IMG/VR virus record: IMGVR_UViG_3300037789_000055
Coordinates: 14,819 to 78,818 of that record
Strand: one strand, 5' to 3'
From: a virus
Taxonomy: Duplodnaviria > Caudoviricetes
DNA length: 64,000 nucleotides
Shown here: piece after piece, positions 1 to 64,000 of the stretch
How positions within the stretch are numbered: position 1 is the stretch's first letter
Layout of the letters: the number at the start of each line of letters is the position of its first letter
Notes under the pieces: generated by a model
What the model was told of the DNA's origin: nothing
Seen by the model: the letters and a program-made list of their open reading frames with translations, nothing else
The model's database searches: none
Made by a program: the position numbers and the translations under genes

Positions 1-2
1 CT

Positions 3-515
3 TATCCAGGGGCCCCCAAATGGGGCCCACTGGCTGGACCATACCAAGACTCGAAATACTCTGCGGGATACCGGGAGGGTTTCTATGAAAGAACCGGATC
101 GCTTGAGAGTGCCCTCTTGGGGCAGTCGGCTATCCAACGCTTCGGCCGGCCAGAAATCACCACAAAGGCAGAGGGGTCTCTCAGGAACTCCAAGCACATC
201 TTCATCGACCGAGCTGGCCGGCCCCAATGGCGCCGATCGAGTGGTCGGCGAGGGTTTGCCCCCTACGTCGAGGCCTTTTCAAGTCTTGAGCTCATCAGGA
301 CGATCAAGATCTTCCCAAAGGCACAAGGGAAGAACCCAACGGATCTGTTGGGCGCTGGCACAACCGGTTGGGCTACAAAACTGGCCATCCTGGAGGGTGG
401 TCGAACCCGACCGAACAAGATGCCCGCACGTCCCCTGCTGAGGCCTTTCATGAATTGGTATGCCACAAAAAACCTGGAGGAGACTGTCCTCCGGAAGTTC
501 AAGGTTAGGATTTAA
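3..515 (+). CDS. Putative neck/tail-completion protein (5'-truncated at window edge)
   Basis: Frame is open from base 3 (YPGAPKWGPL...) to TAA at 513-515. The C-terminal MPARPLLRPFM resembles the HK97 gp10-like motif, and the gene lies upstream of tail genes. Confidence 0.5.
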   Translation, partial: YPGAPKWGPLAGPYQDSKYSAGYREGFYERTGSLESALLGQSAIQRFGRPEITTKAEGSLRNSKHIFIDRAGRPQWRRSSGRRGFAPYVEAFSSLELIRTIKIFPKAQGKNPTDLLGAGTTGWATKLAILEGGRTRPNKMPARPLLRPFMNWYATKNLEETVLRKFKVRI

Positions 516-517
516 CC

Positions 518-946
518 ATGCAGAACCACCACCATCATATCGAGGCTTCTCTGCTTCGGTTCATCGCCGACTTCGCCACGGAGCATGGAATTGGAGCCCT
601 GTATCTGGATGGCTTCACAGATGAGGACCAATGGCCGACGGGGGATTTCATTGGGGTTGGGGAGATCAACCAGGACATCAGCGAGTTCTTCGAGGGCCAG
701 TGTGCTATCGCGATCTCAACGGTTGGGGACACCAATCTCCAGCGGATGCGATCCCTCATGGCCCCCCTGGTACAGAAACTTCTCCCGAACTCGAACATTC
801 CTATCTACCACAGCGAAACCGGGTTGGAGATCGGGAAGCTGTTCGTCATGAGTGGGGTCAGGGTTGGATCTCCTATCGTAACGAAGACCCAACCAATCCG
901 CCCGGTGACCTTCCAGTTCACTTCAAACCTGACATCTGCTTCCTGA
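518..946 (+). CDS. Hypothetical structural protein (tail terminator/completion candidate), 142 aa
   Basis: Abuts the previous stop codon and lies just before the major tail protein. Function is inferred from synteny only. Confidence 0.45.
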   Translation: MQNHHHHIEASLLRFIADFATEHGIGALYLDGFTDEDQWPTGDFIGVGEINQDISEFFEGQCAIAISTVGDTNLQRMRSLMAPLVQKLLPNSNIPIYHSETGLEIGKLFVMSGVRVGSPIVTKTQPIRPVTFQFTSNLTSAS

Positions 947-1115
947 CCTGAATATCGCTACCGACAGAGCCGTCGATAGCATTCTCCAGAAGGGCGTGGA
1001 TTTCGCCATTGCGCTTCCGGTGGTTGATTGCCGCCCGAACCTCGATCTGATCGATCAGGCTTTTTGGGAGTCGGACGGTAAAAGCAACGATTGTATCTTC
1101 CATGATGGTCTCCAT
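918..1115 (-). CDS. Arc-like ribbon-helix-helix DNA-binding protein
   Basis: FTVRLPKSLIDQIEVRAAINHRKRNGEIHALLE matches the Arc/Mnt RHH pattern. Confidence 0.8.
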   Translation of the reverse strand: METIMEDTIVAFTVRLPKSLIDQIEVRAAINHRKRNGEIHALLENAIDGSVGSDIQVRKQMSGLK

Positions 1116-1225
1116 TCAGGGGTTACTTTGTGGTTCATAATTAACCTCAAAGAACCTTTGTGTCGACTAGGGTTTTTGAAGTATTTTCCAAGTCAACATA
1201 AACCAACGAATGACTGGAGAATACC

Positions 1226-1990
1226 ATGGCTGGTGAAGCCAAAACCTCTGCTTTTATGCTCGGTACCGCGACGGTGATGCTCGGCGCTCAATCGGATCTC
1301 TTCGATCTGAACCCGGAAGATCACAGCATCGGCCTGGTGAAGAACTTCCGGGTCACCGCTGAACCGAGCTACACGGACCTGAGCCAAGGTGTGCGCAACC
1401 AGATCGTCTACTCGGTGATGACCCAGAACATCGTTCGGGCGGCGATGGAAGCCTACGAATATACGGCCTCCAACCTGGCCTACGCCCTCGGCCTCGAAGG
1501 TTCGAATTTCGCGGCTCAGACCGTGACCACCACGCTGACCGCTGCCGCCATCGCCACGGATGTCGCTCTGACCGTCGACGACGAAACCGGTTTTGCCGTC
1601 GGTAACTGGGTCCTGATCCAGGACGGCGCGGATGACCAGGTCTACACCCGGAAGCTGACCGCTGTGGCGGCGACCACGTTGACCTTTGCCGAGCCTCTGC
1701 CGAAGCCCCTGGCCATCGGTGCCACTGTCCGCAAAGCCAGCATGATCGATGTTGGCACCAAGGCCGAGCAGCCCTTCCTCTCGGCCAAGGTTATCGGGAC
1801 CATCGCGGACGGTACCGAGGTGGCTCTTCTGTGCCCGAAGATCCGGATCACCAACGGTTTCTCGGTGGGCTTCACGACCGAGAACTTCGACAACCTGCCG
1901 TTCGAGTTCTCGTTCTACGACCTGCTGGCCAGCGACCCCTTCTTCGCGTCGATGGGGAACTCCCAGGCCAAACTGTTGACCACGAAGTAA
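1226..1990 (+). CDS. Major tail (tube) protein, 254 aa
   Basis: GGAG RBS. Thr/Ala-rich and beta-strand-like. Followed by a terminator, the chaperone and the tape measure gene, the canonical siphovirus order. Confidence 0.75.
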   Translation: MAGEAKTSAFMLGTATVMLGAQSDLFDLNPEDHSIGLVKNFRVTAEPSYTDLSQGVRNQIVYSVMTQNIVRAAMEAYEYTASNLAYALGLEGSNFAAQTVTTTLTAAAIATDVALTVDDETGFAVGNWVLIQDGADDQVYTRKLTAVAATTLTFAEPLPKPLAIGATVRKASMIDVGTKAEQPFLSAKVIGTIADGTEVALLCPKIRITNGFSVGFTTENFDNLPFEFSFYDLLASDPFFASMGNSQAKLLTTK

Positions 1991-2013
1991 GTCAACAACA
2001 CACCTTGATTAAC

Positions 2014-2053
2014 CCTCCCGGTGGCTTTATTGCTGCCGGGAGGATTTTTATTT
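2014..2053 (+). terminator. Rho-independent terminator after the major tail gene
   Basis: Stem CCTCCCGG(TGGC)-TTTATT-(GCTG)CCGGGAGG followed by ATTTTTATTT. Confidence 0.75.
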
Positions 2054-2067
2054 GAAGGAATGCCCCC

Positions 2068-2445
2068 ATGACTGAAACCATCACTGTCACCCTGAACGGT
2101 GAACCCAAGGAAATCCTGATGTCGATGGGTCTCCTGAATGAACTCAGCGCCAAGCTCGGGGATGTTGACGCCATCCCGGAACTGTCGGTCAACGCCGAGC
2201 TGCGTGAGTCCATCATGATCTCGGCCCTGGCGGATCGAGACAACCGGGGCAAGCTGGTCGACCCGGAGATCAATCTGTTCTCTCTGGACATCTCGACGGA
2301 AGACACCCTACGTCTCCTGGATTGGGTCGGGGAGCACGTTGCTGATTTTTTTCTGAAATCCATGGCTCAAACGAAGAGTCTGTTCGAGGATCGCCAGGTG
2401 CAGTTTCGGAGCTTGATGCCTACGTCACCTGGTGGGGAGGACTGA
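2068..2445 (+). CDS. Tail assembly chaperone (gpG-like), 125 aa
   Basis: Acidic ORF between the major tail and tape measure genes, containing a slippery heptamer. Confidence 0.8.
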   Translation: MTETITVTLNGEPKEILMSMGLLNELSAKLGDVDAIPELSVNAELRESIMISALADRDNRGKLVDPEINLFSLDISTEDTLRLLDWVGEHVADFFLKSMAQTKSLFEDRQVQFRSLMPTSPGGED

Positions 2446-2726
2446 GTTTTCAGGACGCAGTCATCCTCGTCTTTGACTGCGTCCCATCAAATATCCAAGA
2501 AGTCTACTGGAAATATACCCAGAACGACATTAAAGTGAGGCTACGCCTCTACTTGGGTAATGAACAAGCTCATATCGTTCAAACCTTCCAAACCCTGGCC
2601 ACTATCGTCTCCCAAGCCTTCGGGGACAAGAAGCCAACGGGACCGGGGAGTACGGGGCACACAGACGTCTTTGAACCAACGACCGGTGCCGAAATGCAGA
2701 CTGCCTTCAAGAGCGTGTTTGGCTAA
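2068..2726 (+). CDS. Frameshifted tail chaperone (gpGT-like, ~219 aa) via -1 frameshift at T-TTT-TTT 2346-2352
   Basis: Seven T's in X-XXY-YYZ register. The -1 frame has TGA at 2343-2345 and then stays open to TAA 2724-2726, which overlaps the tape measure ATG. Confidence 0.75.
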
Positions 2727-5700
2727 TGGCCAATAACAACGAGCTCCAACTCCCGATCTCTGCCGCGTCTCAGCGAGACCATGCCAAAATGGCGAAGGAA
2801 TTCGCTAAGGCGCGGGAGGAGACGGCGCAGATCCTGTCGAACTTCAAGTCGATCCAGGACTTGATGAAGTCGATGAAAGCTGTTGGCTTTGGTCAGCTGA
2901 CGACCACTGGTCGGTCCAACGCTTTTACGGGGGCTGCAAACCGGGCCCGTTCTCAAGCCAGCCAACTGGCGTTTGAGGGGACGAGTCAGGGAGGGCGGGT
3001 TATTGCAGAGCGGAACTATGCAAAGGCCGCTCGAGAAGGTCTGCGACATCTGCAAGGCCAGATGGTGACGTCTCAGGCACTCAACCTGAACACACGAACT
3101 CGAAGCTCTACCCTCCAGAAGATCAGCAGTCTGCAGGACGCCCTCAATATGAAGGCGGCGGTGGACAAACGCCTCGGTATTGAGGCCCTGGCCAACAACC
3201 GTTCGAAGGTCACCGCCTTCCAACGTCAATCGGATGCTCTCTCCCGGGTGATCGCTCGTCTCAAAGAAGAGAAGCGGATCCGGGATCAGATCGCCAACAC
3301 CAACAGCCGCAACATGGTTCTGGAGCAGGCGCAGGCCAGCCGGGCCCGTCGCGCGACCCGTGAACGCCTCTTCGGAGACAACGGCGCCACCCTGCTGACT
3401 GTCCAGGCAGGTCTGATGGCCAACTACGCCGGGCTCTCGGCTCTACAAAGTGGGTTGAAGGCAGCATTTGACTTCACCATCCAGCTGGATGGGGCGATGC
3501 GGAACCTGCAGGCGATCGTTGGACTGTCTGATGGGTCGATGTCCAAGTTGCGGGACACCATCATTGATGTCTCCGAAGCCACCAAGTTCACAGCTGTCGA
3601 GGTGGCTCAAGCCGCGGTGACTCTGGGTCAGGCGGGTCTCTCCGTTAAGGAGATCGAGGACTCGATCAAGGCCGTGACACTGCTGGCCACAGCCACCGGG
3701 ACGGATCTCCCTCGAGCAGTTGACATCGCGACGTCCGTACTCGGGGTCTTCAACATGGAAAGCTCCCGCATGGCGGATGTAGCTGACCTGATGACCGAGG
3801 CCGTCAACAGCTCGAAGTTGAACCTCGAAAAACTGACTCTGGGTCTTCAATATTCAGGTAACATCGCTGCCCAATCGGGGGTCCAGTTCCACGAGCTGAC
3901 CGCAGCCCTTGGTGCCATGGCGAACGCTGGTATCCGTTCGGGTTCCACCTTGGGCACTGGTACTCGCCAGATCCTGATTGCTCTGCAGAAACCTTCTGAG
4001 GCGTTCAAAGCCCGCTTGGCTGAACTGGGCCTCACGATGGATGACCTGTCCATCCGGTCGAAAGGTCTGTATGGTGTCCTCCGGACCCTGCGGGACTCTG
4101 GGTTCTCAGCAACCGACGCGATCGAGAGCTTCGAAGTTCGAGCCGCTTCCGCCTACAACGCTTTGGCGAACAACCTGGATCAGATGCTGGACCTGCAATC
4201 CAGTTTCCAGAACACCACTGCTGCTGTTCGGGCGAACGAGACCCAGATGCGGTCGTTTGAGAACCAGTACGCTCGTCTTGGGTCGGTCCTCGGGTCTGTT
4301 GCTTCTGAGGCCCTAGCTCCCCTCGTCGCTGGTTTGACCGGCTTCATGAACATCACCTCCACGGTCCTGAGTACCCTCATCGACTTCGGTCCTGTTCTTG
4401 GAATGGTCACCACCGGCCTGGCTGCGATGGCTGCAGGATGGGTGGCCCAGAAAGTGGTTGCTGTTGTTGGAACCCTCATCGGGGGTATGACAACCCGGTT
4501 GAGGGCTTATTCCGCGGCGTCGTCTCTCGGGGCGGTTCAAACAGACGTACTGACGGGAGCTATGATCCGTCAGACGGGGGCAGCACGAGCGTCAGCCATG
4601 GCGACGGCGCTAGTTAGAGCCAATATGGTGGGGGTCGGGGTTACGCTGGCTATCCTTGTCGCCTCTCTTGTAGGAACGGCGTCGGCCTGGGCCCGATTGA
4701 ATACCCGCCTGGATGAAGCTCGAACAGCTTTCGAGGAAGCCGAAGGAGAGATGACTTCCTTCGAAGATCGTATTTCATCTGTCAGCTCCAAGATCCAAGA
4801 ACTGACTGATCGGATGGAAATCCTTTCTAGCGACCCGGCCCAGCTGGCTGCGATGATCCGGGAGGTGAAATCTGAGTTTGAGGATATGGGACTGGTTGGG
4901 ATCACCACTGCCTCGACTGTTCAAGATCTCATCGGGGTCCTGAGTGATCTTCGGGAGGAACTTCGTGAGGAGTATCGGATCCGGGTCTCGATCGCGGAAG
5001 CTGACCTTGTTCCCCTCCAAAGGCTTGCGGCTGGAACAACGAGAGACGCCAGAGGGTCTCTTGTTCAGATGATCCAAGGTCTATCCAATAGCCGCGTCCC
5101 AGGGAATCTATCCAGTCAAGTTCTGCAACAGAGCTATGGCCAACGACTTGGTCAAACGGATGTCTTTGACCAGGATGAGGTGGAGGAACTATTCGCCCAA
5201 CTGGTTCAGGAACGTAGCAGCATCCCAAGGACAGCATCTCCTAGCCAGGCTGCTCAACGAGACCTGCTGGATCAGATAATCCCGGTAGTACGGGCAGTCA
5301 TTGATGCAGTTCGGGAAGAGGAGTCTCTGTTAAGACAAGGTGATGCCCTTCGAGAAGATCGGCTGAACTCAGGCTCTGAGAGCAATCTCTACTTCCGGGG
5401 CGCCGAGCGGATCCTGGATGGAAACGCCGCGATGCTGGAACAGCTGCGGCAGAGTGTGGCCGGCCAAGGGAATGACTCCCCGGCTGATGACCTACAGGCA
5501 TTCCAAACTGGCCGGGGAGTCCTGGACCAGGGGCTTGATGGCGCCGAAAGGGCACTGTCCCAGCTGATCCAGCGGGGGATCATCACCAACGATGTCTTTG
5601 ATGAGGCTATGCGTTCGGTGCGGGATGAACGAGCCCGTATCGACGCCATGGAAGATGTCCTTCAAGCATTGGCTGATACTGAGCGCGGTCATGACATCAC

Positions 5701-8047
5701 CAGTGAGTCTGGTGTCCTCAGTGAGCGAATTTCCGGGTTCGGAGACAGCCTGGATGGCCAATCCCCCCAGCGGGCCCGGCAGCTCCTGAATGATCGCCTC
5801 CTGGATGTTGCGGCACAGGAGCGCCTACGGCTCGAGGAGATGCGTCTGGACCCGAACGGGACGATGACGGACGACCAGATTGTACGTGAAGCGGCCCGGG
5901 AGGCACAGGACGCAGTCGCCCAGCTGCAAGCCACCTACACAGAGCATGCTCAGGGGTATCTGGAAAGTGCTCGGGAGGCTGCGACCGAAGCGGAAGAGAT
6001 CTTGATCGAGGCGGTACAAAGCCTCGCAGCAGCGGCCCAAGAGGACCTTGGAGAAGCAACTTCCTCAGCAGGGGCACTGACCGCTCGGCAGGAAGCAGAG
6101 AACCAGCTGCGCCGTGCGGCCGAGCGTCAGCTTGCGTTGGATCTACGAGGTTCCACCCCCGTGGAAGCTCAGAACATCCGGGCCCAGAGTGATGCTCAAC
6201 TACAGGAAGACATCGCGGATCTCGATGAGGCGTACCAAGAGGTCTTGGACCGGTTGGACACCGAGGCTACCACCCGTGAGATGGCCCAGAATGATCTCCG
6301 TATCTCTCGGATCGATCGTCAGCTTGATGCTCTGCGAGAGGAGGCCAGTGAGGTCGAGTCTTCGGAGCGTCTGGATGAGATCGAAGTCCAGATGGAGCAG
6401 TTGATCAATCGACGGGACTTCATGGCCCGCGCGAATGCAATGGCCGGCGCCGATCTGGAGACCGAGGATCCCGCCACGATCCTAGGTGGTGTTGATGATC
6501 AGACGGAGGGCCTCCGGACGGGGGTCTCCGATCTAATGACCGGTCTCCGTGAGACGATGCCTTGGCTTCAACAGGTCGAGGCGTCGTTGGAGCGTATCGC
6601 TGCCCCTGAGATTGACGTGATGTCGATCGAGGACGCCCGGGAAGAGTATGGTGATCTGGCCGAAGCGATGATCGCGGTCCAGGAAGCCGAACGTGATCTA
6701 GCATCAGCCCAAGGGCGTCAGGGTCTCAGTCAGCTCCTCACTGATATCTCGGATGTCACAGACGAAATGGGTCTCGGTGTTGAAGAGACCCAGTATATGC
6801 AGGACGAGCTGGCCCGTATTGGAGGCATGACTGCCTTTGGGGATCAGGCTGTTGCTCTGTCGGGACTGGTCTCCTGGTTGACCACGGCGATCACAAACCT
6901 GGGGGTGATGAAGGGGGAGGCTGTGGCAATCGCCGAGGCTCTCCTGGCAGCAACTGGTGCTGCCACCACCCTCGCTGGTAACGAAAACCCCCCTCCCGGT
7001 CGTGCTTCTGGCGGGGGTGGAGGTCAATCTCAAGCGGAACGTACCGCTGAGGCGTTCAATGAGTTCTTCACGAACCTGGAGAACACTGCTTCCATGGCTG
7101 AAATCAGCCTTGAGCAGGGGCTTATGGATGAGTCTGGTGTCCTCTCCAGCATGGAGACACTGGTGTCCTCCGCCACGGCCCGGGCAGAAGCCATGCGATC
7201 GCAGATTGACAGCCTGATGGCTGTCGAGGACCGGTCGGCCACTCAGCAAGAGATGTTGAATGAGCTGGTGCGGGAATACGGACAGCTGCATGAGTTTGTT
7301 CGGGATCGTCAAAGCGAGATCATCGAGCTCCAGATCCGGAGTGGGAATATCCAACAAGGCCTGAATGGTCTTGTCGGTCAGTGGGCTGCTGCGAACCTGG
7401 ATCTGAGCCAGACTCTTATGGACGGTGTGACAGGGACTTTGAGCAACGCCACCAGCGCCCTGTCAAATTTCTTCACTGAACTGACGGATGGAACGACCAC
7501 CGGCGCCGATGCTTTCCGCAACCTGGCCCGAAGCATCGTTCAGTCTCTTCAGAAAGTCCTCGCCGAGATGCTGGCGGTCTATCTGATGCAGAAGCTGATG
7601 GGCTGGCTGTTCCCTGGAATGAGCATGGGTGGGGCTGCAGGAGGGAGTTCCTTTAGCTTCCTGGGTGCCCGTGAAGGAGGTCGGGCTCGACAGGCAGCGG
7701 CCGGGGAGAAAGTCAACGGTACACTGAACCGGGACTCCATCCCCTACAACCTAATGGATGGGGAATACGTTCTTCGGAGGTCTGCAGCCCAAGCAATTGG
7801 GTACGACGAACTCGACAAGATCAACGCCATGGGGAACAACACCACGGCGGGGGCCAGCCATCATGGTGCAGCAAACTCCAACAAGACCCCTACCCCGTCG
7901 CGTCCTCAGAACATCTACCTGGTGGATGACCGATCGAAGGTCGGCAACCTTGGTCCTGACGACATTCTGGCAGTGGTTGGGGATGACATCGCCCGCGGTG
8001 GTTCTACCAAAAACCTGATCCGTGCTGTTCAAACTGGAGCCGTCTAA
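2726..8047 (+). CDS. Tape measure protein, 1773 aa
   Basis: Long Ala/Glu/Gln-rich helical ORF with a TP901-type core (FTAVEVAQAAVTLGQAGLS), a hydrophobic mid segment and a C-terminal GEYVLRRSAAQAIG motif. Confidence 0.95.
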   Translation: MANNNELQLPISAASQRDHAKMAKEFAKAREETAQILSNFKSIQDLMKSMKAVGFGQLTTTGRSNAFTGAANRARSQASQLAFEGTSQGGRVIAERNYAKAAREGLRHLQGQMVTSQALNLNTRTRSSTLQKISSLQDALNMKAAVDKRLGIEALANNRSKVTAFQRQSDALSRVIARLKEEKRIRDQIANTNSRNMVLEQAQASRARRATRERLFGDNGATLLTVQAGLMANYAGLSALQSGLKAAFDFTIQLDGAMRNLQAIVGLSDGSMSKLRDTIIDVSEATKFTAVEVAQAAVTLGQAGLSVKEIEDSIKAVTLLATATGTDLPRAVDIATSVLGVFNMESSRMADVADLMTEAVNSSKLNLEKLTLGLQYSGNIAAQSGVQFHELTAALGAMANAGIRSGSTLGTGTRQILIALQKPSEAFKARLAELGLTMDDLSIRSKGLYGVLRTLRDSGFSATDAIESFEVRAASAYNALANNLDQMLDLQSSFQNTTAAVRANETQMRSFENQYARLGSVLGSVASEALAPLVAGLTGFMNITSTVLSTLIDFGPVLGMVTTGLAAMAAGWVAQKVVAVVGTLIGGMTTRLRAYSAASSLGAVQTDVLTGAMIRQTGAARASAMATALVRANMVGVGVTLAILVASLVGTASAWARLNTRLDEARTAFEEAEGEMTSFEDRISSVSSKIQELTDRMEILSSDPAQLAAMIREVKSEFEDMGLVGITTASTVQDLIGVLSDLREELREEYRIRVSIAEADLVPLQRLAAGTTRDARGSLVQMIQGLSNSRVPGNLSSQVLQQSYGQRLGQTDVFDQDEVEELFAQLVQERSSIPRTASPSQAAQRDLLDQIIPVVRAVIDAVREEESLLRQGDALREDRLNSGSESNLYFRGAERILDGNAAMLEQLRQSVAGQGNDSPADDLQAFQTGRGVLDQGLDGAERALSQLIQRGIITNDVFDEAMRSVRDERARIDAMEDVLQALADTERGHDITSESGVLSERISGFGDSLDGQSPQRARQLLNDRLLDVAAQERLRLEEMRLDPNGTMTDDQIVREAAREAQDAVAQLQATYTEHAQGYLESAREAATEAEEILIEAVQSLAAAAQEDLGEATSSAGALTARQEAENQLRRAAERQLALDLRGSTPVEAQNIRAQSDAQLQEDIADLDEAYQEVLDRLDTEATTREMAQNDLRISRIDRQLDALREEASEVESSERLDEIEVQMEQLINRRDFMARANAMAGADLETEDPATILGGVDDQTEGLRTGVSDLMTGLRETMPWLQQVEASLERIAAPEIDVMSIEDAREEYGDLAEAMIAVQEAERDLASAQGRQGLSQLLTDISDVTDEMGLGVEETQYMQDELARIGGMTAFGDQAVALSGLVSWLTTAITNLGVMKGEAVAIAEALLAATGAATTLAGNENPPPGRASGGGGGQSQAERTAEAFNEFFTNLENTASMAEISLEQGLMDESGVLSSMETLVSSATARAEAMRSQIDSLMAVEDRSATQQEMLNELVREYGQLHEFVRDRQSEIIELQIRSGNIQQGLNGLVGQWAAANLDLSQTLMDGVTGTLSNATSALSNFFTELTDGTTTGADAFRNLARSIVQSLQKVLAEMLAVYLMQKLMGWLFPGMSMGGAAGGSSFSFLGAREGGRARQAAAGEKVNGTLNRDSIPYNLMDGEYVLRRSAAQAIGYDELDKINAMGNNTTAGASHHGAANSNKTPTPSRPQNIYLVDDRSKVGNLGPDDILAVVGDDIARGGSTKNLIRAVQTGAV

Positions 8048-8433
8048 TGGAGACCTTCCCTCCCACCTACTTCATCTACTCCACCCGGTATCCTGAGAGT
8101 GGACAGCGGATCCAACTCGGGAACAGCTACCAGTTTGACACCCCGCCGGCAGCACCCGACCAGAGGATCTTTCGTCTGACCCTTCAGGGTATGTGTTACT
8201 TTGTCGATCAGAACAATGAGATCGATGAGGTCTATCAACCGGGTAGAAACCTGGCGGTACTCGACAAATTCTACAACGACCACAAGAGGGCTCACGCCTT
8301 CATTTTTCCGCACCCCGTCTACGGGAACGTCATCTGCAAATTCAACACTCCTCTTGAGATCCCCCCAGGTGTTCCCGGGGGTAACGGTCTTGTGCAGGAC
8401 CCTGAAGTCGAGCTTATTGAGATCCCCCAATGA
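8047..8433 (+). CDS. Distal tail protein (lambda gpM-like position), 128 aa
   Basis: Coupled to the tape measure stop (TAATG). FYNDHKRAHAFIFPHP resembles the gpM FL..H.G..AF.W motif. Confidence 0.6.
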   Translation: METFPPTYFIYSTRYPESGQRIQLGNSYQFDTPPAAPDQRIFRLTLQGMCYFVDQNNEIDEVYQPGRNLAVLDKFYNDHKRAHAFIFPHPVYGNVICKFNTPLEIPPGVPGGNGLVQDPEVELIEIPQ

Positions 8434-8918
8434 CCACCATTCCCTCCTCAATCCTAGAGAGTGCTCACGACCTCTCCCCTGACGCTCTGGTGTCACTCTT
8501 CCGTCTGGTTCTGACCGATGGAACGACTTTCCGGTTCAGTTCATTACCTCAGCTCACATGGCAGGGGGATGTCTATGAGGAACTTGGGTGTTCCATCGCC
8601 CAATCAGGCCGGTCCTCTGATGGTAAAGTCCATCGCCCCAGGGTTTCGATTGTCAACCCAGGGGGGCTCTTCACGGGACCGGTGAATGACGGACTCGTGG
8701 AGAACGCTCTGATTTATCGCTACCAGATCTTGAAAGCTGATCTGGATGCTGACAACGACTTCGCCCTGGTCGAGAGATACAAGGTGTTCCGTGTGGTCAA
8801 CGTGATGACTGGTGGACCGATTGTCTTGGAGACCAGGGATGTCCTGGATGGGTATCGTTCCAAGTTGCCTCGTCGTGAATTCATCCCGCCGGAATTCTCC
8901 CATGTTCGACTTCAATAA
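8430..8918 (+). CDS. Minor tail protein (lambda gpL-like), 162 aa
   Basis: VSLFRLVL, LTWQGDVYE and RPRVSIVN resemble gpL-family motifs; synteny agrees. Confidence 0.7.
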   Translation: MTTIPSSILESAHDLSPDALVSLFRLVLTDGTTFRFSSLPQLTWQGDVYEELGCSIAQSGRSSDGKVHRPRVSIVNPGGLFTGPVNDGLVENALIYRYQILKADLDADNDFALVERYKVFRVVNVMTGGPIVLETRDVLDGYRSKLPRREFIPPEFSHVRLQ

Positions 8919-9405
8919 CCTCACCGGTCGACCCTACTCCGAGGGACGGAATGATTGCTTTGGGGTCCTCCGGGAATACTACTGGGAGGCCTGGGGTGTC
9001 TGGATCCCCAACTTGGCCCGGCCGACTCGGTTCTGGGAAGACGAGCATCTCGATCTGTACTCCCGGTACCGCGAGTTTGGTTTTGAGCCCGTTTTCGACA
9101 ACCGGTTCGAAGTAGGAGACGCCGTTCTGATGCCGATCCGGACAGCGATGAACAGTCATGCCGGCGCCATTGTCGCTGACAACCAGATGCTTCACCACTT
9201 CGTAGGTGAGTTGAGCACAGTGGTATCCTTTCGACCTAAATGGGAGAGACGGATCACCGTCCAGCTCCGCCACCCAGACGTGACAGCTCAGAGGGCTTCA
9301 GCTCCAACTGAGACGACCCACCTTCATGAGGTTCTCAATGCTCGAATTCTCCAAAATCCAGGAGTTAAAAGTCAGATTGCAAGGCAACTGGAACCCGGAG
9401 GTTGA
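8902..9405 (+). CDS. NlpC/P60 peptidase-like tail assembly protein (gpK C-domain), 167 aa
   Basis: GRPYSEGRNDCFGVLREYY (catalytic Cys) and NSHAGAIV...MLHH. Start set at ATG 8902, overlapping the previous gene's end. Confidence 0.85.
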   Translation: MFDFNNLTGRPYSEGRNDCFGVLREYYWEAWGVWIPNLARPTRFWEDEHLDLYSRYREFGFEPVFDNRFEVGDAVLMPIRTAMNSHAGAIVADNQMLHHFVGELSTVVSFRPKWERRITVQLRHPDVTAQRASAPTETTHLHEVLNARILQNPGVKSQIARQLEPGG

Positions 9406-9724
9406 ACTGTGTGGGGTGATCGATCTCCAAGGAGATATTGTCGAATGTGTCAACCTCGCACGATATCCCCAAGACGCCTTCCAGTTCGAAGAAGAGGATC
9501 TCCAAGGGGTTGCCGCTTCCTGGCATAGTCACCCAAAGACCAGCGCAAATCTATCAATTCAAGACTTTTATTTTTTCAAGTCTTGGCCAAGTATACTTCA
9601 CTTTGTTATTGCTAGTTCTGAAGTCCGCTGTTTCGCGGTCCTGAACGGCACGGTGTATCTACTTGACCAAGAAGAAGATCATCCTTCACGGCTACTTGAA
9701 AGATCTGTACGCAGCTCCGATTGA
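9338..9724 (+). CDS. JAB/Mov34 metallo-domain protein (gpK N-domain-like), 128 aa
   Basis: ELCGVI...WHSHP...LSIQD is a JAMM motif. Start set at ATG 9338. Confidence 0.85.
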   Translation: MLEFSKIQELKVRLQGNWNPEVELCGVIDLQGDIVECVNLARYPQDAFQFEEEDLQGVAASWHSHPKTSANLSIQDFYFFKSWPSILHFVIASSEVRCFAVLNGTVYLLDQEEDHPSRLLERSVRSSD

Positions 9725-10883
9725 GGTCGAAGCGGCAACAGTCGCCGAGGCTATGCGTAGTCTCGAGCAGATCCCAGAGCTGCAGCCGGAAGACGGACAG
9801 CCCCACCCGGTTGTGATCCTAGGTGTCGAGAGCGAAATGGCTCTCTACGCCAACACCACCATGGAAGAGATCCATGTCCACCCTCGAACGGGGGGTGGAG
9901 GTGGTCGAAACGGGATCATGCAGGTTCTGATCGGGGTTGCTCTGATCGCGATTGGGATCTGGAACCCCGCCTTTCTCGCATCCGTCGGGATCTCATCGAC
10001 CCAGCTGTTCCTCGCCGGGGGTTTGATGGCTCTTGGAGGCATTCTGCAGATGTTGGCCCCGAAGCCAGATGAAGACGACGAACGAACGTCGAACTATCTC
10101 GGGGCGACACAGAACACGGTGAAGATCGGGACACCCATCCCCCTTGGGTATGGGACTCGCAAAATCGGGGGCCACTACCTCTCATTTGATGTGGATGCGG
10201 TCAACGTATCGAGTGGCCCCTCAGGGCAAGCTGATGTGAGTCAGGTTGTTCTGCGAGATGGTACTGATCAGGACTATGTGACGGCTATCTCCACGAACGC
10301 GCAGAATTTCTATGCTCACACCTTCTCTCCCCTTTCAGGAGTCACTGATGGTGAGGTGATCGAGTTGACCCCTCCAGGCACCCCCTTGGTCCGGTACGTC
10401 TATATCCAAGGGGCAGAGGGTGTGAACCTCCAGCTCTCCGAACTTCAGGTCTTTGGTTTCGACCCCGGTTCAAAAACTGAGGGAGCAGATCTGACCGTGA
10501 TTTATGGCGCCGGGATGTCGGTGACCATGAGTTCTGAACCCAATCCCTCCAACGGAGGGGAGAACATTCTCGACCAGGATCCAACGACCTACGCCCAGAC
10601 TGGTGATGGGGCTATGGAGTGGATCAAGGTCGATCTTGGTCGGAACCTGGAACTGTCCTCCATCCGTCTAAAGGCAACGAACTCACTCGGGTCTCGATTG
10701 AACGGATCGGTTGTGGCCCTGTGGCATGAGCTTGGTGTCGGGGAGGTTACCACCGGGAGTCCAAACGAGAGCTTCTTCACGGAGGTCGACAAAACGACAG
10801 TACCTCTTGCGGTCGTAAACCCGGTCTACGCCTCCAACGTGGCATCCCCCTTAAACGTCCCAACCTCAGCCTGGATTGATTAA
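9663..10883 (+). CDS. Tail assembly protein (gpI-like) with an inserted discoidin/F-type-lectin-like region, 406 aa
   Basis: N-terminal IILHGYL...EAMRSL, Gly-rich hydrophobic segment and GTPIPLGYG (gpI features). The extra C-terminal region has EWIKVDLG and VRYVYIQ...LSELQVFG. Confidence 0.8.
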   Translation: MTKKKIILHGYLKDLYAAPIEVEAATVAEAMRSLEQIPELQPEDGQPHPVVILGVESEMALYANTTMEEIHVHPRTGGGGGRNGIMQVLIGVALIAIGIWNPAFLASVGISSTQLFLAGGLMALGGILQMLAPKPDEDDERTSNYLGATQNTVKIGTPIPLGYGTRKIGGHYLSFDVDAVNVSSGPSGQADVSQVVLRDGTDQDYVTAISTNAQNFYAHTFSPLSGVTDGEVIELTPPGTPLVRYVYIQGAEGVNLQLSELQVFGFDPGSKTEGADLTVIYGAGMSVTMSSEPNPSNGGENILDQDPTTYAQTGDGAMEWIKVDLGRNLELSSIRLKATNSLGSRLNGSVVALWHELGVGEVTTGSPNESFFTEVDKTTVPLAVVNPVYASNVASPLNVPTSAWID

Positions 10884-13800
10884 TGACCCAACATTCGAAG
10901 AAGATCGTCGCTGGTGCTGGTGGACTCTTTGGAGGGACTTCCGGTCCCTCCTCCATTCGAGACAACCTCATCTCTGATGACGTTGTCGAGTTCACACTCG
11001 GGATCGCTGAGGGGCCCATCGCTGGCCTGGCCCGAGGCCCACGATCCTTTTATCTGGACGACACCCCTCTGGTTGGCCCGAATGGTGACAACTTCTTTGA
11101 TCCATTCTCGATCGAGGTTTTCCATGGGGAGTCCAACCCCTCTCTGGTAAAAAACACTCTTGGGGGCACCTCATCGAACATCCAAGTCGGTGTTCAAATG
11201 GCCCAGGGTGTTCAGATTGTTCGAACCACTCCTGCCAACCTCCGCAACCAGATCGATCAGATTGATGTGCGTCTCGTCTTTCACCAACTCGCCGGCTACG
11301 ATGACCGGGGAGCTCAAACCAACTACAATGCTGAGTTTGAAATTCAGTACCGCCAAGCTGGTGAGACCACCTGGAATGACATTTTCCCCAGCACTCCAAC
11401 CATCACGCTCTATGGCAAGACGACCAGCAACTACCCGAAGGAGTTCGTGATCAACGTCCCTCGGATCGAAAACGATTGGGAGATCCGGGTCAACAAGATC
11501 CAAGAGGACAGCAATCCGGATTACACTGTCGATTTCTCCTGGGAGAGCTTCCAGTGTACCACCCAGGAAGACCGGTCGTACCCGAACCTGGCCCTGGTCA
11601 GAGGGATCGGGAAGGCCAGTGATCGGTTCTCCAGCATTCCCCAGTTCTCTGGGGTCTACGGACTCCTCTTGGTCAAGGTGCCTTCGAACTACGACCCTAT
11701 CACCCGATACTACGCTGGGATCTGGGACGGGACGTTCAAGATCGCTCACACGGACAACCCGGTCTGGGCAGTCTACGACATGATCATGAACCCTGAGACG
11801 GGACTCAAGGCATCGGACCCAGATATTGGAGCCGACCGGTTCAGTTTCTATGAAGCCGCCAAATGGTGTGACGAACTGGTACCAATCCCGAGTGGTGGCT
11901 ACCAACCGCGGTGGACGTACAACGACCTGATGACCACGGCGCGGAATGGCCTGAGCCAGATCCACCTGGTCGCTGGTTCCTTTGGTGGGATCATTGACTC
12001 CGACCGGAACGGTAATGTGGTTCTCCGGGTGGACAAACCTGGGACCATCTCGCAGATCTTCGGTGAAGAGAGCGTCGAGAATGGTATCTTCAACTACCAA
12101 CGGACAGACGTCACTGAACGCATCAACGATATCACGGTCAAGTTCATCAACACCAACCTAGGTTGGAACGAGGACGCCCGTCGAGTCTTTGATCAGGCTT
12201 TGATCGACAAGAATGGACGTCTCAATGAGACGATGACCGCGATCGGGTGTATCGACCCCCACGAGGGGCAACGTCGGGCATTTCGTCGAATGGTCCAGGC
12301 AAATACCGAACAGCTGACTGTCAGCTTCACGACGACCCGTGCCGGTATCTCCTTGGATCTCTTCCAACTCATCGGGATCGCCGATCCAGAGATGAACTGG
12401 GGACTTTCCGGCCGCGTCAGCAGCCGGGCCTTCAACACGATCACCCTGCGGGATCCTCTTATGGTCCCGGTGAACACCGATCTGACGTTTGATCTGCAGA
12501 CCCCTTCCGGGGTACATCAGTTGACGGTACGCTCCAGTGTCGCGAACACCAAGGAGCTGACCATCACCGCTGGTTCCTGGCCAGCCGATACTCCTGAGTT
12601 TGCTCAGTTCACCCTCAGCGCCACTGACATCGGATTGGTTAAGCCCTTCAGGGTTCTGCGCATCCAGCCGATGGGGAGCGGGGACGACGATCGGATCCAG
12701 ATCACTGCCCTTGAACACAACGTCAACAAGTATGGTGACATCGACAACATGGTCTCAACCGGGACCGTCACCTACGACTTCGAGCATGATCAATTTCCGC
12801 TCCCACCGGAGGTGAGCCTGGTCGAGAGTGGGGATGCCCATATCACCGTGAACGCCGACGGTACACAGAACAACCGTCTTCTGGTGAAGTGGGTTCGTGA
12901 TCCACGCTCGATGGCTCGAGAATTCGAGGTGGCCTACCGTATCAAGGAAGAACAGGATTATCAGTTCACCTCGGCTGTAGGGACGGAAGTCTATATCAGC
13001 AACGTAATCCCCGGCCGGATCTATGAGGTGAAGGTTCGAGGGATCAACACGTTTGGTCGGAAGGGGATCTTCTCCGACGTGGTTGAACACACGGTGGTAG
13101 GTCGGGTGACGACCCCTGGAGTGGTTTCTGCTCTGACAGCCACTATCCAAGGTCAGAACGTTGAAATCAGCTTCGATCCCTTGGATGATGTTGAGGTTGC
13201 AGAATACCAGATCCGCCATGGCGCCGATTGGGCCACCGGGACCTTCTTGGGTGCGACTACGTCTGACCGGTTTACGGATGCAAATCTCCAGAGCGCGACC
13301 CGAACCTACCATGTGAAGACACTCACCAAGAGTGGTCTCTACTCCAGTACCGGGGCATCCGTCACTGCTACGTTTGCTCTACCTTCAGCCCCGACTGGAT
13401 GGACGGTGGCTTCGGAAGTTCGTTCGGTCAATCTCCGAGGACCGTTGTCGACTAACCCTAACTTTCATCACTTCAACATCTACGCGGCCCTCCCGGGCCA
13501 GTCGTTTGCTCAAGCCAACTGGGTTGGCTTCACCGAAGGAGGGCAGTTCAGTTTTGTCCCGATCGGTGGTGAGAGTCTCTACTGGCTGACGGAGGTGGAT
13601 GTATGGGGTCGGGAGAGTGCCAGCAGCGCCTCCATCACAGGGAACCCGGCGCCGGTTTCTATTCCAGATCTCAGCAGTTCGGTGACGGATGCCATTGCGG
13701 CTGCTGGAGCTTCTGCAACCGCTGACGCCGCAGCTGCACAGGTAGCCGCTGACGCCGCACTGGTTGCTCAAGATGCAGCCGAGGATGCCCAGGCAACCGC

Positions 13801-16800
13801 TGAATTTGCGCAATCTCTGGCCACGGCTGCTGCAGCCGCTGCCGGGCTGTCGGAAGACTCTGCGGCCGCTGATGCTATCGCTGCACTTGGTTCTGCAAAT
13901 GCCGCTGCGAACTCTGAGAGCAATGCCGCGTCCTCTGAGACCACGGCGACTGGTGCGGCCTCTTCTGCGGCCTCTTCTGCAGTTGCCGCTGCGGCTTCTG
14001 AAAGCGATGCCGGGGACTCTGCCACTGCCGCCGCCGTTTCGGCTTCGACAGCTTCGACATTCGCTGATGATGCCTCGACATCTGCAGCTGCTTCTGAAAC
14101 AGCCCGTCTACTGGCTGAGACCGCCAGAGGGGCCGCAGAGACGGCGGAAAGCAATGCCGCGTCCTCTGAGACCACTGCAGCCGGTTCTGCCGCCTCTGCG
14201 GCCTCCTCCGCCTCTGTAGCAGCCGAGGTGACCGCACAGGCGCTGCCGTCTGATTTCCAGCGGGATGATTTCTTCTTCAGAAGTGTCGTAGCCGGTGCAC
14301 CTGATCCTGGTGTTTCGGGTCTAAATGGTTTGTGGGAGTTTGGGGATGATGCACAAGAGGGCAGAGTCCTCAAGGTTGTGAACCCCACAGGAACCTACGA
14401 GTTTTTGAAGACGGAGGGAGTCGTTTCGGCAGTTGTGGGTCGAACCTATCGTGTGACGGTTCGGGCGCGATACACTGGGTCTATCTCCACAAGTGACACC
14501 TATCATCTGTCCGTTCCGATTGCCAAGCTGGACGGCACCTACGCATCCATCGGAACGCAGTGGCTATCTCAGATCACCCTGACAACCGCATGGACTGATC
14601 ATGTGCAGGAGTGGACAACTTCGGGCACCATGCCTGCGTTCTGGCGCCCCGGTATCACGCTCAAGGATGCTGTGACCGGGACGGGCACTATTGAGATTTC
14701 CCGTTTCATTTTCGAGGATATCACAGAGAGCGCAGAAGCCTCCGTTCAGGCTGCAGCAGCCGCAAACTCTGCGGCTCTGGCTCAGGCATCCGAGGATGAT
14801 GCAGGCACCTACGCATCCGCCGCACAAACGGCACAATCCCTTGCTGAGACCGCCGAGGCGAACGCATTGGCATCCGAGGCAAGCGCCGCGTCGTCCGAGA
14901 CCACGGCTCTGGGCGCTGCCGCTTCTGCATCTGCGGCACAGTCGGTGGTGGCGCAGCTTACATACGAGCAGTTCCCGCATGACTTTGAGCACGAGGGTGA
15001 CTATTGGGGGAACGGGGCAAATGGTGATCCCGCCGCGCTAGGGGTCATCACCGGCTTCACGACCTTCCCGGTTGTAGACGGTCGTAAAGTTGCCGAGGTT
15101 ACCGCAAGCGGCTCCTCTACGCGGATCATTCGAGCTCGTGGGCTTTACCCCGCCGTCGCCGGGCGATCCTACCGTGTAACCATTCAGGTGCGTCAGACCG
15201 CAGGAACTCTGGGTAGTATCCGGGCTTGGGTTAGATCACAGGACGCGGCCTACGCAACGGTCACGGACCGCATAGAGGCGTTCACATTCACGGCTCTTAA
15301 CACATGGGAAACGATCACCAAGATTATGACGCTGCCCGATCCTGTAGGCTCAAGCGTATGGGTTGGGGCCTTCTTCTGGTGTGCCTCTTCGTCTGCAAGT
15401 GAGGTCTATCAGGTTCGTGACATTCTGTTTGAGGATGTGACCGAGAGTGAAAATGCAGCCGACTCGGCAACGGCCTCCGCAAGCAGTGCATCGACGGCAA
15501 GCATCGCGGCAGATGATGCAGAGAATTCTGCTGATGCTGCAGAGGTTTCCCGTCTTGCGGCTGTTGGTGCGCAGGGTGCTGCAGAGGCAGCGCGCGATCT
15601 TGCCGTCAGCTACCGTGACGACGCCGATGGATATGCAAGCAGTGCCCTTGCTGCTCAAACTCTGGCTGTATCGGCGGCTGATACGGTAACGGACTACATC
15701 CCGGCCCTTCATCCCATTGTTCCGCGTGAGCCTAGGGAGGCGTGGACCAACCGTTCCCAATATGCTGAATCCTCGTTGAGAAAGCCGGCATACCCCTCCA
15801 CTTATCTGCTTGTGACGGACGACGCAGAATATGGCTATGCTGCAAGGCCCTTTTTAGGAGGTAATAACACTACCGGCCACGCTGACCCCCTCCCTTGGGA
15901 CCAGGAACGTGTTTACGAGGTAGAGGTTCATTTCCGGGTGTTCGACCAAGGAACAAACCCTGCGGGCGTCAGGACGATGATTGGTGCGAGTGTGTTCCTC
16001 AGCGATCTATCGTCTGAAATCAACAACCAGCAAACTGCTGACGGCTACACCTTGATCGCGGATGGTCCGGTGGTTCAAAAGGTGTGGTTTTCCTACAGGG
16101 ATTTGACAGGGATCGGGTCGCCGGATTACCGGTATAAAGTCAATGCACCGACTGGTCAGCACGCCTATTTCCATATTCGACAAAATGCCGGGGGTTCGTC
16201 GGATGGGCAGATTTCCATCGGAAAATTTATCGTCCGCGACATCACGACTTATGTTGATGCCCTGATTTCTGAGGGTGCTGCAGCGGCGTCTGCGGCAGCG
16301 TCTGCGAGTAGTGCGTCCACGGCATCCGCCGCGTCCAGTGATGCCGGTAACTTTGCAAATGCCGCAGACGTATCTCGTATTGCAGCAGTAGGTGCTCAGG
16401 GCGCAGCCGAGGCCGCTCGTGACTTGGCAGTCTCTTATCGTGACGATGCCGATGGAGCAGCAGCCTCTGCGCTGGCCTCGTCTGTTCTTGCGGCGTCCCT
16501 AGCTAGGGAAGCTCAGTCCTACGCCAGCGGAAACCTTATTGTGGATGGTATTTTCGCAGACGACTGGGCGGATTACTGGACTGGTGATGGTAATACATCC
16601 ATTGTGGCGTATGATCACAGTAGCACTGTCCCTGACGCGGATATGTCGTTGGAGATCACCGGAACCGGTTACGCTCGTTATTTGCTGACAGGGGAATTGC
16701 AGACGGCTCTAAAAGGGCGGACTCTGAGATTTTCTGGCACGCGGAGGGTAGCAGGCACGACCTACAAAGTCGGCATTCGTTGGGCTACGATTGATACAAA

Positions 16801-18100
16801 TTCCTACCTGCGGATGCAGACCGTAACGCTGTCTGCAACAGCGGATGTTTGGGAAACGTTTGAGCGTGATTTTACCCTTACGAATAATCCAAACGAGAAA
16901 GCGACCAACATACTTTTCCAGGCGGTCCAGGGTGCTACGGATGTATCTTATCTGACAGATTTCCGGGTCGAGGATATTACTGAAACAACTGAGCTATCCG
17001 GTCGTATTTCTTCGATTGAGGCGTTGGATATCAGTGAACTCACCGGAACGGCTATAGCTACCTTCCTCGGCGAGATGGAAGTCAACGCCAGCGGAAACAG
17101 TGCAAAGGTCACAGAGTGGAGCCAGACCAAAGCTGACGTCGATGGATTCGCTTCGGCCTTTACGGGTGTGACCGCACAGGTCACCGGAGGGGCTGTCTCC
17201 GGCTTCAAGGCGACAAGTTGGGCTGACCCCGATGGATCCGGCGGTGCCACGCTGGAACTGCTCGGCGATGTGATCGCACAGGGCACGCTTTCCACGAACC
17301 GACTTACGGTTGGTCTCCAGAACAACATGATCCAGGACTCAAGGTTCATGAATGGTCTGGCAAATTGGAACTCTTGGGGTTCTGGTGGTGCGGGATCTAA
17401 CAGCTCATTGTCTGTTCGGGAACCAGGGGAGACCTGGGCCGGCCTGATCGACAACACTCTTGCGGTCTTTCAGCCTGGGACGGAAACCGATGGCTTTCGC
17501 CAGGTACAATATGCACCTGTGATAGATGACATCGGTACTCAGGCTATCGGAATCCCGGTCACCGAAGGGAAGAGATATTCGTGGTCTGCACGGGTTTCTG
17601 CACACAGATGCTCCTGCCAGATCGTCATGTCGTATTACGACGAGAGTAATGTATGGGTTGGTTCAGCAAACGGTACCTATAACGTAGGAGATGCAGGATC
17701 GAATAATGATCCTCATTCCTGGGTACTTCTGCACGTGACCGGCACGGTTCCCGTTGGGGCGTCATATGCGAAGCTTTCCCTGAAGAAATATGGGACGTCT
17801 TCGGGTGGAAACAGTTGGATGTTCATTGCGGAGCCGATGTTCGCGGAAACTCATACGGATGCAACGGAGCCGACACCCTACAGTCCTCCGGACAGTTCCT
17901 ATTTCGACGGCGGTCGTCTGTTTATCAACTCGGTGACAGCCGACAAAATGAACGTCACTGAACTATCTGCGATCACCGCCACACTTGGGACATTTCAGAC
18001 CGCGGCCACAGGGGAGCGGGTTGTCATCAGCGACGATGTTATCAAGGTGTTCGATGCTTCGAACCAGATGCGGGTCCGTATTGGGGATTTGACAGCATGA
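10883..18100 (+). CDS. Central tail fibre / host-specificity protein (gpJ-like), 2405 aa
   Basis: IAEGPIAGL, YPNLALVRG, TDNPVW and RWTYN gpJ motifs; FN3-like repeats; Ala-rich coils alternating with aromatic beta-sandwich modules; C-terminal RVRIG. Confidence 0.92.
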   Translation: MTQHSKKIVAGAGGLFGGTSGPSSIRDNLISDDVVEFTLGIAEGPIAGLARGPRSFYLDDTPLVGPNGDNFFDPFSIEVFHGESNPSLVKNTLGGTSSNIQVGVQMAQGVQIVRTTPANLRNQIDQIDVRLVFHQLAGYDDRGAQTNYNAEFEIQYRQAGETTWNDIFPSTPTITLYGKTTSNYPKEFVINVPRIENDWEIRVNKIQEDSNPDYTVDFSWESFQCTTQEDRSYPNLALVRGIGKASDRFSSIPQFSGVYGLLLVKVPSNYDPITRYYAGIWDGTFKIAHTDNPVWAVYDMIMNPETGLKASDPDIGADRFSFYEAAKWCDELVPIPSGGYQPRWTYNDLMTTARNGLSQIHLVAGSFGGIIDSDRNGNVVLRVDKPGTISQIFGEESVENGIFNYQRTDVTERINDITVKFINTNLGWNEDARRVFDQALIDKNGRLNETMTAIGCIDPHEGQRRAFRRMVQANTEQLTVSFTTTRAGISLDLFQLIGIADPEMNWGLSGRVSSRAFNTITLRDPLMVPVNTDLTFDLQTPSGVHQLTVRSSVANTKELTITAGSWPADTPEFAQFTLSATDIGLVKPFRVLRIQPMGSGDDDRIQITALEHNVNKYGDIDNMVSTGTVTYDFEHDQFPLPPEVSLVESGDAHITVNADGTQNNRLLVKWVRDPRSMAREFEVAYRIKEEQDYQFTSAVGTEVYISNVIPGRIYEVKVRGINTFGRKGIFSDVVEHTVVGRVTTPGVVSALTATIQGQNVEISFDPLDDVEVAEYQIRHGADWATGTFLGATTSDRFTDANLQSATRTYHVKTLTKSGLYSSTGASVTATFALPSAPTGWTVASEVRSVNLRGPLSTNPNFHHFNIYAALPGQSFAQANWVGFTEGGQFSFVPIGGESLYWLTEVDVWGRESASSASITGNPAPVSIPDLSSSVTDAIAAAGASATADAAAAQVAADAALVAQDAAEDAQATAEFAQSLATAAAAAAGLSEDSAAADAIAALGSANAAANSESNAASSETTATGAASSAASSAVAAAASESDAGDSATAAAVSASTASTFADDASTSAAASETARLLAETARGAAETAESNAASSETTAAGSAASAASSASVAAEVTAQALPSDFQRDDFFFRSVVAGAPDPGVSGLNGLWEFGDDAQEGRVLKVVNPTGTYEFLKTEGVVSAVVGRTYRVTVRARYTGSISTSDTYHLSVPIAKLDGTYASIGTQWLSQITLTTAWTDHVQEWTTSGTMPAFWRPGITLKDAVTGTGTIEISRFIFEDITESAEASVQAAAAANSAALAQASEDDAGTYASAAQTAQSLAETAEANALASEASAASSETTALGAAASASAAQSVVAQLTYEQFPHDFEHEGDYWGNGANGDPAALGVITGFTTFPVVDGRKVAEVTASGSSTRIIRARGLYPAVAGRSYRVTIQVRQTAGTLGSIRAWVRSQDAAYATVTDRIEAFTFTALNTWETITKIMTLPDPVGSSVWVGAFFWCASSSASEVYQVRDILFEDVTESENAADSATASASSASTASIAADDAENSADAAEVSRLAAVGAQGAAEAARDLAVSYRDDADGYASSALAAQTLAVSAADTVTDYIPALHPIVPREPREAWTNRSQYAESSLRKPAYPSTYLLVTDDAEYGYAARPFLGGNNTTGHADPLPWDQERVYEVEVHFRVFDQGTNPAGVRTMIGASVFLSDLSSEINNQQTADGYTLIADGPVVQKVWFSYRDLTGIGSPDYRYKVNAPTGQHAYFHIRQNAGGSSDGQISIGKFIVRDITTYVDALISEGAAAASAAASASSASTASAASSDAGNFANAADVSRIAAVGAQGAAEAARDLAVSYRDDADGAAASALASSVLAASLAREAQSYASGNLIVDGIFADDWADYWTGDGNTSIVAYDHSSTVPDADMSLEITGTGYARYLLTGELQTALKGRTLRFSGTRRVAGTTYKVGIRWATIDTNSYLRMQTVTLSATADVWETFERDFTLTNNPNEKATNILFQAVQGATDVSYLTDFRVEDITETTELSGRISSIEALDISELTGTAIATFLGEMEVNASGNSAKVTEWSQTKADVDGFASAFTGVTAQVTGGAVSGFKATSWADPDGSGGATLELLGDVIAQGTLSTNRLTVGLQNNMIQDSRFMNGLANWNSWGSGGAGSNSSLSVREPGETWAGLIDNTLAVFQPGTETDGFRQVQYAPVIDDIGTQAIGIPVTEGKRYSWSARVSAHRCSCQIVMSYYDESNVWVGSANGTYNVGDAGSNNDPHSWVLLHVTGTVPVGASYAKLSLKKYGTSSGGNSWMFIAEPMFAETHTDATEPTPYSPPDSSYFDGGRLFINSVTADKMNVTELSAITATLGTFQTAATGERVVISDDVIKVFDASNQMRVRIGDLTA

Positions 18101-18468
18101 GCATGGGTTTCGAGATACTCAACGCGGACGGGTCCGTGGCCCTGGATCAGGACTCCAGCCCTCCCCGGCTGATCTTCTGGGAACTGTTCCCATACGATTT
18201 CTCCGGCACTCGTTCAGTGCCGGATTTCGATGACACCAAGGGGTTCCTCGCGGTATCTTTCGGGTTGCATAAGCATAGTGGTTTTCCAAGTTTTAACAAT
18301 GTTGCTGATAGTACGGTGGGGGCCAGAGTCGATTTGGATATGACAGTCCTACCAACGGTTGACTGGAACAACACCACCAAGATCCTGACGGTCACGGCTG
18401 CAACCGATGTCAATACCCTGAACTCCGGGGCGTCCCCTTTTATTATCTACCTTGTGAGATACGCCTAA
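18097..18468 (+). CDS. Small tail-tip accessory protein, 123 aa
   Basis: Overlaps the J stop. Starts MGFEILNADG, like the small genes that follow J in T1-like phages. Confidence 0.6.
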   Translation: MSMGFEILNADGSVALDQDSSPPRLIFWELFPYDFSGTRSVPDFDDTKGFLAVSFGLHKHSGFPSFNNVADSTVGARVDLDMTVLPTVDWNNTTKILTVTAATDVNTLNSGASPFIIYLVRYA

Positions 18469-19286
18469 TGTCCTATGGAATTGAAGTAAAAAATGCTGCT
18501 GGGGAGGACATCTTCTTTGGGCCGCTTCTCTATATCAAGGAGGAATTGACGACTGCGGTGTATTCCAATATCGGGACCACGACTTTCCGACCAATACCGA
18601 GTAGGTCAGCGGCAGACCCCTTAAACGGTTGGAACTCCTGGTTTCGATGGGACACCAGTGCGATGTCCTCTTCGACCTATGACCACTATATTTTCGATGG
18701 GGTTTTCAATGACCCTGGGGATGGAACTAGCAGCAAAGTTCCAGGGCCCTATTTCTCTTCAGGAGATCTGTGTTTTGTAGAGATCCCCTCGGGAGGGATC
18801 TACGAGATGAGCCATGTCAACAACACTCTTCCGGAATACACCGCTGGAGGATTTTTCCATATGGCTACTATCGATGGGGCCTCACCGGTGAACGCGATGA
18901 TCTGCTCGACAGACTACGGGGTCGCCACTTCAGGTAACTACGGCATGCAGGTCTTCAACGAGGCCGGTGATCTGACTTTTGACAGTAGGTTCAAATACCC
19001 TCAGATCAAGGAGCACAAGTACATCGCCGCGAGTGTGTTTCTTGACATCCTGACCAACGATACAGTGCATGACATCACGCTAACTCACTCGACTCCCAAC
19101 GCAAAAATCTGCTGCCCCCACTGGTTCCATGGTCAATGGGAGGACAACGGGGAAACGGCTCGGGTTCTGCTGAGACAGATCAACAACACCACACTCCGGT
19201 TGTCCCGGATCCAGGATGCCGGGTTCACCTCCGGAACTTTTGCCAGTCGATACACCCACGACACTCCATTAATCATCGCCTCATAG
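18468..19286 (+). CDS. Tail-tip accessory / receptor-binding candidate, 272 aa
   Basis: MSYGIEVKN and internal YGMQVFNEAGDLTFDS, a repeat typical of T1 gp31/32-like tip proteins. Confidence 0.6.
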   Translation: MSYGIEVKNAAGEDIFFGPLLYIKEELTTAVYSNIGTTTFRPIPSRSAADPLNGWNSWFRWDTSAMSSSTYDHYIFDGVFNDPGDGTSSKVPGPYFSSGDLCFVEIPSGGIYEMSHVNNTLPEYTAGGFFHMATIDGASPVNAMICSTDYGVATSGNYGMQVFNEAGDLTFDSRFKYPQIKEHKYIAASVFLDILTNDTVHDITLTHSTPNAKICCPHWFHGQWEDNGETARVLLRQINNTTLRLSRIQDAGFTSGTFASRYTHDTPLIIAS

Positions 19287-19295
19287 GATCCCTCA

Positions 19296-19496
19296 ATGTC
19301 CCAAGATATCAATCATCAGTTTGCCACTGCCAAGTTCCTCCTTGGTACAAAGGATCTGGAGATCGAAACGCAGCGCCAGCTTATTGCTCAAACACAACAG
19401 GAAGTTCATCGACTTCGGGAGCGTGTCATGGAGCTTGAAAATCGCCTGCGAAATGAAACGGAAAGTGACCCTGAACAAAATCCCGAGTCGCCGTAA
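19296..19496 (+). CDS. Hypothetical coiled-coil protein, 66 aa
   Basis: Heptad-like Gln/Glu/Arg-rich ORF in operon position. Confidence 0.55.
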   Translation: MSQDINHQFATAKFLLGTKDLEIETQRQLIAQTQQEVHRLRERVMELENRLRNETESDPEQNPESP

Positions 19497-19566
19497 GTAA
19501 ACCACACTGGTTTACTATCCTCCGATAAGTTGGTCAAAACTATACCTGTAGTGGAGCCCAACTTCT

Positions 19567-19872
19567 ATGGCTGAAAAATCCCCAATCTTTTTACGAAGTA
19601 TCAGCGTTGGTAATGTCATCCAGATTGGGGTCATGATCATCGGGCTTACCGTCGGCTGGATCACCATGGACATGCGGAGCCAAGGGAACACCCAGGCTCT
19701 GCAAGCCCTAGGAACCGACATCACCAGCATCCAGGATGATATCGATGGTTTCGATGCCCGCATGAGGGTCGTCGAGACAGAGCAAGCCCGGGCGGATGAA
19801 CGGTTCGGGAGCATCCTTTCCCTCCTATCACGTATCGATGCACGTTTAGAACGGATCGAAGGGGACCGCTGA
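19567..19872 (+). CDS. Membrane-anchored coiled-coil protein (holin/XhlA-like candidate), 101 aa
   Basis: One N-terminal hydrophobic helix (VIQIGVMIIGLTVGWI) followed by a coiled coil. Confidence 0.5.
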   Translation: MAEKSPIFLRSISVGNVIQIGVMIIGLTVGWITMDMRSQGNTQALQALGTDITSIQDDIDGFDARMRVVETEQARADERFGSILSLLSRIDARLERIEGDR

Positions 19873-20969
19873 TGGGTATGACCGCAAAACAGAGGGCGGT
19901 CTACACAGCCCGTCTAGAGGGTATCACCTGGGATGAAGTTGCCTCTCGCTGTGGTTGCTCCAGGCGCACAGCCCGGGATCTCTATGACAGGGCACTCAAA
20001 CACCTCCCCGCTGGAGATGACATCGCTGTTCTGGAAGCGATGAAACACTTCGGGACTGAGATGGTTCCAGATGATCTCTGGATCAAAGACCAGCGGTACT
20101 CCATGAAGCTGCGGCCGAAGAAGGCTGAGGAGGTCGATTTTCTCGAGAGGGTGACTGAAGCCTTTCAGGAGATCCCCACAGCACCTCCAATCGAAAGCCC
20201 CCAGCACACCCTTGTCGAGATGATGGTGGTCTACCCGCTGTTCGATGCTCACCTTGGGATGAGGGCTCACGCGGCTGTCTCCGGTGAGGAAATGGATCTG
20301 GAGAAGGGAGCTCATCGGATCAAGACGGCGATGAGTAGCGTGATGAACGGGGCTCCAGATGCCTACCGTGCGGTGATCATCAACGGGGGGGATTTCACAC
20401 ACCAGACGGATGACAAGAACCAGACCCGGAAGTCAGGTCATGTGCTGGACGTCGACGGCCGCAACATCATCACAGTCCTGGAAGCGATCGAGGTCATTGC
20501 AGCCTGCATCGAGATGGCGCTGACCAAGCACACTTTCGTCGAGTATTACTCGGTCCCCGGGAACCATGACCCTCAGAACTGGGAGACCATACTGATTGGT
20601 CTCCGGGAGCGGTATCGGGATCACAATCGGGTGCGGATCAACTTCCGCCTGGCGGAGTTCTCGGTTGTGGAACATGGGGAAGTCGCGGTCTTCATCCATC
20701 ATGGAGACAAGCGGACTCCCAAGGATCTGGCGATGTTCTGCGCGGCCGAGTTCCCTGAGGTGTGGGGCAGGACCCGCTACCGGATCGTGATGACGGGTCA
20801 CCTCCATCACATCAAGACCGATGAATTCCCCGGCATCTACTGGATGCAGATGCCAGCTCTAACCGTCCGCGACCAGCATGCCTCCGGCGGATACAACTCC
20901 CATTCCCTCATGATGGCGATCGGGTTCGATCGCATCAGTGAGGCAACCCGAAACACGGTGAAACTATGA
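19872..20969 (+). CDS. HTH plus calcineurin-like metallophosphoesterase, 365 aa
   Basis: N-terminal HTH (ITWDEVASRCGCSRRTAR). Motifs DAHLG, GGDFTH, VPGNHD, HHGD and GHLHH. Confidence 0.8.
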   Translation: MGMTAKQRAVYTARLEGITWDEVASRCGCSRRTARDLYDRALKHLPAGDDIAVLEAMKHFGTEMVPDDLWIKDQRYSMKLRPKKAEEVDFLERVTEAFQEIPTAPPIESPQHTLVEMMVVYPLFDAHLGMRAHAAVSGEEMDLEKGAHRIKTAMSSVMNGAPDAYRAVIINGGDFTHQTDDKNQTRKSGHVLDVDGRNIITVLEAIEVIAACIEMALTKHTFVEYYSVPGNHDPQNWETILIGLRERYRDHNRVRINFRLAEFSVVEHGEVAVFIHHGDKRTPKDLAMFCAAEFPEVWGRTRYRIVMTGHLHHIKTDEFPGIYWMQMPALTVRDQHASGGYNSHSLMMAIGFDRISEATRNTVKL

Positions 20970-21646
20970 CCACTCTGGAGATCCAAACCCGCTTGAAAGA
21001 ACTCGGGTTCTATCACGATACGTTGGACGGGGTCGAAGGTCCGAACACTCGGGCGGCGATCATCGCTTTCAAAACCTCGGTGGGGCTTCAGGCTCGAGCG
21101 TATGTCGGCCCGATCACTCGTCGGGCCCTGAAGCGGGCGGTTGTGCTGCCGTGGATGGCAGAGATCAACAAGGTCCTGGGTCTGCATGAGACGCGAGACA
21201 ACCAAGTGCTGTCCCGCTGGCTACGCTCTGACGGGAGCACTTTGGGGGATCCCTCCCAACTTCCTTGGTGTGGTGATGCTGTCGAGACTGCGGTGAAGCG
21301 AGGCCTCCCCAACGAGGTACTGCCGGCTGTGCTCCAGGAGAACCCCTACTGGGCCCGCAACTGGGCAGAGTTCGGGGTCCTGTCTGGGGAGGTCTATGGC
21401 GCCGTGGTGTCCTTCAAACGGGGATCCGGTGGCCATGTGGCCTTCCTGGTTGGGAAGAACGAGACCGGGACGCTGTTCCGTATCCGTGGTGGAAACCAGT
21501 CCAACATGGTGAACGACGTCTGGATCGATGCCGAGCGGTTGATGCCAAGCGGGACCCGCTGGCCTTCCTCCTACCCCTTGTCGAGGGCGAAGCCGATCCC
21601 GGTCCTGTCTTCGGATGGAGCTGTCATTTCGAGAAACGAGGCCTGA
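20966..21646 (+). CDS. Endolysin: PG-binding domain plus TIGR02594-type (CHAP/NlpC-like) domain
   Basis: IQTRLKELGFY...DGVEGPNTRAAI (PG_binding_1), then PWCG, GHVAF and GGNQSN. Confidence 0.88.
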   Translation: MTTLEIQTRLKELGFYHDTLDGVEGPNTRAAIIAFKTSVGLQARAYVGPITRRALKRAVVLPWMAEINKVLGLHETRDNQVLSRWLRSDGSTLGDPSQLPWCGDAVETAVKRGLPNEVLPAVLQENPYWARNWAEFGVLSGEVYGAVVSFKRGSGGHVAFLVGKNETGTLFRIRGGNQSNMVNDVWIDAERLMPSGTRWPSSYPLSRAKPIPVLSSDGAVISRNEA

Positions 21647-21649
21647 ACC

Positions 21650-21925
21650 ATGATGCGCCTGTTCCGGGAATATGTGATCGGGGGAAAAACGGGTTCACGC
21701 GAGGGAGCCTGGTTTCTCACCATCGTTCTCGTTGTCCTTCCCGTTGCAGCTGTGGTTGTGGGAGAACTGTTCGGACGGGAGATGGGTGTCTCGAGTGGGC
21801 TTCTGATGATACTGTGCCCCGCGGTGCTGACCATTTGGGCGACCTCCCACGGCTTGCAGAAGATGATCGACAGCCGGTTGTTCCGCCACCAACAGACGCC
21901 CTCGAATGAGGCACCCCTCGAATGA
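21650..21925 (+). CDS. Holin candidate (two TM helices), 91 aa
   Basis: Two hydrophobic segments; dual-Met start; directly after the endolysin. Confidence 0.55.
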   Translation: MMRLFREYVIGGKTGSREGAWFLTIVLVVLPVAAVVVGELFGREMGVSSGLLMILCPAVLTIWATSHGLQKMIDSRLFRHQQTPSNEAPLE

Positions 21926-22254
21926 CCCGTGTCCTCCTCCTCCTGTGTCTGCTCTTGACCGGCTGTGGGGCCAACCCCTTGAGCCTGCTTACAGGTGGGG
22001 GCCCCAACGTTGCAGCCAATGTCCAGGCCGGCCGAACGAACGTGCAGACCTTGGGTTCGACTGAGATCATCGAAGCTGAGGTAGTGGAACAGAACGAGGT
22101 CAAGGCTGAGTCGATCGGGCAGCTTGTGGTCAACCAGAGCCCGAAGCCGATTTGGATTGTGGCCTTCCTGGCCTGGACTCTGCTGCTGCTGTACACCCCC
22201 ACCCCCCACCAGATGGGCCAATGGATCAGAGGAAAGTTGCGTGGAACAACTTGA
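21922..22254 (+). CDS. Unimolecular spanin candidate, 110 aa
   Basis: Lipoprotein signal with LTGC lipobox (Cys15), beta-rich middle, and a C-terminal TM helix (PIWIVAFLAWTLLLLY). Confidence 0.7.
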   Translation: MTRVLLLLCLLLTGCGANPLSLLTGGGPNVAANVQAGRTNVQTLGSTEIIEAEVVEQNEVKAESIGQLVVNQSPKPIWIVAFLAWTLLLLYTPTPHQMGQWIRGKLRGTT

Positions 22255-22498
22255 GCTGTTTGATGAGTATCAGGACACCCCGGTCTACGTCCGGATGTCT
22301 ATCACCTACAACCGACTAGGTGTTCCCCACGTCGCCTATCATGCCTTCATCGACATCGCTCCCCACTTCTATACCTCGGAGGCCCTTCTGGAGCGGTATC
22401 TGGATCTGCCAGGGGTGGACATCGACGTCTGGCATGAAGATCCACCAGAGAGCATGGATAAGGCTCCCACCCACTACGGGGGAGGAACCACCCATTGA
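22241..22498 (+). CDS. Hypothetical protein, 85 aa
   Basis: GTG start overlapping the spanin end; last + strand gene before the terminator. Confidence 0.55.
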   Translation: MEQLELFDEYQDTPVYVRMSITYNRLGVPHVAYHAFIDIAPHFYTSEALLERYLDLPGVDIDVWHEDPPESMDKAPTHYGGGTTH

Positions 22499-22660
22499 TG
22501 AGCCCATCCCTCAGGATCTGTCGTGTGTTCTCGAGAGAGAATATCCATGAGAGCCTCTGCAGTCGAGCGTTTCGAGGACGTAGAACATCAAGGTTCTGGG
22601 CTCTGTTCGTCGCTGTGGTAGGTGTCACCCACTGCGGAAACTCTCACTTCACCTATTGGA

Positions 22661-22687
22661 AAAGGGGCTCCGATGTGGAGCCCCTTT
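22661..22687. terminator. Bidirectional terminator between the convergent late and replication modules
   Basis: AAAGGGGCTCC-GATGT-GGAGCCCCTTT with a T-run on each strand. Confidence 0.85.
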
Positions 22688-22701
22688 CCTGGTTCGTGAG
22701 T

Positions 22702-22950
22702 CTACGAGACTTTCTGTATCGTTGAGTCGATCTTCCTCGCCGACTGTCGTCCCGTGAGCCTCGCAACCTCTTGACCATCCCGGATGAAGAGCAGCGTTGG
22801 GAGGCTCTGGATCCCGTTCAGTCGAACGGCGCCTATGTCCTCTTCGACGTCACATCGCACCAGCTCAAAATCCTCGGTACACTTCTCCAGCTCTGCATCG
22901 AGAGCCTTGCAGGGACTGCACCATTCAGCGCCGAACTTGATGACCCTCAT
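22702..22950 (-). CDS. Thioredoxin
   Basis: FGAEWCSPCK and IQSLPTLLF; adjacent to the RNR genes. Confidence 0.92.
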   Translation of the reverse strand: MRVIKFGAEWCSPCKALDAELEKCTEDFELVRCDVEEDIGAVRLNGIQSLPTLLFIRDGQEVARLTGRQSARKIDSTIQKVS

Positions 22951-23204
22951 TCTGGTACCTCGGTGGCGTAGAAGACTGGCTCGAAGTCGACACTGACGTG
23001 GATCTTACGAACATCCGCTGTGTCATCGACGGCTCGAACCAGAAACTCGGCCCCCTTCTGCATCCACTCCCATCCATCACAATGATACCAAAACCAATCT
23101 GCTGCTAATTGTGCAGCATAGTCATGGTCGAGTCCTTCCCAAATAAGACTATCCTCCCATTCATCCTCATCATCTGCGAGGATCACTTGGTATTTTTCAA
23201 ACAT
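22947..23204 (-). CDS. Hypothetical acidic protein, 85 aa
   Basis: Coupled ORF within the operon. Confidence 0.6.
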   Translation of the reverse strand: MFEKYQVILADDEDEWEDSLIWEGLDHDYAAQLAADWFWYHCDGWEWMQKGAEFLVRAVDDTADVRKIHVSVDFEPVFYATEVPE

Positions 23205-23205
23205 G

Positions 23206-24909
23206 TCAGGCCTCGCAGCTGGAGCAGGTGAGGATGTTCCGGACCAGTTCCTGGGCCGGGTTCGTGGAGCGTTGGTAGTAGAGGCTCTTCACCCCCAGTT
23301 TCCATGCCTCGATCATCAGCTCGTTGACCTGCTTCACCGGGGTCTTCGGGTGGATCATCAGGTTGATCGACTGCATCTGATCAAGCCACTTCTGTCGGCC
23401 GGCGGCTTGCTGGATGATCTCGAGCTGAGAGATCTCCCCGAAGGTCTTGAAGACGTTCTTCTCGTGCTCCGAAAGGAACGGGAGATGCTGAACCGAGCCA
23501 CCGTGTTCAAGGATGGACTGCCAGACGTTCTCGAGCCAGATCCGCTCACCTTCAGGCTGATCCTCCACGGGGGTGGAATAACCGATCTCGACTTCCGCGA
23601 TGGATTGGAGGACCCGCTCCAGGTACGGGTTCTTGTACGTGAACTTCCCTTTGGCCAGGTTCTTCGTGTGGTAGTTGTCCAGGAGGGGCTCGATCGAGGG
23701 CGACACCTGGCCCAGGATGAACGAAGACGACGTCGTGGGGGCAATGGCACAGACGGTGACGTTCCGGCGCCCGTAGCCCTCGAGCAGCGGCGGTTCACCA
23801 TAGAGCTCTGCGAGGAGCTCCGACGCTTGCATCGCCTGTTCAAAGATCGTGCGGTGCATTTCGACATTGAGCATCTTGGCTTCCATGCTCTCGAACGCGA
23901 TCATCTTCGACTGCAGCGCCGAATGATAACCGAGGGTACCGAGACCCAGAGCCCGCTGGTTCACCGCGAAGCGATGTGCCGCCTCCATGTGAGGCACCCC
24001 GGCCGTCTTCCCGATGTACTCCGACATGATCGCGTCCAACAGGAAGATATGGACCTCGACCGCATCCGTGTCTTTCCACTCGTCGTAATAGAGCAGGTTC
24101 ATCGACCCGAGGTCGCAGACATAGCTCTCATCCATCCCCGATGCGAGAGCGATTTCGCTGCAGAGGTTCGAGCCGTTGATCCGCATGCCAAGATCACGAT
24201 AGACATCGGGAGCTTTGTCGTTCACGGTGTCGTCGAAGACAACATAGGGGAAACCGGTCTCGTACCGTTTGCGGATCAACCGTGCCCAGATGTCGCGCTT
24301 CTGGCTGTCACCAGCGATCATGGACTTCATCCAGTCATCCTTGACCGTGACCCCCAGAGACAGCTTCTGGATCGAAGCCCCCTCCTCCCGACACTCCAGG
24401 AACTCCTTGATGTCCATATGGTCAACCGGGAGGTAGGCGGCGAAGTTTCCTCGGCGAACGTTCCCCTGGCTGATGATATCGATCTGGGTCTCGAACAGGT
24501 TCATGAAATGAACCGGGCCGTCGGCGGTTCCACCAGAGCGGATCTTGGACCCCCGAGGACGAATGTCCCCGAAGTAGCCCGAGGTGCCGGCGCCATGCTT
24601 GGTCATCATACCGACCTCGGCAACCTTGGTCATCATGCCCGCGATGTCATCGGGGATGTAGCTGTTGTTGCAACTGATTGGCAGACCCGCTCGGCCGAAG
24701 TTGGACCAGACAGGGGAGGAGAGACTGAACCAGCCGCGGGAGAGGTAGTCGTAGAGACGGTCCCCGTAGTGGGGGAGACCAAGGATGGCCTCAGCGTTGT
24801 CAGCGATGGCGCGGCAGCGCTCCTCGACTGTCTCACCAGGGAGGAGGTACCCTCGGGACATGAAGGTTCTGGTGGCGTCATTGGCCCATGCAAAGGGTTC
24901 TCGTTTCAA
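23206..24909 (-). CDS. nrdA: Class I ribonucleotide reductase alpha subunit (short, no ATP cone), 567 aa
   Basis: SSPVWSN, PISC, SNLCSEI, AIAPTTSSS and a C-terminal CSSCEA redox pair. Confidence 0.95.
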   Translation of the reverse strand: MKREPFAWANDATRTFMSRGYLLPGETVEERCRAIADNAEAILGLPHYGDRLYDYLSRGWFSLSSPVWSNFGRAGLPISCNNSYIPDDIAGMMTKVAEVGMMTKHGAGTSGYFGDIRPRGSKIRSGGTADGPVHFMNLFETQIDIISQGNVRRGNFAAYLPVDHMDIKEFLECREEGASIQKLSLGVTVKDDWMKSMIAGDSQKRDIWARLIRKRYETGFPYVVFDDTVNDKAPDVYRDLGMRINGSNLCSEIALASGMDESYVCDLGSMNLLYYDEWKDTDAVEVHIFLLDAIMSEYIGKTAGVPHMEAAHRFAVNQRALGLGTLGYHSALQSKMIAFESMEAKMLNVEMHRTIFEQAMQASELLAELYGEPPLLEGYGRRNVTVCAIAPTTSSSFILGQVSPSIEPLLDNYHTKNLAKGKFTYKNPYLERVLQSIAEVEIGYSTPVEDQPEGERIWLENVWQSILEHGGSVQHLPFLSEHEKNVFKTFGEISQLEIIQQAAGRQKWLDQMQSINLMIHPKTPVKQVNELMIEAWKLGVKSLYYQRSTNPAQELVRNILTCSSCEA

Positions 24910-25883
24910 AACAGCTCTCCTGCATCAAAGGTTTGGGTTCCCTTGCCATAGTCGACAGGGCGTTTCTGGAAGAAGTCGGTGATCGAAGAGCCGGTGGCTT
25001 CTTCGTCCATCCAACGAGTTTGCTGGAGGTGTTCCGGAAGAGCACAACCCAGACCGATATCGTTGAAGCCAATCTGGTCGAGTGACTTGTCGATCCGGTC
25101 AGCGATGTAGGATTTGAGGATCTCGGCGGAGAGACCTGGGGCCTCATAGCCCTGCATGATCCAACCGATGACCCGACACTCCGCGTGGTACGCCGAGATT
25201 GTCTCCTCGACGATACGGTGTTTCAGCTCCTCATCGAAGAGCTCTGGGTATTCCTCCCGCAGGGTCTGGATGATTTTGATGCCCACCTGGGCATGCAGCT
25301 GCTCTTCGTTTCGGGTGTATTCGACCTGCTGTGCGGTGTCCTTCAGGACATTGCCAAACCGGTTGAAGTGCATGATGATCAGGAACTGGCTGAACAGGCT
25401 CACGTTCTCGACGAAGAGAGTGAAGAGAGTGATGGCGTAGATGTACTGCTTGCGATCGTCTTCATAGGCTCGATCGAGGTATTTCTTCAGATAGATCACC
25501 CGGCCGGCGACCACATCCTGCTTCAGGTTCTCTTCGAAGACGTCGTTCAAGCCCAAGACGTCGAGGAGCTTTTCGTAGGCTTGATTGTGGATGACCTCGT
25601 TCTGGGCCATGACGAAGCCCAAGTCGGTGAGCCCTGGATGGGGTAGGTTATCCCCGAGATTGGCCCAGAATTTCTTCACTGCAATCTCGATCTGCCCAAT
25701 GGCAGAAAGCGTCCTGACCACAACTCCGCGCTGTTCTTCGGTCAGTTCACTGTGGAACTGAGCGTAGTCGCTGCGGAAGTTGAACTCATTTGGGGTCCAG
25801 TGACTGGCCCAGATAGCGTCGATGAAATCCTGTGTCCAAGGGTAGAGATTGGGTTTCCGTGAAACCTGCTCTTGGAACAGCAT
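24906..25883 (-). CDS. nrdB: Class I ribonucleotide reductase beta subunit with class Id-like signature, 325 aa
   Basis: QIEIAVKKFW, EVIHNQAY, ENVSLFSQF, EEQLH and DFFQKRPVDY. Confidence 0.93.
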   Translation of the reverse strand: MLFQEQVSRKPNLYPWTQDFIDAIWASHWTPNEFNFRSDYAQFHSELTEEQRGVVVRTLSAIGQIEIAVKKFWANLGDNLPHPGLTDLGFVMAQNEVIHNQAYEKLLDVLGLNDVFEENLKQDVVAGRVIYLKKYLDRAYEDDRKQYIYAITLFTLFVENVSLFSQFLIIMHFNRFGNVLKDTAQQVEYTRNEEQLHAQVGIKIIQTLREEYPELFDEELKHRIVEETISAYHAECRVIGWIMQGYEAPGLSAEILKSYIADRIDKSLDQIGFNDIGLGCALPEHLQQTRWMDEEATGSSITDFFQKRPVDYGKGTQTFDAGELF

Positions 25884-25905
25884 GTATGTCTCCGATGGTG
25901 GAAGA

Positions 25906-25938
25906 TGAAAGCCCTACGACCAAATCGCAGGGCTTTCA
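25906..25938. promoter_or_regulatory. Hairpin in the nrdB leader
   Basis: TGAAAGCCCT-acga-ccaaa-tcgc-AGGGCTTTCA, ~22 nt upstream of the nrdB start; no strong U-tract. Confidence 0.5.
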
Positions 25939-25969
25939 GGACTATCAGCTTTCAAGTCAAAGGTCATCC

Positions 25970-25986
25970 TTGACTTCCAGAAATCA
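25970..25986. promoter_or_regulatory. Operator-like palindrome, copy 1
   Basis: TTGACTTCCAGAAATCA, a variant of TTGATTTCCGGAAATCAA. Confidence 0.6.
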
Positions 25987-26211
25987 CTGCCAGAGCCAGT
26001 ACCCCCGCTCGTATCGAATGCTCCCGTGCTTTCTGGCAATCTGGAGCAGTCGGTCGGCACACCGACCCGAGACTGCACCAGAGGGTACTCCTGCTCTGAT
26101 CAGCTCATGGCGGAGGTTGGAGTATCGGAACCCTCTCGGATGTCTATGACCTACCGCCTCCCAGGCTTCTTCGATCTGTTCTTCGGTGATCGTGACCCCA
26201 TAGACCTTCAT
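25984..26211 (-). CDS. Hypothetical protein (winged-helix-like), 75 aa
   Basis: GAGGAGG RBS; ADRLLQIARKHGSIRYERGYW resembles a winged-helix wing. Confidence 0.55.
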   Translation of the reverse strand: MKVYGVTITEEQIEEAWEAVGHRHPRGFRYSNLRHELIRAGVPSGAVSGRCADRLLQIARKHGSIRYERGYWLWQ

Positions 26212-26213
26212 GG

Positions 26214-26393
26214 CTACACCTCCTCTGTCAGAGTAAGAAACTCTTCCAGCCCATAGTGGGTCGGAGAACCCCGAAGAAGGTCCTCAGCCTCAAAGATGTA
26301 GTCCCACAAAGCATGAAGTGGCCCAACGGGTTCTGCCCTCTTACGCCAGGAGACGATACGGACTTCTAACTCCGCTCGTTGTTCTGAGGTCAT
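26214..26393 (-). CDS. Hypothetical protein, 59 aa
   Basis: Hand-translated MTSEQRAELEVRIVSW...EEV*; ATGA overlap with the upstream gene. Confidence 0.6.
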   Translation of the reverse strand: MTSEQRAELEVRIVSWRKRAEPVGPLHALWDYIFEAEDLLRGSPTHYGLEEFLTLTEEV

Positions 26394-26569
26394 ACCTGTG
26401 CCCCCTCAACCCGTAGGAAGGCGTTGAGGGCATCAACCCAACCCGCCACCTCTTCCAAGTCCCGTTCGGCGAACTCGAGGGCGTCCTTGGCCTCGTCGAC
26501 AGTCATGTCTTTGAACTCAGAGGCGTACTGGTCGATGATGCAACGATCGATGTCTTCTCCCGTAATCAT
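26390..26569 (-). CDS. Hypothetical acidic protein, 59 aa
   Basis: Hand-translated MITGEDIDRCIIDQY...GAQV*; ATGA overlaps at both ends. Confidence 0.6.
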   Translation of the reverse strand: MITGEDIDRCIIDQYASEFKDMTVDEAKDALEFAERDLEEVAGWVDALNAFLRVEGAQV

Positions 26570-26766
26570 TCTGCACCTACCTGGATCTCGTTGATAGTCA
26601 CCAACTCCATCTCATCCCAGTCACTGTCGAGACCCTCGTCTTCCAGAGCGTTCTTGAGGGCCTCGGGGAGGTCACCCTCTGCTTCCTCCAGATCCTCCGG
26701 AAGAACCTCGATCCGCCGATGAAATTTCACCGTGTAATCCACACGGTACATACCTGCTTCAACCAT
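26566..26766 (-). CDS. Hypothetical acidic protein, ~66 aa
   Basis: Coupled ORF; the true start may be ATG 26751. Confidence 0.55.
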   Translation of the reverse strand: MVEAGMYRVDYTVKFHRRIEVLPEDLEEAEGDLPEALKNALEDEGLDSDWDEMELVTINEIQVGAE

Positions 26767-27292
26767 TGGCCACAGCCTCCATTTCAGCGTCGATGTCCCG
26801 GTTCACGGCCGCTTCCGTTGTGAACTTCTCCCCATAACGGCGGCGCAGCTTCGCGATGTTCGCTTCCATGGCCTCCTCGGGGGTGACGTTCTTGTCTCGG
26901 CAAGCGTTCTCGAGCATCAACAGGACGTTACCCAGCTGCCGGCCGAAGGCGACATCCTCGAAAGGAAGACCATAGAAGCAGGCCCGCTTCACGAGATTGT
27001 TCAGTTCCCCGATCGTGGTGACGAAGATAGGTCCAGGATCTGCTTCGATTTCCTGGGGGTTCTTGGTGGCGATCGACATCAGTTCCTGGAAGGTACACTC
27101 CAGCTCGTCTGCGGCAATGGCCAGATACCAGTAGACGTCTCCGATCTCTTCCTTGTGGTTGAGATCGTCGGTACCGTTGATCAGTTCCAGGAGTTCTGTG
27201 GTGACCCCGAGAGCTGCATGGAGAAGACGAGGACGTTCGACCTTGAAGAGATCCATGCTCTCGGTCTTGATGGCTTCTTGGATGTAGTTCAT
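26759..27292 (-). CDS. mazG: MazG-like nucleotide pyrophosphohydrolase, 177 aa
   Basis: LHAALGVTTELLEL, EEIGDVYWY and NIAKLRRRY. Start set at ATG 27292 (ATGA overlap). Confidence 0.85.
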   Translation of the reverse strand: MNYIQEAIKTESMDLFKVERPRLLHAALGVTTELLELINGTDDLNHKEEIGDVYWYLAIAADELECTFQELMSIATKNPQEIEADPGPIFVTTIGELNNLVKRACFYGLPFEDVAFGRQLGNVLLMLENACRDKNVTPEEAMEANIAKLRRRYGEKFTTEAAVNRDIDAEMEAVANG

Positions 27293-27495
27293 TTTTTCAG
27301 GATCCAGTGAATGAGGTCGATGAGGAGAAGGATGGCGAGGGAGATGTAGCTGAAGGTCCAGCCAAAGGCGTGGAACTCTCGGGAGAATTCCACCCAATCC
27401 AGTCGGTCATACTCAAACCCGAACCAGACCATGAGAACTGTCACCAGAGTGTAGAGGATCGTGGTGACACCAAAGATGATGAGAGAGGTTTTCAT
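27289..27495 (-). CDS. Small membrane protein (2 TM), 68 aa
   Basis: Two hydrophobic helices. Confidence 0.6.
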   Translation of the reverse strand: MKTSLIIFGVTTILYTLVTVLMVWFGFEYDRLDWVEFSREFHAFGWTFSYISLAILLLIDLIHWILKK

Positions 27496-28319
27496 ACTTC
27501 GATCTCCTTTCTGAATTGGCGCCAGCCATGGAGGTTCCCATGGAGTTCAGGCTTGGCCCACCGGCCCCGGCTCCAGAGCTTGTCGGGAGTGGCCTGGTGT
27601 TCGGTCGGCGAGGCGTGTTGGATCTCACCACCCATCAGCTGTTCGAATAGGCGGTAGTCAGCCTCCAGGCTCGGGGTCTGGTTGTCGTGCGTCAGATAAC
27701 TGACCCGAGCACAGCGCGCAGCAGAGACCTGCCTGGCCAGTTCGGTATGCAGCGAGGCCTTTTCCTCCTCCGACAGATATGGCAGGTGCCACTCGCCGGG
27801 CATCAAGTCTTTCGGCTTGTTTTCATCGAATTCAACCCTCATGGCTTGAGCCAGAGCTTTGATCGTCGGATCGGCATCCTCGTGATCCCGCAGCTTGAAC
27901 CAGTTGCTGAAATCGGTCGAGGTCACCACGACGGAGATGTGGCTCCACGGTTCGATCACGCGGTTCGCGATCTGTTTGTGGACACCACTCTTGGCGAGAA
28001 GGTAGGCGAAACCGGCCGCGGTCCAGCCGGCGGTGCGCCACAGGCGCCGGGCAATCCAGCGGCGGAAGCCGGTGAGGTTCTTCCCGGCCTGCATCCCAGG
28101 TTTGTTCCGGCCCCATGCAACGGGCTCCGCCATATCAGCGACGGTGTTCCGGATCATCCTCATGATCGGGATCGCCCGGCTCGAGGAGGCGTTGCGGGAG
28201 AACACCCGGTGGGTCATCAGTTCCGAGTGGATAAACCGAGGGTATCGCAGCTGGAAGGTGGTCAGACGGATCCCCTCAGGGGAGAGGCTGTCTTCGAGGA
28301 CGGTGGCAGTAATGGTCAT
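27492..28319 (-). CDS. thyX: FAD-dependent thymidylate synthase
   Basis: RFIHSELMTHRVFSRNASSSRAIP (ThyX motif), SAARCARVSY and HASPTEH. Confidence 0.92.
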   Translation of the reverse strand: MTITATVLEDSLSPEGIRLTTFQLRYPRFIHSELMTHRVFSRNASSSRAIPIMRMIRNTVADMAEPVAWGRNKPGMQAGKNLTGFRRWIARRLWRTAGWTAAGFAYLLAKSGVHKQIANRVIEPWSHISVVVTSTDFSNWFKLRDHEDADPTIKALAQAMRVEFDENKPKDLMPGEWHLPYLSEEEKASLHTELARQVSAARCARVSYLTHDNQTPSLEADYRLFEQLMGGEIQHASPTEHQATPDKLWSRGRWAKPELHGNLHGWRQFRKEIEV

Positions 28320-28849
28320 GTGGAGAGTTCCTTGACGTATTGTCTGGTCTTGTCCTGGAGCTGTCGGACGGACCCGATGTTGTTGAAGGTGGTGTCGACC
28401 TGAATGGACAACATTTCGGTTTCGGACTGATGGGTGTCCCCATGGTCATTCTGCGGACGCTCGACCCGAACCAGATGCCCCCCCATATCCCGGAGAGCCT
28501 CCACCTCGTGGTGAAACCGGACGTCGGTACAGACGATCGGACCAACTGTATTCCCCACAGCTGTCTGCCAAAGGTTGGTCCAGAGGCGCCGATCGATCAT
28601 GTCTCGCCACTCGGTCCCGAGGGTCTGCATGGCGAAGCGAGGGGTCTTGCCGCAGAGGATGTCACAAGGGACTTCCTTGAGGTCGCCCTCGATCTTCCGT
28701 TCGATGGTCTCTTCGTCGACCCCCGCACAGCGGTAGAGTGTCCGCAGCATTTCCTTGAGAGGGCCAGCGAACTTGAGGTTGGTGAACCCAAGAGCCTCAG
28801 CCATTGTGTCCTTGCCGGAGCCCTTGGCGCCGGTGATACCGATAATCAT
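28316..28849 (-). CDS. Deoxynucleoside monophosphate kinase
   Basis: IIGITGAKGSGKDT P-loop, FAGPLK, PRFAMQTLGTE, TDVRFHHE and HQSE. Confidence 0.9.
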   Translation of the reverse strand: MIIGITGAKGSGKDTMAEALGFTNLKFAGPLKEMLRTLYRCAGVDEETIERKIEGDLKEVPCDILCGKTPRFAMQTLGTEWRDMIDRRLWTNLWQTAVGNTVGPIVCTDVRFHHEVEALRDMGGHLVRVERPQNDHGDTHQSETEMLSIQVDTTFNNIGSVRQLQDKTRQYVKELST

Positions 28850-28852
28850 TGA

Positions 28853-29197
28853 TCACACTCCGTGAAAATAGACGTTGCGGCGGATCGGCCGTTGCATGAT
28901 GACAGCGTACTGGATGACCCACTCCCCATCCCGTCCCTGACACATCGTGACACGACCTTGGTCATGCAGCCGACGGTGTTCCAGGATCGTGGGGAGATCC
29001 TCAGCCGGCCAGGAGGATGCGGATACCCGCCGCCGGGAGATGATATGGGGCTGCAGATTGGGTCGCCCCCACCCGGCGAGGTCAGAAGGGGCCTCCCGCA
29101 TTTTTTGACGGACATCAGAGATCTTGCATCCCAGTACCCGACTGATCTCGAAGGGGTTCCGAGTCCGAGTCAGAAGGTGGTTGAGGTCTTTTTTCAT
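28853..29197 (-). CDS. Hypothetical protein with an N-terminal HTH-like segment, 114 aa
   Basis: NPFEISRVLGCKISDV; coupled ORF. Confidence 0.55.
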   Translation of the reverse strand: MKKDLNHLLTRTRNPFEISRVLGCKISDVRQKMREAPSDLAGWGRPNLQPHIISRRRVSASSWPAEDLPTILEHRRLHDQGRVTMCQGRDGEWVIQYAVIMQRPIRRNVYFHGV

Positions 29198-30936
29198 GAT
29201 TTTTTCAGCTCGAATTGTTGATCGGTTTCAGGGGATTTGTGGGTCACCAGAAAGACCTGGCCGACGATTTCGGTGAGACGACTCAAGGCTTCAGCGGTGT
29301 GCCCTGCCCTTTCGTCGTCCATGGCGGCGTCCACCTCATCTGCAAGGAAGACGGAGAAGACCTTGTTCGTAAGGATCTGCCCAAGGGCAATTCGGATCGC
29401 GAGGTTGGCAACAGCCTTTCCACTCCCCGACAAGGTCTTGATCGACTGGCCGTCGATGGTGATCTCAAAGTCCTCGTCGACTTCAACGAGGTACCGTTCC
29501 CCACCAGTCATCTGGCTCAACAGAACCGAGGCAACTTTGTTCAGCGAGGGTAGAAGGTGAGATTTCACACTGACCTTGAGAGCCTGGATCAGCTCCCGGG
29601 CCCGGAGATACTCATCAGACTTGACGGTCAGTTCCGCGACCACCTCCTGGTTCTGCTCGTAAAGAACCACGGTGTCGTTGTACTGCTTCTGGTCCCTTTC
29701 GAATTGCCGGGAGATCTCCAACTCGGCCTGCAGCTCCTGCACCTGCTGCTCGATCCCGAGGAGTTCCTCGTGACGAGCTTTCTTCTGGGGCAGCTCCTGA
29801 TTGTACCGGTCAAAGGCATGCTGCTGGCGGCTGTAGATCTCAACGTCCGCTTCCCAAGCCTGACGTCGGCCAAGATCATTGGCGCGGTCATCAGGAACGT
29901 TGAGGCCGACCAGCCGGCCGTGTAGATCAGAGATCCTCTGGTTGTTCCCGATCCGAGCCCGATGCTTGGTGATGTCCACCTTCGAGAGGTCGGGGGGAGA
30001 GACAGCCACAACATCCTCAAAGCCAGTGAGGTCTGCCACTGGCCAAGAGTGATCACACTCCGGGCAACAGATATGACCCTGGGCCATGAGACGTTCGAAC
30101 TGACGCCACCGGTCAGCTGCTTCATGCTGCTCCTCTGCAAGGGTCAGCTGCTCCTCGGTGTAAACCTCTGGCTCCAGGGAGCGGACCTCTTCCTCCAGGT
30201 ACCGGATGGACCTCTCGGTCGTTCTCCGGTTCTCCTGATAGGTCCGCAGCTCGTCTGAGGTCTCCAGGACGGGAGCATCGCCAGGGTGGACAGGCTCCCT
30301 CGGGATCTGCTTGAGCCAGCCGCTCAGTTCATGGAACTCGCGTTGGGCATCGAGAGGGATGATGATCTCGGAGGAGGGACGATAGCCTTCGGGTGTGACC
30401 GGCTGGACTGGTTCCACCAGGGTGGACCTGATGGCATCTGCCTCTCGCTTTAGGGTGTTCCCCTCAGAGCCACACAGTTTGATGAGACCATCCAACTGAT
30501 CCAGCCCGATCGTCCGGTCCACCATGGTCTTCCGTGCGGCCGGCTGCATATCCGACAGGGCTTCGATGTTCCCCTGGTTGCAGGCATTGGCCACGTCGAA
30601 GACCGTGAGGTCATACCCAAGGATAGACCTGATGGCCTCGTTAACGGGCTTGGTCCCAGAGGCTTGACGATCCCCCTCAAGAGTAACCTTCACTCCCTTC
30701 CGCACGACCGTGAAGTTCTCACCAGCTATGGTGAAGTCCAACTCGACGTGGAGTCCTTTGTAGTCCTCGGCCTTACCGCGGAGAGCAGCCGAGCCAAACA
30801 GGGCGTAGCGGATCATCTCCACGATCAGAGACTTCCCACTCTCGTTGGGGCCAACGATGCCGGTCAGACCCTTGTCGAAGGTAAAGGTCCGGTCGAAGTG
30901 TCGGAAGCAGTTGTCGAGGTAGAGCCTACTGATCAT
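29194..30936 (-). CDS. SbcC/Rad50-like (T4 gp46-like) ATPase subunit, 580 aa
   Basis: GPNESGKS Walker A, coiled coil with CCPEC zinc hook, LSGSG signature and LADEVD Walker B. Confidence 0.92.
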   Translation of the reverse strand: MISRLYLDNCFRHFDRTFTFDKGLTGIVGPNESGKSLIVEMIRYALFGSAALRGKAEDYKGLHVELDFTIAGENFTVVRKGVKVTLEGDRQASGTKPVNEAIRSILGYDLTVFDVANACNQGNIEALSDMQPAARKTMVDRTIGLDQLDGLIKLCGSEGNTLKREADAIRSTLVEPVQPVTPEGYRPSSEIIIPLDAQREFHELSGWLKQIPREPVHPGDAPVLETSDELRTYQENRRTTERSIRYLEEEVRSLEPEVYTEEQLTLAEEQHEAADRWRQFERLMAQGHICCPECDHSWPVADLTGFEDVVAVSPPDLSKVDITKHRARIGNNQRISDLHGRLVGLNVPDDRANDLGRRQAWEADVEIYSRQQHAFDRYNQELPQKKARHEELLGIEQQVQELQAELEISRQFERDQKQYNDTVVLYEQNQEVVAELTVKSDEYLRARELIQALKVSVKSHLLPSLNKVASVLLSQMTGGERYLVEVDEDFEITIDGQSIKTLSGSGKAVANLAIRIALGQILTNKVFSVFLADEVDAAMDDERAGHTAEALSRLTEIVGQVFLVTHKSPETDQQFELKKS

Positions 30937-31855
30937 TGTGAAAGGCCTCCATGAGTTCGTCTTTGATCGAGAGATCCTGGAGGACCGTGAACAACATGTG
31001 GCCCAGGTCCAGGCTCTCGAATTCAGCGGTGTCGACTTCGACCTTCTCGTCTTCGTCCGTCACCCGCTTTGCAGTAATGGAAAGACACTCGAGGTCCGTG
31101 GGGAGGGTTTCCCCCTCCTTCAGGAGAACCCGCACGTTCTTGTTGGTCATGTCCTCCTCGATCGGGAGGGAGGTGGTCACATACCACTCACCGATCTTGT
31201 CCTCGGCGTGGGTGTAGGGCTGCATGGAACCAGTCACGATGATGTCCACACCGTCACGACGTTCCTTTCGAGCAACGTGGTCATGGCCAGAGACCGCCAG
31301 CGGGATCTGCTTCTCGGCCAGGAGCTTTGTGGGGATCACGTTGGTCCCACCCCAATCCTGGATGTCCCAATGACCGAAGACAGCAGTCAGACCATCTGGT
31401 AGATCCGCGACGAGTTCCTCGGTCGGACGGAAGGGATGATAGGGAACGAACCCGAACCCCCCACAGGCCCAGGGTTCCTTCCGTACAACCTTGATCATCG
31501 GATCATGTGCAACCAGTCGAGCAAAGAGATCGAAAGAAGACTTTCGAGCCGAGTCCTTTGAGACATCATGGTTCCCTTCCAGGATCACAAAGATGACACC
31601 CTCAATAAGACTTGTGGCTTCCTGGTAGATTTGCGCCGCTCTGAGGACCACTTCTGGTGCGACAACGAATTTGTCAAAGAGGTCCCCCATGTTGACATGG
31701 AAATGAATCTCGTCTGAGAAGTTCCCCTTCAGGGTGTCCTCAAACTGAGCCCACACCATCTCCTCGCGCTCCCCCACCCGGTGGAGGGGGACGCCGGTCT
31801 TGAACTTGCGGCCGAGGTGAGGGTCGCCGAGTACCGCGACTTGTTCAGGCAACAT
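30926..31855 (-). CDS. SbcD/Mre11-like (gp47-like) nuclease subunit, 309 aa
   Basis: GDPHLG, MGDLFD, EGNHD, GHW and SGHDH. Start set at ATG 31855. Confidence 0.9.
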   Translation of the reverse strand: MLPEQVAVLGDPHLGRKFKTGVPLHRVGEREEMVWAQFEDTLKGNFSDEIHFHVNMGDLFDKFVVAPEVVLRAAQIYQEATSLIEGVIFVILEGNHDVSKDSARKSSFDLFARLVAHDPMIKVVRKEPWACGGFGFVPYHPFRPTEELVADLPDGLTAVFGHWDIQDWGGTNVIPTKLLAEKQIPLAVSGHDHVARKERRDGVDIIVTGSMQPYTHAEDKIGEWYVTTSLPIEEDMTNKNVRVLLKEGETLPTDLECLSITAKRVTDEDEKVEVDTAEFESLDLGHMLFTVLQDLSIKDELMEAFHNDQ

Positions 31856-32390
31856 CTGTACGCTCCAGACATTCGAAGAGGACACTGATTTGGTGAAGGA
31901 CGTCATGGATGGCGTCGTGAGCATTGCCGACGTTCGGCATCGTCCGGTCCAGATCCGGGAGACCTCGAGCATCCAGGAAGGTCCGGAGATCCTTGCAGTT
32001 GCTGTAGTGGAACGGCTTGGCGATGCCGTACTCGACGAAGTAGCTCTCCAGGAAGGGGTACTCAAAATGGATTGGCTTCGCCCACAGAATGGGGGAGGCC
32101 CCTTCCAGATCGCGCATCGCCCAACCACGGAACTCCTGGAGAACCTCTCGGGGATCCCGCATCCGGCTCCAGATCTTGTCGATGATCGACTGGTCCTGAG
32201 TGGCCCACCAGTCGCGGGTGTCCTCCGACCAGTAGCGATTGGCCGGGATCGCCAGGCACTGGTCGAACATGTTCATGTCCACCTCACGGGTTTCACGGTT
32301 GAACCGGACAGCAGACAACTGCACCATCGCGTTGTGGTTCGGGTTCGTTCCTGTGGTCTCCAGGTCCACCATAATTTGGTCAAAGATCAT
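31845..32390 (-). CDS. DEDDh 3'-5' exonuclease
   Basis: DLETTG (Exo I), FEYPFL, and HDAIHD (Exo III). Confidence 0.88.
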   Translation of the reverse strand: MIFDQIMVDLETTGTNPNHNAMVQLSAVRFNRETREVDMNMFDQCLAIPANRYWSEDTRDWWATQDQSIIDKIWSRMRDPREVLQEFRGWAMRDLEGASPILWAKPIHFEYPFLESYFVEYGIAKPFHYSNCKDLRTFLDARGLPDLDRTMPNVGNAHDAIHDVLHQISVLFECLERTDVA

Positions 32391-32799
32391 ATTTGTAAGG
32401 CTCCAGTTCGTTCCAAGTCATTGATTTCTTTGCACGAAGGGTTGTGTGAATGATCACTGCAGGAACGCAGAACCACTGCTCCAAAACTTCTGATTTGATG
32501 AAGAAGAGGTAGATACCCCCCGCGGCTACGACCCGGCGGGAGGCGTTGATCTGCCCCTTCTGGATATTGCTGAAGTGGAAACTGGTCTCGTCTTGAGAAG
32601 ACTTCACTTCTGCGTAGAAAGTCTTCTCCTCGACAGTGACCAGGTAATCACACGGTTGAGCTGCGATGAAAGCTTTCTTACCAGCCACGGCTTTGGCCAT
32701 AGCGGTATCACTCATACGGTGGACGTAGGCGCCCTTCCCGTATTGCTCGAAGTGACCCTCGAAGTCTTTCTCGGCTTTTTTCCAGTTTTGCATGACCAT
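32380..32799 (-). CDS. PD-(D/E)xK nuclease, RecU-like Holliday junction resolvase
   Basis: PCDY...FYAEVKS, F.FSNI...Q, and GIYLFFI. Confidence 0.75.
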   Translation of the reverse strand: MVMQNWKKAEKDFEGHFEQYGKGAYVHRMSDTAMAKAVAGKKAFIAAQPCDYLVTVEEKTFYAEVKSSQDETSFHFSNIQKGQINASRRVVAAGGIYLFFIKSEVLEQWFCVPAVIIHTTLRAKKSMTWNELEPYKYDL

Positions 32800-32830
32800 T
32801 GTCTATAGCAAGGCAAGTGGTCATGCAAAC

Positions 32831-32848
32831 TTGACTTCCGGAAATCAA
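32831..32848. promoter_or_regulatory. Operator-like palindrome, copy 2
   Basis: TTGACTTCCGGAAATCAA (17/18 matches to the perfect palindrome). Confidence 0.7.
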
Positions 32849-33081
32849 ATATGGGGGATCTGAACTACCATGGGTTGGGTGAATTCCTCAACCTGAAGGA
32901 TCTCGACACCATGGAATTCGTTCAAACCGATCACCTCGACTTCAAACTTGGTTTCCAACTCGTTCTCCAGAGAACGAAGATCCTCTGGAGAGATGAGAAT
33001 TCTCAGATCACCTTCTCCAAGATTGAAATCCTGTTCTTTCCAGAAACAAATCTGGTGATAAATCTGACTGCTAATGTCCAT
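32845..33081 (-). CDS. Hypothetical protein, 78 aa
   Basis: Start set at ATG 33081 after an AGGG RBS. Confidence 0.55.
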   Translation of the reverse strand: MDISSQIYHQICFWKEQDFNLGEGDLRILISPEDLRSLENELETKFEVEVIGLNEFHGVEILQVEEFTQPMVVQIPHI

Positions 33082-33135
33082 GAGATCCCTCAGGTGACTA
33101 TTGGATGGAGGCCCGTCAGGGCCTCGCACCAATAA

Positions 33136-33360
33136 TCACCCGGTGACCACCGCTTCAAGCTGTGCTTTCACCTTTCGAGCCCGACGGGCCTCCTGGTTCG
33201 CGGCCAGGATCTGTTGATCGATCTGTTCACGTTCAGCCCCCAGTTCCTCAGAGGTGGCTTCGTGTTGATCGGCGACCTTCCCCAGATCGGCGATCGTCTT
33301 GTGGAAAACACCCATCACTTCGTTGACGGTGCTCGGGATTTTCTTCTTCATCAGTTGCAT
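33136..33360 (-). CDS. Hypothetical coiled-coil protein, 74 aa
   Basis: ORF track; heptad pattern. Confidence 0.6.
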   Translation of the reverse strand: MQLMKKKIPSTVNEVMGVFHKTIADLGKVADQHEATSEELGAEREQIDQQILAANQEARRARKVKAQLEAVVTG

Positions 33361-33375
33361 AGGAGTGTTCTTTCG

Positions 33376-33579
33376 TTAGAGGCCGAAGCCGAACCAGAGG
33401 AGGAAACCATGGATGGTTCCAACAGGAGCAGCCAGTGCTCCGATCACAGAGAAGGCAATCTGCCCCCCGGTGGCGGGAATGCTGCTAGTAAGGGTGCTGA
33501 TCGCCCAGAGGATATGGGTGACCCAGCCGGCGAGGATCGTGATCATCAGGATCACTCCCCAGAGGAAACCGTTCTTCAT
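33376..33579 (-). CDS. Small membrane protein (2 TM), 67 aa
   Basis: Two hydrophobic helices; TGATG coupling to gapR. Confidence 0.6.
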   Translation of the reverse strand: MKNGFLWGVILMITILAGWVTHILWAISTLTSSIPATGGQIAFSVIGALAAPVGTIHGFLLWFGFGL

Positions 33580-33827
33580 CAGAGCATCCCCAGAGCTTCG
33601 CGGTACATCTCCGCAATGGCTTCTTCCTCGGCGATGTCGTCGGGTTCACGCTTGCGCAGACCGATGATCTTGCGCATCACCTTGGTGTCATAGCCGCGGC
33701 CTTTGGACTCGGCGAAAACCTCTTTGATCTGGTCGGCGATGTCCTTCTTTTCGGCTTCCAGACGCTCGATGCGTTCGATGAAGGCCCGCAGTTCCGAGGC
33801 GGTCACGCGGTAGGTGTCATCTTCCAT
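33579..33827 (-). CDS. gapR: GapR (DUF2312/UPF0335) nucleoid-associated protein
   Basis: ELRAFIERIERLEAEKKDIADQIKEVFAESKGRGYDTKVMRKIIGLRK...EEEAIAEMYREALG is the GapR family signature. Confidence 0.93.
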   Translation of the reverse strand: MEDDTYRVTASELRAFIERIERLEAEKKDIADQIKEVFAESKGRGYDTKVMRKIIGLRKREPDDIAEEEAIAEMYREALGML

Positions 33828-33905
33828 TCAGGTCTTCCTTCTGTTGTAAAAATCTCAGTTGGGACCAGGCCGCTGCGACCCGTCTTTCAGTTTCATTCGG
33901 AGGGC

Positions 33906-34097
33906 TCACTGAACCATCTCCGCGAGTTTCTCGGCCCGAGTCTTGATCCGTTTCCGGTTCTTCTTCTCGGAAGCCGTCCGGAACCCGGGGGGGTTCATGG
34001 TGGCCATCTCCGATGTCAGGACCAGTCGGTCCATTGCGTCCCCAGTGGTCGGATTCTGGCCGAGGTGGAGGGGGATATTCACGCTGCCGTAAGACAT
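33906..34097 (-). CDS. Hypothetical basic protein, 63 aa
   Basis: ATG 34097 with a GAAGGA RBS, overlapping the methyltransferase end. Confidence 0.5.
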   Translation of the reverse strand: MSYGSVNIPLHLGQNPTTGDAMDRLVLTSEMATMNPPGFRTASEKKNRKRIKTRAEKLAEMVQ

Positions 34098-35542
34098 ACC
34101 TGTTCCTTCATGGTGAGATTTGCGTTGATCAGAGCAGCGACCACCGGGGGGCAGACGCTGTTTCCACATTTGTGGGTCTGATGTGTTTTCGGGATCGGAC
34201 GACCATCCGCGGTCGTCTCGATTTCGTAGCTGTCGGGGAACCCTTGAGCCCGAAACTGTTCGCGTGGGGTCAGCATTCGCATACCGATATCCACAATCGC
34301 GTATTCCTCCCCTTGGATCTGGCAGGTCACCAGACCGAAGCGGCCCTTTGTGGTCAGGCTGTGGAGAGGCTCGTCGATCGTCTGACCGACTGCTGTCCCA
34401 TAGTATTTGACCATGAAGGCGGAGACGAGGGCTGCGTGGCCTCCACCAGCGGTGATAGTGGCCAATGGGGTCCGAGCATCCCGAGCCCGACGAGAGCTGC
34501 CGTGCATGCTCATCAGATGAGCCGCCACGAGGTTCTGCTGGGTTCCCCGGGTGGTCAGTGTCGACAGAGGAACGTTCGCCGGCCGGCCGATCACCCCGGT
34601 GTTGTGCTGGGCCAGAAAAGCGGCGACCTTGGTGAAGGTCGGCACAACCAACTGGTTCTGATCTTTCCGACTGGCGGTGATGGTGTGCATCGGTTCGAAC
34701 GCAGAGCGAGACCGACCCCCATGCTGACCATAGGAGATGAAGAACGGATCCTCATCCTCCACAACGAATTTCTGAACCCCTTTGGCGATCCGTTTCAGAG
34801 TATTCTCTGCGAGGGGCCGCTTGGTCTGGAGACCGAACTTCTCCTTGATCTCCTGGGAGGTGTCAAAGATCGATGGAACTGGAACGCTCCAGTCGATGAT
34901 CTCGGCCGCAGTCTTCCAGGGAGCCAGACCGGTGTTCAGCTTCGGGTCCGCGTGGGTTGGGGCAGGCCACACGATCGGCCTTCCGTCACACCGGGCAATC
35001 AGGAAGAGACGCTTCCGGATGGTGGGAACCCCATAATCCGATGCTCTGAGTTCCTTCCACTCGACGTCGTAACCAAGGTTCTTCAGAGCTTGAACGAACT
35101 GCGAAAAGGTATCCCCCGCCTGAGCCCGGCAGGGCTTACCCTCGTCCGTGAGAGGCCCCCAGAGCTGGAACTCCTCGACGTTTTCCAACATGATGACCCG
35201 AGGGCGAACCATCTTCGCCCACTTCACAGCAACCCAAGCCAGGTCGCGGACGCTGTCCGAGACAGGTTTCCCCCCTTTGGCCTTGGAGTGATGGCGGCAG
35301 TCGGGCGAGAACCAAGCCAGAGAGACTGGCCGGCCGGCTGAAACCTGGAAAGGATCTACCTCCCAGACGTCGTTGATCATGTGGGTACAGCCTGGATGGT
35401 TCGCGGCGTGCATCCCTAGAGCTATGTCATCGTGGTTGATGGCGTAGTCTGGGCCGAAGCCGAGGGCCATTTCCATACCAGTGGAGGCTCCCCCTCCCCC
35501 AGCGAAATTGTCAACGATGATGGAATTAGGCTGCATGTTCAT
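34079..35542 (-). CDS. C5-cytosine DNA methyltransferase, ~487 aa
   Basis: DNFAGGGGAS (motif I), FSPDC (IV), MLENVEEF (VI), RKRLFLIA (VIII) and GNSVCPP (X). Confidence 0.92.
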   Translation of the reverse strand: MNMQPNSIIVDNFAGGGGASTGMEMALGFGPDYAINHDDIALGMHAANHPGCTHMINDVWEVDPFQVSAGRPVSLAWFSPDCRHHSKAKGGKPVSDSVRDLAWVAVKWAKMVRPRVIMLENVEEFQLWGPLTDEGKPCRAQAGDTFSQFVQALKNLGYDVEWKELRASDYGVPTIRKRLFLIARCDGRPIVWPAPTHADPKLNTGLAPWKTAAEIIDWSVPVPSIFDTSQEIKEKFGLQTKRPLAENTLKRIAKGVQKFVVEDEDPFFISYGQHGGRSRSAFEPMHTITASRKDQNQLVVPTFTKVAAFLAQHNTGVIGRPANVPLSTLTTRGTQQNLVAAHLMSMHGSSRRARDARTPLATITAGGGHAALVSAFMVKYYGTAVGQTIDEPLHSLTTKGRFGLVTCQIQGEEYAIVDIGMRMLTPREQFRAQGFPDSYEIETTADGRPIPKTHQTHKCGNSVCPPVVAALINANLTMKEQVCLTAA

Positions 35543-38063
35543 ATTCGATTTCCTGGAACAGATATTTGATGACTGTTTCGATCTCCGCCTCGTTGAGGCG
35601 GCTGTCTTTCTCGAAGCCCAGGATCGGGGGGGCTTCGTCGAGTTCGATCTGACCAAGAGGGGCCTTCTCGGGGTGGTAGGGTTCAAAGGTCCGACCCACA
35701 GAAGCAGTGGCGTCGACCATGAGGTGCTTGATGATGCTCGGGTGGTGACACATGGCGCGCTTCGCCAGTCGCAGGAACTCCACGACGTCATCCCGATGAA
35801 CAGAGAACACCAACTCATCGTGGATCGGCATCATGAACCGGAACCGGAGCCCCTCGATCTTGTTGATCGCCAGAATGGACCGCTTGGCCAGCGTGGCGCA
35901 GGATCCCTGGATCATCGAGTTCACGATTTGGTTTGCCGCTCGGTTCGTCAGCTTCTTCACAAACAGCTGGCCGAAGTTCTGGAGCCCTGGGGAAGCAGTC
36001 TGTTGAAACCGATCTGACCAGAGATGTTGCCACCGGTAGGTGGCCTCAAACTTCGTCCGACGGTGACCATCAGGGAGGGTCACGAACCCCTTCTCCCGAG
36101 CTTCGGAGATCAGGTCCACCCGCCACTGTTCGGCCGTTTCGAAAGTGTCCCGGTACTTCTGGGTCATCTCCCACATCTTGTCCGAGGACCACCCCATGGC
36201 CTCCCCCACCGTGGAGAGAGCACCGGAGTACCAGTAGTTGAAGTTGGCGCCCTTGCCGACTTTGGTCCGAAGGTTCTTGGCGTCTGGAAGGCCTTTCGGC
36301 TCATCCGTCTCGAACATGTCCCCGACGGCTTTCCAGTGGAGGTCCTTGAAGGGGATCTGACCGTAGGCATCGGCAAACCCTTCATCCTCGGAAAAGTCCC
36401 CGATCAGGACGAGCTCGATCTGGGACCAGTCGATCGAGACGATCACATGGTCATCTTCATCCGGTTCATAGAAGCCGCGGATGTAGGTAGACTCCCCTCG
36501 CTTCGCCAACTGCATCGGGTTCGGGAATGACGCTGCCATCCGCCGGCTGTTCAGCTGCGAGGACACAACCGGGTAGACTCGCTGTGTCTCGGGATCACAG
36601 AGCATCAGGTACGGGTTCAGATAGAGCTTCATCCGCTGCTCGATCGAGCCGATCTCCCCGAGCAGATCCAGGATGCGGGTGTCTTCGACCCGTTCCTTGA
36701 GCTTGGCCCGCGCGGCGGCATCGGAACCTACCTTGCCACCAGAGATCACGACCTTGTTCCGGCCGAGGTCGTACATCAGGGTCCGCATCATCATCCAATG
36801 GGAGAAGTTCGGACCCTTGGACTTCTTCAGCCCTCGTTCTTCCAACCAGGCGCTCGAGACTGATCCCGCGGTGGTGATAGCTACGTCGAATGCTTCCTCT
36901 GGCAGAGGGCGGTCAGCCCAAGCCTTGATCCGATCACGATAGGTCTTGCCCTCGGACTTCGCGTACCAGTTCTTCATGGCACTGTCCTTCATGAGCCCTG
37001 GGTGGGGAGCCTCATCAAAGGGGAGGAGTTCGTTGATCAACGAGTGAAGCCGGCGGATGGCCTCCGCGTAGTTCTCCCGTTCAGCCTGGCGCTGTCTCTC
37101 GACCGCCTCCAGGTTGATCTTCATACCGGCCTGCCAGATGTCAGCAAACACATAGATCATCGGGTTTTCTTGTTCGAAGAAAGTCGTCAGAAGCTGATCA
37201 TTCTGATAGGGCAGCATCGGGAGGATCCGGTGGAAGATCCGAACAGCCCAGTAGGCGTCATCGGCGCCATAGGCGCAGACCTCATCCCCAGTCAGCTGGC
37301 CCATGTGGGCCCGCCCATCCATAACTTCGGCAAAGGTCGTCTGGTCATAGCCGAACAGGGACTTGACCAGTTTCTTCAGGCCGTAGCCATACGTGTACCC
37401 TTTGGCGATTTCGTTGTAGCTGTGAGTTGCGGTCGAGGTCTTCCCGATGATCTTCCCAAGCAGATCGGCCTGCTTTTCGGTGAGATCCCCGAAGGGGTCC
37501 ATCTCCGCGAAGGCCTCGGCGATCGCGGGAAAGAGATTGGTCATGGCACCGAAGCCACCCCCCAACATCTTGTCCTCGGGGTACTGATCTTCGTTGAAGG
37601 CCGAGACGGCCAGCTGAAGAGTACAGATGACGTTCGTCAGCTCGTGGTCGAGCGACGTTCGCATCATCGTGATTTCAAAGGGGCCATTGTGGCAGATCCA
37701 GTTGCTATCCTCCTGACGAGCGTCGAGGATCTGCTTTGCTTCGGACCAAGGGATCCTGTTCTCGACATCAGCGTGTGCCAGGTTCAGGTAGTAGGCGGTA
37801 TCGCTCTCATCACAGTACCAACTGAACCCGGTGACGACGGTGCGTCGTGTGTCGAAAATCAGCTTCTTGGCGGTTGACTTGATCCCATCGTCGTTCACTT
37901 TCATGAACAGGTTCAGGCCCTCATGCCGATTGTGGTCCTGGGTCTCGATGTCAAATCCCACAAGGCCTGACTGTGATACTTCAGCGATCAGCTGGTCTTT
38001 GAGATCGGTCCAGTTGCGTTGATCAACAAGAACAGATTTCAGGTTGTGATGTTCCACAAGCAT
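35526..38063 (-). CDS. polA: Family A DNA polymerase with a 3'-5' exonuclease domain, 845 aa
   Basis: FDIET exonuclease motif; motif A SIDWSQIEL, motif B GKGANFNYWY, motif C PIHDEL. Start set at ATG 38063 after GGAGG. Confidence 0.93.
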   Translation of the reverse strand: MLVEHHNLKSVLVDQRNWTDLKDQLIAEVSQSGLVGFDIETQDHNRHEGLNLFMKVNDDGIKSTAKKLIFDTRRTVVTGFSWYCDESDTAYYLNLAHADVENRIPWSEAKQILDARQEDSNWICHNGPFEITMMRTSLDHELTNVICTLQLAVSAFNEDQYPEDKMLGGGFGAMTNLFPAIAEAFAEMDPFGDLTEKQADLLGKIIGKTSTATHSYNEIAKGYTYGYGLKKLVKSLFGYDQTTFAEVMDGRAHMGQLTGDEVCAYGADDAYWAVRIFHRILPMLPYQNDQLLTTFFEQENPMIYVFADIWQAGMKINLEAVERQRQAERENYAEAIRRLHSLINELLPFDEAPHPGLMKDSAMKNWYAKSEGKTYRDRIKAWADRPLPEEAFDVAITTAGSVSSAWLEERGLKKSKGPNFSHWMMMRTLMYDLGRNKVVISGGKVGSDAAARAKLKERVEDTRILDLLGEIGSIEQRMKLYLNPYLMLCDPETQRVYPVVSSQLNSRRMAASFPNPMQLAKRGESTYIRGFYEPDEDDHVIVSIDWSQIELVLIGDFSEDEGFADAYGQIPFKDLHWKAVGDMFETDEPKGLPDAKNLRTKVGKGANFNYWYSGALSTVGEAMGWSSDKMWEMTQKYRDTFETAEQWRVDLISEAREKGFVTLPDGHRRTKFEATYRWQHLWSDRFQQTASPGLQNFGQLFVKKLTNRAANQIVNSMIQGSCATLAKRSILAINKIEGLRFRFMMPIHDELVFSVHRDDVVEFLRLAKRAMCHHPSIIKHLMVDATASVGRTFEPYHPEKAPLGQIELDEAPPILGFEKDSRLNEAEIETVIKYLFQEIEYEHAA

Positions 38064-38108
38064 ACAGTCCTCCTGGGAGGTTTGACTTGAAATTGATTTG
38101 AGAGAAGG

Positions 38109-38193
38109 GGCCCCGACCACTCTCCGCACACCAAACGGAGCTAGTCGGGGCCGAAGGCGACTCGGCAGGGGAGGAGCGAGACCCTAGTCGCCT
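38109..38193 (-). promoter_or_regulatory. Two-hairpin structured leader upstream of polA
   Basis: GGCCCCGAC/GTCGGGGCC with inner CTCCG/CGGAG; AGGCGACT/AGTCGCCT with inner AGGG/CCCT. Confidence 0.6.
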
Positions 38194-38200
38194 ATTCCGA

Positions 38201-38872
38201 TTACTCGGCGAGGGTGAAGGTCACGACGCCCCAGGTGTTGCCACCATGGTTGATCTCACGACAGCCGAGTTTCACCTTCACGGTCTGACCGATGAGACCA
38301 GCCTTGGCGCACTCGGCATAGAAATCCGACCACTCGGAGAAGTTCGACTTCGAGGTGTTCAGGCCGATGACGGTGCCGGCGGGCAGCGTCTCTTCCTTCA
38401 GCTTCAGGGGTGCCGTGGTACGAACCACGATATCCACAGCGTTGTAGGGTTCGACGTTCGGATCGGCCATACGGGCCTTCACCAGCGCATCGTTCCACGA
38501 ACCACCCTTGTCGCAGACCATACCATCATAGGACGACAGGTACTGTGCCGGATTGCCGAACCGGAGGGTGTACTTCACCATGAAGCCTTCGTCTTCAACG
38601 AGGGCGATCTCGACCGGGATGTCGTCGATGAAATCCTTGTTCTTGCCGACCCGCATCCCAAATTCGTTGACCTTCAGGTAGGGGGTGTTGCGGGGGATGA
38701 CACCGGTCGCAGCTGCGACAGTTGCCATGGAGGGCTTCTGGTAGGTGGTTGCCACCCCGCCGGGGGAAACCGAGCCCTGGATCACAGCAGTCGAGGCGTT
38801 GACAGCATCATTCGCCACCATACCTTCTGCCGCTTCTTTCGCCTGGTTGATCGCGTCTTGAATTCCAGCCAT
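38201..38872 (-). CDS. Hypothetical replication protein (SSB-like candidate), 223 aa
   Basis: Located between the helicase and polymerase with beta-rich content. SSB function is inferred from synteny only. Confidence 0.4.
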   Translation of the reverse strand: MAGIQDAINQAKEAAEGMVANDAVNASTAVIQGSVSPGGVATTYQKPSMATVAAATGVIPRNTPYLKVNEFGMRVGKNKDFIDDIPVEIALVEDEGFMVKYTLRFGNPAQYLSSYDGMVCDKGGSWNDALVKARMADPNVEPYNAVDIVVRTTAPLKLKEETLPAGTVIGLNTSKSNFSEWSDFYAECAKAGLIGQTVKVKLGCREINHGGNTWGVVTFTLAE

Positions 38873-38909
38873 AGTATTGTCTTCCTAGTTGTGAGTCTGT
38901 TGCATTGAA

Positions 38910-38966
38910 CTGGCTTCTAGGACGTGAGGGGGAGCGGTAACTCCCCCTCGCACCAAACGGAGCCAG
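38910..38966 (-). promoter_or_regulatory. Structured leader with a 13-nt motif shared with the polA leader
   Basis: GAGGGGGAG/CTCCCCCTC hairpin inside CTGGCT/AGCCAG; CACCAAACGGAGC at 38951-38963. Confidence 0.55.
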
Positions 38967-38974
38967 TGGAGTGG

Positions 38975-39037
38975 TTGTGGATGATTTCGATTCTGAAATC
39001 AACCACAATGTTGACTTAATTTCCGGAAATCAAGTCA
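38975..39037. promoter_or_regulatory. Operator-like palindromes (6-bp-spaced variant plus copy 3)
   Basis: TTGTGG-A-TGATTTC-GATTCT-GAAATCA-A-CCACAA (38975-39008) and TGACTTAATTTCCGGAAATCAAGTCA (39012-39037). Confidence 0.7.
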
Positions 39038-40458
39038 GACATGCTGGGTTTGGAAAAGACCTGAGGTTTCTTCGACGGGGCCTTCTTCTTCTTCGGCCCT
39101 CGAAGCTTGATCCTTTCCTTCGTTTCATCCACGGCACTCGAAAGTGCCGACTTTTTCTCGACGATCTCGAAGGTTTTCTGGTCCATCGAGTTCTCGTATT
39201 CCATCACCGTGATCAGAAGAGGTGTTTCCCGCTTGCCACGGATTGCTCGGCGGTAAGCTTGGACGAAGCTGCTGTCCATATAGTCGAGTGACATGAAAAT
39301 GATGTGGTCGACATGACCCCAGTTGTACCCGACCCCCGCAGTGGCGCCGGAGGCAATGACTACATCCAGTTTGCCCGCCCGAAAATCCTCATCGATCTGA
39401 GAACGCTTGGCAGCTGAGACCTTTCCGTTGATGACCTTCACCCGGAAACCCATCTCCTGACAGATCTGGAACACCCGGTCGTGCTGCGGTGTGAACGCTC
39501 CGAAGATCACCAGGGGTTTACCCGTCCGCTTGTGATCCTCCAGATGGATGATCAGGCGCTCTTCCTTACCTGTTCGTTTGATCTTGTCGAGGGGTTCACC
39601 GAACGTTTGTGGATGCTCCATCAGCTGCCGACAACGGATCAGGTTCACACCTGGGAGAGACCCATCGAGCCAACTGTCCTCGAGCTCCAGGAGAGCAGTC
39701 TCCTCGAACTCGGTGTAGGCTTCGCGCTGCTTCGGGTCCATCTGGCAAAGTTCGTGCACCAGGATTTTGGCCTCAGGCCCATAGGTCTGCTCAAAGGACC
39801 GACGGATGGCCATCTTCTTGAAGATCTTCCCGATCCGACCTGGGTCGCGCCAGGCGACAATCTGCCCATAGGAGTTCTCGATCGCGTGAGCGAGGAGAAA
39901 GCCGAAGTGGGAGTTGTAATGTCCCGGCTCACACAGTTGGATGAGGGGGAAGGCTGTATCCAGACGGCCGTCGACAATGGTCCCGGTCATGGCAACGAGA
40001 TACTTCGTCCGTTCCATGAACCGGTAGAGGGATTGGGTTCGCTGTGAATCGTCGGATTTGAACCCGAGGTGCCATTCATCTCCCACCAGAGCGTTGATGT
40101 CTGGATGGAGTTTCACAAGCTGAGGCCAGTTCCGGGCGAAACAGTCAAACCCCATGATGAAGACCTTCGCGTCAGTCTGCATCTGCTTGGCCCGCTTCAC
40201 GGGTGTCCCGTCCACAATGATCACGTCCTCTTCAGTGAAGTCAGACCAGAGGAGGAGTTCATCCAGGTTCTTCTTCAGAAGGGACTTCGGCATGACCCAG
40301 ATCGTCCTGACCTTCTTCTCGGTCCAGAGCCAGCTCATATATACGCATGTCGGAGGGGTTTTGCCGGTGCCAGGGTCGCTGAAATTACCGCAACGAGGTC
40401 TCGACATATAGAACGTCAGATCGACGATCTGATCGTCCCAGAGTGATAGGTCTTTCAT
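39016..40458 (-). CDS. SF2 (SNF2/DEXH-like) helicase, 480 aa
   Basis: DPGTGKT Walker A, DEWH, MTGT, GVGYN and QAYRRAIR. Confidence 0.9.
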   Translation of the reverse strand: MKDLSLWDDQIVDLTFYMSRPRCGNFSDPGTGKTPPTCVYMSWLWTEKKVRTIWVMPKSLLKKNLDELLLWSDFTEEDVIIVDGTPVKRAKQMQTDAKVFIMGFDCFARNWPQLVKLHPDINALVGDEWHLGFKSDDSQRTQSLYRFMERTKYLVAMTGTIVDGRLDTAFPLIQLCEPGHYNSHFGFLLAHAIENSYGQIVAWRDPGRIGKIFKKMAIRRSFEQTYGPEAKILVHELCQMDPKQREAYTEFEETALLELEDSWLDGSLPGVNLIRCRQLMEHPQTFGEPLDKIKRTGKEERLIIHLEDHKRTGKPLVIFGAFTPQHDRVFQICQEMGFRVKVINGKVSAAKRSQIDEDFRAGKLDVVIASGATAGVGYNWGHVDHIIFMSLDYMDSSFVQAYRRAIRGKRETPLLITVMEYENSMDQKTFEIVEKKSALSSAVDETKERIKLRGPKKKKAPSKKPQVFSKPSMSDLISGN

Positions 40459-40488
40459 ATGATCCTTCCGGATAAGGGGGGGGGTAGA

Positions 40489-40797
40489 TTAGTCTTGGAA
40501 CACTCTCCCTGAGATCCCATCATCAAGGTATGCTCCTTCACCCTGTGTGGCCATGATCCGGGCCGGGAACCGGATAGTAAACCCCTGGATCTGGATCTGC
40601 CCGAGGGGTTGACCCTCCGCGTCAGAAACCCAGATTGGCGCCAGTTCTCTGGTTGCCCTACGAAGCATCGGCAGGGCCCGATAGGCTTCTTGGACGTTCG
40701 TGTATTCGAGGACCATTGGGCAGGGAATGTCGTTGTGAAGGAAGCTGTAGCGAAGCCGCTCCAACGCTATGCTTATCTCTGCAATTGGATCGTTCAT
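40489..40797 (-). CDS. Hypothetical protein, 102 aa
   Basis: Coupled ORF. Confidence 0.55.
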   Translation of the reverse strand: MNDPIAEISIALERLRYSFLHNDIPCPMVLEYTNVQEAYRALPMLRRATRELAPIWVSDAEGQPLGQIQIQGFTIRFPARIMATQGEGAYLDDGISGRVFQD

Positions 40798-41507
40798 CGG
40801 TTATTCCTCTCTCTGATCTGTCGATCTCGACGGTCTTGCCGGCTCTCGATTGGGGCATCCAACTCCTCCCCTCGGGCAAATCGACGAAGCACTGTCGCTC
40901 CGAGGCTCTCAAGGGGGAGAACAATCAGATCGTCGATCGAGAATTTCAACAGCTCTGTGGTCAGTTTCTGAAAAGGTGGACGGATCACCACCTCTGGTTT
41001 ACCCGTAACCAGGACCGTCCGAGGACTGTAATCCGCCATCCTGGCGAGTGTATCCAGAAGTGGTTGGGCCTTCTGGTCAGCTTGAACAAGGACCAGAGGT
41101 TGGATGTTACTGCTCCGCAGTTCCTTCTCAAGCTCCTTCAGCTTCATCATCCAGATCGGACGTACCACAGGGTAGATCGGAGAACTCATCCTGGAGAGGA
41201 CTGCAAGGTGCCGTCCCAGGTCATCCCTCTCATCCTCGAGAAAGAACAGGTTCTGCCCAGCAGGTTTGGGAACCGGAAGCATCACCTGAGTAACCGGATC
41301 TTTCAGGATCCTCTGGAAAAATTCCCAGTGGACCCGATCCGGGACCGGCGCCGCGGCCGGGATTAAGTGGTTGCACATTCCCCGAGCGACCTTAAAAGGG
41401 CACTCACCCTTCAGGCCAACGAAGTTGCTTCCGCGGCGTCCCTGGCAGAGCCAATAGACTCCTTTCTCTTGGTAGAGGCCGTAAGCCTCGACGAGTTTTT
41501 CGACCAT
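40794..41507 (-). CDS. Hypothetical protein, 237 aa
   Basis: Coupled ORF with no recognised motif. Confidence 0.55.
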   Translation of the reverse strand: MVEKLVEAYGLYQEKGVYWLCQGRRGSNFVGLKGECPFKVARGMCNHLIPAAAPVPDRVHWEFFQRILKDPVTQVMLPVPKPAGQNLFFLEDERDDLGRHLAVLSRMSSPIYPVVRPIWMMKLKELEKELRSSNIQPLVLVQADQKAQPLLDTLARMADYSPRTVLVTGKPEVVIRPPFQKLTTELLKFSIDDLIVLPLESLGATVLRRFARGEELDAPIESRQDRRDRQIRERNNR

Positions 41508-41680
41508 TATTTCACACCTGTTTCAACAGAGGGCAGACTCTGGAGATACCGAAGCGCACAACGCCCTGCAAGCGTCGGCTTGGAGGACAGGTGCTCCAGT
41601 GCAAACTTCGTCGACGGTCTACGTTTTCGACGATGAGAGGACACCAGGGTCCAGAATTGTTTCAGATCGTCAAGGATCAT
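41507..41680 (-). CDS. Hypothetical basic protein, 57 aa
   Basis: Hand-translated MILDDLKQFW...TGVK*; ATGA and TAATG overlaps at its two ends. Confidence 0.6.
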   Translation of the reverse strand: MILDDLKQFWTLVSSHRRKRRPSTKFALEHLSSKPTLAGRCALRYLQSLPSVETGVK

Positions 41681-42138
41681 GATCCCTCCCTCAGTAGCTC
41701 CGATACAGTGGTCCCCGTATAGGATGCGATGTCAATTAGATCCAGCAGCTCGATCGGGCTCGTACCCTTCTCGATCTTCCGGATACGGATCATGGACCTC
41801 TCCAGATCATTCGCGGCTTCAAAGAGCTCGATCCCATGGTCCATCCGGTAGGTGTAAAGACACAGCCCAATCCGAACATGCACTTGGCTGATGGCCTGCT
41901 TGTCGGTCAGTTTCTTGTACGCCCGGCGAGGGATCTTCCTCACCTTCAGGATCTGTTTGATCCGTTTTTCGGACAGCCCATAGGTCCGAGCCAAATGATC
42001 GACCTCCTTTCCGGCAAGATACTCCTCGCAGATGTCTGTGTCTCTGGAATTTCGATCCCTCATTCTATGACTTTCGTGCTCGACGGAACTCAACCTGTGG
42101 TTGGTGTGTCCCAAATGTGTCTCAGTTTCTGTCGTCAA
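41677..42138 (-). CDS. Two-HTH transcription regulator (Mor-like plus XRE-like); repressor candidate
   Basis: VDHLARTYGLSEKRIKQIL and LFEAANDLERSMIRIRKIEKG...IELLDL. The true start may be ATG 42063. Confidence 0.7.
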   Translation of the reverse strand: MTTETETHLGHTNHRLSSVEHESHRMRDRNSRDTDICEEYLAGKEVDHLARTYGLSEKRIKQILKVRKIPRRAYKKLTDKQAISQVHVRIGLCLYTYRMDHGIELFEAANDLERSMIRIRKIEKGTSPIELLDLIDIASYTGTTVSELLREGS

Positions 42139-42362
42139 GATGGAGATTGATCCACATTCGACAGAAACAGCTCTGTTTTTTATAGTGCAATTTCAGAGGG
42201 TTAAGATTTTGCGAAACCGAGATCCACAAAATTTGTAATCAGGGGGTCGGGGGTTCGAGTCCCTCGACCGGCACCATTTAACACCCTCAGACTGCACGAT
42301 TTATTCTCAGCTGTTCTTCAAGAATCCTCCTCCTCTTTTGCTGTGTGTCCAGGAGTGTGTCC
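42104..42362. mobile_element. attP: core plus arm-type direct repeats
   Basis: GTGTGTCC at 42104, 42343 and 42355 (plus ATGTGTCT at 42115), flanking a tRNA-derived core next to the integrase 3' end. Confidence 0.8.
42233..42276 (+). other. att core = 3' half of tRNA-Thr(UGU); not a complete tRNA
   Basis: TTGTAATCAGGGGGTCGGGGGTTCGAGTCCCTCGACCGGCACCA covers the anticodon loop, T-arm with GTTCGA, 3' acceptor strand and CCA. There is no 5' half upstream. Confidence 0.88.
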
Positions 42363-43385
42363 GGACAATTCCGCCACGGCCCGGTGAGCAGCAGCTGTAT
42401 CGAGGTGGGCGTACCGCTCAACCATCTGGAGCGAAGCATGCCCCAGGATACTACGGAGGGTCATGAGATCCCCCCCACGTTGAACCCACCAAGAGGCGAA
42501 CGTATGCCTAAGGTCATGAAACCGAAGGTTTTCCAGATTGGCTTCGACTCGAGCCCTTCGGAAAAATCCTCGAAAGCTATGGTAGGGTACAGGTGGGGTG
42601 CCACGACTGAACACCCAAGGTGAGGGATCCCGATGACACCACTCGAGGAGTGTGTCCGAGAACTCTGGGAGAAGAGGGATGATCCTGTCCCTCTGCGACT
42701 TGGTGTATTCTCTCGGAAGTTGAATTTCCCCGTGCCCTCCTCGGGTCCAGTTAATCCACGCCTTCTGGAACTCACAGATCTCGCCGTGTCGCATCCCGGT
42801 GTAGACCGCGGTTGTGATGACCATCTTCTGCCAGGGGAGCCGGCAGTGGGTTCTCAGGCGCTCGTATTCATCGTGGGTCAGGTACCGCTCCCGGCGTCGT
42901 TCTTTCAGATGCCGCTTCGAGTAGCTCATGATCGGATTGACCTCGGGGGCTCCTGTCATCTCCACCTGGGCATAGGTGAAGACCGTTGAGAGAAAGGCAA
43001 GATCCCGACGAACACTGGTGTCAGAGACACTCCGCCGGCGGTCCATCACGAACTCTTTGATCCCAGGCAGATCGATCTCGGCAAGGGAAAGCCCTCCGAA
43101 ATAGGGGTCCACTGCCTTGAGCGAATTCAGATACCCCTCGACCGTCTTTGGCGCCAGGTTCTTTCCCCGGATGTCGAAGAAGCTCACGACGACCTCCTTG
43201 AAGGCTAGTTGGGCCCGACGTGTGTATACTTCCTCGAGGATCTCCCAGGCGCGGGCTTCGTCCTCTGTGCCAGAAGACTGTCGTACCTTTCGTCCATCTT
43301 CTTCACGATACTGGATCTGCCAGAAGGAGCTCCTCTCGCGACGGTAGACTCGGGCACCGGGGATCCGGGATCGATCAACTGACAT
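42318..43385 (-). CDS. int: Tyrosine integrase, 355 aa
   Basis: YTGMRHGEI, FHDLRH, LGHAS and RYAH catalytic residues; N-terminal arm-binding-like WQIQY. Confidence 0.95.
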   Translation of the reverse strand: MSVDRSRIPGARVYRRERSSFWQIQYREEDGRKVRQSSGTEDEARAWEILEEVYTRRAQLAFKEVVVSFFDIRGKNLAPKTVEGYLNSLKAVDPYFGGLSLAEIDLPGIKEFVMDRRRSVSDTSVRRDLAFLSTVFTYAQVEMTGAPEVNPIMSYSKRHLKERRRERYLTHDEYERLRTHCRLPWQKMVITTAVYTGMRHGEICEFQKAWINWTRGGHGEIQLPREYTKSQRDRIIPLLPEFSDTLLEWCHRDPSPWVFSRGTPPVPYHSFRGFFRRARVEANLENLRFHDLRHTFASWWVQRGGDLMTLRSILGHASLQMVERYAHLDTAAAHRAVAELSGHTPGHTAKEEEDS

Positions 43386-43552
43386 GATGGCTGCTTTCGC
43401 TTGAGTATCCAGCGGAGGACTTCCTCGGTGTCAAACCGGAAGCTTCGGCCGATACGATAACATGGGATGATACCCTGAACCGCCCACCGATGGATGGTTC
43501 TGGGTGCAAAGCTGATCAATTCAGCAACATCTCTTGTCGTGATGAGTTCCAT
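43205..43552 (-). CDS. xis: Excisionase-family (MerR-like HTH) protein
   Basis: LITTRDVAELISFAPRTIHRW...IPCYRIGRSFRFDTEEV; 3' part overlaps int. Confidence 0.8.
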   Translation of the reverse strand: MELITTRDVAELISFAPRTIHRWAVQGIIPCYRIGRSFRFDTEEVLRWILKRKQPSCQLIDPGSPVPESTVARGAPSGRSSIVKKMDERYDSLLAQRTKPAPGRSSRKYTHVGPN

Positions 43553-43603
43553 AACATCCTCCCGCGGATATTTGGAATAGGTGACCTATCCAGAAGGATA
43601 GTT

Positions 43604-43828
43604 CTAGAGGCCTGTGACAATTTGCCGGTAGGGGAAGCTCTTGGGGTCGGCTTTGACCTTCTGATTGAAGGCCCGCCCCACACTCTCGGCGGTGAGGATC
43701 TCGTCGAAAAGTGCCTTCGGAACCGCATCATAGTGGTATTCGGCACCGGTTTTGAACCGTACCCGCATCCCGGTTTGATCGTGGGCCATAGCGGCAATGT
43801 TGCTGCTGACTACCTCTTGGAATTGCAT
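43604..43828 (-). CDS. KTSC-domain protein, 74 aa
   Basis: VSSNIAAMAHD...VRFKTGAEYHYDAVP...AESVGRAFN. Confidence 0.85.
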   Translation of the reverse strand: MQFQEVVSSNIAAMAHDQTGMRVRFKTGAEYHYDAVPKALFDEILTAESVGRAFNQKVKADPKSFPYRQIVTGL

Positions 43829-44091
43829 TAGTTGTCCTCCCTTGGCCAATATCCCAGGCACTGAGGTTGAAGGGGATGTCCCCCGAAGTAGAATCCCTCG
43901 GGAGCTTTCTGTTTCAGTCTTTCGACAGTTTCGTTGAACTGATCAACGGCCTCTTGGGTGTCCCACCAAGGAGACCCTGGTGGTGGAAAAACAAGGTCTC
44001 GTCCTCGTAGCAATCGATCCAGGGAGACGAGACAATCACGAAGGTCCCCTTGGAATTCCACCAGGATGGTGTTGGTGTGGATGGTTCTCAT
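43828..44091 (-). CDS. Hypothetical protein, 87 aa
   Basis: Ends KAPEGFYFGGHP...CLGYW, a recurrent small phage protein pattern. Confidence 0.65.
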   Translation of the reverse strand: MRTIHTNTILVEFQGDLRDCLVSLDRLLRGRDLVFPPPGSPWWDTQEAVDQFNETVERLKQKAPEGFYFGGHPLQPQCLGYWPREDN

Positions 44092-44104
44092 TTCCGGAAA
44101 TATA
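44087..44104. promoter_or_regulatory. Operator-like palindrome, copy 4 (overlaps start codon of 43828..44091)
   Basis: Perfect core ATTTCCGGAAAT at 44090-44101. Confidence 0.65.
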
Positions 44105-44145
44105 TGCCCCCTTTTGAGTTGACAGTCCAGAGTTCGATTGTCGAT

Positions 44146-44174
44146 TTGACTTGATTTCCGGAAATCAAAATAGT
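44146..44174 (+). promoter_or_regulatory. Putative sigma70 promoter of mucR with a perfect 18-bp operator (copy 5) in the spacer
   Basis: TTGACT(44146-51)-17 nt-AATAGT(44169-74); TTGATTTCCGGAAATCAA at 44151-44168. Confidence 0.7.
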
Positions 44175-44206
44175 AGAGCCTTCATCGAAACCTAGAGGAG
44201 AGCACC

Positions 44207-44584
44207 ATGACCGACGAAAAAATCGTGATGAAAGCCGGGGAGATCGTTGCCGCCTACGTCAGCCACAACAGCATGCCTCCTGAGAACGTTCCGGTCTTTC
44301 TGGAAACCCTAACCCACGAAATGGTCAGGCTGATCGGTGTCGAGGAAACTCCTCCTCAACCAGCCGTGCCAATCGAGGAAAGCTATGGTGATGACTTCAT
44401 CATCTGTCTGGAGGATGGGGCCCGGGTGACGCTGCTGAAACGCTACCTAGCCAAGTACCACAACATGACACCTGAGGAGTATCTCGAGAAGTGGGGTCTT
44501 CCAGAGGACTACCCGATGGTTACACCGGAGTATTCCCGCCGGAGGTCATCGATCGCCAAGGACAACGGCCTGGGTCGAAACTGA
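44207..44584 (+). CDS. mucR: Ros/MucR family transcriptional regulator, 125 aa
   Basis: EIVAAYVSHN, PAVPIEES, IICLEDG...LKRYL...H, TPEEY..KWGLP.DYPMV.P.YS..RS.IAK..GLG. Confidence 0.95.
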   Translation: MTDEKIVMKAGEIVAAYVSHNSMPPENVPVFLETLTHEMVRLIGVEETPPQPAVPIEESYGDDFIICLEDGARVTLLKRYLAKYHNMTPEEYLEKWGLPEDYPMVTPEYSRRRSSIAKDNGLGRN

Positions 44585-44767
44585 CTGGGTGGGTTCCCCA
44601 TTCTGATCCATAGGAACATTCCGTCCATCGAACGTGACTGTGTATCGGTCTCCATGGTGATACGCTGAATACCACGCCATGATCTGCGGAACCGACGCGA
44701 CGTCACACTCCACGAAAGTGGTTTTTGGTGTCGCGTCCGCGTTATTGAAAACGAGCCGGGGCATCAT
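44546..44767 (-). CDS. Hypothetical protein, 73 aa
   Basis: GGAG RBS; convergent overlap with the mucR 3' end. Confidence 0.55.
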   Translation of the reverse strand: MMPRLVFNNADATPKTTFVECDVASVPQIMAWYSAYHHGDRYTVTFDGRNVPMDQNGEPTQSVSTQAVVLGDR

Positions 44768-45610
44768 TCACTCCTGTTCTACGAGGGCGCGGAGGAAGGC
44801 GTCAATCATGGCAAAACCGGTATTTCGGTAAGGCCCCGCCTTCCTGGAGAGTTCTGAAAGTGCCCGTGCTATCTCCAACCCCGTCAACGGGGCCATGTTG
44901 AATTGTGATAGTATCCTGGCATCGTGGTCAGCTTGGGCGGCGGCATCTGCTTCCGCAAAAGAGTTGCATATCTGCGGCTTGTCCCCCAAATCCACACTGG
45001 GCTTTTCCAGATGGTATTGTCCATCTATCTCGAAAATGTTGTAGTACCCAAGCACAGACTGTGCGTCATGTAGACCTTTGATGTCGTCTCGTTTGTTGAA
45101 CACCAGAGGCTTGACCTTCGGTACGACCGGGGCCGGGGTAGGGGTCGGGGGGATGAGGGCGCGGATTGCCTTGGCGTGCTTGTGGCAATCTTTTGCGTAT
45201 TGCGTCCAATCGCTGCGAGGGTTGCTTGGCTCAATGAGGGTTGCCGCCGCCTCGATCCCTGCGGCAAAGCCTGCGTCCCGCAGCCGCTCGTTTTCCTCCC
45301 GAAGCTTGATTACCTTGGCCCGTTCTGCTGCGATGATGGCATGTGCGCCTTCCGCCTCGGCCTTGAAGGAGTCGCGCTCGGCCAGGAGGGCAGCGGCAAC
45401 ATGCCCTAGCTCTTGCATTTTGCGTCCTGTTTCTGCACGAAAAGGGAACCCATTGTTCATGTTTGCAGCGTCGGTGAGTACCTCGAAAGCCAGCTGCTCC
45501 ACCTCTTCCTTGCTAGTGTACGGCCTCATCTCATGCCCGACAAACCGCGCATCGCGGTGTCTGGTATGGTAGTCGTGAGGGCTTTCGTTCTCGTAGGTGT
45601 GGTCGGTCAT
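44768..45610 (-). CDS. Hypothetical mosaic protein, 280 aa
   Basis: Coiled coil, Pro linker, and the VKPLVF...AAQADHDARIL module recurrent in alphaproteobacterial phages. Confidence 0.65.
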   Translation of the reverse strand: MTDHTYENESPHDYHTRHRDARFVGHEMRPYTSKEEVEQLAFEVLTDAANMNNGFPFRAETGRKMQELGHVAAALLAERDSFKAEAEGAHAIIAAERAKVIKLREENERLRDAGFAAGIEAAATLIEPSNPRSDWTQYAKDCHKHAKAIRALIPPTPTPAPVVPKVKPLVFNKRDDIKGLHDAQSVLGYYNIFEIDGQYHLEKPSVDLGDKPQICNSFAEADAAAQADHDARILSQFNMAPLTGLEIARALSELSRKAGPYRNTGFAMIDAFLRALVEQE

Positions 45611-45613
45611 TGG

Positions 45614-46144
45614 TCAGTCCTCACAGACAGGGTAGCCTTGATCGAGAAGCTCATAGGCGGTGTAGTGGCGCTGACGGAGATAGGTGATTTCACCGCTCTC
45701 GAACTGCGCAAAGAGTTCTTCACCGAAGGTGGGTAGGAACGCATCGAGGTAGCCCGACCACAGACGGCTACGTGGGCCGGCGGGGTGATGAAAGGACAGG
45801 ATCACATGGGGGTCAAGACACGAACCGGGTACAACATAGTTGCCGGCCAGAAGAGCAAGGACCATGGTCCCTGAGGAGAACCAACGACCGGACACCCGGA
45901 ACGGCCCTTGATCTGCGATGCGCAGAAAGTAGCGCGCGGCGGGGCCGGTGGGGCCACCTCCTGAGTGATGCGGGGCGGGGTGCTGGTGAGCCGTGCCGTG
46001 CAGAATGGTTCGGCCCTGGGCATCAGTGTCAGCAAAAGCCGACCAGCCGAGCAACAGTACACCGACGATGATCCAGAAGCAGACCCCCCAGATGAAGCCG
46101 CGCACGAAGCCGGAGCCATGGGGGTCACGTTGTTCTTTCGACAT
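45614..46144 (-). CDS. Hypothetical membrane-anchored protein, 176 aa
   Basis: N-terminal TM helix; hairpin RBS upstream. Confidence 0.6.
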   Translation of the reverse strand: MSKEQRDPHGSGFVRGFIWGVCFWIIVGVLLLGWSAFADTDAQGRTILHGTAHQHPAPHHSGGGPTGPAARYFLRIADQGPFRVSGRWFSSGTMVLALLAGNYVVPGSCLDPHVILSFHHPAGPRSRLWSGYLDAFLPTFGEELFAQFESGEITYLRQRHYTAYELLDQGYPVCED

Positions 46145-46164
46145 AATATCCTCCTACGGATAAG

Positions 46165-46527
46165 TTAAGCGGCCATGATTTTGAGGAGACGCTCCCTGGC
46201 CTTTTCGGGTTGGTTGTCCGCGAGATCTTCGATCGCACGGCCGATGTGGGCTCCAAGGCCCGTGATCAGGTCGAGGTTCTCTTCCTCTGTGAGGACGACC
46301 TCGATTTCTGGTTCAGGCTCCGCCGGCGGCGCCTTTTTCTTGACCAGGCCGAACTCCAGTGCGACCAGATCGACCTGGTGAAGCACCTGCTCGATCATGG
46401 CCTCCTGCTCCTCAGGAGTGCTCTCGTAGTTGTGCGATGCCAGGTTGCCCAACAGCTCGATCGCCTTCAGGGCCTTCGGCAGTCTCTGGTCCCGGATCCT
46501 CTGAAACTTCTCGTTCTTGGTTTCCAT
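46165..46527 (-). CDS. Hypothetical protein, 120 aa
   Basis: Start at ATG 46527 (METKNEKFQRIRDQRLPKAL). Confidence 0.6.
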   Translation of the reverse strand: METKNEKFQRIRDQRLPKALKAIELLGNLASHNYESTPEEQEAMIEQVLHQVDLVALEFGLVKKKAPPAEPEPEIEVVLTEEENLDLITGLGAHIGRAIEDLADNQPEKARERLLKIMAA

Positions 46528-46736
46528 TATCGCTCCGGTACAAACTGATCTGACAACGCTCTGTAGTAAGGTCGTTGTATGTCGATCACGACATGACACT
46601 TCAAAGGACCAGCAATGACTCGAACAACATTCATTTCCACACCTCGACGTATCTTGTCGCGGAGTTGCCCACCTGGTTGAAAAACAAAATTGTGGGGAAG
46701 GTCCTCTACTATTACTGGGAGTAATGCATCGTACAT
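46527..46736 (-). CDS. Hypothetical protein, 69 aa
   Basis: TAATG coupling. Confidence 0.5.
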   Translation of the reverse strand: MYDALLPVIVEDLPHNFVFQPGGQLRDKIRRGVEMNVVRVIAGPLKCHVVIDIQRPYYRALSDQFVPER

Positions 46737-46739
46737 GAC

Positions 46740-46973
46740 TCAATTCTCCAAATCGTCGACTGCTAAGGTCTTTGCTGACCTTCCACCTTCTTCGAGACCC
46801 AGGAGGAAGGCGTTCAGTTCTCGAACGTTGTCGAAGGTGAAAGTCCTCACAGCCCCCAGCTGTTTGAGCTGGGAGATAGAGTTGATCCCGGCTTCGTAGG
46901 CCTCCACGGCCGATCGGCCGTAGAGGACGGAACAGCTATGCTGCCGCGGGGAGTTTGAAGATCTCAGTGACAT
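46740..46973 (-). CDS. Hypothetical protein, ~77 aa
   Basis: ORF track; start uncertain. Confidence 0.45.
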   Translation of the reverse strand: MSLRSSNSPRQHSCSVLYGRSAVEAYEAGINSISQLKQLGAVRTFTFDNVRELNAFLLGLEEGGRSAKTLAVDDLEN

Positions 46974-47676
46974 AGGACATCTCCTGGTCGGGGTCGGTTC
47001 TCAACGATCCCTTCGCCTTGAGACCCACCACCACCGGCGAGGGATCCAAGAAACGAAGGTCATGTTCATCGCCGTCAATCACGGGATACCCGAACAACTT
47101 CCCTTCCCTCTGGTCCGTGACGGCCGCGACGTTCATTCCGGCATCCAACACCTCCCGCGCCTGATGCTCATTCTTCTCGTGCAGAGAGAACGTCAGATGG
47201 TAGTTCGAGGGCCTCCCCCGAAACATCCGCTTGAAGTGCTTGGTGTAGTCGTAGAACTGTGTCTCCGGAAAATCACCCATGATTTCCGGAAATTGACGTT
47301 CCCACTGGATGTCGCTGAAAACGTTCAGACGGATCGCTGCGTCCTGGTTCCGCTGGATCTCCCCCAGGAGCTTGGTCATGAAGCCCTTTCGGTCACGGAA
47401 GAACCAGATGGTGCGGAAGATCCGGCCCATCTGGACCTGATGCCGAAACCCATGGCCAGAGGAGAAGATACAGTGCTGGGTACAGTTGGGAGACCGGGAG
47501 GCACAGACCTCGTGGCCTGAAACGTCCGCGGGGGCCAGGCTCAACCCCAACCCCCGCCAGTTGAATTTCTCGGCTTTGCGAAGCTTGACATTCTCAGCCG
47601 CCAGAAGTTTCTGAGGGCGCCAGCCAGCTTCGAACCTTGCCTCGGCTTCTTGCCGGGCGAGTGCGTATTTTTCCAT
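46936..47676 (-). CDS. GP88-family (gene product 88-like) protein, 246 aa
   Basis: CASRSPNCTQHCI Cys cluster, IRLNVFSDI, FYDYTK, YHLTFS and DGDEHDLRFLD. Confidence 0.75.
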   Translation of the reverse strand: MEKYALARQEAEARFEAGWRPQKLLAAENVKLRKAEKFNWRGLGLSLAPADVSGHEVCASRSPNCTQHCIFSSGHGFRHQVQMGRIFRTIWFFRDRKGFMTKLLGEIQRNQDAAIRLNVFSDIQWERQFPEIMGDFPETQFYDYTKHFKRMFRGRPSNYHLTFSLHEKNEHQAREVLDAGMNVAAVTDQREGKLFGYPVIDGDEHDLRFLDPSPVVVGLKAKGSLRTDPDQEMSYVTEIFKLPAAA

Positions 47677-47700
47677 ATGATCCTCTCGGATGAATGTGAG

Positions 47701-47982
47701 TCAGTGTGCGGCGGTCAGCGTCAGTGTTTCCGCCAGTTGGTTTCGATAGAAATTCATCTCCTTCCCATCCGCTTCCCGACCCAGTTTTATCTGCTCGGAG
47801 AAGACTTTGATGTACTCGTCGGTTTCCATAGGGGCCTTCGAGCGTAGAGCGGTGACGAGATACTCCAGCAGGAGGACCTCTGAAATTCCAAACCGTAGAG
47901 AGTGTTTGGTGCTGAGATTTCTGCTGGCAGAGATCAGTTCAGAGCTGACGTCAGCAAGCAGGGCATCCATGTCAAAATCCAT
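47701..47982 (-). CDS. Hypothetical protein, 93 aa
   Basis: ORF track. Confidence 0.5.
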   Translation of the reverse strand: MDFDMDALLADVSSELISASRNLSTKHSLRFGISEVLLLEYLVTALRSKAPMETDEYIKVFSEQIKLGREADGKEMNFYRNQLAETLTLTAAH

Positions 47983-48019
47983 ATTGACTTTAGATCATAG
48001 TCCTAGAGACTAGTCGATT

Positions 48020-48037
48020 GTCATTTCTGGAAATTGA
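48020..48037. promoter_or_regulatory. Operator-like palindrome, copy 6
   Basis: GTCATTTCTGGAAATTGA, overlapping the stop of 48021..48482. Confidence 0.5.
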
Positions 48038-48482
48038 CCACCCGTTGGATGAAGTCATCAAGGGGGAAACAGTCGACGATGTGCCACTCCAGCTGATACG
48101 TGTCGTCCCCTCGGGACTCGATCATGCCGGCGACCACCTGCTTTTCTGCATCATCGTATCCACTGGCCCAGACGATGTCGCCATAGGATCCCCCTTCCGG
48201 CCAGTCATCCCAGGTCATCGTGACGTAGTACCGGGTCAGCCCTTCCCGCTTCGGGGTCAGATCGTGCTCCTGGACCGTGATGCTGTCCATGAACCCCGCC
48301 TGCTCATAGAGGGCATTGGCGACGTCCTCCCACGGCTGGTTGAAGTCGACCACCGATCCATAGGTTGGTCTGTAGGCTTGGATCCATTCATCCGCGGCGA
48401 TTTGCAGCTCTTCCGAAGTCAGAAAAACATCCGAGGGTGGTGATCCGTTGTCGTCGTTGTAGGTCAGTGTCCAAATCTTCAT
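48021..48482 (-). CDS. Hypothetical acidic protein, 153 aa
   Basis: ORF track; coupled. Confidence 0.6.
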   Translation of the reverse strand: MKIWTLTYNDDNGSPPSDVFLTSEELQIAADEWIQAYRPTYGSVVDFNQPWEDVANALYEQAGFMDSITVQEHDLTPKREGLTRYYVTMTWDDWPEGGSYGDIVWASGYDDAEKQVVAGMIESRGDDTYQLEWHIVDCFPLDDFIQRVVNFQK

Positions 48483-48754
48483 TGTTCGTACTCCGCTGCG
48501 GCTGTGTATTCAGCCTGGATAATCTGGTCCCGGCCGAAGGCCGCGATCGCCATGTTCTCTCCCAGGAGGAGCCCTCCGAGCTTCAGCTCGATGAACTTGG
48601 CAGTGACGTAGGTTTCGGTACCCCTCCCCTCCCCCCAGGAGTAGGGCTCGGCCTCAGCCACCTCGACCTCAATGTCGAAGACCGCCGGCACCTCCTCCAA
48701 ATCACCGAAGGTGGTGGACAGTGGGATGTTGATCTCAACTCGTTCGGTCATCAT
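48479..48754 (-). CDS. Hypothetical acidic protein, 91 aa
   Basis: Start set at ATG 48754 (ATGA overlap). Confidence 0.55.
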   Translation of the reverse strand: MMTERVEINIPLSTTFGDLEEVPAVFDIEVEVAEAEPYSWGEGRGTETYVTAKFIELKLGGLLLGENMAIAAFGRDQIIQAEYTAAAEYEQ

Positions 48755-49332
48755 GGCAGGAGGTGTCCTCTGTTCAGTTTCTCCAGGACTTCTTTGACCA
48801 TCTCCTCGGGGGCGCCATCCTCCTGGATGAGGAGATGGTGGATCTCTTCCCACGAGGCGGGGGTCACCCAGGAAAGAAGGTTCTCGACCTGTTCCTCAAC
48901 TTCTTCGATGGTCCAGCCGCTGCTGGTTTCGAACTCAGGTATCTCCTCTGGAAACTCCTGATGGCTCTTGATCTTCGAGGCCGACCAGTGCCTGAGGTTT
49001 ACACAGGTGGGGCTCCCACATAGGGGGAGCATCCGATATTCGTAGTCCGGCTTCGTGACCAGTTGGAAAAGCAGACGGACAACGCTGATCTTCTTCTTCT
49101 GCCAGCGGATGACCGGCCGGGGCCGGTCGCGAGAGACCCGAGCGTAGGAGATATTGTTGTAGTCCCGGAACTTCCGGACCCGGTTCTTGTCCAGGGAGCC
49201 CTCCACCGTACCTGTCCAGAGCATGCACTCTAGGGGGAGGTCCTGGATCGACTTCTCCCCCTGAAGGACTTGCGTCAGGATGGGTGTGTTGGTCTTCTCG
49301 GCGAGTCGGGCAACCAGGGTTTCAAAGCGCAT
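48751..49332 (-). CDS. Hypothetical protein, 193 aa (His-Cys motif reminiscent of His-Me finger)
   Basis: ECMLWTG...LCGSPTCVNLRHW resembles a degenerate HNH/His-Me pattern. Confidence 0.5.
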   Translation of the reverse strand: MRFETLVARLAEKTNTPILTQVLQGEKSIQDLPLECMLWTGTVEGSLDKNRVRKFRDYNNISYARVSRDRPRPVIRWQKKKISVVRLLFQLVTKPDYEYRMLPLCGSPTCVNLRHWSASKIKSHQEFPEEIPEFETSSGWTIEEVEEQVENLLSWVTPASWEEIHHLLIQEDGAPEEMVKEVLEKLNRGHLLP

Positions 49333-49774
49333 TGTAGGCCTCCGTCAGCTTCTGACGGACCCCCTTGTACTTCTTCTCCAGGGCCCGTTGGACATGTCGG
49401 CTCAGGGTCAGCCACCGCTTCGGATCCAGGTTGTCCTGCTGATCGGCCAGTTTGACTTCAAGGGCCATGCGATTGCCAGAGTCACAGAGCCGTTGAATGT
49501 ACGCCGGATAGTCCATCTCCTTCTTGACATGGGTCAGGAGAAAGAGGGCATCGAGAACTCGCTCGGAGTACCCGATCGACCGCAGATATTCGAGGTCGAC
49601 ATGGGTGTCCTCGACGATGTCATGAAGCAGAGCCGTGGTGATATAGTCGGGGTCGTCAGTCACCAGATTCCGGGCCACTCTGATCGCGTGGTCAGCGAGA
49701 GGAACTTCTCCTCGGTCCTTCAGTCCTCCGAAAGCATGTCGGACAAGAAGAATGGTCTGTGCAAGATCAGGCAT
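49322..49774 (-). CDS. HD-domain (RelA/SpoT-type) small hydrolase, 150 aa
   Basis: DHAIRVA, ALLHDIVEDT and VKLADQQDN. Start set at ATG 49774. Confidence 0.82.
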   Translation of the reverse strand: MPDLAQTILLVRHAFGGLKDRGEVPLADHAIRVARNLVTDDPDYITTALLHDIVEDTHVDLEYLRSIGYSERVLDALFLLTHVKKEMDYPAYIQRLCDSGNRMALEVKLADQQDNLDPKRWLTLSRHVQRALEKKYKGVRQKLTEAYNAL

Positions 49775-50192
49775 CGGGTAGGTTCTCCCAGAGAATGATT
49801 TCAGCTTCGTCTTGAGGGCCAATCCAGTCGCTGTGATAAGGGGCAGAGCCGTCGTCATCACACTGGCAGGACCAGGTATCGGTCCAGGTTCGGTTCTCCT
49901 CATCGGCATAGAAATTCAGCCAGACGCAGGGGTTCCCACTGGTGTCCGTCTCCATTCCCCTCCAGGCCTCCCGGAGCATCAGGTCGGCTCTGGTTCGGCA
50001 CTTCGGAGCCGTCTCGTTCCTCTCCGACCACGAGACGTAGACATCCTGTGGGAGGTTGTCATCGTTCTCAAATTTCGAGGGATCATAGTTCTCCAGAGCC
50101 TCGGCCCGGGCCGAGGCTTCATCCTCGGCAACGATCGACAGGACCTGGCTCATCGTTACGTCAGTGGTGACGCAGACATCAAATCTCGGCAT
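49767..50192 (-). CDS. Hypothetical acidic protein, 141 aa
   Basis: ORF track; GGAGG RBS. Confidence 0.6.
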   Translation of the reverse strand: MPRFDVCVTTDVTMSQVLSIVAEDEASARAEALENYDPSKFENDDNLPQDVYVSWSERNETAPKCRTRADLMLREAWRGMETDTSGNPCVWLNFYADEENRTWTDTWSCQCDDDGSAPYHSDWIGPQDEAEIILWENLPDA

Positions 50193-50481
50193 TGGAGACC
50201 TCCCCTGCAGCCATTGAACTGCAGACGATCTGACCGGCCGTGGCCGGATCGATATCCAGTATGTACAGGTTCAGTCGATCTGCTTCATCCATGGCCTCGT
50301 CGTAGGACTCGACGGCGAAATGGGTTCCACTGATCGGGGTGTAACCAGGGATGTTGGCCTCAGCGACACACAGACCCCAGTGGTTCGAGTCCACCTGAGC
50401 CGCGCTGAAGGCGAACATCCGGCCCTGAAAGTTGTTCTGGACGTCAGTCACGACGTCCGGTCCAAGTTGGCGTTTCTTCAT
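50179..50481 (-). CDS. Hypothetical protein, 100 aa
   Basis: Start at ATG 50481 after the hairpin RBS ATATCC-GATGGA-GGATAT. Confidence 0.65.
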   Translation of the reverse strand: MKKRQLGPDVVTDVQNNFQGRMFAFSAAQVDSNHWGLCVAEANIPGYTPISGTHFAVESYDEAMDEADRLNLYILDIDPATAGQIVCSSMAAGEVSNAEI

Positions 50482-50507
50482 GATATCCTCCATCGGATAT
50501 TTTGGGA

Positions 50508-50876
50508 TTATCTCAGATGCTCCCGGCAATCGTTGACTGGGAGGTGGGGAAACTGCTCACACAGACTCGAGATGAGATGCCCTGCTTCTTCTTCGGAGAG
50601 GTGTTCACGCTCGAAGTAGGGATCTTCCCCTGCGGGAGAAATGTCGACGGCGTAGTGGTCGATCTCTGCAGCGGTATGTGCCAATGTGTATTCACCTGTC
50701 TCCAGGATATGCATGGGGTAGATATTGATCCCCATCGGTTTGAAAGCGAGATCGGCCAACTGGGCCATTCGCTGCAGCTGCTTCAGAGCGTATGCTCGAT
50801 CCCCATTTTCGTAGAGAGCAAGGAGTGCGTTGAGGACACCAGTCCAGTTGAACTGGAGAGAAACTGTATTATTCAT
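50508..50876 (-). CDS. Hypothetical protein, 122 aa
   Basis: ORF track; coupled. Confidence 0.55.
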   Translation of the reverse strand: MNNTVSLQFNWTGVLNALLALYENGDRAYALKQLQRMAQLADLAFKPMGINIYPMHILETGEYTLAHTAAEIDHYAVDISPAGEDPYFEREHLSEEEAGHLISSLCEQFPHLPVNDCREHLR

Positions 50877-51042
50877 CGCAGATCTCCATCAGGGTGCTAT
50901 CGACCTCCCAGATGTCGAGGTCATCGTCATTTTCCCCGTCGAGCTGGGCCTGAACGGTGGCTCTGGCCTCCTCCAGACTGTTGGCGGTGGTTCGGACGCT
51001 GTAGTAGAGCGTCTGTTGGAGACGTACATCGAATTCCATCAT
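50869..51042 (-). CDS. Hypothetical acidic protein, 57 aa
   Basis: Start at ATG 51042 after a hairpin RBS. Confidence 0.6.
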   Translation of the reverse strand: MMEFDVRLQQTLYYSVRTTANSLEEARATVQAQLDGENDDDLDIWEVDSTLMEICDE

Positions 51043-51043
51043 G

Positions 51044-51298
51044 TTATCCTCTGTCGGATTGATAGTCGTGGTCGTCGATCTCGATCCGATCTTCGTGGAT
51101 CTCGACGTTGAGGGGAGAGTCTGCCCCCTTGTGGTAGCAGTGGACCCGGATCCGACCATCCTCGTGTTCAATCCAGACGTGGGCGCCAGTTCCAAATCCG
51201 ATATCGATCCGATCGAATTGAGTGGTCACCTCGGCGGTGGTACTCTGGCCGTTGTCCTGCCAGTCTTCCAGGGTTCGGGCCTCAACTGTCATAGTCAT
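51044..51298 (-). CDS. Hypothetical protein, 84 aa
   Basis: GGAGG RBS before ATG 51298. Confidence 0.6.
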   Translation of the reverse strand: MTMTVEARTLEDWQDNGQSTTAEVTTQFDRIDIGFGTGAHVWIEHEDGRIRVHCYHKGADSPLNVEIHEDRIEIDDHDYQSDRG

Positions 51299-51521
51299 GG
51301 ACCTCCTCGGGCTCATCGTCGAGAACCTTGCCGACGGTCATGGCCGGGCTGAACGTGACAGCGGCCTCCAAGTGGGTATACGGTAGTCCGTCGAAGTCAT
51401 CGCTGTCGGCGTAGATCCCATCGTGCTCCAGGCCTTGGGCGATGATCAGAGCTTCTGCTTCGGTTTCAGCTTTCACATAGGCCGTTGCGTAGAGCTGGAC
51501 TTCAATCTGATAGAGTTTCAT
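51282..51521 (-). CDS. Hypothetical acidic protein, 79 aa
   Basis: Start set at ATG 51521. Confidence 0.55.
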   Translation of the reverse strand: MKLYQIEVQLYATAYVKAETEAEALIIAQGLEHDGIYADSDDFDGLPYTHLEAAVTFSPAMTVGKVLDDEPEEVHDYDS

Positions 51522-51801
51522 TGCACATATCTTTCCATTGTTGGACTTCGAAATCGAAGTGGGTAAGGGCCTCGGGAACGGGTCCAGGGGCTGTGGGTTC
51601 GAACGGAGCACAGGTGCCGGCGAAAGCCGTACCTTCAAAGACAGCGGGGCCGTTGCGTGTCAGCTCCGGTACATGGTCCACCAGAGCTTCGGCCAGGCAG
51701 TTGGCCAGGATCTCTGCCTGACGTTTCAGAAGGAGGTATTCTGGGCTTTCAGCCCAGTCCAAGATGTCCAGCATCTCGTCGATTTTCAGTAGGATGCTCA
51801 T
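51502..51801 (-). CDS. Hypothetical protein, 99 aa
   Basis: GAGG RBS; contains FAGTCAPF. Confidence 0.6.
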   Translation of the reverse strand: MSILLKIDEMLDILDWAESPEYLLLKRQAEILANCLAEALVDHVPELTRNGPAVFEGTAFAGTCAPFEPTAPGPVPEALTHFDFEVQQWKDMCNETLSD

Positions 51802-51816
51802 GCTGTGGTCCTCGCT

Positions 51817-52068
51817 TCAGTACAGGGAACGGTCATTCACCCTTTGGTCCAGGATCTTGAAGGTGAGGGGAATTGCCTCCCGATTGATCTCATCCCAGAC
51901 CTGTTCCTGGGTCTGGTAGAGGGGAGGCGAGTTGGCTTCATCAGCGTAATAGGCAGCGACTTCCCGGGACATGTGGTCCAGAGCCCCTTGTTCGTTTTCG
52001 AACGTGAGGATCCCCATCTCACCATCGTAGTAGACAGCGAGGATGATCGGTCTGAACATCTTCACCAC
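51817..52068 (-). CDS. Hypothetical protein, ~83 aa
   Basis: ORF track. Confidence 0.5.
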   Translation of the reverse strand: MVKMFRPIILAVYYDGEMGILTFENEQGALDHMSREVAAYYADEANSPPLYQTQEQVWDEINREAIPLTFKILDQRVNDRSLY

Positions 52069-52403
52069 CCCTCTGCTTTGATGTAGGCGTGGGCCACAGC
52101 CAGGAGTTCTTCCATCGGTTCGTGATCCGTGTAGTCGCAGATCACATGGCCTTCGTTGCCGTGGATCAGAGTGATGGACCCAAACCAGGACCGGTCGCAG
52201 TCGGAAATCCGAAGGATTGTAACGTCGGTCTGACCGATTTCACTCTGGAGAAGCTTTTTGTCCTGGGAGTAAACAACCACGTTTTCCTCGCCATCATTGA
52301 CCGAGATCAGGAGGTCTCGTTGGATGGCCGCGGTGAGGATGCGGTCGATGATCTCGCATTCGATGTCGGGGATCCAGTTGGGGAAGTGAGGGAATTTAGC
52401 CAT
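52062..52403 (-). CDS. Hypothetical protein, 113 aa
   Basis: ISVNDGEE...LIHGNEGHVICDYT, a recurrent small phage family. Confidence 0.6.
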   Translation of the reverse strand: MAKFPHFPNWIPDIECEIIDRILTAAIQRDLLISVNDGEENVVVYSQDKKLLQSEIGQTDVTILRISDCDRSWFGSITLIHGNEGHVICDYTDHEPMEELLAVAHAYIKAEGW

Positions 52404-52442
52404 CGGTGTAGGTCTCCTTGCAGGGTGATGTCATCGTGAGGG

Positions 52443-52760
52443 TCATCCATCTTCAATCACCTCGAAATCCACGATGGTTCTGGCCTCATGCATCAGGATG
52501 TCGATCGCAGCGATCCCCTTGCGGACAGGGGGATCGTTCTCGATCATTGCCTTGACGACATGAGGCCAGAAGTTGATGAGGACCCCATTGTCCAGGCGGG
52601 CCTGAACGTGCCAGGGGGCCACTTCAGGGGCGGGCTGAAAGAACTCAACCTCCCGGTACCGGTCCATGAACTGTTCGAACCACTGGACCTCTTCAGGACA
52701 GTGCTTCCAGTAGAGCTTCATGTCAGACGATCTTCTCGCTGAGAAGCTTTCGCAGTCCAC
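52443..52760 (-). CDS. Hypothetical protein, ~105 aa
   Basis: ORF track; the true start may be internal (MKLYWK). Confidence 0.55.
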   Translation of the reverse strand: MDCESFSARRSSDMKLYWKHCPEEVQWFEQFMDRYREVEFFQPAPEVAPWHVQARLDNGVLINFWPHVVKAMIENDPPVRKGIAAIDILMHEARTIVDFEVIEDG

Positions 52761-53274
52761 CCCCTCCGAGATTTGCCGGCTTCCGACACTTGGTGTCAGA
52801 GTCGGTCACTCGTCCAAAGTTCATCCCATGGATCACAAGATCCCCCCTCACGAGGGATCCCTCAGGAACTTCGAAGTGTATTGTACTGTTGCTGCCATCG
52901 AACTTGATCGCGATGGTGTAGGGGGTGACTTCGGTCAGGTCCTCGGGCTTGAAGGTCTTGGTCTCACCCGAGGGTTTGATTTCGAGGACCATCTCGCCGC
53001 GGCTGTTGCGGGCCAACAGAGTCCCAAAGTGGCCGTCCTTGGTTTCGTAAAGAGTGGGGGTGTTGTCTGACATAATAACCTCTTCTGGTTGGGGGTCGTA
53101 GTGGGTGAATTCGCTGAAATGGCGCCACTTGCACCGACCGTTGGCCCAGTGCATGGAGCTTTCGTATTTGAGCAGAGCCTGCTCCTGCTGCTCTCGGATC
53201 TTCATGATCTGTTGGGGGGATCTACCTGTGAGCAGCCTGACCCGGTCTCCGATGCGGAAATGGGTTACGGGCAT
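52723..53274 (-). CDS. Hypothetical protein, 183 aa, with two KOW/SH3-like parts and a possible internal start at 53073
   Basis: FRIGDRVRL and LVRGDLVIH; hairpin RBS before ATG 53073. Confidence 0.6.
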   Translation of the reverse strand: MPVTHFRIGDRVRLLTGRSPQQIMKIREQQEQALLKYESSMHWANGRCKWRHFSEFTHYDPQPEEVIMSDNTPTLYETKDGHFGTLLARNSRGEMVLEIKPSGETKTFKPEDLTEVTPYTIAIKFDGSNSTIHFEVPEGSLVRGDLVIHGMNFGRVTDSDTKCRKPANLGGGGLRKLLSEKIV

Positions 53275-53459
53275 TTTCTAGCCTCCCTGACCGCTTTCTC
53301 CAGGATCCTGACGGTGTAATCCTTTACGAAATCGGCTTTAGCCCAAAGATCCTCAGCCAGGACTCGATCAGACATGTTGTCCGTCGGGTAACCGTTATCT
53401 GCAGCGTTCTCGATCGCTTTGATAACATCTTGAACAAGGGGGTCAGTGCTCGATCGCAT
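53265..53459 (-). CDS. Hypothetical protein, 64 aa
   Basis: ORF track; coupled. Confidence 0.5.
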   Translation of the reverse strand: MRSSTDPLVQDVIKAIENAADNGYPTDNMSDRVLAEDLWAKADFVKDYTVRILEKAVREARKCP

Positions 53460-54159
53460 CTTGGGTACCCTCCAGGTTCAGCTCCGGGAGGCGTTCCCAG
53501 AAACCTTCGGGGATCGGGACATCATCACTGATACGGTGGTCGTAGATCGTGACCTCAGTGCCTCGGTACTGGATCGTGAGCCAGTCAGAGTCAGCGTAGG
53601 TGCAGGGTTGGACCGGGTAGCCGGCGGCTTCGGCCACCGAACGCTCCAGCCCGAAGCTGCAGTCGTCCTGCAGAAAGTAGTCCGGATCGATGACTTTGAA
53701 GAGCTTCGCGTCGGTGTAGCCGGATCGGACGTCACACCCACCATGGACCTGAAGCAGGACGTACTCCTCGTCGTTGATCTCGACCCGAGACCCCTGCAAC
53801 GTCTGGTCAAAGCAGTTGTCCCAGTTGTAGGTGTTCCAGGCATCTGCGACATCGGCGCCGATTGCGTTCAGAAATTCGTCATGCTCGGCCGTGATCCCCC
53901 AACACAGTTCGCCATCCCATGTCTCGTTCGGGATCGCGTTGAAGGCCCGGCAGACCACGTCCTCCTCAAGACAGGCGTCGAGGTGCTGGACAGTGTTGAC
54001 GGTGATCTCAGGCCAGTCGTACTTCGTGGACAGCTTGGCTTGGGGCTCGGCCGAAAAATCTCGACTGGCGTTGTGAGCGTAGGCCCTACCATAGATGCTC
54101 CCACTGTCGATGATCGAATGCGCCGTGGGTTCCACGAACATATGGGTCAAAGTGGTCAT
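53443..54159 (-). CDS. Hypothetical acidic protein, 238 aa
   Basis: Start at ATG 54159 after a hairpin RBS; DSGSIYGR and LQVHGGCDVRSGYTD motifs. Confidence 0.65.
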   Translation of the reverse strand: MTTLTHMFVEPTAHSIIDSGSIYGRAYAHNASRDFSAEPQAKLSTKYDWPEITVNTVQHLDACLEEDVVCRAFNAIPNETWDGELCWGITAEHDEFLNAIGADVADAWNTYNWDNCFDQTLQGSRVEINDEEYVLLQVHGGCDVRSGYTDAKLFKVIDPDYFLQDDCSFGLERSVAEAAGYPVQPCTYADSDWLTIQYRGTEVTIYDHRISDDVPIPEGFWERLPELNLEGTQDAIEH

Positions 54160-54190
54160 GTGATCCTCCATCGGATACAGTCTGTGGTTA

Positions 54191-54234
54191 CCTCCCGAAT
54201 TGATCGGGAGGCAAGTTTCATTTCTGGAAATCGA
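54191..54234. promoter_or_regulatory. Hairpin (54191-54211) plus operator-like palindrome copy 7 (54217-54234)
   Basis: CCTCCCGA-ATTGA-TCGGGAGG and TTCATTTCTGGAAATCGA. Confidence 0.55.
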
Positions 54235-54236
54235 TA

Positions 54237-54413
54237 TTAGTCGATGAACAGGAACCCGGGGCCGTTGCCTTCGGGGTCCTGGCTGATGGTCACTTCCTGA
54301 CCGTTGTCGAGGATCAGGACCGGGCACTCTCCGTACCAGTCCATTTCGTCTTTCTCATCCTGGGTCAGGTCACGGACGTCGGTGATGGTGCGGCCGATGA
54401 GTTCTTTGAACAT
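54237..54413 (-). CDS. Hypothetical protein, 58 aa
   Basis: MFKELIGRTITDVR...SQDPEGNGPGFL. Confidence 0.6.
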   Translation of the reverse strand: MFKELIGRTITDVRDLTQDEKDEMDWYGECPVLILDNGQEVTISQDPEGNGPGFLFID

Positions 54414-54432
54414 TTCAGAAGTCCTTTGGTTA

Positions 54433-54732
54433 TTAGTAGAGACAGAGGGGTAGCTCAGAGATGGCTTCGAGAGCCTCACCATAGGCAAAGGCCTCCTCGA
54501 AAGTTCCGAAGTCCCTGTCGAGCGCGTCAATGCTCGTGAAGGGTTCCGGTGATCCATCTCGGGGGTAGTTCGGGTAGTCAGCTCGGACCCAGACGTTCCA
54601 GCCGTCGCAGTTGGGACTGTCGTGGTCCTCGTGCTCCTGGCCGAGCATCGGCTTGCCGGTCTCCCGGCACAGGTTGTTGTCCTCGTCGAGGTTGACGAAG
54701 CCATGCAGTTCGATGGATGTGTAGATGATCAC
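54433..54732 (-). CDS. Hypothetical acidic protein, 99 aa
   Basis: GTG start at 54732 after GGAGG; GTGA overlap. Confidence 0.6.
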   Translation of the reverse strand: MIIYTSIELHGFVNLDEDNNLCRETGKPMLGQEHEDHDSPNCDGWNVWVRADYPNYPRDGSPEPFTSIDALDRDFGTFEEAFAYGEALEAISELPLCLY

Positions 54733-55148
54733 AGTCGTTCCTCCGAGGATGACTGATTGCAGATGTCTTCGAGCAGACACTGGGCATCGTTCAGCGTCTT
54801 GATGCCGCCCGATCCGGTTTCACTGTCCATCAGGTTGATGGCCTCACGCATCGGCATCAGGATCCCCTGCATGACCTTGTAGGTGGCCTCGAAGGTCTTG
54901 AAGTCCCCGATCGCCTGTGCCAGCCCATTGTTCCAGCGACCGTAAAGTGTCCAGAAGAGCGACTTGTGCCTGAGAGGGTCGAAGTATTCCTGAGCCTCGG
55001 CCAGAGCGGCCTTGGGGGTGCCGATGTAACATTCCCTCATCTGACACCAGACCTCACCGGTGAAGCTGTAGGTCTCTTCACCAGTGTCCACGCAGCAGCG
55101 GATCTCATAGTAGTCGAAGTAGGGGGCCGGTTCAGGACATTCGGACAT
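54729..55148 (-). CDS. Hypothetical protein, 139 aa
   Basis: Contains FWTLYGR...QAIGDF; coupled. Confidence 0.6.
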   Translation of the reverse strand: MSECPEPAPYFDYYEIRCCVDTGEETYSFTGEVWCQMRECYIGTPKAALAEAQEYFDPLRHKSLFWTLYGRWNNGLAQAIGDFKTFEATYKVMQGILMPMREAINLMDSETGSGGIKTLNDAQCLLEDICNQSSSEERL

Positions 55149-55545
55149 AGTAATCTCCAGACTTGGTGTAGTCGGCTTTCAGATCTGCAGCCGCGGCGTC
55201 CCAGTCGATCCGGTTCAGAGGCCAGGTCGCTAGTGGGTCGATTGCCCCGATATCCTCGGCCAGCTGTTCCGTGTACTGAACGAAGTAGTCCTCGTGGATG
55301 AGGGCCTCACCACCGGTCCAGTCGCAGTAGCCTTCCAGCTCATCCCGGAGTTCCCGGAGGTCCTGCAGTTCGATCCGGTCGTCGTAATCGAGACCAGACT
55401 CATCGCAGGCCTTCTGCGCCGCCTCAGCGGCCGACATGGTGGGAAAGTAGGCGTCAAAGAGTTCCTGGTACTCCTCCTCCGTCTCGGTCAGTTCGTCGAT
55501 CCGTTGTTGAACATCACGGGTGTCCAGAATATCGGGGCCTAGCAT
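55132..55545 (-). CDS. Highly acidic ArdA-like antirestriction / DNA-mimic candidate, 137 aa
   Basis: About 36 Asp+Glu versus about 10 Lys+Arg by hand count. C-terminal IDWDAAAADL resembles the ArdA (F/I)DYEAxARDL motif. Confidence 0.6.
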   Translation of the reverse strand: MLGPDILDTRDVQQRIDELTETEEEYQELFDAYFPTMSAAEAAQKACDESGLDYDDRIELQDLRELRDELEGYCDWTGGEALIHEDYFVQYTEQLAEDIGAIDPLATWPLNRIDWDAAAADLKADYTKSGDYYVRMS

Positions 55546-56102
55546 TGGACAATCTCCTTGATTTGAGAGCCACGCAGACGGACGGCCTGACCGGTCTTGA
55601 CCGACCGGTAGACGGACCGGGTTCCGGGCCACTCGATCTTCTTGAAGAGATCCCCATACGGTTCCCAGGGTTCATGCAGTCGGATGGTGTCCCCCATTTT
55701 CGGCTTCGGCCGGCGGGCATAGACCTGGCAGCGTTCCCGCCATTCATTGGCGTAGTCACTGGTCGTGGGGGACAGGACCTTCAGCAGTGACAAGGGGGCC
55801 TTGGATTCAACCGGGCCCATGCATTCGGTCATGTCCTTGTAGCCCCAGGAGCCATCACGGTCCTTTCGCGTCAGGAAGATCGCGGCCCAGGTCTGGGCGC
55901 CGGTTTCTGGATCGGGTTCATGGTCGCTGTAGGGAAGGATCTGACCCGGCTTCGGGGTCGACTTGACAGCGACGTAGTGGACGTTCCCAACAACAGAGTG
56001 CTTGACGACTTCTGTGGAATAGGTCTCGGTCTCGAACGTGAGCATGCGGGCGACCTCGGCCTTCGGGTCACGCGGCGGGTGGCGATGAAATGTCCAGCCC
56101 AT
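55539..56102 (-). CDS. Hypothetical protein (DUF6927-like), 187 aa
   Basis: MGW start, WGYKDMTECMGP and EWRERC; hairpin RBS. Confidence 0.6.
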   Translation of the reverse strand: MGWTFHRHPPRDPKAEVARMLTFETETYSTEVVKHSVVGNVHYVAVKSTPKPGQILPYSDHEPDPETGAQTWAAIFLTRKDRDGSWGYKDMTECMGPVESKAPLSLLKVLSPTTSDYANEWRERCQVYARRPKPKMGDTIRLHEPWEPYGDLFKKIEWPGTRSVYRSVKTGQAVRLRGSQIKEIVQC

Positions 56103-56130
56103 AGTATCCTCCATCGGATAGGGGTTTTGG

Positions 56131-56418
56131 TTAGTCCTCTTCGACGCCCAGAAATCCCAGGTGTTCACGGAATGCAGACATGATCTCGATCGTGTTTGGG
56201 AGCGTCAGGGCGAAACCCTCCTCTGGGTCTTGAGTATCCCAGAGCGTCACGCGGTCGATACATCCAGCGTTACGGGCCAGTCGGGAGAGAAGAGAGAAAG
56301 GGGCATGGTTCAGGAGTGTTTCTGCATCCATCACCTCCCAACCATAGGAAAGGACAAGGGTTGCATCCTTGTCCGAGAGAAGGTCTCGGGCTCTCATTGT
56401 ATGCTTCAGATCAGCCAT
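56131..56418 (-). CDS. Hypothetical protein, 95 aa
   Basis: GGAGG RBS. Confidence 0.6.
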   Translation of the reverse strand: MADLKHTMRARDLLSDKDATLVLSYGWEVMDAETLLNHAPFSLLSRLARNAGCIDRVTLWDTQDPEEGFALTLPNTIEIMSAFREHLGFLGVEED

Positions 56419-56427
56419 AGTATCCTC

Positions 56428-56862
56428 CTAGATTTTGTCGTGGGATCGGAAGCTGTATTCCGTGGTGTGTCCGACGATGATGTGGTCATGCAGCGTGATC
56501 TCGAAAACGTCCGCGGCACTCTTGATCTTGCGGGTCATCTTGAGATCCTGAGAGCCGGGAGTTGGGTCGTTCGAGGGGTGGTTGTGAACGAGGATCATTG
56601 CACTAGCGTCGAGCAGCAGTGCCTGCTTCAGGACCTCCCGTGGGTAGACCGTGACGTGGTCGATGGTCCCACTGTTCAGATGACAGTCTTCAATCAACCG
56701 GTTCTTCCGGTCCAGGTAGAGGACATGAAACTCCTCCCGCTTCGGGTTTCGGATCACCAGGTGGCAGTAGTCGATCAGCTGGTCGTAAGACGAGATGACC
56801 GGGTTCTGGTTCAGGAACGTCGCCAGGAACTCCCGGGCTTCCAGGACAGTGTTCTGGTTCAT
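56428..56862 (-). CDS. radC: RadC-like JAB-domain protein, 144 aa
   Basis: REEFHVLYLDRKNRLI, GTIDHVTVYPREV, ILVHNHPS and LHDHIIVG. Confidence 0.9.
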   Translation of the reverse strand: MNQNTVLEAREFLATFLNQNPVISSYDQLIDYCHLVIRNPKREEFHVLYLDRKNRLIEDCHLNSGTIDHVTVYPREVLKQALLLDASAMILVHNHPSNDPTPGSQDLKMTRKIKSAADVFEITLHDHIIVGHTTEYSFRSHDKI

Positions 56863-57197
56863 GCCACCTTCACCAGGTTGCCGAAGAGGTTGACGTAGAA
56901 GCTGGTGTTGTTTTGGAGCCACTCCAAAGTCACAGTCGGCTCGATGCTGTTCCCTTCGTCGTCGCAGCCGAGGACCAGGCCCCTCCCAGCAAGGGGCTGA
57001 TGGGTGTCATGGATCCTGAACAGATCACTGTGGTTGAAAAGACCCTCGTCATCGACGTAGACCCCATCACCGTGTTCGTTGATCCGGGCGACATCAAAAT
57101 ACGAGGCTCCGATCAGATCATAGATCTGTTTGTAGTCGCCGTTATGGTCGACTTCTGTGATGGTGCAGTCATGCGGATTGATCAGGTAGGCTTTCAT
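56859..57197 (-). CDS. Hypothetical protein (DUF3846-like), 112 aa
   Basis: VYVDDEGL...PLAGRGLVLG; hairpin RBS. Confidence 0.65.
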   Translation of the reverse strand: MKAYLINPHDCTITEVDHNGDYKQIYDLIGASYFDVARINEHGDGVYVDDEGLFNHSDLFRIHDTHQPLAGRGLVLGCDDEGNSIEPTVTLEWLQNNTSFYVNLFGNLVKVA

Positions 57198-57225
57198 GGT
57201 ATCCTCCATCGGATATCGGTTTAGG

Positions 57226-57492
57226 TTAGTTGAACTGTCGGACTTCGCCCCAGTCGGGGGCTCCAAGGTCATCCACAGGGCAAATCTCAACCTTCGTTGG
57301 CCATTTCGTGTCAGTAGTTTCTTCAAGGAAGGTCATCTCGACCGAGAAGAACCTTCCGTCTGTCAGTTCGATGAAGGCCTCGTCCCACTTCATACTGAAT
57401 TTGGCGATGTCCTCGATCTGGACTCCCTCAGGAAGGTCCAGTTCATAGGAGATGTTTCCGGAGATGTTTCCGGTTGCGACGAACCTGCTCAT
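57226..57492 (-). CDS. Hypothetical acidic protein, 88 aa
   Basis: GGAGG RBS; ATGA overlap. Confidence 0.55.
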   Translation of the reverse strand: MSRFVATGNISGNISYELDLPEGVQIEDIAKFSMKWDEAFIELTDGRFFSVEMTFLEETTDTKWPTKVEICPVDDLGAPDWGEVRQFN

Positions 57493-57953
57493 GCCGCCCG
57501 AGCCTCCTGCATCATGTAGTCCCAGTCAGTGCCGAAGAAGCCCCAGCAGCTGTCGTCGGTCTCTTCGTTCACGTAGCCGTAGACCTCGCCGTTGACATAG
57601 GCACCGTAGATCGCGACCTCGCTGCGCAACCGGTCCTCGATCCTGGATCGTAGCTTTGGGGAGATCCGTTTGACCTCAAACTCCTCCCTGATCTGAGCCT
57701 TGTCCTCGTAGATGTAGCCGGTCAGGCCGCTGTCCCAAGGGCAGTGGAAGCCGGTGGTGTTGAGGGCAGTGCCCGAGTGCTCATAGCGGTAGACCGGAAG
57801 CCAGATGTGGTCATGGTCACTTGGTGCGGGGCCTTCGTTGATCAGGTTGTGGCAATAGAGGGTAGAGGTGTATTCCATGTCCTGACGGGGATTGATGGCA
57901 TGGTGGTCATAGTAGATCTTGACCGGACCTTCTTCGTAGATGGGATCGTTCAT
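57489..57953 (-). CDS. Hypothetical protein, 154 aa
   Basis: LPVYRYEHSG...WDSG..GYIY...YVNGEVYGY...DSCWGFFG, a recurrent phage family. Confidence 0.65.
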   Translation of the reverse strand: MNDPIYEEGPVKIYYDHHAINPRQDMEYTSTLYCHNLINEGPAPSDHDHIWLPVYRYEHSGTALNTTGFHCPWDSGLTGYIYEDKAQIREEFEVKRISPKLRSRIEDRLRSEVAIYGAYVNGEVYGYVNEETDDSCWGFFGTDWDYMMQEARAA

Positions 57954-57955
57954 AG

Positions 57956-58492
57956 TTACCTCCACTTCCGATAGCGCCGTACTCCAGCTTCTCGGGCTTG
58001 TTCTGCGGACAGAAAATTCTCCCCATCATCGTATCCAAAGGTCCCTCCTCCCAGGTATGAGACTTCAGTCCCGGCCATCAGTTTCAGGCTCGGAGAGATC
58101 ATGAGATGGTTCTGGGTCACCCACTTCCATTTCTTGAAGGCGTTCCGGCTCCAGCGGTCGATCTCTTCCTGATCTGGCCGCTCTTCGAGTAACCCCAACC
58201 GGTGCATGATCCGGCGGGCAGTCATCATTCGACGACGATCCATTGGTTGGGCCGAAAGTCCATAGATCCTCAGTGCTCGATGAGGATCCCTTGAGGTGCT
58301 CAAATTATGAAGCATATTCTGGGTCGGGCTCGGCTTGTGTTTGATCCCGGCCCGTTCATTGATCAGCTGGTGCCGCATCTTCTTCAGGATCTGGTCCGCT
58401 TCCTCGATCGGGCCGGTTTGCGGGACCCACTCTCCAAGCGCCCGTTTGGCCTTCAGAGCGAAATGGGTCCGCTTCTGGTGAAGGCTACTCAT
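57956..58492 (-). CDS. Hypothetical basic protein, 178 aa
   Basis: TAATG coupling. Confidence 0.55.
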   Translation of the reverse strand: MSSLHQKRTHFALKAKRALGEWVPQTGPIEEADQILKKMRHQLINERAGIKHKPSPTQNMLHNLSTSRDPHRALRIYGLSAQPMDRRRMMTARRIMHRLGLLEERPDQEEIDRWSRNAFKKWKWVTQNHLMISPSLKLMAGTEVSYLGGGTFGYDDGENFLSAEQAREAGVRRYRKWR

Positions 58493-58710
58493 TAGATCAC
58501 TCCCGCCAGAATGGTTGCGGACTGGACAGTGTTGGTGCCGCAGCTCTCACACCACCCCTGATCTTGATCAGGCTCGTACTCCGTGGAGTAGTCACAACCC
58601 TCGTTGATGCAGATCGCCGGCATCAACCCGTCGAACATGTAGTCTTCGATCAGGTCCTCGGGGGCTTGGTACCCCCAGTCGGTGGTCAGTGTTTGCAGTT
58701 TACTGGTCAT
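58492..58710 (-). CDS. Small zinc-ribbon protein, 72 aa
   Basis: CINEGC...WCESCG; hairpin RBS. Confidence 0.65.
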   Translation of the reverse strand: MTSKLQTLTTDWGYQAPEDLIEDYMFDGLMPAICINEGCDYSTEYEPDQDQGWCESCGTNTVQSATILAGVI

Positions 58711-59014
58711 GATATCCTCCAACGGATGTGGGTGTTTCCCCTCACAATTCGAACTCCTGATAAACCACACTTGGTGAATGGGTGTTTCTCCAGTTGGAGA
58801 TTTCATTCTTCCAAACTTCCCGGGCCGCGAGGGGGGTGGAGTATGGTCCAGACTTTTGGAGCCGATTGAATGGTTCCAGGGGCCTCATGGGGTGATATAT
58901 CTGGACCTCATACAGGAGATAATACCTGGCGGTTGTATCCTCGGAACCTTGACCACCCCCTTCCGTGATAGGTGTTTGCAGTTTTCTGGCCATGATATCC
59001 TCCAACGGATGTGG
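58689..59014. repeat. 43-bp direct repeat (41/43 identical) covering the RBS hairpin and first codons of two adjacent genes
   Basis: 58689-58731 versus 58972-59014. Confidence 0.9.
58742..58993 (-). CDS. Hypothetical protein, 83 aa
   Basis: Start at ATG 58993 after a hairpin RBS. Confidence 0.55.
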   Translation of the reverse strand: MARKLQTPITEGGGQGSEDTTARYYLLYEVQIYHPMRPLEPFNRLQKSGPYSTPLAAREVWKNEISNWRNTHSPSVVYQEFEL

Positions 59015-59290
59015 TTAGACGCGGGTCACCTCGAATACGTGGAAGACCATCCAGTCGAGGAAGACTGTGTCGATGATCTCGGAATTCTGAGGCACCGTCC
59101 CTCCGGTCGGGACGACTTGGACAAACCGTCTCAGGTTGAAGACATCCGAGCGAGGATTAACTGTGACCCAGATCACGATGTCCTGGCCCTGCACCCCCGC
59201 TGAGATGATCCTGGCGGGGGAAGGGAGATCGAACGATTGCAGATGAAACCCATCGGCGAGGGTGAACTTCCAGATGGTCAGATCGGTCAT
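59015..59290 (-). CDS. Hypothetical protein, 91 aa
   Basis: TIWKFTL...IISAGVQ...IVIWVTVNP...VPTG, a recurrent small phage family. Confidence 0.65.
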   Translation of the reverse strand: MTDLTIWKFTLADGFHLQSFDLPSPARIISAGVQGQDIVIWVTVNPRSDVFNLRRFVQVVPTGGTVPQNSEIIDTVFLDWMVFHVFEVTRV

Positions 59291-59646
59291 TTCATCACCT
59301 CGTCTTCAAAGCAGTCGATTGCCACCTTGAGATCGTGCATCCTGTTCATGAGATCGTCGGCTTCCTCGTGGAGCAGTTCCCGGGCCCGGGTATCAACGGC
59401 GTTGGCGAGTTCAAGAAACCCAGTCTGCTCCTCGATCTGTTTTTCCATCGAAGTATACCAGTGGGAGAGAAGCTCTTCGAAAACCTTGCCGGGGATCTCG
59501 ACCCCGTTGATCTTCACTTCGGCTGTCAGTTTCCGGGTGTCCATCCACTCAGGGGTGTCCACGATTGTTCGCGCCACATCCGCATCCTGAAGAACCAGGT
59601 GGCCCGTCAGAACAGACGAGTCACCGATGGAGAAAGTGTAGCTCAT
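59287..59646 (-). CDS. Hypothetical protein, 119 aa
   Basis: Coupled ORF. Confidence 0.55.
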   Translation of the reverse strand: MSYTFSIGDSSVLTGHLVLQDADVARTIVDTPEWMDTRKLTAEVKINGVEIPGKVFEELLSHWYTSMEKQIEEQTGFLELANAVDTRARELLHEEADDLMNRMHDLKVAIDCFEDEVMK

Positions 59647-59897
59647 TTGGGATACCTCGCTGGTACTGTTTCTCGGATGTGAACCAGAGCGGCTTCGATA
59701 TCCACACGGAGTTGCTCTGTGTCTTCACGGTTGAAGGTCATCTCCAGCTTCGAGCTCCAGGTGGCCGAGAAGACCAACCCAAACTCGTATGCAAGGAGGT
59801 CCAGTAGGGCCTCCTCCTGGTAGTCATTCAGTCGCCGGGCCTCACCCTGGAGGGTGACGATCAGAAAGGGTGATGGCTCAATCGAAATGCCTTTCAT
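59643..59897 (-). CDS. Hypothetical protein, 84 aa
   Basis: Coupled ORF. Confidence 0.55.
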   Translation of the reverse strand: MKGISIEPSPFLIVTLQGEARRLNDYQEEALLDLLAYEFGLVFSATWSSKLEMTFNREDTEQLRVDIEAALVHIRETVPARYPK

Positions 59898-60370
59898 GGC
59901 CAGACCTCCGTGAATTCGGGGTATTTCAGTTTCAGTCTGGCCATGTGGTTGATGACCCCCTCCTCACCCCAGCCTCGGCGACGGACGGTCAGGGTCTGGT
60001 TCTTCCAGTCGGTCAGGAAGTCGTTGTCGATGATCAGGCCCTCGTACTGGCTCCAGGCCACAGCGCAGAGTCCAATGTCCACGTACTTGTTCTGGCGCTT
60101 AGGGGAGACGTAGCTCGTGATTTCACAGATGTTGATGTTGCCCCGGCGCCAGGTGGCGTGGATGTGGTCGTGGTCATAGTCGCTGTCGTCATGCGACTGT
60201 TGAACAAACCCCATCTCCTCGAGTTTGAGGAACTTGGTGGGCAGTGCCACGTCGATATCTGAGACCGGTCGATTGAGGAGCATGTCCCGCCAGAAGCCTC
60301 CATAGATCACGGCCCCCGGCAGTTCCTTCGCCACTTCCTCGGCGATGTGGTAGGCGATGGTCAGTTTCAT
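59894..60370 (-). CDS. Minimal nucleotidyltransferase (poly(A) polymerase/CCA-adding head-like), 158 aa
   Basis: IYGGFWRDMLLNRPVSDIDV; VDIGLCAVA. Confidence 0.8.
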   Translation of the reverse strand: MKLTIAYHIAEEVAKELPGAVIYGGFWRDMLLNRPVSDIDVALPTKFLKLEEMGFVQQSHDDSDYDHDHIHATWRRGNINICEITSYVSPKRQNKYVDIGLCAVAWSQYEGLIIDNDFLTDWKNQTLTVRRRGWGEEGVINHMARLKLKYPEFTEVWP

Positions 60371-60585
60371 GGTGTCACCTCATAGTGATGAGAGTTCCCG
60401 ATGTAGGATCGGGTCAGCCAGCCGCGGTTGTAGAGATCGAGGCACACGTTCCGAACGGTCCCGATCGGCAGGCCAGTGGCGACGGCGATGTCCTTGGCCC
60501 GGGTCGCAGCTGGATGGGTTTCCAGATATGCAGTGATCAGGTCCTCAGAGGACTTCATCTGCACTCCGGCTTCACGCAGTTTCAT
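60367..60585 (-). CDS. Winged-helix DNA-binding protein, 72 aa
   Basis: RAKDIAVATGLPIGTVRNVCLDLYNRGWL. Confidence 0.75.
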   Translation of the reverse strand: MKLREAGVQMKSSEDLITAYLETHPAATRAKDIAVATGLPIGTVRNVCLDLYNRGWLTRSYIGNSHHYEVTP

Positions 60586-60839
60586 ATTCCCATGATCCTT
60601 TTGAAGTTGCTCTGAACGTGGTGCTCACCTGCTTTGAACCCCCGCCCATAGCCGGCTGAGAAGGCCTCGTAGAAGTGGGTCAGGAGGTGAGGCGCCTGTT
60701 CGAGGGACAGGGTCGGGATCGAGAAGATATGCCACTTGTTGTGGAGCCAGACCTCCGTCAGCATCTCATACCGATAGAGTGTCCATTCCTCGTATCTGTC
60801 GATCTCGGGTTCAGGTGGCATCAGGTCGTTGGGTCTCAT
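60582..60839 (-). CDS. Hypothetical protein, 85 aa
   Basis: Coupled ORF. Confidence 0.55.
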   Translation of the reverse strand: MRPNDLMPPEPEIDRYEEWTLYRYEMLTEVWLHNKWHIFSIPTLSLEQAPHLLTHFYEAFSAGYGRGFKAGEHHVQSNFKRIMGI

Positions 60840-61044
60840 TGGGTGGTACCACCGTTGTTTGGATTTCGGTTCGGATCGTGGCGGGGAGGTGGGTCAGTTT
60901 GGCCCACTCCCGAGCTGCCCGGTCGTCGTCACCATGGGTGACCGAAGGCCAGTAATCCTCAGGGATCCGGATTTGGGTTCCAAAGGGGTCCGGACATTGG
61001 AGGATCACTGAACGGATTTGGTCCCGGGTGATGGTTATACCCAT
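60811..61044 (-). CDS. Hypothetical protein, 77 aa
   Basis: Coupled ORF. Confidence 0.5.
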   Translation of the reverse strand: MGITITRDQIRSVILQCPDPFGTQIRIPEDYWPSVTHGDDDRAAREWAKLTHLPATIRTEIQTTVVPPNETQRPDAT

Positions 61045-61487
61045 GGTGCTTCTCCGGCCATGACCCGCCGAACTGCGGCCGCAGCCTGGGCCGGGGTGCA
61101 GTTGTTGGGGGCGAGACTCTGGTCAAAGAGTTCATGACCCACCCACCATCTCTCCTGTGATATGTGGAGCCCCAGGAAGTCAGCCGCGGTATTCCGGATA
61201 CTGGTCCAGAGGGTGGTCATCTTGGCCTGCGCCTCGAGGGAGGGGAACAGTTGTCCCTCCGGGGCCTGGCTCATCAGATAGGCCGCACCGGCCATACAAC
61301 AGGCCGTTCCGCAGTCCGGTGTTGGATTGGGGTGGGCGTCGATGTATTCCTGGAGCGTGAGATAGTCGGTTTGGTCATAGACATCCTGATCGGTAAGAGG
61401 ACAGACACCGACGTTCATGTCGAAGATGACGTGGGGAGCACCGGCCTCCAACCACTGGGCCAGTTTTTCGAGGTTCTCGAGGTTCAT
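61035..61487 (-). CDS. Hypothetical protein, 150 aa (paralogue of 62861..63193)
   Basis: FDM...CGTACCMAG...LF...TPAQA. Confidence 0.65.
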   Translation of the reverse strand: MNLENLEKLAQWLEAGAPHVIFDMNVGVCPLTDQDVYDQTDYLTLQEYIDAHPNPTPDCGTACCMAGAAYLMSQAPEGQLFPSLEAQAKMTTLWTSIRNTAADFLGLHISQERWWVGHELFDQSLAPNNCTPAQAAAAVRRVMAGEAPWV

Positions 61488-61489
61488 TG

Positions 61490-61925
61490 GAAGATCTCCA
61501 GTTCAGAGGGTTGGTGCTTGATGGGTGTTGATGACGAACTCACCGGACATCCCCATGGAGTCGTACAGATCCCGCTGTAGGATTTTGGCCATGGTGGTAT
61601 TGGGTGAGAACACTTGTTGTTCCACCCGCCAGCAATCTTCGAGCTCGGACTGAGGAACCCGAAACTCCACAGTGAAGATGTGGATGGTTGCTTCAGGGTC
61701 AGGCAGGGGGTCGAAATAGAAGACACAATCCGGATGGGCCATCATCCCCTCTTCAATCGAGAGGTAGTCTGCTGACGAGCCCCGTTCTCCTGAGGGTCCA
61801 TCCGAAAATTGCCATTCAGTGTCCCCGATATCAGCACGACCGGCGTGGGCGTCCGCGTCAGTGACGATACCCTGCACGATCCAGATTTCACGTTTTTTAG
61901 ACATCGTCGAAGATCTCCAGTTCAG
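61490..61925. repeat. 17-bp direct repeat GAAGATCTCCAGTTCAG flanking one gene
   Basis: Identical copies at 61490-61506 and 61909-61925, each containing a GGAG RBS on the - strand. Confidence 0.85.
61503..61904 (-). CDS. Hypothetical protein, 133 aa
   Basis: Start at ATG 61904 after GGAG. Confidence 0.6.
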   Translation of the reverse strand: MSKKREIWIVQGIVTDADAHAGRADIGDTEWQFSDGPSGERGSSADYLSIEEGMMAHPDCVFYFDPLPDPEATIHIFTVEFRVPQSELEDCWRVEQQVFSPNTTMAKILQRDLYDSMGMSGEFVINTHQAPTL

Positions 61926-62151
61926 GATCGGGGTCAACGTCCACGTCGAAGAGGACGTAGTCAGTGGTTTGGGTGGAGAGGATCTGGGTCAGGATCGGGC
62001 AGTTTTCGACGTTGGCCTGTTTCCAGATGAAGAAGCCAGCGTCGTTCGAATAGGCAACGGTCATCCCCGCCTTGGTGATGTCGGACAGGACCATCCTGAT
62101 CTCGTCAGCTGGGAGATGACACAGTGCGATCTCGGAAAAGGTTCTCGTCAT
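61897..62151 (-). CDS. Hypothetical protein, 84 aa
   Basis: ATGA overlap with the ctrA stop; LCHLPADE. Confidence 0.6.
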
Positions 62152-62834
62152 GCCACGACCTGTTCCGGTTCGGGCTCCTGCAACAGATACCCACGACCCC
62201 AAATCGTATGGATGTGCCGGCCGGCGGTGCCGAGCTTCTTCCGCAACTTGCAGATGAACACGTCGATGATCTTCAATTCCGGCTCGTCCATGCCACCATA
62301 AAGGTGGTTGAGGAACATCTCTTTCGTCAGCGTCGTACCCTTGCGCAGGCAGAGCAGTTCCAGCATCTGGTATTCCTTGCCGGTCAGATACACCTGGCGG
62401 TCGTTGACCTTGACGGTCTGGGAGTCGAGATTGACGCTGATGGGACCGGTCTGGATGATGGCCTGGGCGTGGCCCTTGGACCGGCGGATGACCGCGTGGA
62501 TGCGACCGATGAGTTCCTCCCGGTGGAATGGTTTGGTCAGATAGTCGTCGCCCCCGAGACCAAAGAACTTGATCTTGCTTTCGGTGCTGTCGTCGCCGGT
62601 GAGGGCCAGGACCGGGGTGTTGATACGATCCACGCGGATCTGGCGCAGTACGTCATGCCCTGAGATGTCGGGCAGGTTCAAATCGAGCAGTACCAGGTCA
62701 TAGTCATAGAACTTGATGAGATCGACGCCCTCTTCCCCCAGATCGGTCGAGTAGACGTTGAAGCCAGCATGAGTGAGCATGGTCTCGACGCTACGGGCGG
62801 TGTTGGGATCGTCTTCGATGTGCAGAATTCGCAT
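62148..62834 (-). CDS. ctrA: CtrA cell-cycle response regulator (full length), 228 aa
   Basis: [21 protein letters not shown] (D51), [14 protein letters not shown] and [50 protein letters not shown], which are diagnostic CtrA sequences. Confidence 0.97.
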
Positions 62835-62860
62835 GTTTTCCTCCAGCGGAAATGTGGTGA

Positions 62861-63193
62861 TTACAGGTAGTCATCCCAGAGCTTGAACTGGTCGACCTTC
62901 AGGTCCTCCAGTGCTCGAATGGCCATGGCAGGGGTGATATCCGGGAGTGGGACCTTACTCCCTATGGCCACGAACAGCTCCTGACCAAGATCAGGGGAAA
63001 TCCCCAGGGCTTGGCAGTTCTCGGAGAAGGTGCTCTGATAACCAGTCGGGTCCAGGATCAGGTTCGAGAACCCGGCGATACAGGCCACGGTTCCGCAGTC
63101 CCTGTGACGTACCCAGTAGCACATATCGAATTTGGCGATCTCCTCGGCCTGGATCGCGGCGATGATTTCGTCGATGTGTTCAACGTTCGGCAT
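62861..63193 (-). CDS. Hypothetical protein, 110 aa (paralogue of 61035..61487)
   Basis: FDM...CGTVACIAG...LF...TPAMA. Confidence 0.65.
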
Positions 63194-63443
63194 TGATAAA
63201 CTCCTCACAGAATTCCTTGAGATCGCGCATTCTCCAGAGGTGGAACCGGTCCCATTGTTCGAATTCGATCACGCAGTCGATCGATCCATAGTCTCCGATC
63301 TCGATCGACTGCAGTTCGGGAAACTTCCCCTCGGCCCGTTTGATGAAGTCGAAGAAGGCGTCTGGTCCGAGCTGCATGAACGGGATCGGGTCGTCCGGAT
63401 CGAGTTGGAACCGGACAGTGTTCATTTGGAGTTCGAATTTCAT
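63180..63443 (-). CDS. Hypothetical acidic protein, 87 aa
   Basis: Coupled ORF. Confidence 0.55.
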   Translation of the reverse strand: MKFELQMNTVRFQLDPDDPIPFMQLGPDAFFDFIKRAEGKFPELQSIEIGDYGSIDCVIEFEQWDRFHLWRMRDLKEFCEEFINAER

Positions 63444-63805
63444 TCTCTTCGAGCCTCGTGTTGGGCCAAGGTCATGAGTCGGCCTCGGGTTGAGTTGGCT
63501 GGCCGATTGATCAGCTTCGCGATCTGGTTTGTCGGCATGCCGGTGGCTTCGAGTTCGAGCAGACGCTTGTCCTCTTCAGGGGTGAACCGCCGCACCTTGT
63601 AGCCGTTGCGAGTGTATTGCGACGGCTGCTTGGGGCTGGGGCGACGGCGGTGCGCCGGGAGATCAGCTCCGAGCCTCAGGCAGTGGTACATGACGGACTG
63701 TTCGGTCATGTCGATACGCCGGGCTATCTGACCGATGCTGAGGCCTTCCTCGCGCAGCTCCGCGGCTGTGTGGGCCTGTTCCTCGGTGTACTTCCGCCTA
63801 GCCAT
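63440..63805 (-). CDS. Tandem-HTH protein: GcrA-like N-terminal HTH plus Myb-like HTH, 121 aa
   Basis: YTEEQ...EGLSIGQIARRIDMTEQSV...RLG and FTPEEDKRLLEL...QIAKLINRP. Confidence 0.7.
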   Translation of the reverse strand: MARRKYTEEQAHTAAELREEGLSIGQIARRIDMTEQSVMYHCLRLGADLPAHRRRPSPKQPSQYTRNGYKVRRFTPEEDKRLLELEATGMPTNQIAKLINRPANSTRGRLMTLAQHEARRE

Positions 63806-64000
63806 CGGGGATCAACTCCACCGCGACGACCTTCCGGTCCAGGACCTTGATCTGCAGTTGGATCGGGATCTCATGATCCTCCGTTGCGCCGCAGTTGTAG
63901 AATTCCTCCAGGGTGCGGTCATAGTGACCTTTGAAGGTGTAGACATCAGGTTCGGGTTCGGGTTCGGGTTCAGGGGCACGGCGCCAGAAGGAGACCCTGT
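63798..64000 (-). CDS. Hypothetical protein (5'-truncated at window edge)
   Basis: Open frame ...RRAPEPEPEPEPDVYTF...LIPDG* ending in TAG at 63798-63800. Confidence 0.55.
   Translation of the reverse strand, partial: RVSFWRRAPEPEPEPEPDVYTFKGHYDRTLEEFYNCGATEDHEIPIQLQIKVLDRKVVAVELIPDG

What the first reader, a model, noticed from the sequence alone, without database searches (positions are those of the whole stretch)
33579..63805. One phage carries a miniature alphaproteobacterial cell-cycle/nucleoid regulator kit: CtrA + MucR + GapR + GcrA-like HTH
Seen: four separate genes, gapR (33579-33827), mucR (44207-44584), ctrA (62148-62834) and a GcrA-like HTH (63440-63805), each in a different phage module. 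Established: in Caulobacter and relatives, CtrA, GcrA and MucR form an interlocked circuit, with MucR silencing many CtrA-activated G1 genes. GapR binds overtwisted DNA and aids type II topoisomerases. In Rhodobacterales, CtrA drives flagella, chemotaxis and gene transfer agent production. Individual phage homologues of GcrA and GapR are known, but I do not recall all four being described together. Inference: the phage may rewire host developmental state in stages. ctrA and the GcrA-like gene would act early, gapR during replication, and mucR from its own operator-controlled promoter near attP, possibly in the lysogen.
Basis: partly seen in the sequence, partly recalled or inferred. Interest (0 to 1): 0.92.

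Follow-up and report, generated by a model that had tools for sequence, protein, structure and literature searches.

The report
Phage carrying its own CtrA regulator
A complete 79-kb uncultivated phage of Rhodobacterales bacteria carries an intact copy of the host master regulator CtrA plus MucR and GapR, but the fourth claimed gene is not GcrA and the genes are not one co-evolved kit.

Summary
The window is 64 kb of a complete 78,818-bp IMG/VR phage genome with terminal repeats, rated 100% complete by CheckV.

**Genes**
- Three of the four claimed genes are real, at the stated coordinates: gapR (PF10073, 113 bits), mucR (PF05443, 124 bits) and ctrA (NCBIfam Rhodobacterales CtrA equivalog, 364.5 against a cut-off of 350).
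- The "GcrA-like" gene is a 121-aa bipartite HTH/Myb-like protein typical of prophage early regions. It scores below the GcrA threshold and has no sigma70-binding domain. Only its first HTH resembles the GcrA DNA-binding domain.

**CtrA**
- It sits inside the Rhodobacterales CtrA clade on a long branch, at most 77% identical to any host copy.
- It keeps D51 and the other phospho-site residues.
- Residues 150-202 of its DNA-binding region are identical to the host consensus.
- The phage genome has no CtrA boxes, so the host chromosome is the likely target.

**Not a kit**
- gapR and mucR are syntenic in the nearest relative phage. ctrA, the HTH gene and the integrase are missing from both near-complete relatives.
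- MucR was found in only 17 of 121 Rhodobacterales genomes, so the Caulobacter CtrA/MucR circuit does not transfer.
- Nineteen other viral records carry full-length CtrA-like genes. Seven also have GapR and none has MucR. None of 50 MucR-bearing viral records has CtrA.
- I found no paper describing a phage-encoded CtrA.

The finding is moderately interesting because of ctrA, not because of a four-gene kit.

The parts
62148..62834 (-). ctrA: full-length response regulator (receiver plus OmpR-type winged helix), 228 aa. GGAGG Shine-Dalgarno 5 nt upstream of the ATG. No promoter or terminator of its own.
   Evidence: NF045991 364.5 bits against cut-off 350. 72-77% identical to host CtrAs. Key residues and DNA-binding region conserved. 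Placed in the Rhodobacterales CtrA clade, SH-aLRT 99. RBS seen; promoter scan.
63440..63805 (-). Bipartite HTH (HTH_7-like plus Myb-like) DNA-binding protein, 121 aa. Not GcrA.
   Evidence: GcrA 22.3 and 20 bits, below cut-off 26.9. phrog_323 matches two stretches. Family of about 20 proteins of about 125 aa found in prophage early regions. AF2 pLDDT 89. Foldseek top hits Cbp1, Pax and IstA; GcrA DBD only at rank 49 over 44 columns.
44207..44584 (+). mucR: Ros/MucR-family protein, 125 aa, with a non-canonical metal site (C-D-Y-H in place of C-C-H-H).
   Evidence: PF05443 124.4 bits. Alignment to Ros87. Comparison with Rhodobacterales and G010 MucRs. Syntenic in G010.
44090..44174 (.). mucR control region. 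Two exact 12-nt palindromes ATTTCCGGAAAT (44090-44101 and 44154-44165). The second lies in the spacer of a TTGACT-17-AATAGT promoter-like site (44146-44174). The first overlaps the start codon of the divergent ORF 43828-44091(-).
   Evidence: The palindrome has 10 sites with at most 1 mismatch genome-wide, against about 0.1 expected.
33579..33827 (-). gapR: GapR/DUF2312 nucleoid protein, 82 aa, inside the replication-recombination module.
   Evidence: PF10073 112.8 bits and PRK13694 113.2 bits against cut-off 94. PDB GapR hit at E 2e-24. 83% identical and syntenic in G010, 56% in G015.
42318..43552 (-). Tyrosine integrase (42318-43385) and an overlapping Xis-like HTH_17 ORF (43205-43552). Absent from the relatives G010 and G015.
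   Evidence: PF00589 E 1e-28. HTH_17 E 2.5e-11. Synteny table.
35526..38129 (-). Family A DNA polymerase, giving the context of the replication module that holds gapR.
   Evidence: PF00476 E 1.3e-32.

Best explanation
This is a complete genome of an uncultivated tailed phage that infects a Rhodobacterales (roseobacter-group) bacterium. It is probably temperate. It carries three genuine homologues of alphaproteobacterial global DNA-binding proteins, and they have different histories and probably different jobs.

1. gapR is an old, conserved gene of this phage lineage and sits in the replication module. It most likely does for phage DNA what GapR does for the chromosome: bind overtwisted DNA ahead of forks and help host type II topoisomerases (inferred from the family).

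2. mucR is also lineage-conserved. It is transcribed alone, next to int-xis, from a promoter embedded in the phage's own palindromic operators. It most likely acts as an H-NS-like silencer or counter-silencer for the phage or prophage. It is unlikely to be a partner of a host MucR circuit, because most Rhodobacterales have no MucR (inferred).

3. ctrA was captured separately from a Rhodobacterales host and has since evolved fast in its receiver domain, but its phospho-site residues are intact. Its DNA-reading region is identical to the host consensus. The likely sequence is expression from the long leftward early operon, phosphorylation by the host CckA-ChpT relay, and binding to the host's TTAA-N7-TTAA promoters. 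That would take over the host CtrA regulon (motility, chemotaxis, gene transfer agent, quorum sensing and surface traits). The phage genome holds no CtrA box, so the host chromosome is the target.

The fourth gene is a generic prophage-type bipartite HTH regulator, not GcrA.

Shown here: gene identities, residue conservation, phylogeny, synteny and distribution. Inferred: expression timing, phosphorylation, DNA targets and benefit to the phage.
For: Element and host:
- Complete phage.
- Host group: the CtrA tree places the phage copy inside the Rhodobacterales clade (SH-aLRT 99 and 95). Its end branch is 0.69-0.9 against a median of about 0.2.
- GapR is closest to those of Ruegeria, Paracoccus and Rhodobacter phages.

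CtrA integrity:
- The EDD pocket, D51, T79 and K101 are kept.
- Residues 150-202 are identical to the consensus of 77 host CtrAs.
- 25 of 165 host-invariant positions are changed, 15 of them in the receiver domain.
- Codon-usage score per codon resembles the other phage genes, and the RBS is good.

No self-targets: there are 0 TTAA-N7-TTAA sites with up to 1 mismatch in 78.7 kb.

Different histories:
- gapR (83%) and mucR (51%) are syntenic in G010.
- ctrA, the HTH gene, int and about 20 neighbouring small ORFs are absent from G010 (92% complete) and G015 (90% complete).

Host baseline: CtrA in 392 of 401, GapR in 115 of 121 and MucR in 17 of 121 Rhodobacterales genomes.

Recurrence:
- 19 other IMG/VR records carry full-length CtrA-like genes. 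Seven are at least 90% complete and one has terminal repeats.
- They are placed with different alphaproteobacterial orders, implying several captures.

Biological context from papers:
- Host CtrA controls genes of several alphaproteobacterial phages (PMC9437464).
- Phage Jorvik needs host CtrA (PMC10589892).
- Roseobacter phage-resistance mutations converge on the CtrA phosphorelay (PMC13392355).
Against: - There is no expression, phosphorylation or binding data. The genome comes from a metagenome and its host is unknown.
- About 0.05 CtrA boxes are expected by chance in this sequence, so finding none is weak evidence.
- Changes in the receiver domain could weaken or retarget phosphotransfer. 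These include L18T in helix alpha-1 and 15 changes at host-invariant receiver positions.
- The C-terminus is 9 aa shorter than in hosts.
- G010 and G015 are only 90-92% complete, so ctrA could sit in their missing parts.
- The viral surveys were seeded by short peptide patterns, not exhaustive HMM searches, so the counts are lower bounds.
Confidence: 0.6

Rival explanations
1. The phage CtrA is an antagonist rather than an activator. It acts as a decoy that soaks up phosphate from ChpT, occupies CtrA boxes unproductively or forms mixed dimers. This shuts down flagella, pili, GTA-recipient functions or surface traits, for example to exclude superinfecting phages or GTAs.
For: The changes are concentrated in the receiver domain while the DNA-binding region is frozen. 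The C-terminus is shortened. Several other viral CtrA-like genes have lost the phospho-acceptor context altogether, for example L248 and L250-L252. Many viral contigs carry stand-alone CtrA-like DNA-binding domains. Both observations fit competitive binding.
Against: In this phage every phospho-site residue is retained, as is the transactivation region within residues 150-202. A pure decoy would not need either.
Confidence: 0.2
2. The phage CtrA regulates the phage's own development, giving a self-supplied version of the CtrA-dependent 'lytic deferment' or lysogeny control seen in other alphaproteobacterial phages. The host regulon would be a side issue.
For: Host CtrA binds promoters of several alphaproteobacterial phages (PMC9437464), and Jorvik needs CtrA (PMC10589892). 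This phage has int-xis.
Against: There is no full CtrA box with up to 1 mismatch anywhere in the genome. The few TTAACC-type half sites are not at the operon junctions. The recurrent regulatory motif at the junctions is a different palindrome, ATTTCCGGAAAT.
Confidence: 0.1
3. The regulators are passenger genes or artefacts. ctrA would be a recently picked-up host fragment without function, or the contig would be a chimera of phage and host DNA.
For: ctrA lies in a hypervariable accessory region and is missing from the relatives. The genome is metagenome-derived.
Against: ctrA is at most 77% identical to any of about 400 host CtrAs and sits on a long branch, so the capture is not recent. The frame is intact, the key residues are conserved and the RBS is good. 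The gene is flanked on both sides by small phage-type ORFs on the same strand. The contig has terminal repeats and is collinear with G010. Nineteen further viral records carry CtrA-like genes.
Confidence: 0.07

Closest known systems
Host CtrA of Rhodobacterales (CckA-ChpT-CtrA phosphorelay; controls motility, chemotaxis, GTA, quorum sensing)
   Same: Same two-domain architecture, the same phospho-site residues, and an identical DNA-recognition and transactivation stretch (residues 150-202). It passes the NCBIfam equivalog cut-off and branches inside the Rhodobacterales clade.
   Different: It is encoded by a phage. It is at most 77% identical to any host copy, whereas the sampled host copies are much closer to each other (end branches about 0.2 against 0.7-0.9). 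Twenty-five host-invariant positions are changed. It is 9 aa shorter at the C-terminus. No cckA or chpT lies next to it.
GcrA homologues of phiCbK-like Caulobacter phages (phage copies of a host cell-cycle regulator; noted in PMC9437464)
   Same: The concept is the same: a phage carrying a homologue of an alphaproteobacterial master regulator.
   Different: The regulator here is CtrA, not GcrA. The 'GcrA-like' gene of this phage fails the GcrA membership tests.
Phages regulated by host CtrA through CtrA boxes (Brevundimonas phage Delta, phiCbK, Mesorhizobium Cp1R7A-A1; PMC9437464) and Jorvik (PMC10589892)
   Same: All link a phage life cycle to the CtrA system.
   Different: Those phages carry binding sites and rely on the host protein. 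This phage carries the protein and has no binding sites.
MucR/Ros H-NS-like silencers, and MucR genes of Erythrobacter, Citromicrobium and Mesorhizobium phages
   Same: Full-length match to PF05443, including the N-terminal region and the C-terminal basic tail. Phage copies already exist in GenBank, and at least 80 IMG/VR contigs carry them.
   Different: The metal ligands read C-D-Y-H instead of C-C-H-H. The H-to-Y change is shared with relative phage G010. It is controlled by the phage's own palindromic operators.
GapR (Caulobacter CCNA_03428) and its many phage homologues (phrog_4212)
   Same: The whole GapR DNA-binding domain is present and is related to solved GapR structures.
   Different: Nothing notable. 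It is one of 151 GenBank phage records with GapR. It scores below the Caulobacter equivalog cut-off (83.6 against 140), as expected for a non-Caulobacter copy.

Membership tests
CtrA (response regulator, Rhodobacterales type) | Score above the curated equivalog cut-off | tested here: met
   NF045991 gives 364.5 bits against cut-off 350, covering positions 1-224 of 224.
CtrA (response regulator, Rhodobacterales type) | Receiver domain with acidic pocket, phospho-acceptor Asp51, switch Thr/Ser and Lys | tested here: met
   E8-D9-D10, D51, T79 and K101 are all present in the alignment with 77 host CtrAs. The receiver aligns to Brucella CtrA (4qpj) at E 3e-44.
CtrA (response regulator, Rhodobacterales type) | CtrA-type winged-helix DNA-binding region | tested here: met
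   Residues 150-202 are identical to the host consensus.
CtrA (response regulator, Rhodobacterales type) | Branches within the CtrA clade rather than with other OmpR-family regulators | tested here: met
   It lies inside the Rhodobacterales CtrA clade, SH-aLRT 99 and 95. The next best NCBIfam model (PmrA) scores only 162 bits.
CtrA (response regulator, Rhodobacterales type) | Phosphorylated via CckA-ChpT and binds TTAA-N7-TTAA | not testable with these tools
   Needs biochemistry. No complex prediction was run.
MucR/Ros | Pfam ROS_MUCR above the gathering score over the full length | tested here: met
   124.4 bits against 25.4, covering positions 3-123 of 123.
MucR/Ros | Cys2His2 zinc coordination (Ros C79, C82, H92, H97) | tested here: not met
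   The aligned positions read C, D, Y and H. C-D at the first two positions is common in the Rhodobacterales MucRs sampled. Y at the third position is shared only with the relative phage G010.
GapR | GapR DNA-binding domain over its full length, related to solved GapR structures | tested here: met
   PF10073 covers positions 2-72 of 72 at 112.8 bits. 6cfy, 6jyk and 6ozx hit at E 2e-24 to 1e-18.
GcrA | Pfam GcrA above the gathering score | tested here: not met
   22.3 bits by hmmscan and 20 bits in the genome search, against cut-off 26.9.
GcrA | C-terminal sigma70-binding domain | tested here: not met
   The protein ends at 121 aa. Residues 73-120 form a second Myb-like HTH instead. phmmer to GcrA 7ye1 reaches only E 0.2 over the N-terminal part.
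GcrA | N-terminal GcrA-type DNA-binding HTH | tested here: inconclusive
   Foldseek aligns one HTH to the GcrA DBD 5yiu (44 columns, 34% identity, rmsd 1.8) but at rank 49 with E 0.5. Generic bipartite HTH proteins rank higher.

The most novel reading that the evidence does not exclude
Phage-encoded CtrA is a counter-move in a phage-host arms race over the CtrA switch. Roseobacters escape phages by damping the CtrA phosphorelay, which makes them less motile and more biofilm-forming (PMC13392355). A phage or prophage that brings its own DNA-binding-identical CtrA could force infected or lysogenic cells back into the motile, CtrA-on state. Alternatively, it could supply CtrA-dependent functions the phage needs in CtrA-low cells. 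The roughly 20 viral CtrA genes, captured several times from different alphaproteobacterial orders, would then form an unrecognised class of phage 'lifestyle-override' regulators.
Probability: 0.2. Interest if true: 0.8.

Novelty: new variant of a known kind. Interest (0 to 1): 0.58.

Why it matters
CtrA is the master switch for motility, cell cycle, gene transfer agents and the planktonic-versus-attached lifestyle in Alphaproteobacteria, including the abundant marine roseobacters. Published work shows three things:
- phages read host CtrA through binding sites;
- at least one phage needs host CtrA;
- roseobacters become phage-resistant by mutating the CtrA relay.

A phage that carries an intact CtrA with a host-identical DNA-reading surface makes the reverse case testable, namely that a phage writes to the CtrA regulon. 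The roughly 20 other viral copies suggest this is a recurrent strategy.

MucR and GapR add less. They are common phage cargo, and MucR is not a core regulator in the probable host group.

Tried and rejected
1. TTAA avoidance as a sign of escape from CtrA. TTAA occurs 26 times against 171 expected from base composition. A second-order Markov expectation is 19, a ratio of 1.37, and relatives without ctrA show the same. Rejected.
2. CtrA boxes in the phage. None were found with up to 1 mismatch. The chance expectation is also near zero, so this shows only a lack of enrichment.
3. Megablast of 24 kb against GenBank phages gave no match. The nearest terminases are Achromobacter phage JWF (54%) and Caulobacter phage Seuss (46%).
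4. A CcrM-type methyltransferase (PF01555) as a partner for a GcrA-like protein. None is present in the genome.
5. GcrA membership was rejected.
6. Other cell-cycle regulators among about 40 neighbouring small ORFs. Pfam and PHROGs found none.
7. Second, divergent ctrA copies occur in 8 of 401 Rhodobacterales genomes. Of the three copies checked, none shared another gene with this phage. I did not resolve whether they lie in prophages.
9. Complex prediction of CtrA with ChpT was not run. It would probably pass through likeness to the solved 4QPJ complex and teach little.
10. Genome G170 is unpublished.


Full report
**What the element is.** The window is bases 14819-78818 of a single 78,818-bp IMG/VR virus record. 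The record has a 127-bp direct terminal repeat, and CheckV estimates it to be 100% complete.

A codon-usage-trained ORF call gives about 114 genes. They fall into two blocks:
- a rightward structural block: large terminase, portal-size and capsid-size proteins, and 1773-aa and 2405-aa tail proteins;
- a leftward block of about 45 kb holding replication, nucleotide metabolism and many small ORFs.

Pfam identifies:
- terminase gpA ATPase, primase-polymerase/D5 helicase, family A DNA polymerase and an SNF2 helicase;
- RNR alpha and beta, ThyX, dNMP kinase, MazG and an SbcCD-like pair;
- a tyrosine integrase and an overlapping Xis-like HTH_17 ORF.

No GenBank phage is similar at the DNA level. The terminase is 54% identical to that of Achromobacter phage JWF and 46% to that of Caulobacter phage Seuss.

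**The four genes.** All four ORFs exist at the stated coordinates.

| Gene | Window position | Best family result |
|---|---|---|
| gapR | 33579-33827, minus | GapR_DNA-bd over the whole model, 112.8 bits; solved GapR structures at E 2e-24 |
| mucR | 44207-44584, plus | ROS_MUCR over 121 of 123 positions, 124.4 bits; Ros87 at E 1.6e-23 |
| ctrA | 62148-62834, minus | 'CtrA, Rhodobacterales' equivalog, 364.5 bits against cut-off 350 |
| HTH gene | 63440-63805, minus | GcrA only 22.3 and 20 bits against cut-off 26.9 |

The fourth gene is the weak one:
- HTH_7 fits better, and phrog_323 ('D5-like transcriptional regulator') matches two stretches.
- It belongs to a small family of about 20 proteins of about 125 aa.
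- Two family members on long contigs lie in prophage early regions. These regions hold an integrase plus, in one case, GapR and, in the other, a CI-like repressor.
- A profile of the family hits Myb repeats and the tandem-HTH protein Cbp1 in the PDB, but not GcrA.
- The AlphaFold model (pLDDT 89) shows two three-helix bundles joined by a hairpin.
- Foldseek ranks Cbp1, Pax paired domains and IS21/Tc3 bipartite HTHs first. The GcrA DNA-binding domain (5yiu) appears only at rank 49, over 44 columns at 34% identity and rmsd 1.8.
- There is no sigma70-binding domain, and the genome has no CcrM-type methyltransferase.

It is therefore a bipartite HTH regulator whose first HTH resembles the GcrA DNA-binding fold. 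It is not a GcrA.

**CtrA in detail.**
- The best matches in a 5.8-billion-protein collection are all host Rhodobacterales CtrAs at 72-76% identity, roughly equidistant. Nothing is closer.
- Of 401 Rhodobacterales species genomes, 392 have CtrA. The best is 77% identical to the phage copy.
- The phage copy lies inside the Rhodobacterales CtrA clade (SH-aLRT 99 and 95). Its end branch is 0.69-0.9 against a median of about 0.2.
- Against 77 host sequences, the acidic pocket, D51, T79 and K101 are intact, and residues 150-202 of the DNA-binding domain are identical to the host consensus.
- 25 of 165 host-invariant positions differ, 15 of them in the receiver domain.
- The C-terminus is 9 aa shorter and ends in VVA.
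- The gene has a GGAGG ribosome-binding site. No promoter-like site on its own strand and no terminator was found, so it is probably co-transcribed with the upstream small ORFs.
- Its codon score per codon matches that of other phage genes.

This is an old capture under selection, not a fresh passenger.

The phage genome contains no TTAA-N7-TTAA site, even allowing one mismatch. The phage therefore differs from those that use host CtrA through clustered sites (PMC9437464), and the likely target is the host chromosome. The scarcity of TTAA itself is explained by lower-order composition and is the same in relatives without ctrA.

**MucR in detail.**
- Aligned to Ros87, the four zinc ligands (C, C, H, H) read C, D, Y, H.
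- C-D at the first two positions is common among the Rhodobacterales MucRs I sampled. Y at the third position is shared only with the MucR of relative phage G010.
- mucR is essentially the only plus-strand gene in the leftward block.
- Its 115-bp upstream region holds two exact copies of ATTTCCGGAAAT, 64 bp apart. One lies in the spacer of a TTGACT-17-AATAGT promoter-like site. The other overlaps the start codon of a divergent 87-aa ORF.
- The palindrome occurs 10 times genome-wide with up to one mismatch, against about 0.1 expected. One copy lies in the divergent region between the early and structural operons.

So mucR is wired into the phage's own regulatory motif.

MucR was found in only 17 of 121 Rhodobacterales genomes. 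GapR was found in 115 of 121 and CtrA in 392 of 401. The Caulobacter picture of MucR silencing CtrA-activated genes therefore cannot be assumed for this host group.

**History and co-occurrence.** Eight IMG/VR contigs share the terminase at 60-74% identity. Two are near-complete:
- **G010** (75 kb, 92% complete) is collinear with this phage. It has gapR (83%) and mucR (51%) in the same positions.
- **G015** (74 kb, 90% complete) has gapR (56%) only.
- Neither has ctrA, the HTH gene, the integrase or about 20 neighbouring small ORFs.

Wider surveys gave the following results.

| Survey | Result |
|---|---|
| GapR in GenBank phages | 151 records |
| MucR in GenBank phages | 6 records |
| Mesorhizobium phage Cp1R7A-A1 (published) | has both MucR and GapR |
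| MucR in IMG/VR | at least 80 contigs |
| MucR-bearing viral records with a CtrA-like gene | 0 of 50 (25 are at least 90% complete) |
| Other viral records with full-length CtrA-like genes (42-64% identity) | 19; seven at least 90% complete, one with terminal repeats |
| Of those 19, with MucR | 0 |
| Of those 19, with GapR | 7 |

- In G001, gapR lies about 240 bp upstream of ctrA, with one small ORF between them.
- The viral CtrAs are placed with different alphaproteobacterial orders, which implies several independent captures.
- Some have lost the phospho-acceptor context.
- In the sets I surveyed, the CtrA+MucR+GapR triple is unique to this genome. The pairs are not unique, and the triple looks like an accretion rather than a module.

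**Literature.**
- Full-text searches found no description of a phage-encoded CtrA.
- Host CtrA binds and regulates promoters of several alphaproteobacterial phages, and phiCbK-like phages carry GcrA homologues (PMC9437464).
- Phage Jorvik cannot infect a ctrA deletion strain (PMC10589892).
- In Roseobacter denitrificans, phage-resistance mutations converge on ctrA, chpT and cckA. These mutants have lower motility and more biofilm (PMC13392355).

**Mechanism and verdict.** The most likely picture:
- GapR serves phage replication.
- MucR serves as a phage- or prophage-level H-NS-like silencer under the phage's operator system.
- The captured CtrA binds host CtrA boxes to override the host's motility, GTA and lifestyle regulon.

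Whether the CtrA activates or antagonises that regulon is open. Retained phospho-site and transactivation residues favour activation. Receiver-domain divergence and the existence of degenerate or DBD-only viral relatives keep the decoy reading alive.

The "interlocked four-part kit" interpretation is not supported. The phage-borne CtrA is the finding worth following up.

The earlier notes of this scan on the same window (e1-5891532, -535, -536, -534) say similar things. They are not independent evidence, and I re-tested their claims here.

Noticed in passing
window 32834, 39019, 44090, 44154, 47282, 48023, 54220; L001 1668, 1822, 6651: The 12-nt palindrome ATTTCCGGAAAT occurs 10 times with at most 1 mismatch (6 exact), against about 0.1 expected. 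Sites are mostly at gene junctions. One lies in the divergent region between the early leftward operon and the terminase operon. It looks like the operator of an unidentified phage regulator.
   Followed up: partly
window 42318-43552: The integrase and the Xis-like ORF are absent from the two closest near-complete relatives (G010, G015). In G010, about 0.8 kb of other sequence occupies the slot. This lineage may have switched between virulent and temperate lifestyles.
   Followed up: partly
IMG/VR loci L258, L260-L311: Dozens of viral contigs encode only a CtrA-like DNA-binding domain (query residues about 130-220, 40-79% identity) without a receiver domain. These are possible stand-alone competitors for CtrA boxes.
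   Followed up: no
IMG/VR loci L267, L269-L271, L273, L280: Several proviruses of about 40 kb end exactly inside the 3' end of a host-like ctrA (residues about 170-224, 64-79% identity). This suggests integration next to ctrA, or boundary calls there.
   Followed up: no
G258:C3:55256-55927, G122:C13:74660-75322, G343:C173:4126-4806 (L147-L149): Eight of 401 Rhodobacterales genomes hold a second, divergent CtrA-like gene (40-66% identical to the phage copy). I did not resolve whether these copies lie in prophages.
   Followed up: partly
L114-L118 (G050, G057, G072, G106, G125): In the minority of Rhodobacterales that have MucR, some carry tandem pairs of divergent MucR paralogues a few hundred bases apart. 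One of each pair has canonical C-x2-C and the other does not.
   Followed up: no
L023 (G010:C1:28587-28889): The MucR of relative phage G010 appears truncated just after the DYP motif, so it lacks the C-terminal basic tail. This could be a frameshift, an assembly error or a real truncation.
   Followed up: no
IMG/VR loci L248, L250, L251, L252: Some viral CtrA-like proteins have lost the LLDLxLPD phospho-acceptor context while keeping the DNA-binding domain. That would make them phosphorylation-independent variants.
   Followed up: no
L002 9427-10684 (G001, 65 kb, 100% complete): In another complete viral genome, gapR, a 77-aa ORF and a ctrA-like gene (62% identical) lie head to tail as an apparent operon.
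   Followed up: partly

Follow-up and report, generated by a model that had tools for sequence, protein, structure and literature searches.

A repeated palindromic word at the start codons of non-structural genes in an uncultured ctrA-encoding phage

Why should a set of genes in one phage, the cell-cycle regulator ctrA among them, begin with nearly the same short palindrome? The source genome belongs to a 78.8-kb uncultured phage, and the stretch analysed here (the window) is a 64-kb part of it. The phage encodes a Rhodobacterales-type ctrA, and its host is probably a marine member of the Rhodobacterales. The consensus word, (T)ATCC / G..GGA / GGAT(A), is palindromic, is 14–18 nt long and includes the Shine-Dalgarno (SD) sequence; across the whole genome, its 3′ end lies 3 nt ahead of the ATG of approximately 13 non-structural genes.

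An earlier note had listed twelve such strings on the minus strand of the window and had read them as covarying hairpins that sequester the SD sequence of a phage-wide regulon. All twelve strings are present, each 1–3 nt ahead of an ATG, and eleven of them lead real genes, including those for an SNF2-type helicase, GP88, DUF6927, DUF3846 and CtrA, while the twelfth is internal to a gene. With one more copy inside the window and one outside it, these eleven make up the 13 genes. Gene starts are supported by annotated families and by open reading frames from a codon-usage caller made for this analysis.

Copies of the word and their position

All copies in the window are on the minus strand. The copy ahead of ctrA (62837–62852; TTTCC / GCTGGA / GGAAA; ATG at 62834; 35.1 bits, −4.0 kcal/mol) is the only one in the window with a swapped outer pair (T-A), and the product of its gene matches the CtrA equivalog NF045991 with 364.5 bits. 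The leaders of an 83-aa ORF (58997–59010, ATG 58993) and of a 72-aa gene (58714–58727, ATG 58710, 31 nt from the upstream stop to the start) are not independent, since the two genes are tandem paralogues. Stems of 5 bp after 28-nt gaps head both the DUF3846 gene (57200–57215, ATG 57197, −4.5 kcal/mol) and the DUF6927 gene (56105–56120, ATG 56102). The gap is 77 nt at a 238-aa gene of phrog_11344 (54163–54176, ATG 54159) and 1 nt at a 57-aa gene (51046–51059, loop GACAGA, ATG 51042), where the TAA of the upstream gene overlaps the 3′ arm. The top score, 36.4 bits, belongs to the 6-bp stem ahead of a 100-aa gene (50483–50500, ATG 50481, gap 26). A tetraloop copy, GAGA, leads the GP88-family gene (47680–47691, ATG 47676) and is kept at its orthologue in the relative G001, and a 176-aa gene follows a 20-nt gap (46147–46162, ATG 46144). 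The helicase leader (40462–40473, tetraloop GGAA, ATG 40458) also occurs in G001, L367 and L372, and is degraded in G008.

Several copies were absent from the earlier list. A full copy precedes a 115-aa excisionase-like HTH gene (43555–43570, ATG 43552, 30.3 bits), its fifth pair being a T.G wobble, and another lies outside the window at genome positions 1613–1626. Two marginal variants were also found. A candidate long-loop form at a 78-aa ORF (33079–33113; ATCC, 14 nt, GGAT-CTC-ATG) is weak and may have arisen by chance (13.2 bits, E 3.8). A half motif at 56422–56433, ATCT-A-GGAGGAT-ACT-ATG, sits in a 9-nt junction where the upstream TAG occupies the expected 5′-arm position. The AACC/GGTT string at 53077–53090 was rejected as a family member. 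It precedes Met68 inside a 183-aa gene, and it is internal because residues 4–167 of the protein align to positions 2–180 of phrog_36463, across Met68. One of the two earlier examples of covariation is therefore lost.

The repeated start-proximal sequences are real. We counted 20 start-proximal hairpins (stem of at least 4 bp, loop of 4–6 nt, end 2–4 nt before the start) compared to 4.7 ± 2.1 in 2000 shuffles that left the 10 nt adjoining the start unchanged. No shuffle gave as many as 20, so the shuffled-leader check proposed in the earlier note came out well in favour of the hairpins. The 14-mer is identical in five copies, all on one strand of the 78.8-kb genome, and the exact 14-mer was not found in the reversed control. 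Allowing up to two mismatches, all ten coding-strand copies are followed by N3-ATG, and a genome scan found no copy of the word in reverse orientation. Conservation covers positions −18 to −3 and the ATG, and the flanks on both sides carry no information. No Rfam family matched the 64-kb window at the gathering score.

Placement is equally regular. All nine genes that follow a gap of 20–31 nt carry the motif, which is absent from overlapping genes; copies also occur after gaps of 51, 77 and 476 nt. That the element is shared by many genes, ctrA included, and locked to translation starts was correctly seen, but it is not phage-wide: no gene of the plus-strand structural module has a copy. The 12 nt preceding the 5′ arm contain 8 % G, compared to 29 % genome-wide. 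Consensus scans returned 3 promoter-like sites (7.8 expected) and 16 terminator-like sites (15.2 expected), and the intergenic gaps have no room for promoters or terminators.

Hairpin folding and access to the ribosome-binding site

The arms are predicted to pair into a hairpin with a folding energy of −3.5 to −5 kcal/mol, which appears in the minimum free energy fold of 11 of the 13 60-nt contexts and is recovered independently by RNAalifold. Loop length is 4, 5 or 6 nt with the arms kept and the 3′ arm fixed in position relative to the ATG. As had been noted, the loops are mostly GNNGGA or GNRA: in the clade, GNNGGA accounts for 16 of the 19 hexaloops and GNRA for 13 of the 14 tetraloops.

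The claim that the stems covary holds only weakly. Within the window, only ctrA departs from the consensus pairing, and of the four core pairs, three are invariant. GGA is fixed anyway by SD function, so covariation has no bearing on whether TCC pairs with it. The one core pair that varies is AU in 45 copies, UA in 6 and GC in 2, in a model-fitted alignment that is biased toward pairing. Overall, 43 of 53 copies have a Watson-Crick outer pair, compared to approximately 49 % expected from the margins, and in unrelated contigs the same core word is paired at chance level. A-T to T-A swaps occurred in approximately seven lineages, and uncompensated variants are equally many. The ctrA leader has the swapped form, as do G005 and G007; L372 has it twice and Achromobacter phage JWF three times, and G009 has five T-A copies alongside three A-T copies; other outer-pair swaps are G-C and C-G, once each. 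When copies were collected in a way that did not require the outer pair, the clade gave 13 with a 3′ base other than T, of which 4 are paired and 9 mismatched. Where TCCG is kept, five variant lineages are paired and five unpaired. In most copies the fifth (outermost) pair does not form, and RNAalifold gives a covariation term of −0.19. In G007, the variant retains a long linear word (through ATGATG) but half of its copies have lost the fourth pair, a pattern that suggests linear conservation or the spread of copies. As judged from these alignments, covariation of the stems appears thin.

Compensatory swaps are not by themselves proof of RNA structure, because they preserve a DNA dyad too. The arms form a perfect DNA palindrome, and the phage encodes the DNA-binding regulators CtrA, GapR and the excisionase-like HTH protein, so the word could be a multi-copy operator, similar to a stoperator, for a dimeric DNA-binding protein. 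We consider this very improbable. The half-sites lie between 4 and 6 bp apart, the asymmetric centre is the SD sequence, the fifth pair includes T.G wobbles, and every copy has the same orientation to its gene and a constant distance to the ATG.

If the hairpin sequestered the SD sequence, it should make the ribosome-binding site less accessible, and predicted opening energies speak against this. For positions −13 to +3, the median in this genome (G000) is 7.6 kcal/mol for motif leaders and 6.7 kcal/mol for other leaders (p = 0.61), and four relatives show no difference either, making five genomes in total. Folding thus carries no measurable benefit or cost. The predicted hairpin is also weaker than the SD:anti-SD duplex (approximately −10 kcal/mol). 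These predictions do not support an SD-sequestering switch, and the sequestering regulon of the earlier note is unproven. Hairpins that occlude the SD sequence for coupling or thermosensing, such as those of MS2 coat/replicase and the ROSE and fourU elements, are stable enough to block initiation. The present hairpin resembles them in pairing a pyrimidine stretch (UCC) with the SD sequence, but at approximately −4 kcal/mol it does not raise the predicted opening energy.

Predicted pairing with the ribosome itself is stronger at motif genes. With an assumed anti-SD tail, predicted SD:anti-SD pairing is −10.0 kcal/mol for motif genes and −7.8 kcal/mol for others in G000 (p = 0.03), and G001 is similar. 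Against the same assumed tail, some of the conserved 3′ bases (GGAGG..ATC, GATC) are able to pair with 16S rRNA, and the invariant TCCG 5′ of the SD sequence is not.

A related explanation is a translational coupling switch, with the SD sequence closed until a ribosome terminating upstream melts the hairpin, so that a block is translated only if the preceding one is. Gaps are uniformly short, and several copies do closely follow an upstream stop, as had been pointed out. An upstream ORF was identified in 27 cases, and in 18 of them its stop is −1 to 15 nt from the 5′ arm, a distance that a terminating ribosome could span; the median distance is approximately 9 nt. Nonetheless, such a switch seems quite unlikely given the weak hairpin, the unchanged opening energy and the copies after 51-, 77- and 476-nt gaps.

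Relatives, gene-block junctions and a possible reader

The same family is conserved in five relatives (PolA 61–70 %), with 4–10 copies per relative, and in two more contigs from metagenomes; most of the genes concerned are not orthologous. Loop and spacer are specific to each genome: GATGGA..ATC in G000, GNGA..CAC in G005 and G008, and GAAAGGAACAC in G007. Tetraloop copies dominate in the relatives. Three leaders of similar form, TTCC-N4-5-GGAA, occur in the cultured relative, Achromobacter phage JWF. In clades further removed, other words are associated with gene starts, for example an invariant 14-mer found 16–20 times per genome; in a GC-poor clade, the invariant 14-mer ends in ATG.

The motif sits in a hyperplastic region where most genes are without homologues in the relatives, and this invites the idea, also raised in the earlier note, that the word is a cassette junction, i.e. 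a microhomology for swaps and duplications of early genes, kept uniform by recombination between copies. Its occurrence at non-orthologous genes, its presence on both members of the tandem duplicate, and the different motif-headed genes that follow the conserved KTSC gene in G000 and G001 all fit. We strongly doubt this explanation, because synteny breaks are no more common at motif junctions than elsewhere (p = 0.3–0.66; in G001, 7 of 8 motif junctions compared to 30 of 41 others, p = 0.66), a word of 14–16 nt is short for homologous exchange, and no promoter or terminator is attached. Promoter-early stem-loop (PeSL) cassettes of T4-type phages, which consist of a sigma-70 promoter and a terminator hairpin (PMC2839356, PMC4122927), are likewise small repeated cassettes at gene boundaries of hyperplastic early regions and have been proposed as vehicles of modular shuffling. 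The present element differs in that it lacks both a promoter and a U-tract terminator, its gaps measure 20–31 nt, and no association with synteny breaks was detected.

The uniform loop and spacer within each genome are the pattern expected if they had co-evolved with a reader specific for the sequence. A trans-acting factor of phage or host origin (a CsrA-like repressor, a RegB-like nuclease or an sRNA) could bind or cleave the hairpin and so turn the non-structural genes, ctrA included, jointly on or off. Restriction of the motif to one temporal or functional gene class, and the other invariant words of other clades, also point this way. CsrA/RsmA recognise a GGA displayed by the loop of a short hairpin that overlaps the SD sequence, and the hexaloop copies similarly place GGA at the 3′ end of the loop. 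T4 RegB endoribonuclease targets GGAG in early SD sequences (PMC3014915), and the hexaloop form has GGAG in the SD sequences of early genes. These analogies, suggested earlier, are without a partner, because the phage has no match to CsrA (PF02599) or RegB (PF10715). At a third of sites, GGA is missing from the loop or GGAG is missing altogether: the 14 tetraloop copies have GGA in the stem only, and copies of this form, dominant in relatives, lack GGAG. The clade-conserved small proteins examined (GapR, KTSC, HD, RecU, DEDDh exonuclease and MazG) include no known RNA-site reader. Furthermore, two stem variants coexist in G009, which makes base-specific recognition of the stem less likely. A regulon of this type is unlikely.

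A candidate translation-initiation cassette

We lean towards another reading, in which the element is a start-associated translation-initiation cassette that would act at the RNA level within long polycistronic early and middle transcripts. Non-structural genes are mostly chained through overlapping stop and start codons, with each 20–31-nt interruption filled by a single module: stop codon, G-poor C/A-rich linker, 4–6-bp hairpin, 3-nt spacer and ATG. The first gene of each block would thereby receive its own strong, standardised ribosome-binding site. In the hairpin, which may form in vivo and matter there, the 5′ arm (xTCC) would pair with the last GGA of a strong SD sequence, half of which would be held in the loop. 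A 30S subunit, or a ribosome terminating just upstream, could readily displace so small a hairpin, which would therefore tune or insulate initiation and not block it. The ribosome alone or an extra factor would be the reader behind the genome-specific uniformity of loop and spacer.

The closest analogue appears to be the start-associated sequence (SAS) of cluster K mycobacteriophages (Pope et al. 2011, PMC3203893), whose role is still undefined in later work (PMC11373665, PMC12699233). Both are short words with 11–19 copies per genome, located 3–9 bp before start codons (mostly ATG), in a single orientation and only in the non-structural arm, at genes of different families. Both include the SD core and have symmetric outer parts (GGG..CCC in cluster K, ATCC..GGAT here). 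Conservation exceeds the part that pairs with 16S rRNA in cluster K and may do so here, as judged with an assumed tail. Sequence, phage lineage and host phylum are unrelated. The present element has variable loop length, longer symmetric arms (4–6 bp) and some compensatory swaps, it has no upstream promoter or 17-bp inverted repeat of the ESAS type, and related clades carry quite other words. Homology with the cluster K SAS (consensus GGGATAGGAGCCC) was rejected, as both word and lineage differ; the element is an analogue, not a member by descent.

SAS have been known since 2011 without a mechanism, and the literature cases found are from actinobacteriophages. The same kind of element is now seen in an unrelated lineage, with a clearer hairpin architecture and with the word replaced altogether in sister clades, suggesting that this is a general means by which phages standardise the translation signals of independently initiated genes. 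A bolder and rather doubtful possibility is that the approximately 80-kb JWF/Seuss-like siphophages use clade-specific "start codes" read by a dedicated factor of the phage or by a ribosome that the phage has modified. Translation would then be privileged or switchable for an entire class of genes, the hijacked cell-cycle regulator ctrA among them, and start-associated sequences would be a general phage strategy, testable in cultured Proteobacteria, as opposed to a mycobacteriophage curiosity. The comparative material and the cultured relative JWF provide a means to distinguish reading by the ribosome alone from reading by an extra factor. For annotation of these genomes, the motif is useful as well, since it reliably marks true start codons and shows where gene blocks begin.

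Motif copies and their departure from chance

The 78,818-bp phage record, of which the window forms bases 14819-78818, has direct terminal repeats. A codon-usage gene caller placed the structural module on the + strand and a ~41-kb block of small genes on the - strand, extending from the right end down to ~38 kb (genome coordinates). This block encodes CtrA of the Rhodobacterales type (NF045991 equivalog; 364.5 bits, cut-off 350), as well as an SNF2-type helicase, a GP88-family protein, PolA, GapR, RecU, an exonuclease, and MazG. An earlier note had reported that twelve genes of the window share a hairpin directly upstream of their start codons. All twelve strings are present at the reported positions, on the - strand and 1-3 nt 5′ of an ATG, and 11 of them lie at genuine starts. 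The exception, an AACC/GGTT site (window 53077-53090), precedes an internal methionine, since the 183-aa protein spanning it aligns to phrog_36463 already from residue four. Two of the twelve sites precede tandem paralogues: in window 58492-58993, a gene of ~75-83 aa is duplicated together with its leader, the motif being identical and roughly the first twelve coding bases nearly so.

A covariance model built on 19 hexaloop copies found every copy again and added two, one before an excisionase-like HTH gene (window 43555-43570) and one outside the window (genome 1613-1626), giving 13 good copies in the genome. The original observation is therefore real, with one false site removed and two missed copies added. 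The 115-aa HTH ORF (43205-43552, in region 42318-43552) overlaps the long frame of the next gene by ~180 nt in a different frame. For that next gene, homology points to a later start, at a GTG near window 43187.

The motif has the form x-TCC, loop, GGA-y, three bases, ATG. Information content is limited to positions -18 to -3 and the ATG, and is zero in both flanks, indicating a discrete word rather than the ends of paralogous genes. Hexaloops are GNNGGA-type in 16/19 clade copies and tetraloops GNRA-type in 13/14; pentaloops also occur. The 12 nt 5′ of the 5′ arm are C/A-rich and poor in G (8 % vs 29 % in the genome).

Several comparisons set the motif apart from chance. All five occurrences of the 14-mer are on a single strand, and N3-ATG follows 10/10 coding-strand copies with up to two mismatches compared to 0/2 copies on the opposite strand. 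When the 10 nt adjoining each start were kept and the preceding 20 nt shuffled 2000 times, 4.7 +/- 2.1 genes had a hairpin of the motif geometry; the observed number was 20, which none of the 2000 shuffles reached. The hairpin frequency thus exceeds that of shuffled leaders, so the outcome that the earlier note had named as a refutation did not arise. Twelve of the 20 start-proximal hairpins belong to the motif family. The remaining leaders contribute 8, only marginally above the 3.9 expected, and a genome-wide hairpin habit was rejected on this basis.

A scan of IMG/VR with the 14-mer returned mostly lone chance matches, and the sole multi-copy contig led to G001, a close relative. Scanning 185,579 species genomes with 17 bases gave 105 single matches, near chance, so the motif is not a host-wide RBS. 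Exact motif copies are present on scaffolds 105 and 80 of Psychromarinibacter sediminicola, a Rhodobacteraceae assembly, and scaffold 105 is the only match that also has homologues of two phage genes (50 % and 43 %). This sequence may be a related prophage or a contaminating phage, and the scaffolds hint at the host lineage. A Rhodobacterales host, which we infer from the CtrA type, is also suggested by scaffold 105.

Helicase and PolA place the phage in a large family of 75-85-kb siphophages that includes Achromobacter phage JWF (helicase identity 48 %) and Caulobacter phage Seuss; megablast gave no match between the query and named phages. The same motif family is found in five IMG/VR genomes (G001 and G005-G008; PolA identity 61-70 %) and in two further metagenome contigs (L367 and L372). 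Among these relatives the motif mostly precedes non-orthologous genes, and at the helicase leader it is present in some and absent in others. The phage and G001 favour the hexaloop version, G005, G006 and G008 favour GNGA tetraloops with a CAC spacer, and G007 favours a longer, linear word whose last bases are ATGATG. In G005 and G008 leaders (e.g. L211:11111-11135 and L221:7337-7361), the sequence 5′ of the motif contains long tracts of C and short palindromes of the GGGGCCCC type. The ctrA gene itself (window 62148-62834) has no homologue in the five closest relatives (tblastn, E 1e-5) and is therefore accessory, being confined within the clade to this one phage. Most genes in window 43-64 kb are likewise unique compared to the relatives.

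Hairpin formation and accessibility of the Shine-Dalgarno sequence

RNAalifold predicts the 4-bp stem unaided, and the stem is part of the minimum-energy fold in 11/13 60-nt contexts (-3.5 to -4.5 kcal/mol). Loop length varies between copies and the arms are retained. No Rfam family matched the window. Weighing all the evidence for and against, including the covariation below, we consider a real RNA hairpin slightly more probable than its absence.

The claim that the stems covary holds only weakly. T before TCC is paired with A after GGA in the ctrA leader, in G005 and G007, in the genome G009 (five copies, alongside three A-T copies), in L372 (twice) and in JWF (three); G-C and C-G outer pairs occur in one copy each. 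The outer pair is Watson-Crick in 43/53 copies vs ~49 % expected from the margins, counts that are not independent events because the copies are related by duplication. Unrelated contigs that share the core word served as a control: their outer bases pair as often as chance predicts, and a PolA query found no homologue in the three of these contigs that were checked. The other three of the four stem pairs are invariant, GGA being fixed by its Shine-Dalgarno (SD) function. Pairing is overstated in a model-fitted alignment, and under neutral ascertainment 9/13 clade variants are mismatched. Covariation in the stem is no more than suggestive. Outer-pair swaps also preserve a DNA dyad, as expected of a DNA operator, but half-site spacing varies, orientation is strict, and the distance to the ATG is fixed, which makes an operator very unlikely.

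Sequestration of the SD, as proposed in the earlier note, finds no support in the predicted energetics. The ensemble energy required to open positions -13 to +3 did not differ between motif genes and other genes in any of five genomes tested (for example, 7.6 vs 6.7 kcal/mol, p 0.61), and bases of the SD region had, if anything, a lower mean pairing probability in motif leaders. The predicted SD:anti-SD duplex (~-10 kcal/mol, for an assumed 16S tail sequence) is twice as strong as the hairpin. Neither a less accessible RBS nor the more accessible RBS of an insulator was seen in the folding. Predicted anti-SD pairing is stronger in family leaders than in other genes of the phage and G001 (p ~0.03), and part of the spacer (ATC, GATC) can lengthen it. 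A longer duplex in which the 5′ arm also pairs with 16S rRNA was ruled out geometrically, AUCC being on the wrong side of the SD.

Placement at the heads of gene blocks

The word is present at 9/9 genes that follow a gap of 20-31 nt, and is absent from genes overlapping their predecessor and throughout the structural module. For copies with a recognisable upstream ORF, the median distance from the stop codon of that ORF to the 5′ arm is ~9 nt; a switch acting on translational coupling is nevertheless a quite doubtful reading. Consensus scans of the junctions revealed no surplus of sigma-70 promoters or terminators, for which the 20-31-nt gaps leave no space. Taken together, the gaps, overlaps, and scans indicate that each translationally chained block has the motif at its first gene. 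These blocks would sit within long transcripts. The best explanation, which we hold with slightly better than even confidence, is that the motif would serve as a standardised translation-initiation cassette placed at the heads of gene blocks.

Two further readings compete with such a cassette. A regulon controlled by a trans-acting factor had been suggested by analogy with CsrA and RegB, but the phage encodes neither domain, and we consider this reading unlikely. The regulon of covarying, SD-sequestering hairpins is only partly supported as an interpretation. Alternatively, the motif could mark recombination junctions. Anecdotally, different genes follow the same conserved gene, each behind the motif, but synteny breaks were not enriched at motif junctions in four relatives, which are too divergent to give such a signal; we rate this reading as very improbable.

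Start-associated words in distant clades

The closest described element is the start-associated sequence (SAS) of cluster K mycobacteriophages (Pope et al. 2011, PMC3203893), whose function the literature likewise leaves unresolved. The two agree in how many copies a genome carries and in how far these lie from the start; both favour ATG, are restricted to the non-structural arm, and have symmetric outer bases. The motif differs in its word and its clearer stem, and the phages and hosts are unrelated. It is an analogue of the SAS.

More distant clades have other start-associated words. In G010-G013 (L230-L244), a distant clade of the same phage family with 44 % GC, the exact 14-mer GGAAATTGACG+ATG is present 16-20 times per genome, in both gene orientations, and the final 10 bases of the 14-mer are found 28 times in G010. 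A complementary 5′ arm, (C)AATT, which could pair with AATT(G), precedes only about half of the copies. Many come after a GC-rich GGGGGCATGTGCCCCC-type palindrome. JWF (L350, 37596-78918) has three TTCC-N4-5-GGAA-TCA leaders and other recurrent leader words, among which are a 15-bp palindrome with a central stop codon (GGTTCG-TAA-CGAACC, ~6 copies) and a CAGCACACAGAC-GAAGGA word (~5 copies). The loci L197, L181 and L161 (~10 kb either side of PolA) carry ATCGACG+ATG (4 and 3 called starts) and a further clade-specific start word, GGATTAACAA (3 called starts). G004 (L128-L131; helicase identity 37 %) is without the ATCC/GGAT word, and a TTAATCTAAAGGAAAT leader recurs in front of several of its genes. 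Within the window, adjacent genes of 133 and 150 aa (61487-61904) have the common leader end CTGAACTGGAGATCTTC and are probably another tandem duplicate.

Follow-up and report, generated by a model that had tools for sequence, protein, structure and literature searches.

A full-length CtrA response regulator of Rhodobacterales type in the closed genome of a temperate siphophage

Does a tailed phage carry a complete copy of CtrA, the response regulator at the end of the CckA-ChpT-CtrA phosphorelay of Rhodobacterales, and what would it gain from one? The question is raised by a gene in the window, by which we mean the whole 64,000-nucleotide stretch of DNA analyzed here (bases 14819-78818 of a 78,818-bp IMG/VR record). 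A sequence-only reading had described this gene as encoding a full-length receiver joined to an OmpR-type domain, and had proposed that the phage uses the product to impose a CtrA-ON state on its host.

The ctrA gene and the phage that carries it

The description of the protein is borne out by its Pfam domains, a full-length receiver followed by an OmpR-type winged helix (Table 1), and by the NCBIfam CtrA equivalog NF045991, which it matches end to end (model positions 1-224 of 224) scoring 364.5 bits where 350 are required; PmrA, the family ranked second, gets 162.6 of the 330 bits that its own cut-off demands. The margin over the NF045991 cut-off is small because the phage protein is divergent. 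Among the phage protein families, the full-length family PHROG 731 scores 202 bits, while PHROG 31800 covers only residues 131-217, and the nearest solved structure is the Brucella abortus CtrA receiver crystallized with ChpT (4QPJ chain C, E = 3e-44). The motifs quoted in the sequence-only reading are all in place, with EDD at residues 7-9, D51 within DLNLPD, ALTG at 77-80, TKPF at 100-103 and the DNA-recognition stretch at 184-201, so that the phosphorylation residues E7, D8, D9, D51, T79 and K101 are all kept. The motifs THA (21-23) and KPFHREEL (101-108), which the sequence-only reading had called Rhodobacterales-like, are indeed the forms of that order; in copies of Caulobacterales type the corresponding letters are KSE and HKDE. 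At the level of sequence, the protein is a genuine CtrA orthologue of the Rhodobacterales type.

Table 1. Position of ctrA, its parts and its surroundings in the window.
Feature	Window position	Strand	Basis or remark
ctrA coding sequence	62148..62834	-	228 aa plus TGA stop; ORF list, CtrA equivalog and tree
Receiver domain, residues 3-112	62499..62828	-	Pfam PF00072 (Response_reg), 93 bits
D51 codon of ctrA	62682-62684	-	Inside the receiver domain
OmpR-type winged-helix DNA-binding domain, residues 146-218	62181..62399	-	Pfam PF00486 (Trans_reg_C), 70.7 bits
Shine-Dalgarno GGAGG of ctrA	62840..62844	-	5 nt ahead of the ATG, within the 26-nt gap to the upstream stop
Downstream small ORF, 84 aa	61897..62151	-	No family; ATG overlaps the ctrA stop (ATGA); no PHROG match
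Upstream small ORF, 115 aa	62861..63208	- (as ctrA)	Weak match only, PHROG 30739
Variable accessory block holding ctrA, part within the window	58884..64000	-	Protein synteny with the closest relative (L196)

The record from which the window is taken is estimated by CheckV to be 100% complete, and its ends share an exact overlap of 127 bp, the signature of a circular assembly, giving a closed genome of 78.7 kb. A simple greedy gene call over the whole genome yields about 125 genes at 94% coding density. There are genes for the large terminase, portal, major head protein and primase, for tail proteins that include the tape measure, tail J, a tail assembly protein and a central tail fiber of 2405 aa, and for a DNA polymerase, a helicase, SbcCD, a C5 methyltransferase and an integrase; tRNA genes were not found within the 64-kb window. 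Judged by its terminase, the phage has its nearest cultured relatives in Achromobacter phage JWF (54%) and Caulobacter phage Seuss (46%), which are siphophages of about 80 kb, and a search of 401 sampled Rhodobacterales genomes with the terminase returned no related prophage at E <= 1e-50. The phage is a temperate siphophage, and the Rhodobacterales ctrA that it has captured is an accessory gene on its early/replication strand. Contamination by host DNA and a prophage flank were considered as sources of the gene and rejected, since the circular assembly, the phage genes on both sides of ctrA, its tight packing and the lack of any cellular protein more than 76% identical make either very unlikely.

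Within this genome ctrA is tightly packed in a long minus-strand early/replication block, and the overlap of its stop codon with the start of the downstream frame suggests translational coupling. A scan with the E. coli consensus, a weak probe, detected neither a sigma-70-type promoter nor a terminator of its own near ctrA. The base composition of the gene (GC 0.578, GC3 0.79) is uninformative as a sign of foreign origin, as both values lie within the ranges of the phage genes (0.55-0.60 and 0.60-0.81) and of host ctrA genes (0.47-0.64 and 0.52-0.91). A hairpin that would hide the Shine-Dalgarno sequence appears in the minimum-energy fold, yet it is no better than in shuffled sequences (-4.7 kcal/mol, z = 0.11). 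Two further candidates for cell-cycle regulators were set aside. The 579-aa methyltransferase is a C5-cytosine enzyme instead of a CcrM-like methylase, and the helix-turn-helix (HTH) gene at 63440-63805, upstream of ctrA, scores 22.3 bits against the Pfam GcrA cut-off of 26.9, with generic HTH families scoring higher; PHROG assigns it as a D5-like transcriptional regulator.

Two relatives of the phage (G155 and G156), 90-92% complete and with terminases 73% and 61% identical to its own, both lack a match to CtrA. The gene lies downstream of the primase in an accessory block of about 7.6 kb, which starts at window position 58884, crosses the circular junction and ends at genome position 2581; in the closest relative just 1.6 kb take its place, and ctrA is missing from the syntenic position. 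The phage ctrA is therefore an accessory gene in a variable block. Two other look-alikes of host regulators are encoded elsewhere, GapR at 33579-33827 and MucR at 44207-44584. GapR is present in both relatives (83% and 55% identical) and MucR only in the nearer one, and this distribution, taken together with that of CtrA, indicates that the three regulators were acquired separately and not as a kit.

Ancestry, divergence and constraint of the phage protein

Two phylogenies place the protein. The first comprised 28 Rhodobacterales, 7 Caulobacterales and 3 Sphingomonadales CtrAs, 30 unnamed sequences from the alphaproteobacterial genomes searched, 4 rows whose labels were unclear or odd, 15 viral copies and 2 outgroups, and put the phage protein inside the Rhodobacterales CtrA clade with an SH-aLRT of 99. 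The second, from which the other long viral rows and the outgroup were removed and for which a careful tree search was made, returned the same clade with UFBoot/SH-aLRT of 100/100, a placement that holds at the level of the clade. The sequence-only reading had named a phylogeny with the protein outside the CtrA clade as a refutation, and the trees agree with the assignment to CtrA made there. The phage protein sits on a long terminal branch of 2.0 changes per site, 14 times the host median of 0.14. While the 65 named Rhodobacterales CtrAs share a mean identity of 86%, they are on average 72% (at most 74%) identical to the phage protein, which is at most 76% identical to every other entry among 5.8 billion proteins and occurs in its exact form on one contig. 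The lack of any cellular protein above 76%, together with the 14-fold branch, argues that the capture was not recent. Either the gene came from Rhodobacterales and then evolved fast, or its source was an unsampled, divergent host.

The divergence is unevenly distributed. Taking as host-conserved the 167 positions that agree in at least 95% of the 65 Rhodobacterales CtrAs, we find the phage protein changed at 25 of them (15%), as against 38 of the 61 variable positions (Fisher p = 1e-11). Where conserved positions have changed, the mean BLOSUM62 score is +0.56, compared with -1.24 for random replacement, and none of 2000 draws equaled the phage protein. The sparing of conserved positions and the conservative nature of the changes form a pattern of purifying selection, and on this pattern we regard the phage CtrA as being under such selection. 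The retention of the phosphorylation pocket adds little on its own: at a rate of 15% change among conserved positions, the probability that chance alone spares all six residues is about one in three (0.85^6), and their presence is thus weak evidence that phosphorylation is needed.

The DNA-binding domain was compared with the consensus of the 65 Rhodobacterales CtrAs. Residues 163-201 are identical to it, and S162C is the sole difference across residues 150-204, leaving helix 2, the loop that follows it and the recognition helix unchanged; the natural inference is that the phage protein has the same DNA specificity as host CtrA. The loop ahead of the wing is three residues shorter and is accompanied by E209H, changes that could alter DNA affinity. 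The receiver, in turn, carries residues that are rare or absent across the class. Those at I77A, G90F, F93L and A110G occur in none of 108 cellular CtrAs, that at A95G in 2 of 108, and those at I16V and L18T in 1 of 108 each. These changes map to helix alpha-1 (I16V, L18T) and to the alpha4-beta5-alpha5 face (I77A, G90F, F93L, A95G, A110G). In receivers of the OmpR family alpha-1 is the helix on which the phosphodonor docks and alpha4-beta5-alpha5 is the dimer face, and docking of ChpT or dimerization of the phage CtrA may accordingly be altered.

The C-terminus also departs from that of the host proteins. Of the 65 Rhodobacterales CtrAs, 64 are 235-239 aa long (full range 224-239), and most end in the form A-x-[G/S/N]-[A/G], such as AVGA, AASA, AIGA, AMGA or AANG. 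As the sequence-only reading had seen, the C-terminus of the phage protein is short and ends in VVA: the protein stops at residue 228 with EQVVA, about 10 residues before the host ends, and lacks their hydrophobic, Ala-rich tail. Caulobacter CtrA is degraded by ClpXP by way of a degron that includes the terminal Ala-Ala, and the shortened tail may alter turnover of the phage protein. The lost tail is a peripheral feature of CtrA and not one of those that define its core.

Signal input, DNA targets and possible roles

Neither an HPTransfase (ChpT) nor a HATPase_c domain was found in the phage, while control genomes matched both families; any phosphorylation of the phage CtrA must therefore come from the host. 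On the output side is the canonical box TTAA-N7-TTAA. The sequence-only reading had met no full box at the TTAA sites it inspected, and this extends to the whole circular genome of 78.7 kb: searches allowing no mismatch or one mismatch gave no site, where 0.1 exact and 3.8 one-mismatch boxes would be expected from a first-order Markov simulation. The Rhodobacter capsulatus form of the box, GTAAC-N6-TTAAC (PMC6363796), lies within reach of the one-mismatch search. TTAA itself occurs 26 times, mostly in stop codons or AT-rich gaps, which is 0.15 of the number expected from base composition and 1.37 of that expected at order 2. This rarity reflects a general depletion of words containing TA, and specific avoidance of TTAA half-sites is rejected. 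At the head of the ctrA block is a gap of 387 bp (genome 3286-3672), the largest between genes in this phage; it contains two GGTTAA half-sites 70 bp apart, and TTAACCAT lies at window position 512; close pairs of TTAA occur elsewhere too. Taken together, the host-like DNA-reading region, the lack of a box in the phage and the lack of a kinase or ChpT suggest that the protein works on host promoters and takes its input from the host phosphorelay. The earlier preference for targets on the host chromosome is thereby supported as far as the box-free genome and the host-type reading region go, and it holds if the protein binds the canonical box.

Our preferred reading, to which we give about an even chance, is that CtrA made by the phage, phosphorylated by the host or partly unphosphorylated, shifts the host CtrA regulon in favor of the phage. 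The gene would be expressed with the neighboring early genes in lytic growth or on induction, and the phage would in this way supply extra CtrA in an amount not set by the host. Host ChpT would phosphorylate the protein, or part of the activity would belong to the unphosphorylated form, in which host CtrA, too, works at some Rhodobacter promoters; the protein would bind host promoters of the TTAA-N7-TTAA type, and the regulon so shifted would take in flagella, chemotaxis, the gene transfer agent (GTA) with its lysis genes, competence, quorum sensing and c-di-GMP. The biological setting agrees with this, since mutations in the CtrA phosphorelay alter flagella, biofilm and sensitivity to roseophages (PMC13392355), and some phages depend on host CtrA (PMC10589892) or contain CtrA boxes (PMC9437464). 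A phage-imposed CtrA-ON state, as proposed in the sequence-only reading, is plausible, and activation, interference with host CtrA and the use of non-canonical phage sites are equally compatible with the sequence. The replication block invoked in the same proposal is taken from Caulobacter biology, as is the ClpXP degron; a replication block by CtrA is not known from Rhodobacter capsulatus, and such an effect is not established for Rhodobacterales. The closest relative phage does without ctrA at the syntenic site and the second relative gives no match, observations that run against the preferred reading, as do the changes in the receiver and in the loop ahead of the wing.

The unusual receiver invites an opposite account, in which the phage protein antagonizes host CtrA by draining phosphate from ChpT, by forming poor heterodimers or by occupying CtrA boxes without activating, so that flagella, GTA uptake and competence are shut down. 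The phage might profit, for instance, by keeping flagellotropic superinfecting phages or GTAs out of the cell, or by preventing the lysis that GTAs drive. The odd changes on the dimer face and alpha-1 at positions invariant across the class, together with the lost C-terminal tail, are what such an antagonist might display, and a DNA head identical to that of the host would set both proteins in competition for the same sites. Loss of CtrA signaling leads through loss of flagella to roseophage resistance (PMC13392355); lowered CtrA output would therefore protect an infected or lysogenic cell. We nevertheless consider interference unlikely, as the helix 2-3 loop and recognition helix are unchanged, as expected of an activator, the substitutions are mostly conservative, and the weak E. 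coli consensus scan detected no promoter or terminator for expression in a lysogen.

The remaining readings turn on whether the protein acts on the phage itself, or on anything at all. It may act mainly at phage promoters through half-sites or a shifted motif, with the host phosphorelay still gating it. This is the role proposed for the receiver-less CtrA-like proteins of phages, whose genes have regulatory genes as neighbors in RDJL phi 1, in 21 R. capsulatus phages and in a Paracoccus phage; half-sites are thought to be important for CtrA control in R. capsulatus (PMC7232146), and the paired GGTTAA and the site at window position 512 could serve. We find a private activator of this kind improbable, however, given the absence of a full box at one mismatch or less, the rarity and mundane placement of TTAA, and a closest relative that has the same core genes without ctrA. 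That the gene is a passenger, host DNA recently picked up or mis-assembled and without a phage role, would agree with its place in a variable block, its absence from the syntenic site of the closest relative, the lack of a match in the second, 90%-complete relative, and the confinement of the exact protein to one contig. It fits poorly with the distance to any cellular protein and the 14-fold branch, with an intact frame whose substitutions spare conserved positions, and with the tight packing, stop/start overlap and circular assembly, and we judge it very unlikely. Host DNA specificity combined with a reshaped receiver and a clipped tail could also describe a switch rewired for private use, one that has no partner but itself, is spared dephosphorylation or turnover by the host and controls the motility, GTA and competence regulon independently; viral copies in which D51 is E, A or N and receiver-less phage copies would then be later stages of the same path. 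This last scenario is a doubtful one in our estimation.

Other viral CtrA genes and the meaning of the phage copy

The phage protein shares its architecture, clade and phosphorylation residues with the cellular CtrAs of Rhodobacterales such as Rhodobacter capsulatus, Dinoroseobacter shibae and Roseobacter denitrificans. It differs from them in lacking a sciP or chpT neighborhood and in its 25 changed host-conserved positions, some of which are invariant across the class. Among phages, the known counterpart is gp37 ("ctrA") of RDJL phi 1 (Xiamenvirus), which has the same KIIDVF-type recognition helix and is 50% identical over 90 residues. This product, of 151 aa, lacks the receiver, as stated by Hynes 2016 (PMC5026251) and Fogg 2019 (PMC6363796), whereas the protein described here keeps the whole phosphorylation switch. 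Similar genes for the DNA-binding domain alone are found in RDJL2/3/6, about 21 Rhodobacter capsulatus phages and Paracoccus phage vB_PmaS-R3. The RDJL phi 1 gene is flanked by homologues of gafA and rcc01866; BLASTP revealed no such neighbors of the present gene, and the gafA-type gp38 of RDJL phi 1 as a query gave no match in the phage. Other phages read CtrA: phages of Brevundimonas and Caulobacter carry CtrA boxes (PMC9437464) and phage Jorvik requires host ctrA (PMC10589892). Like the present phage, these tie phage development to the alphaproteobacterial CtrA network, but they carry the sites and rely on the host protein, where the present phage carries the protein and no site.

Full-length CtrA-like genes are also present on 15 further IMG/VR contigs (L002-L004, L007, L011-L021), and the winged helix alone on dozens more. 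The 15 full-length products are 42-64% identical to the phage CtrA and resemble it in joining a receiver to a winged helix and in their long branches; at least four of the genes (L002, L011, L012 and L016) lie amid phage primase, polymerase, helicase or tail genes, and none of the 15 contigs is a close relative of this phage. In many IMG/VR contigs GapR is encoded within 10 kb of the CtrA-like gene. In the tree the viral copies occupy no fewer than three positions, with four copies inside the Caulobacterales clade, and these separate positions imply several independent captures of ctrA by viruses. D51 is replaced in six of the 15, by E in L003, L004, L016 and L019, by A in L018 and by N in L017. 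With 15% of host-conserved positions changed, the protein studied here is the least diverged, compared with 19-40% in the other viral copies.

What the sequence-only reading described, a full-length protein with the switch intact, stands, but phage CtrAs as such are not unique: receiver-less ones were published in 2016-2019, and other full-length viral copies exist. We found no report of a full-length phage CtrA in the literature searched, which includes few subscription journals. What is new here is a full-length, switch-intact CtrA in a closed phage genome, receiver-less derivatives being known already, and this gene is the least derived member of a recurrent and mostly unpublished phenomenon.

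Motility, gene transfer agents, competence and surface attachment are all under the control of CtrA in marine roseobacters, and mutations in the CtrA phosphorelay are a main route to roseophage resistance (PMC13392355). If the preferred reading is true, a complete, switchable regulator carried without binding sites of its own would clearly exemplify a virus that reprograms the cell by providing one of the host's own master regulators. Together with the dead-receiver and receiver-less viral copies, it would form a natural series in which to follow the uncoupling of a captured two-component regulator from its signal. With its small size, and with complementation of ctrA deletions, phosphotransfer and EMSA already established as assays, the gene is a good and cheap experimental target.

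Surroundings of the phage ctrA gene

The phage ctrA gene is flanked, one on each side, by two small proteins of unknown function that have a short motif in common, DCGT-x-x-C-[IM]-AG, with 8 of 15 residues identical between the pair (E = 8e-4 for this single comparison). Near the primase gene of the relatives L198 and L199 there are homologues of the 150-aa protein. The intergenic gap that follows the phage's own primase gene contains a 16-bp repeat in three tandem copies (CCTCTTCGGACCTCAG) and two GGTTAA half-sites separated by 70 bp, as well as a GC stem that has a T run and resembles a terminator. This gap probably has a regulatory role at the head of the ctrA-containing accessory block.

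Features of the phage; genome coordinates refer to the whole 78.7-kb record (L010)
Feature	Coordinates	Strand	Details
Motif protein	window 62861-63208	-	
Motif protein	window 61035-61487	-	
GapR homologue	window 33579-33827	-	PF10073, 112.8 bits
MucR/Ros homologue	window 44207-44584	+	PF05443, 124.4 bits
Intergenic gap	genome 3286-3672 (outside window)		387 bp, largest of the phage; directly after primase gene

TA-containing words are strongly depleted throughout the phage genome: CTAA, TTAG, TTAA, CTTA, TAAG and CTAG occur at 0.12-0.18 of the frequency expected from base composition. In 415 kb of Rhodobacterales DNA surrounding host ctrA genes TTAA has a density of about 1.05 per kb; in the phage the figure is 0.33 per kb, even though the phage DNA is the more AT-rich.

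CtrA-like proteins in other viral contigs and cellular assemblies

The phospho-acceptor aspartate of the receiver domain is replaced in six of the 15 full-length viral CtrA-like proteins, by glutamate (D51E) in the IMG/VR contigs L003, L004, L016 and L019, by alanine (D51A) in L018 and by asparagine (D51N) in L017. Most of these six also lack the second aspartate of the acidic pocket, and the D51-replaced proteins look like phosphorylation-independent versions of CtrA. In the 165-kb viral contig L009, a 136-aa open frame combines a new N-terminus with the winged helix of a CtrA (67% identical). L006 holds a CtrA fragment that continues in frame from upstream sequence of unrelated origin and is broken by a stop codon.

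Among the class-wide genomes with a CtrA match, only two of 108 have two matches. The Sagittula marina assembly (G001) has, in addition to its normal chromosomal ctrA, a second, divergent copy on a contig of 1426 bp (contig 41, L193), whose product is 66% identical to the phage CtrA and ends in ...NAA. A typical Rhodobacterales CtrA was also seen on a contig (L143) of a MAG labelled as the betaproteobacterium Variovorax paradoxus; in the tree this protein nests among Tabrizicola-like sequences, and the contig is probably mis-binned.

GapR and MucR alongside CtrA

The phage encodes homologues of both GapR and MucR/Ros. GapR is present in both near-complete relatives of the phage (83% and 55% identity) and MucR in only one of them (52% identity); no CtrA match was found in either. 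Many unrelated viral contigs have a GapR gene 10 kb or less from their CtrA-like gene (L002, L004, L008, L016, L017, L027, L039-L042, L051, L055 and L058), and in L002 and L017 it lies directly upstream. The combination of a CtrA-like protein with GapR may be a recurrent pairing in alphaproteobacterial phages.
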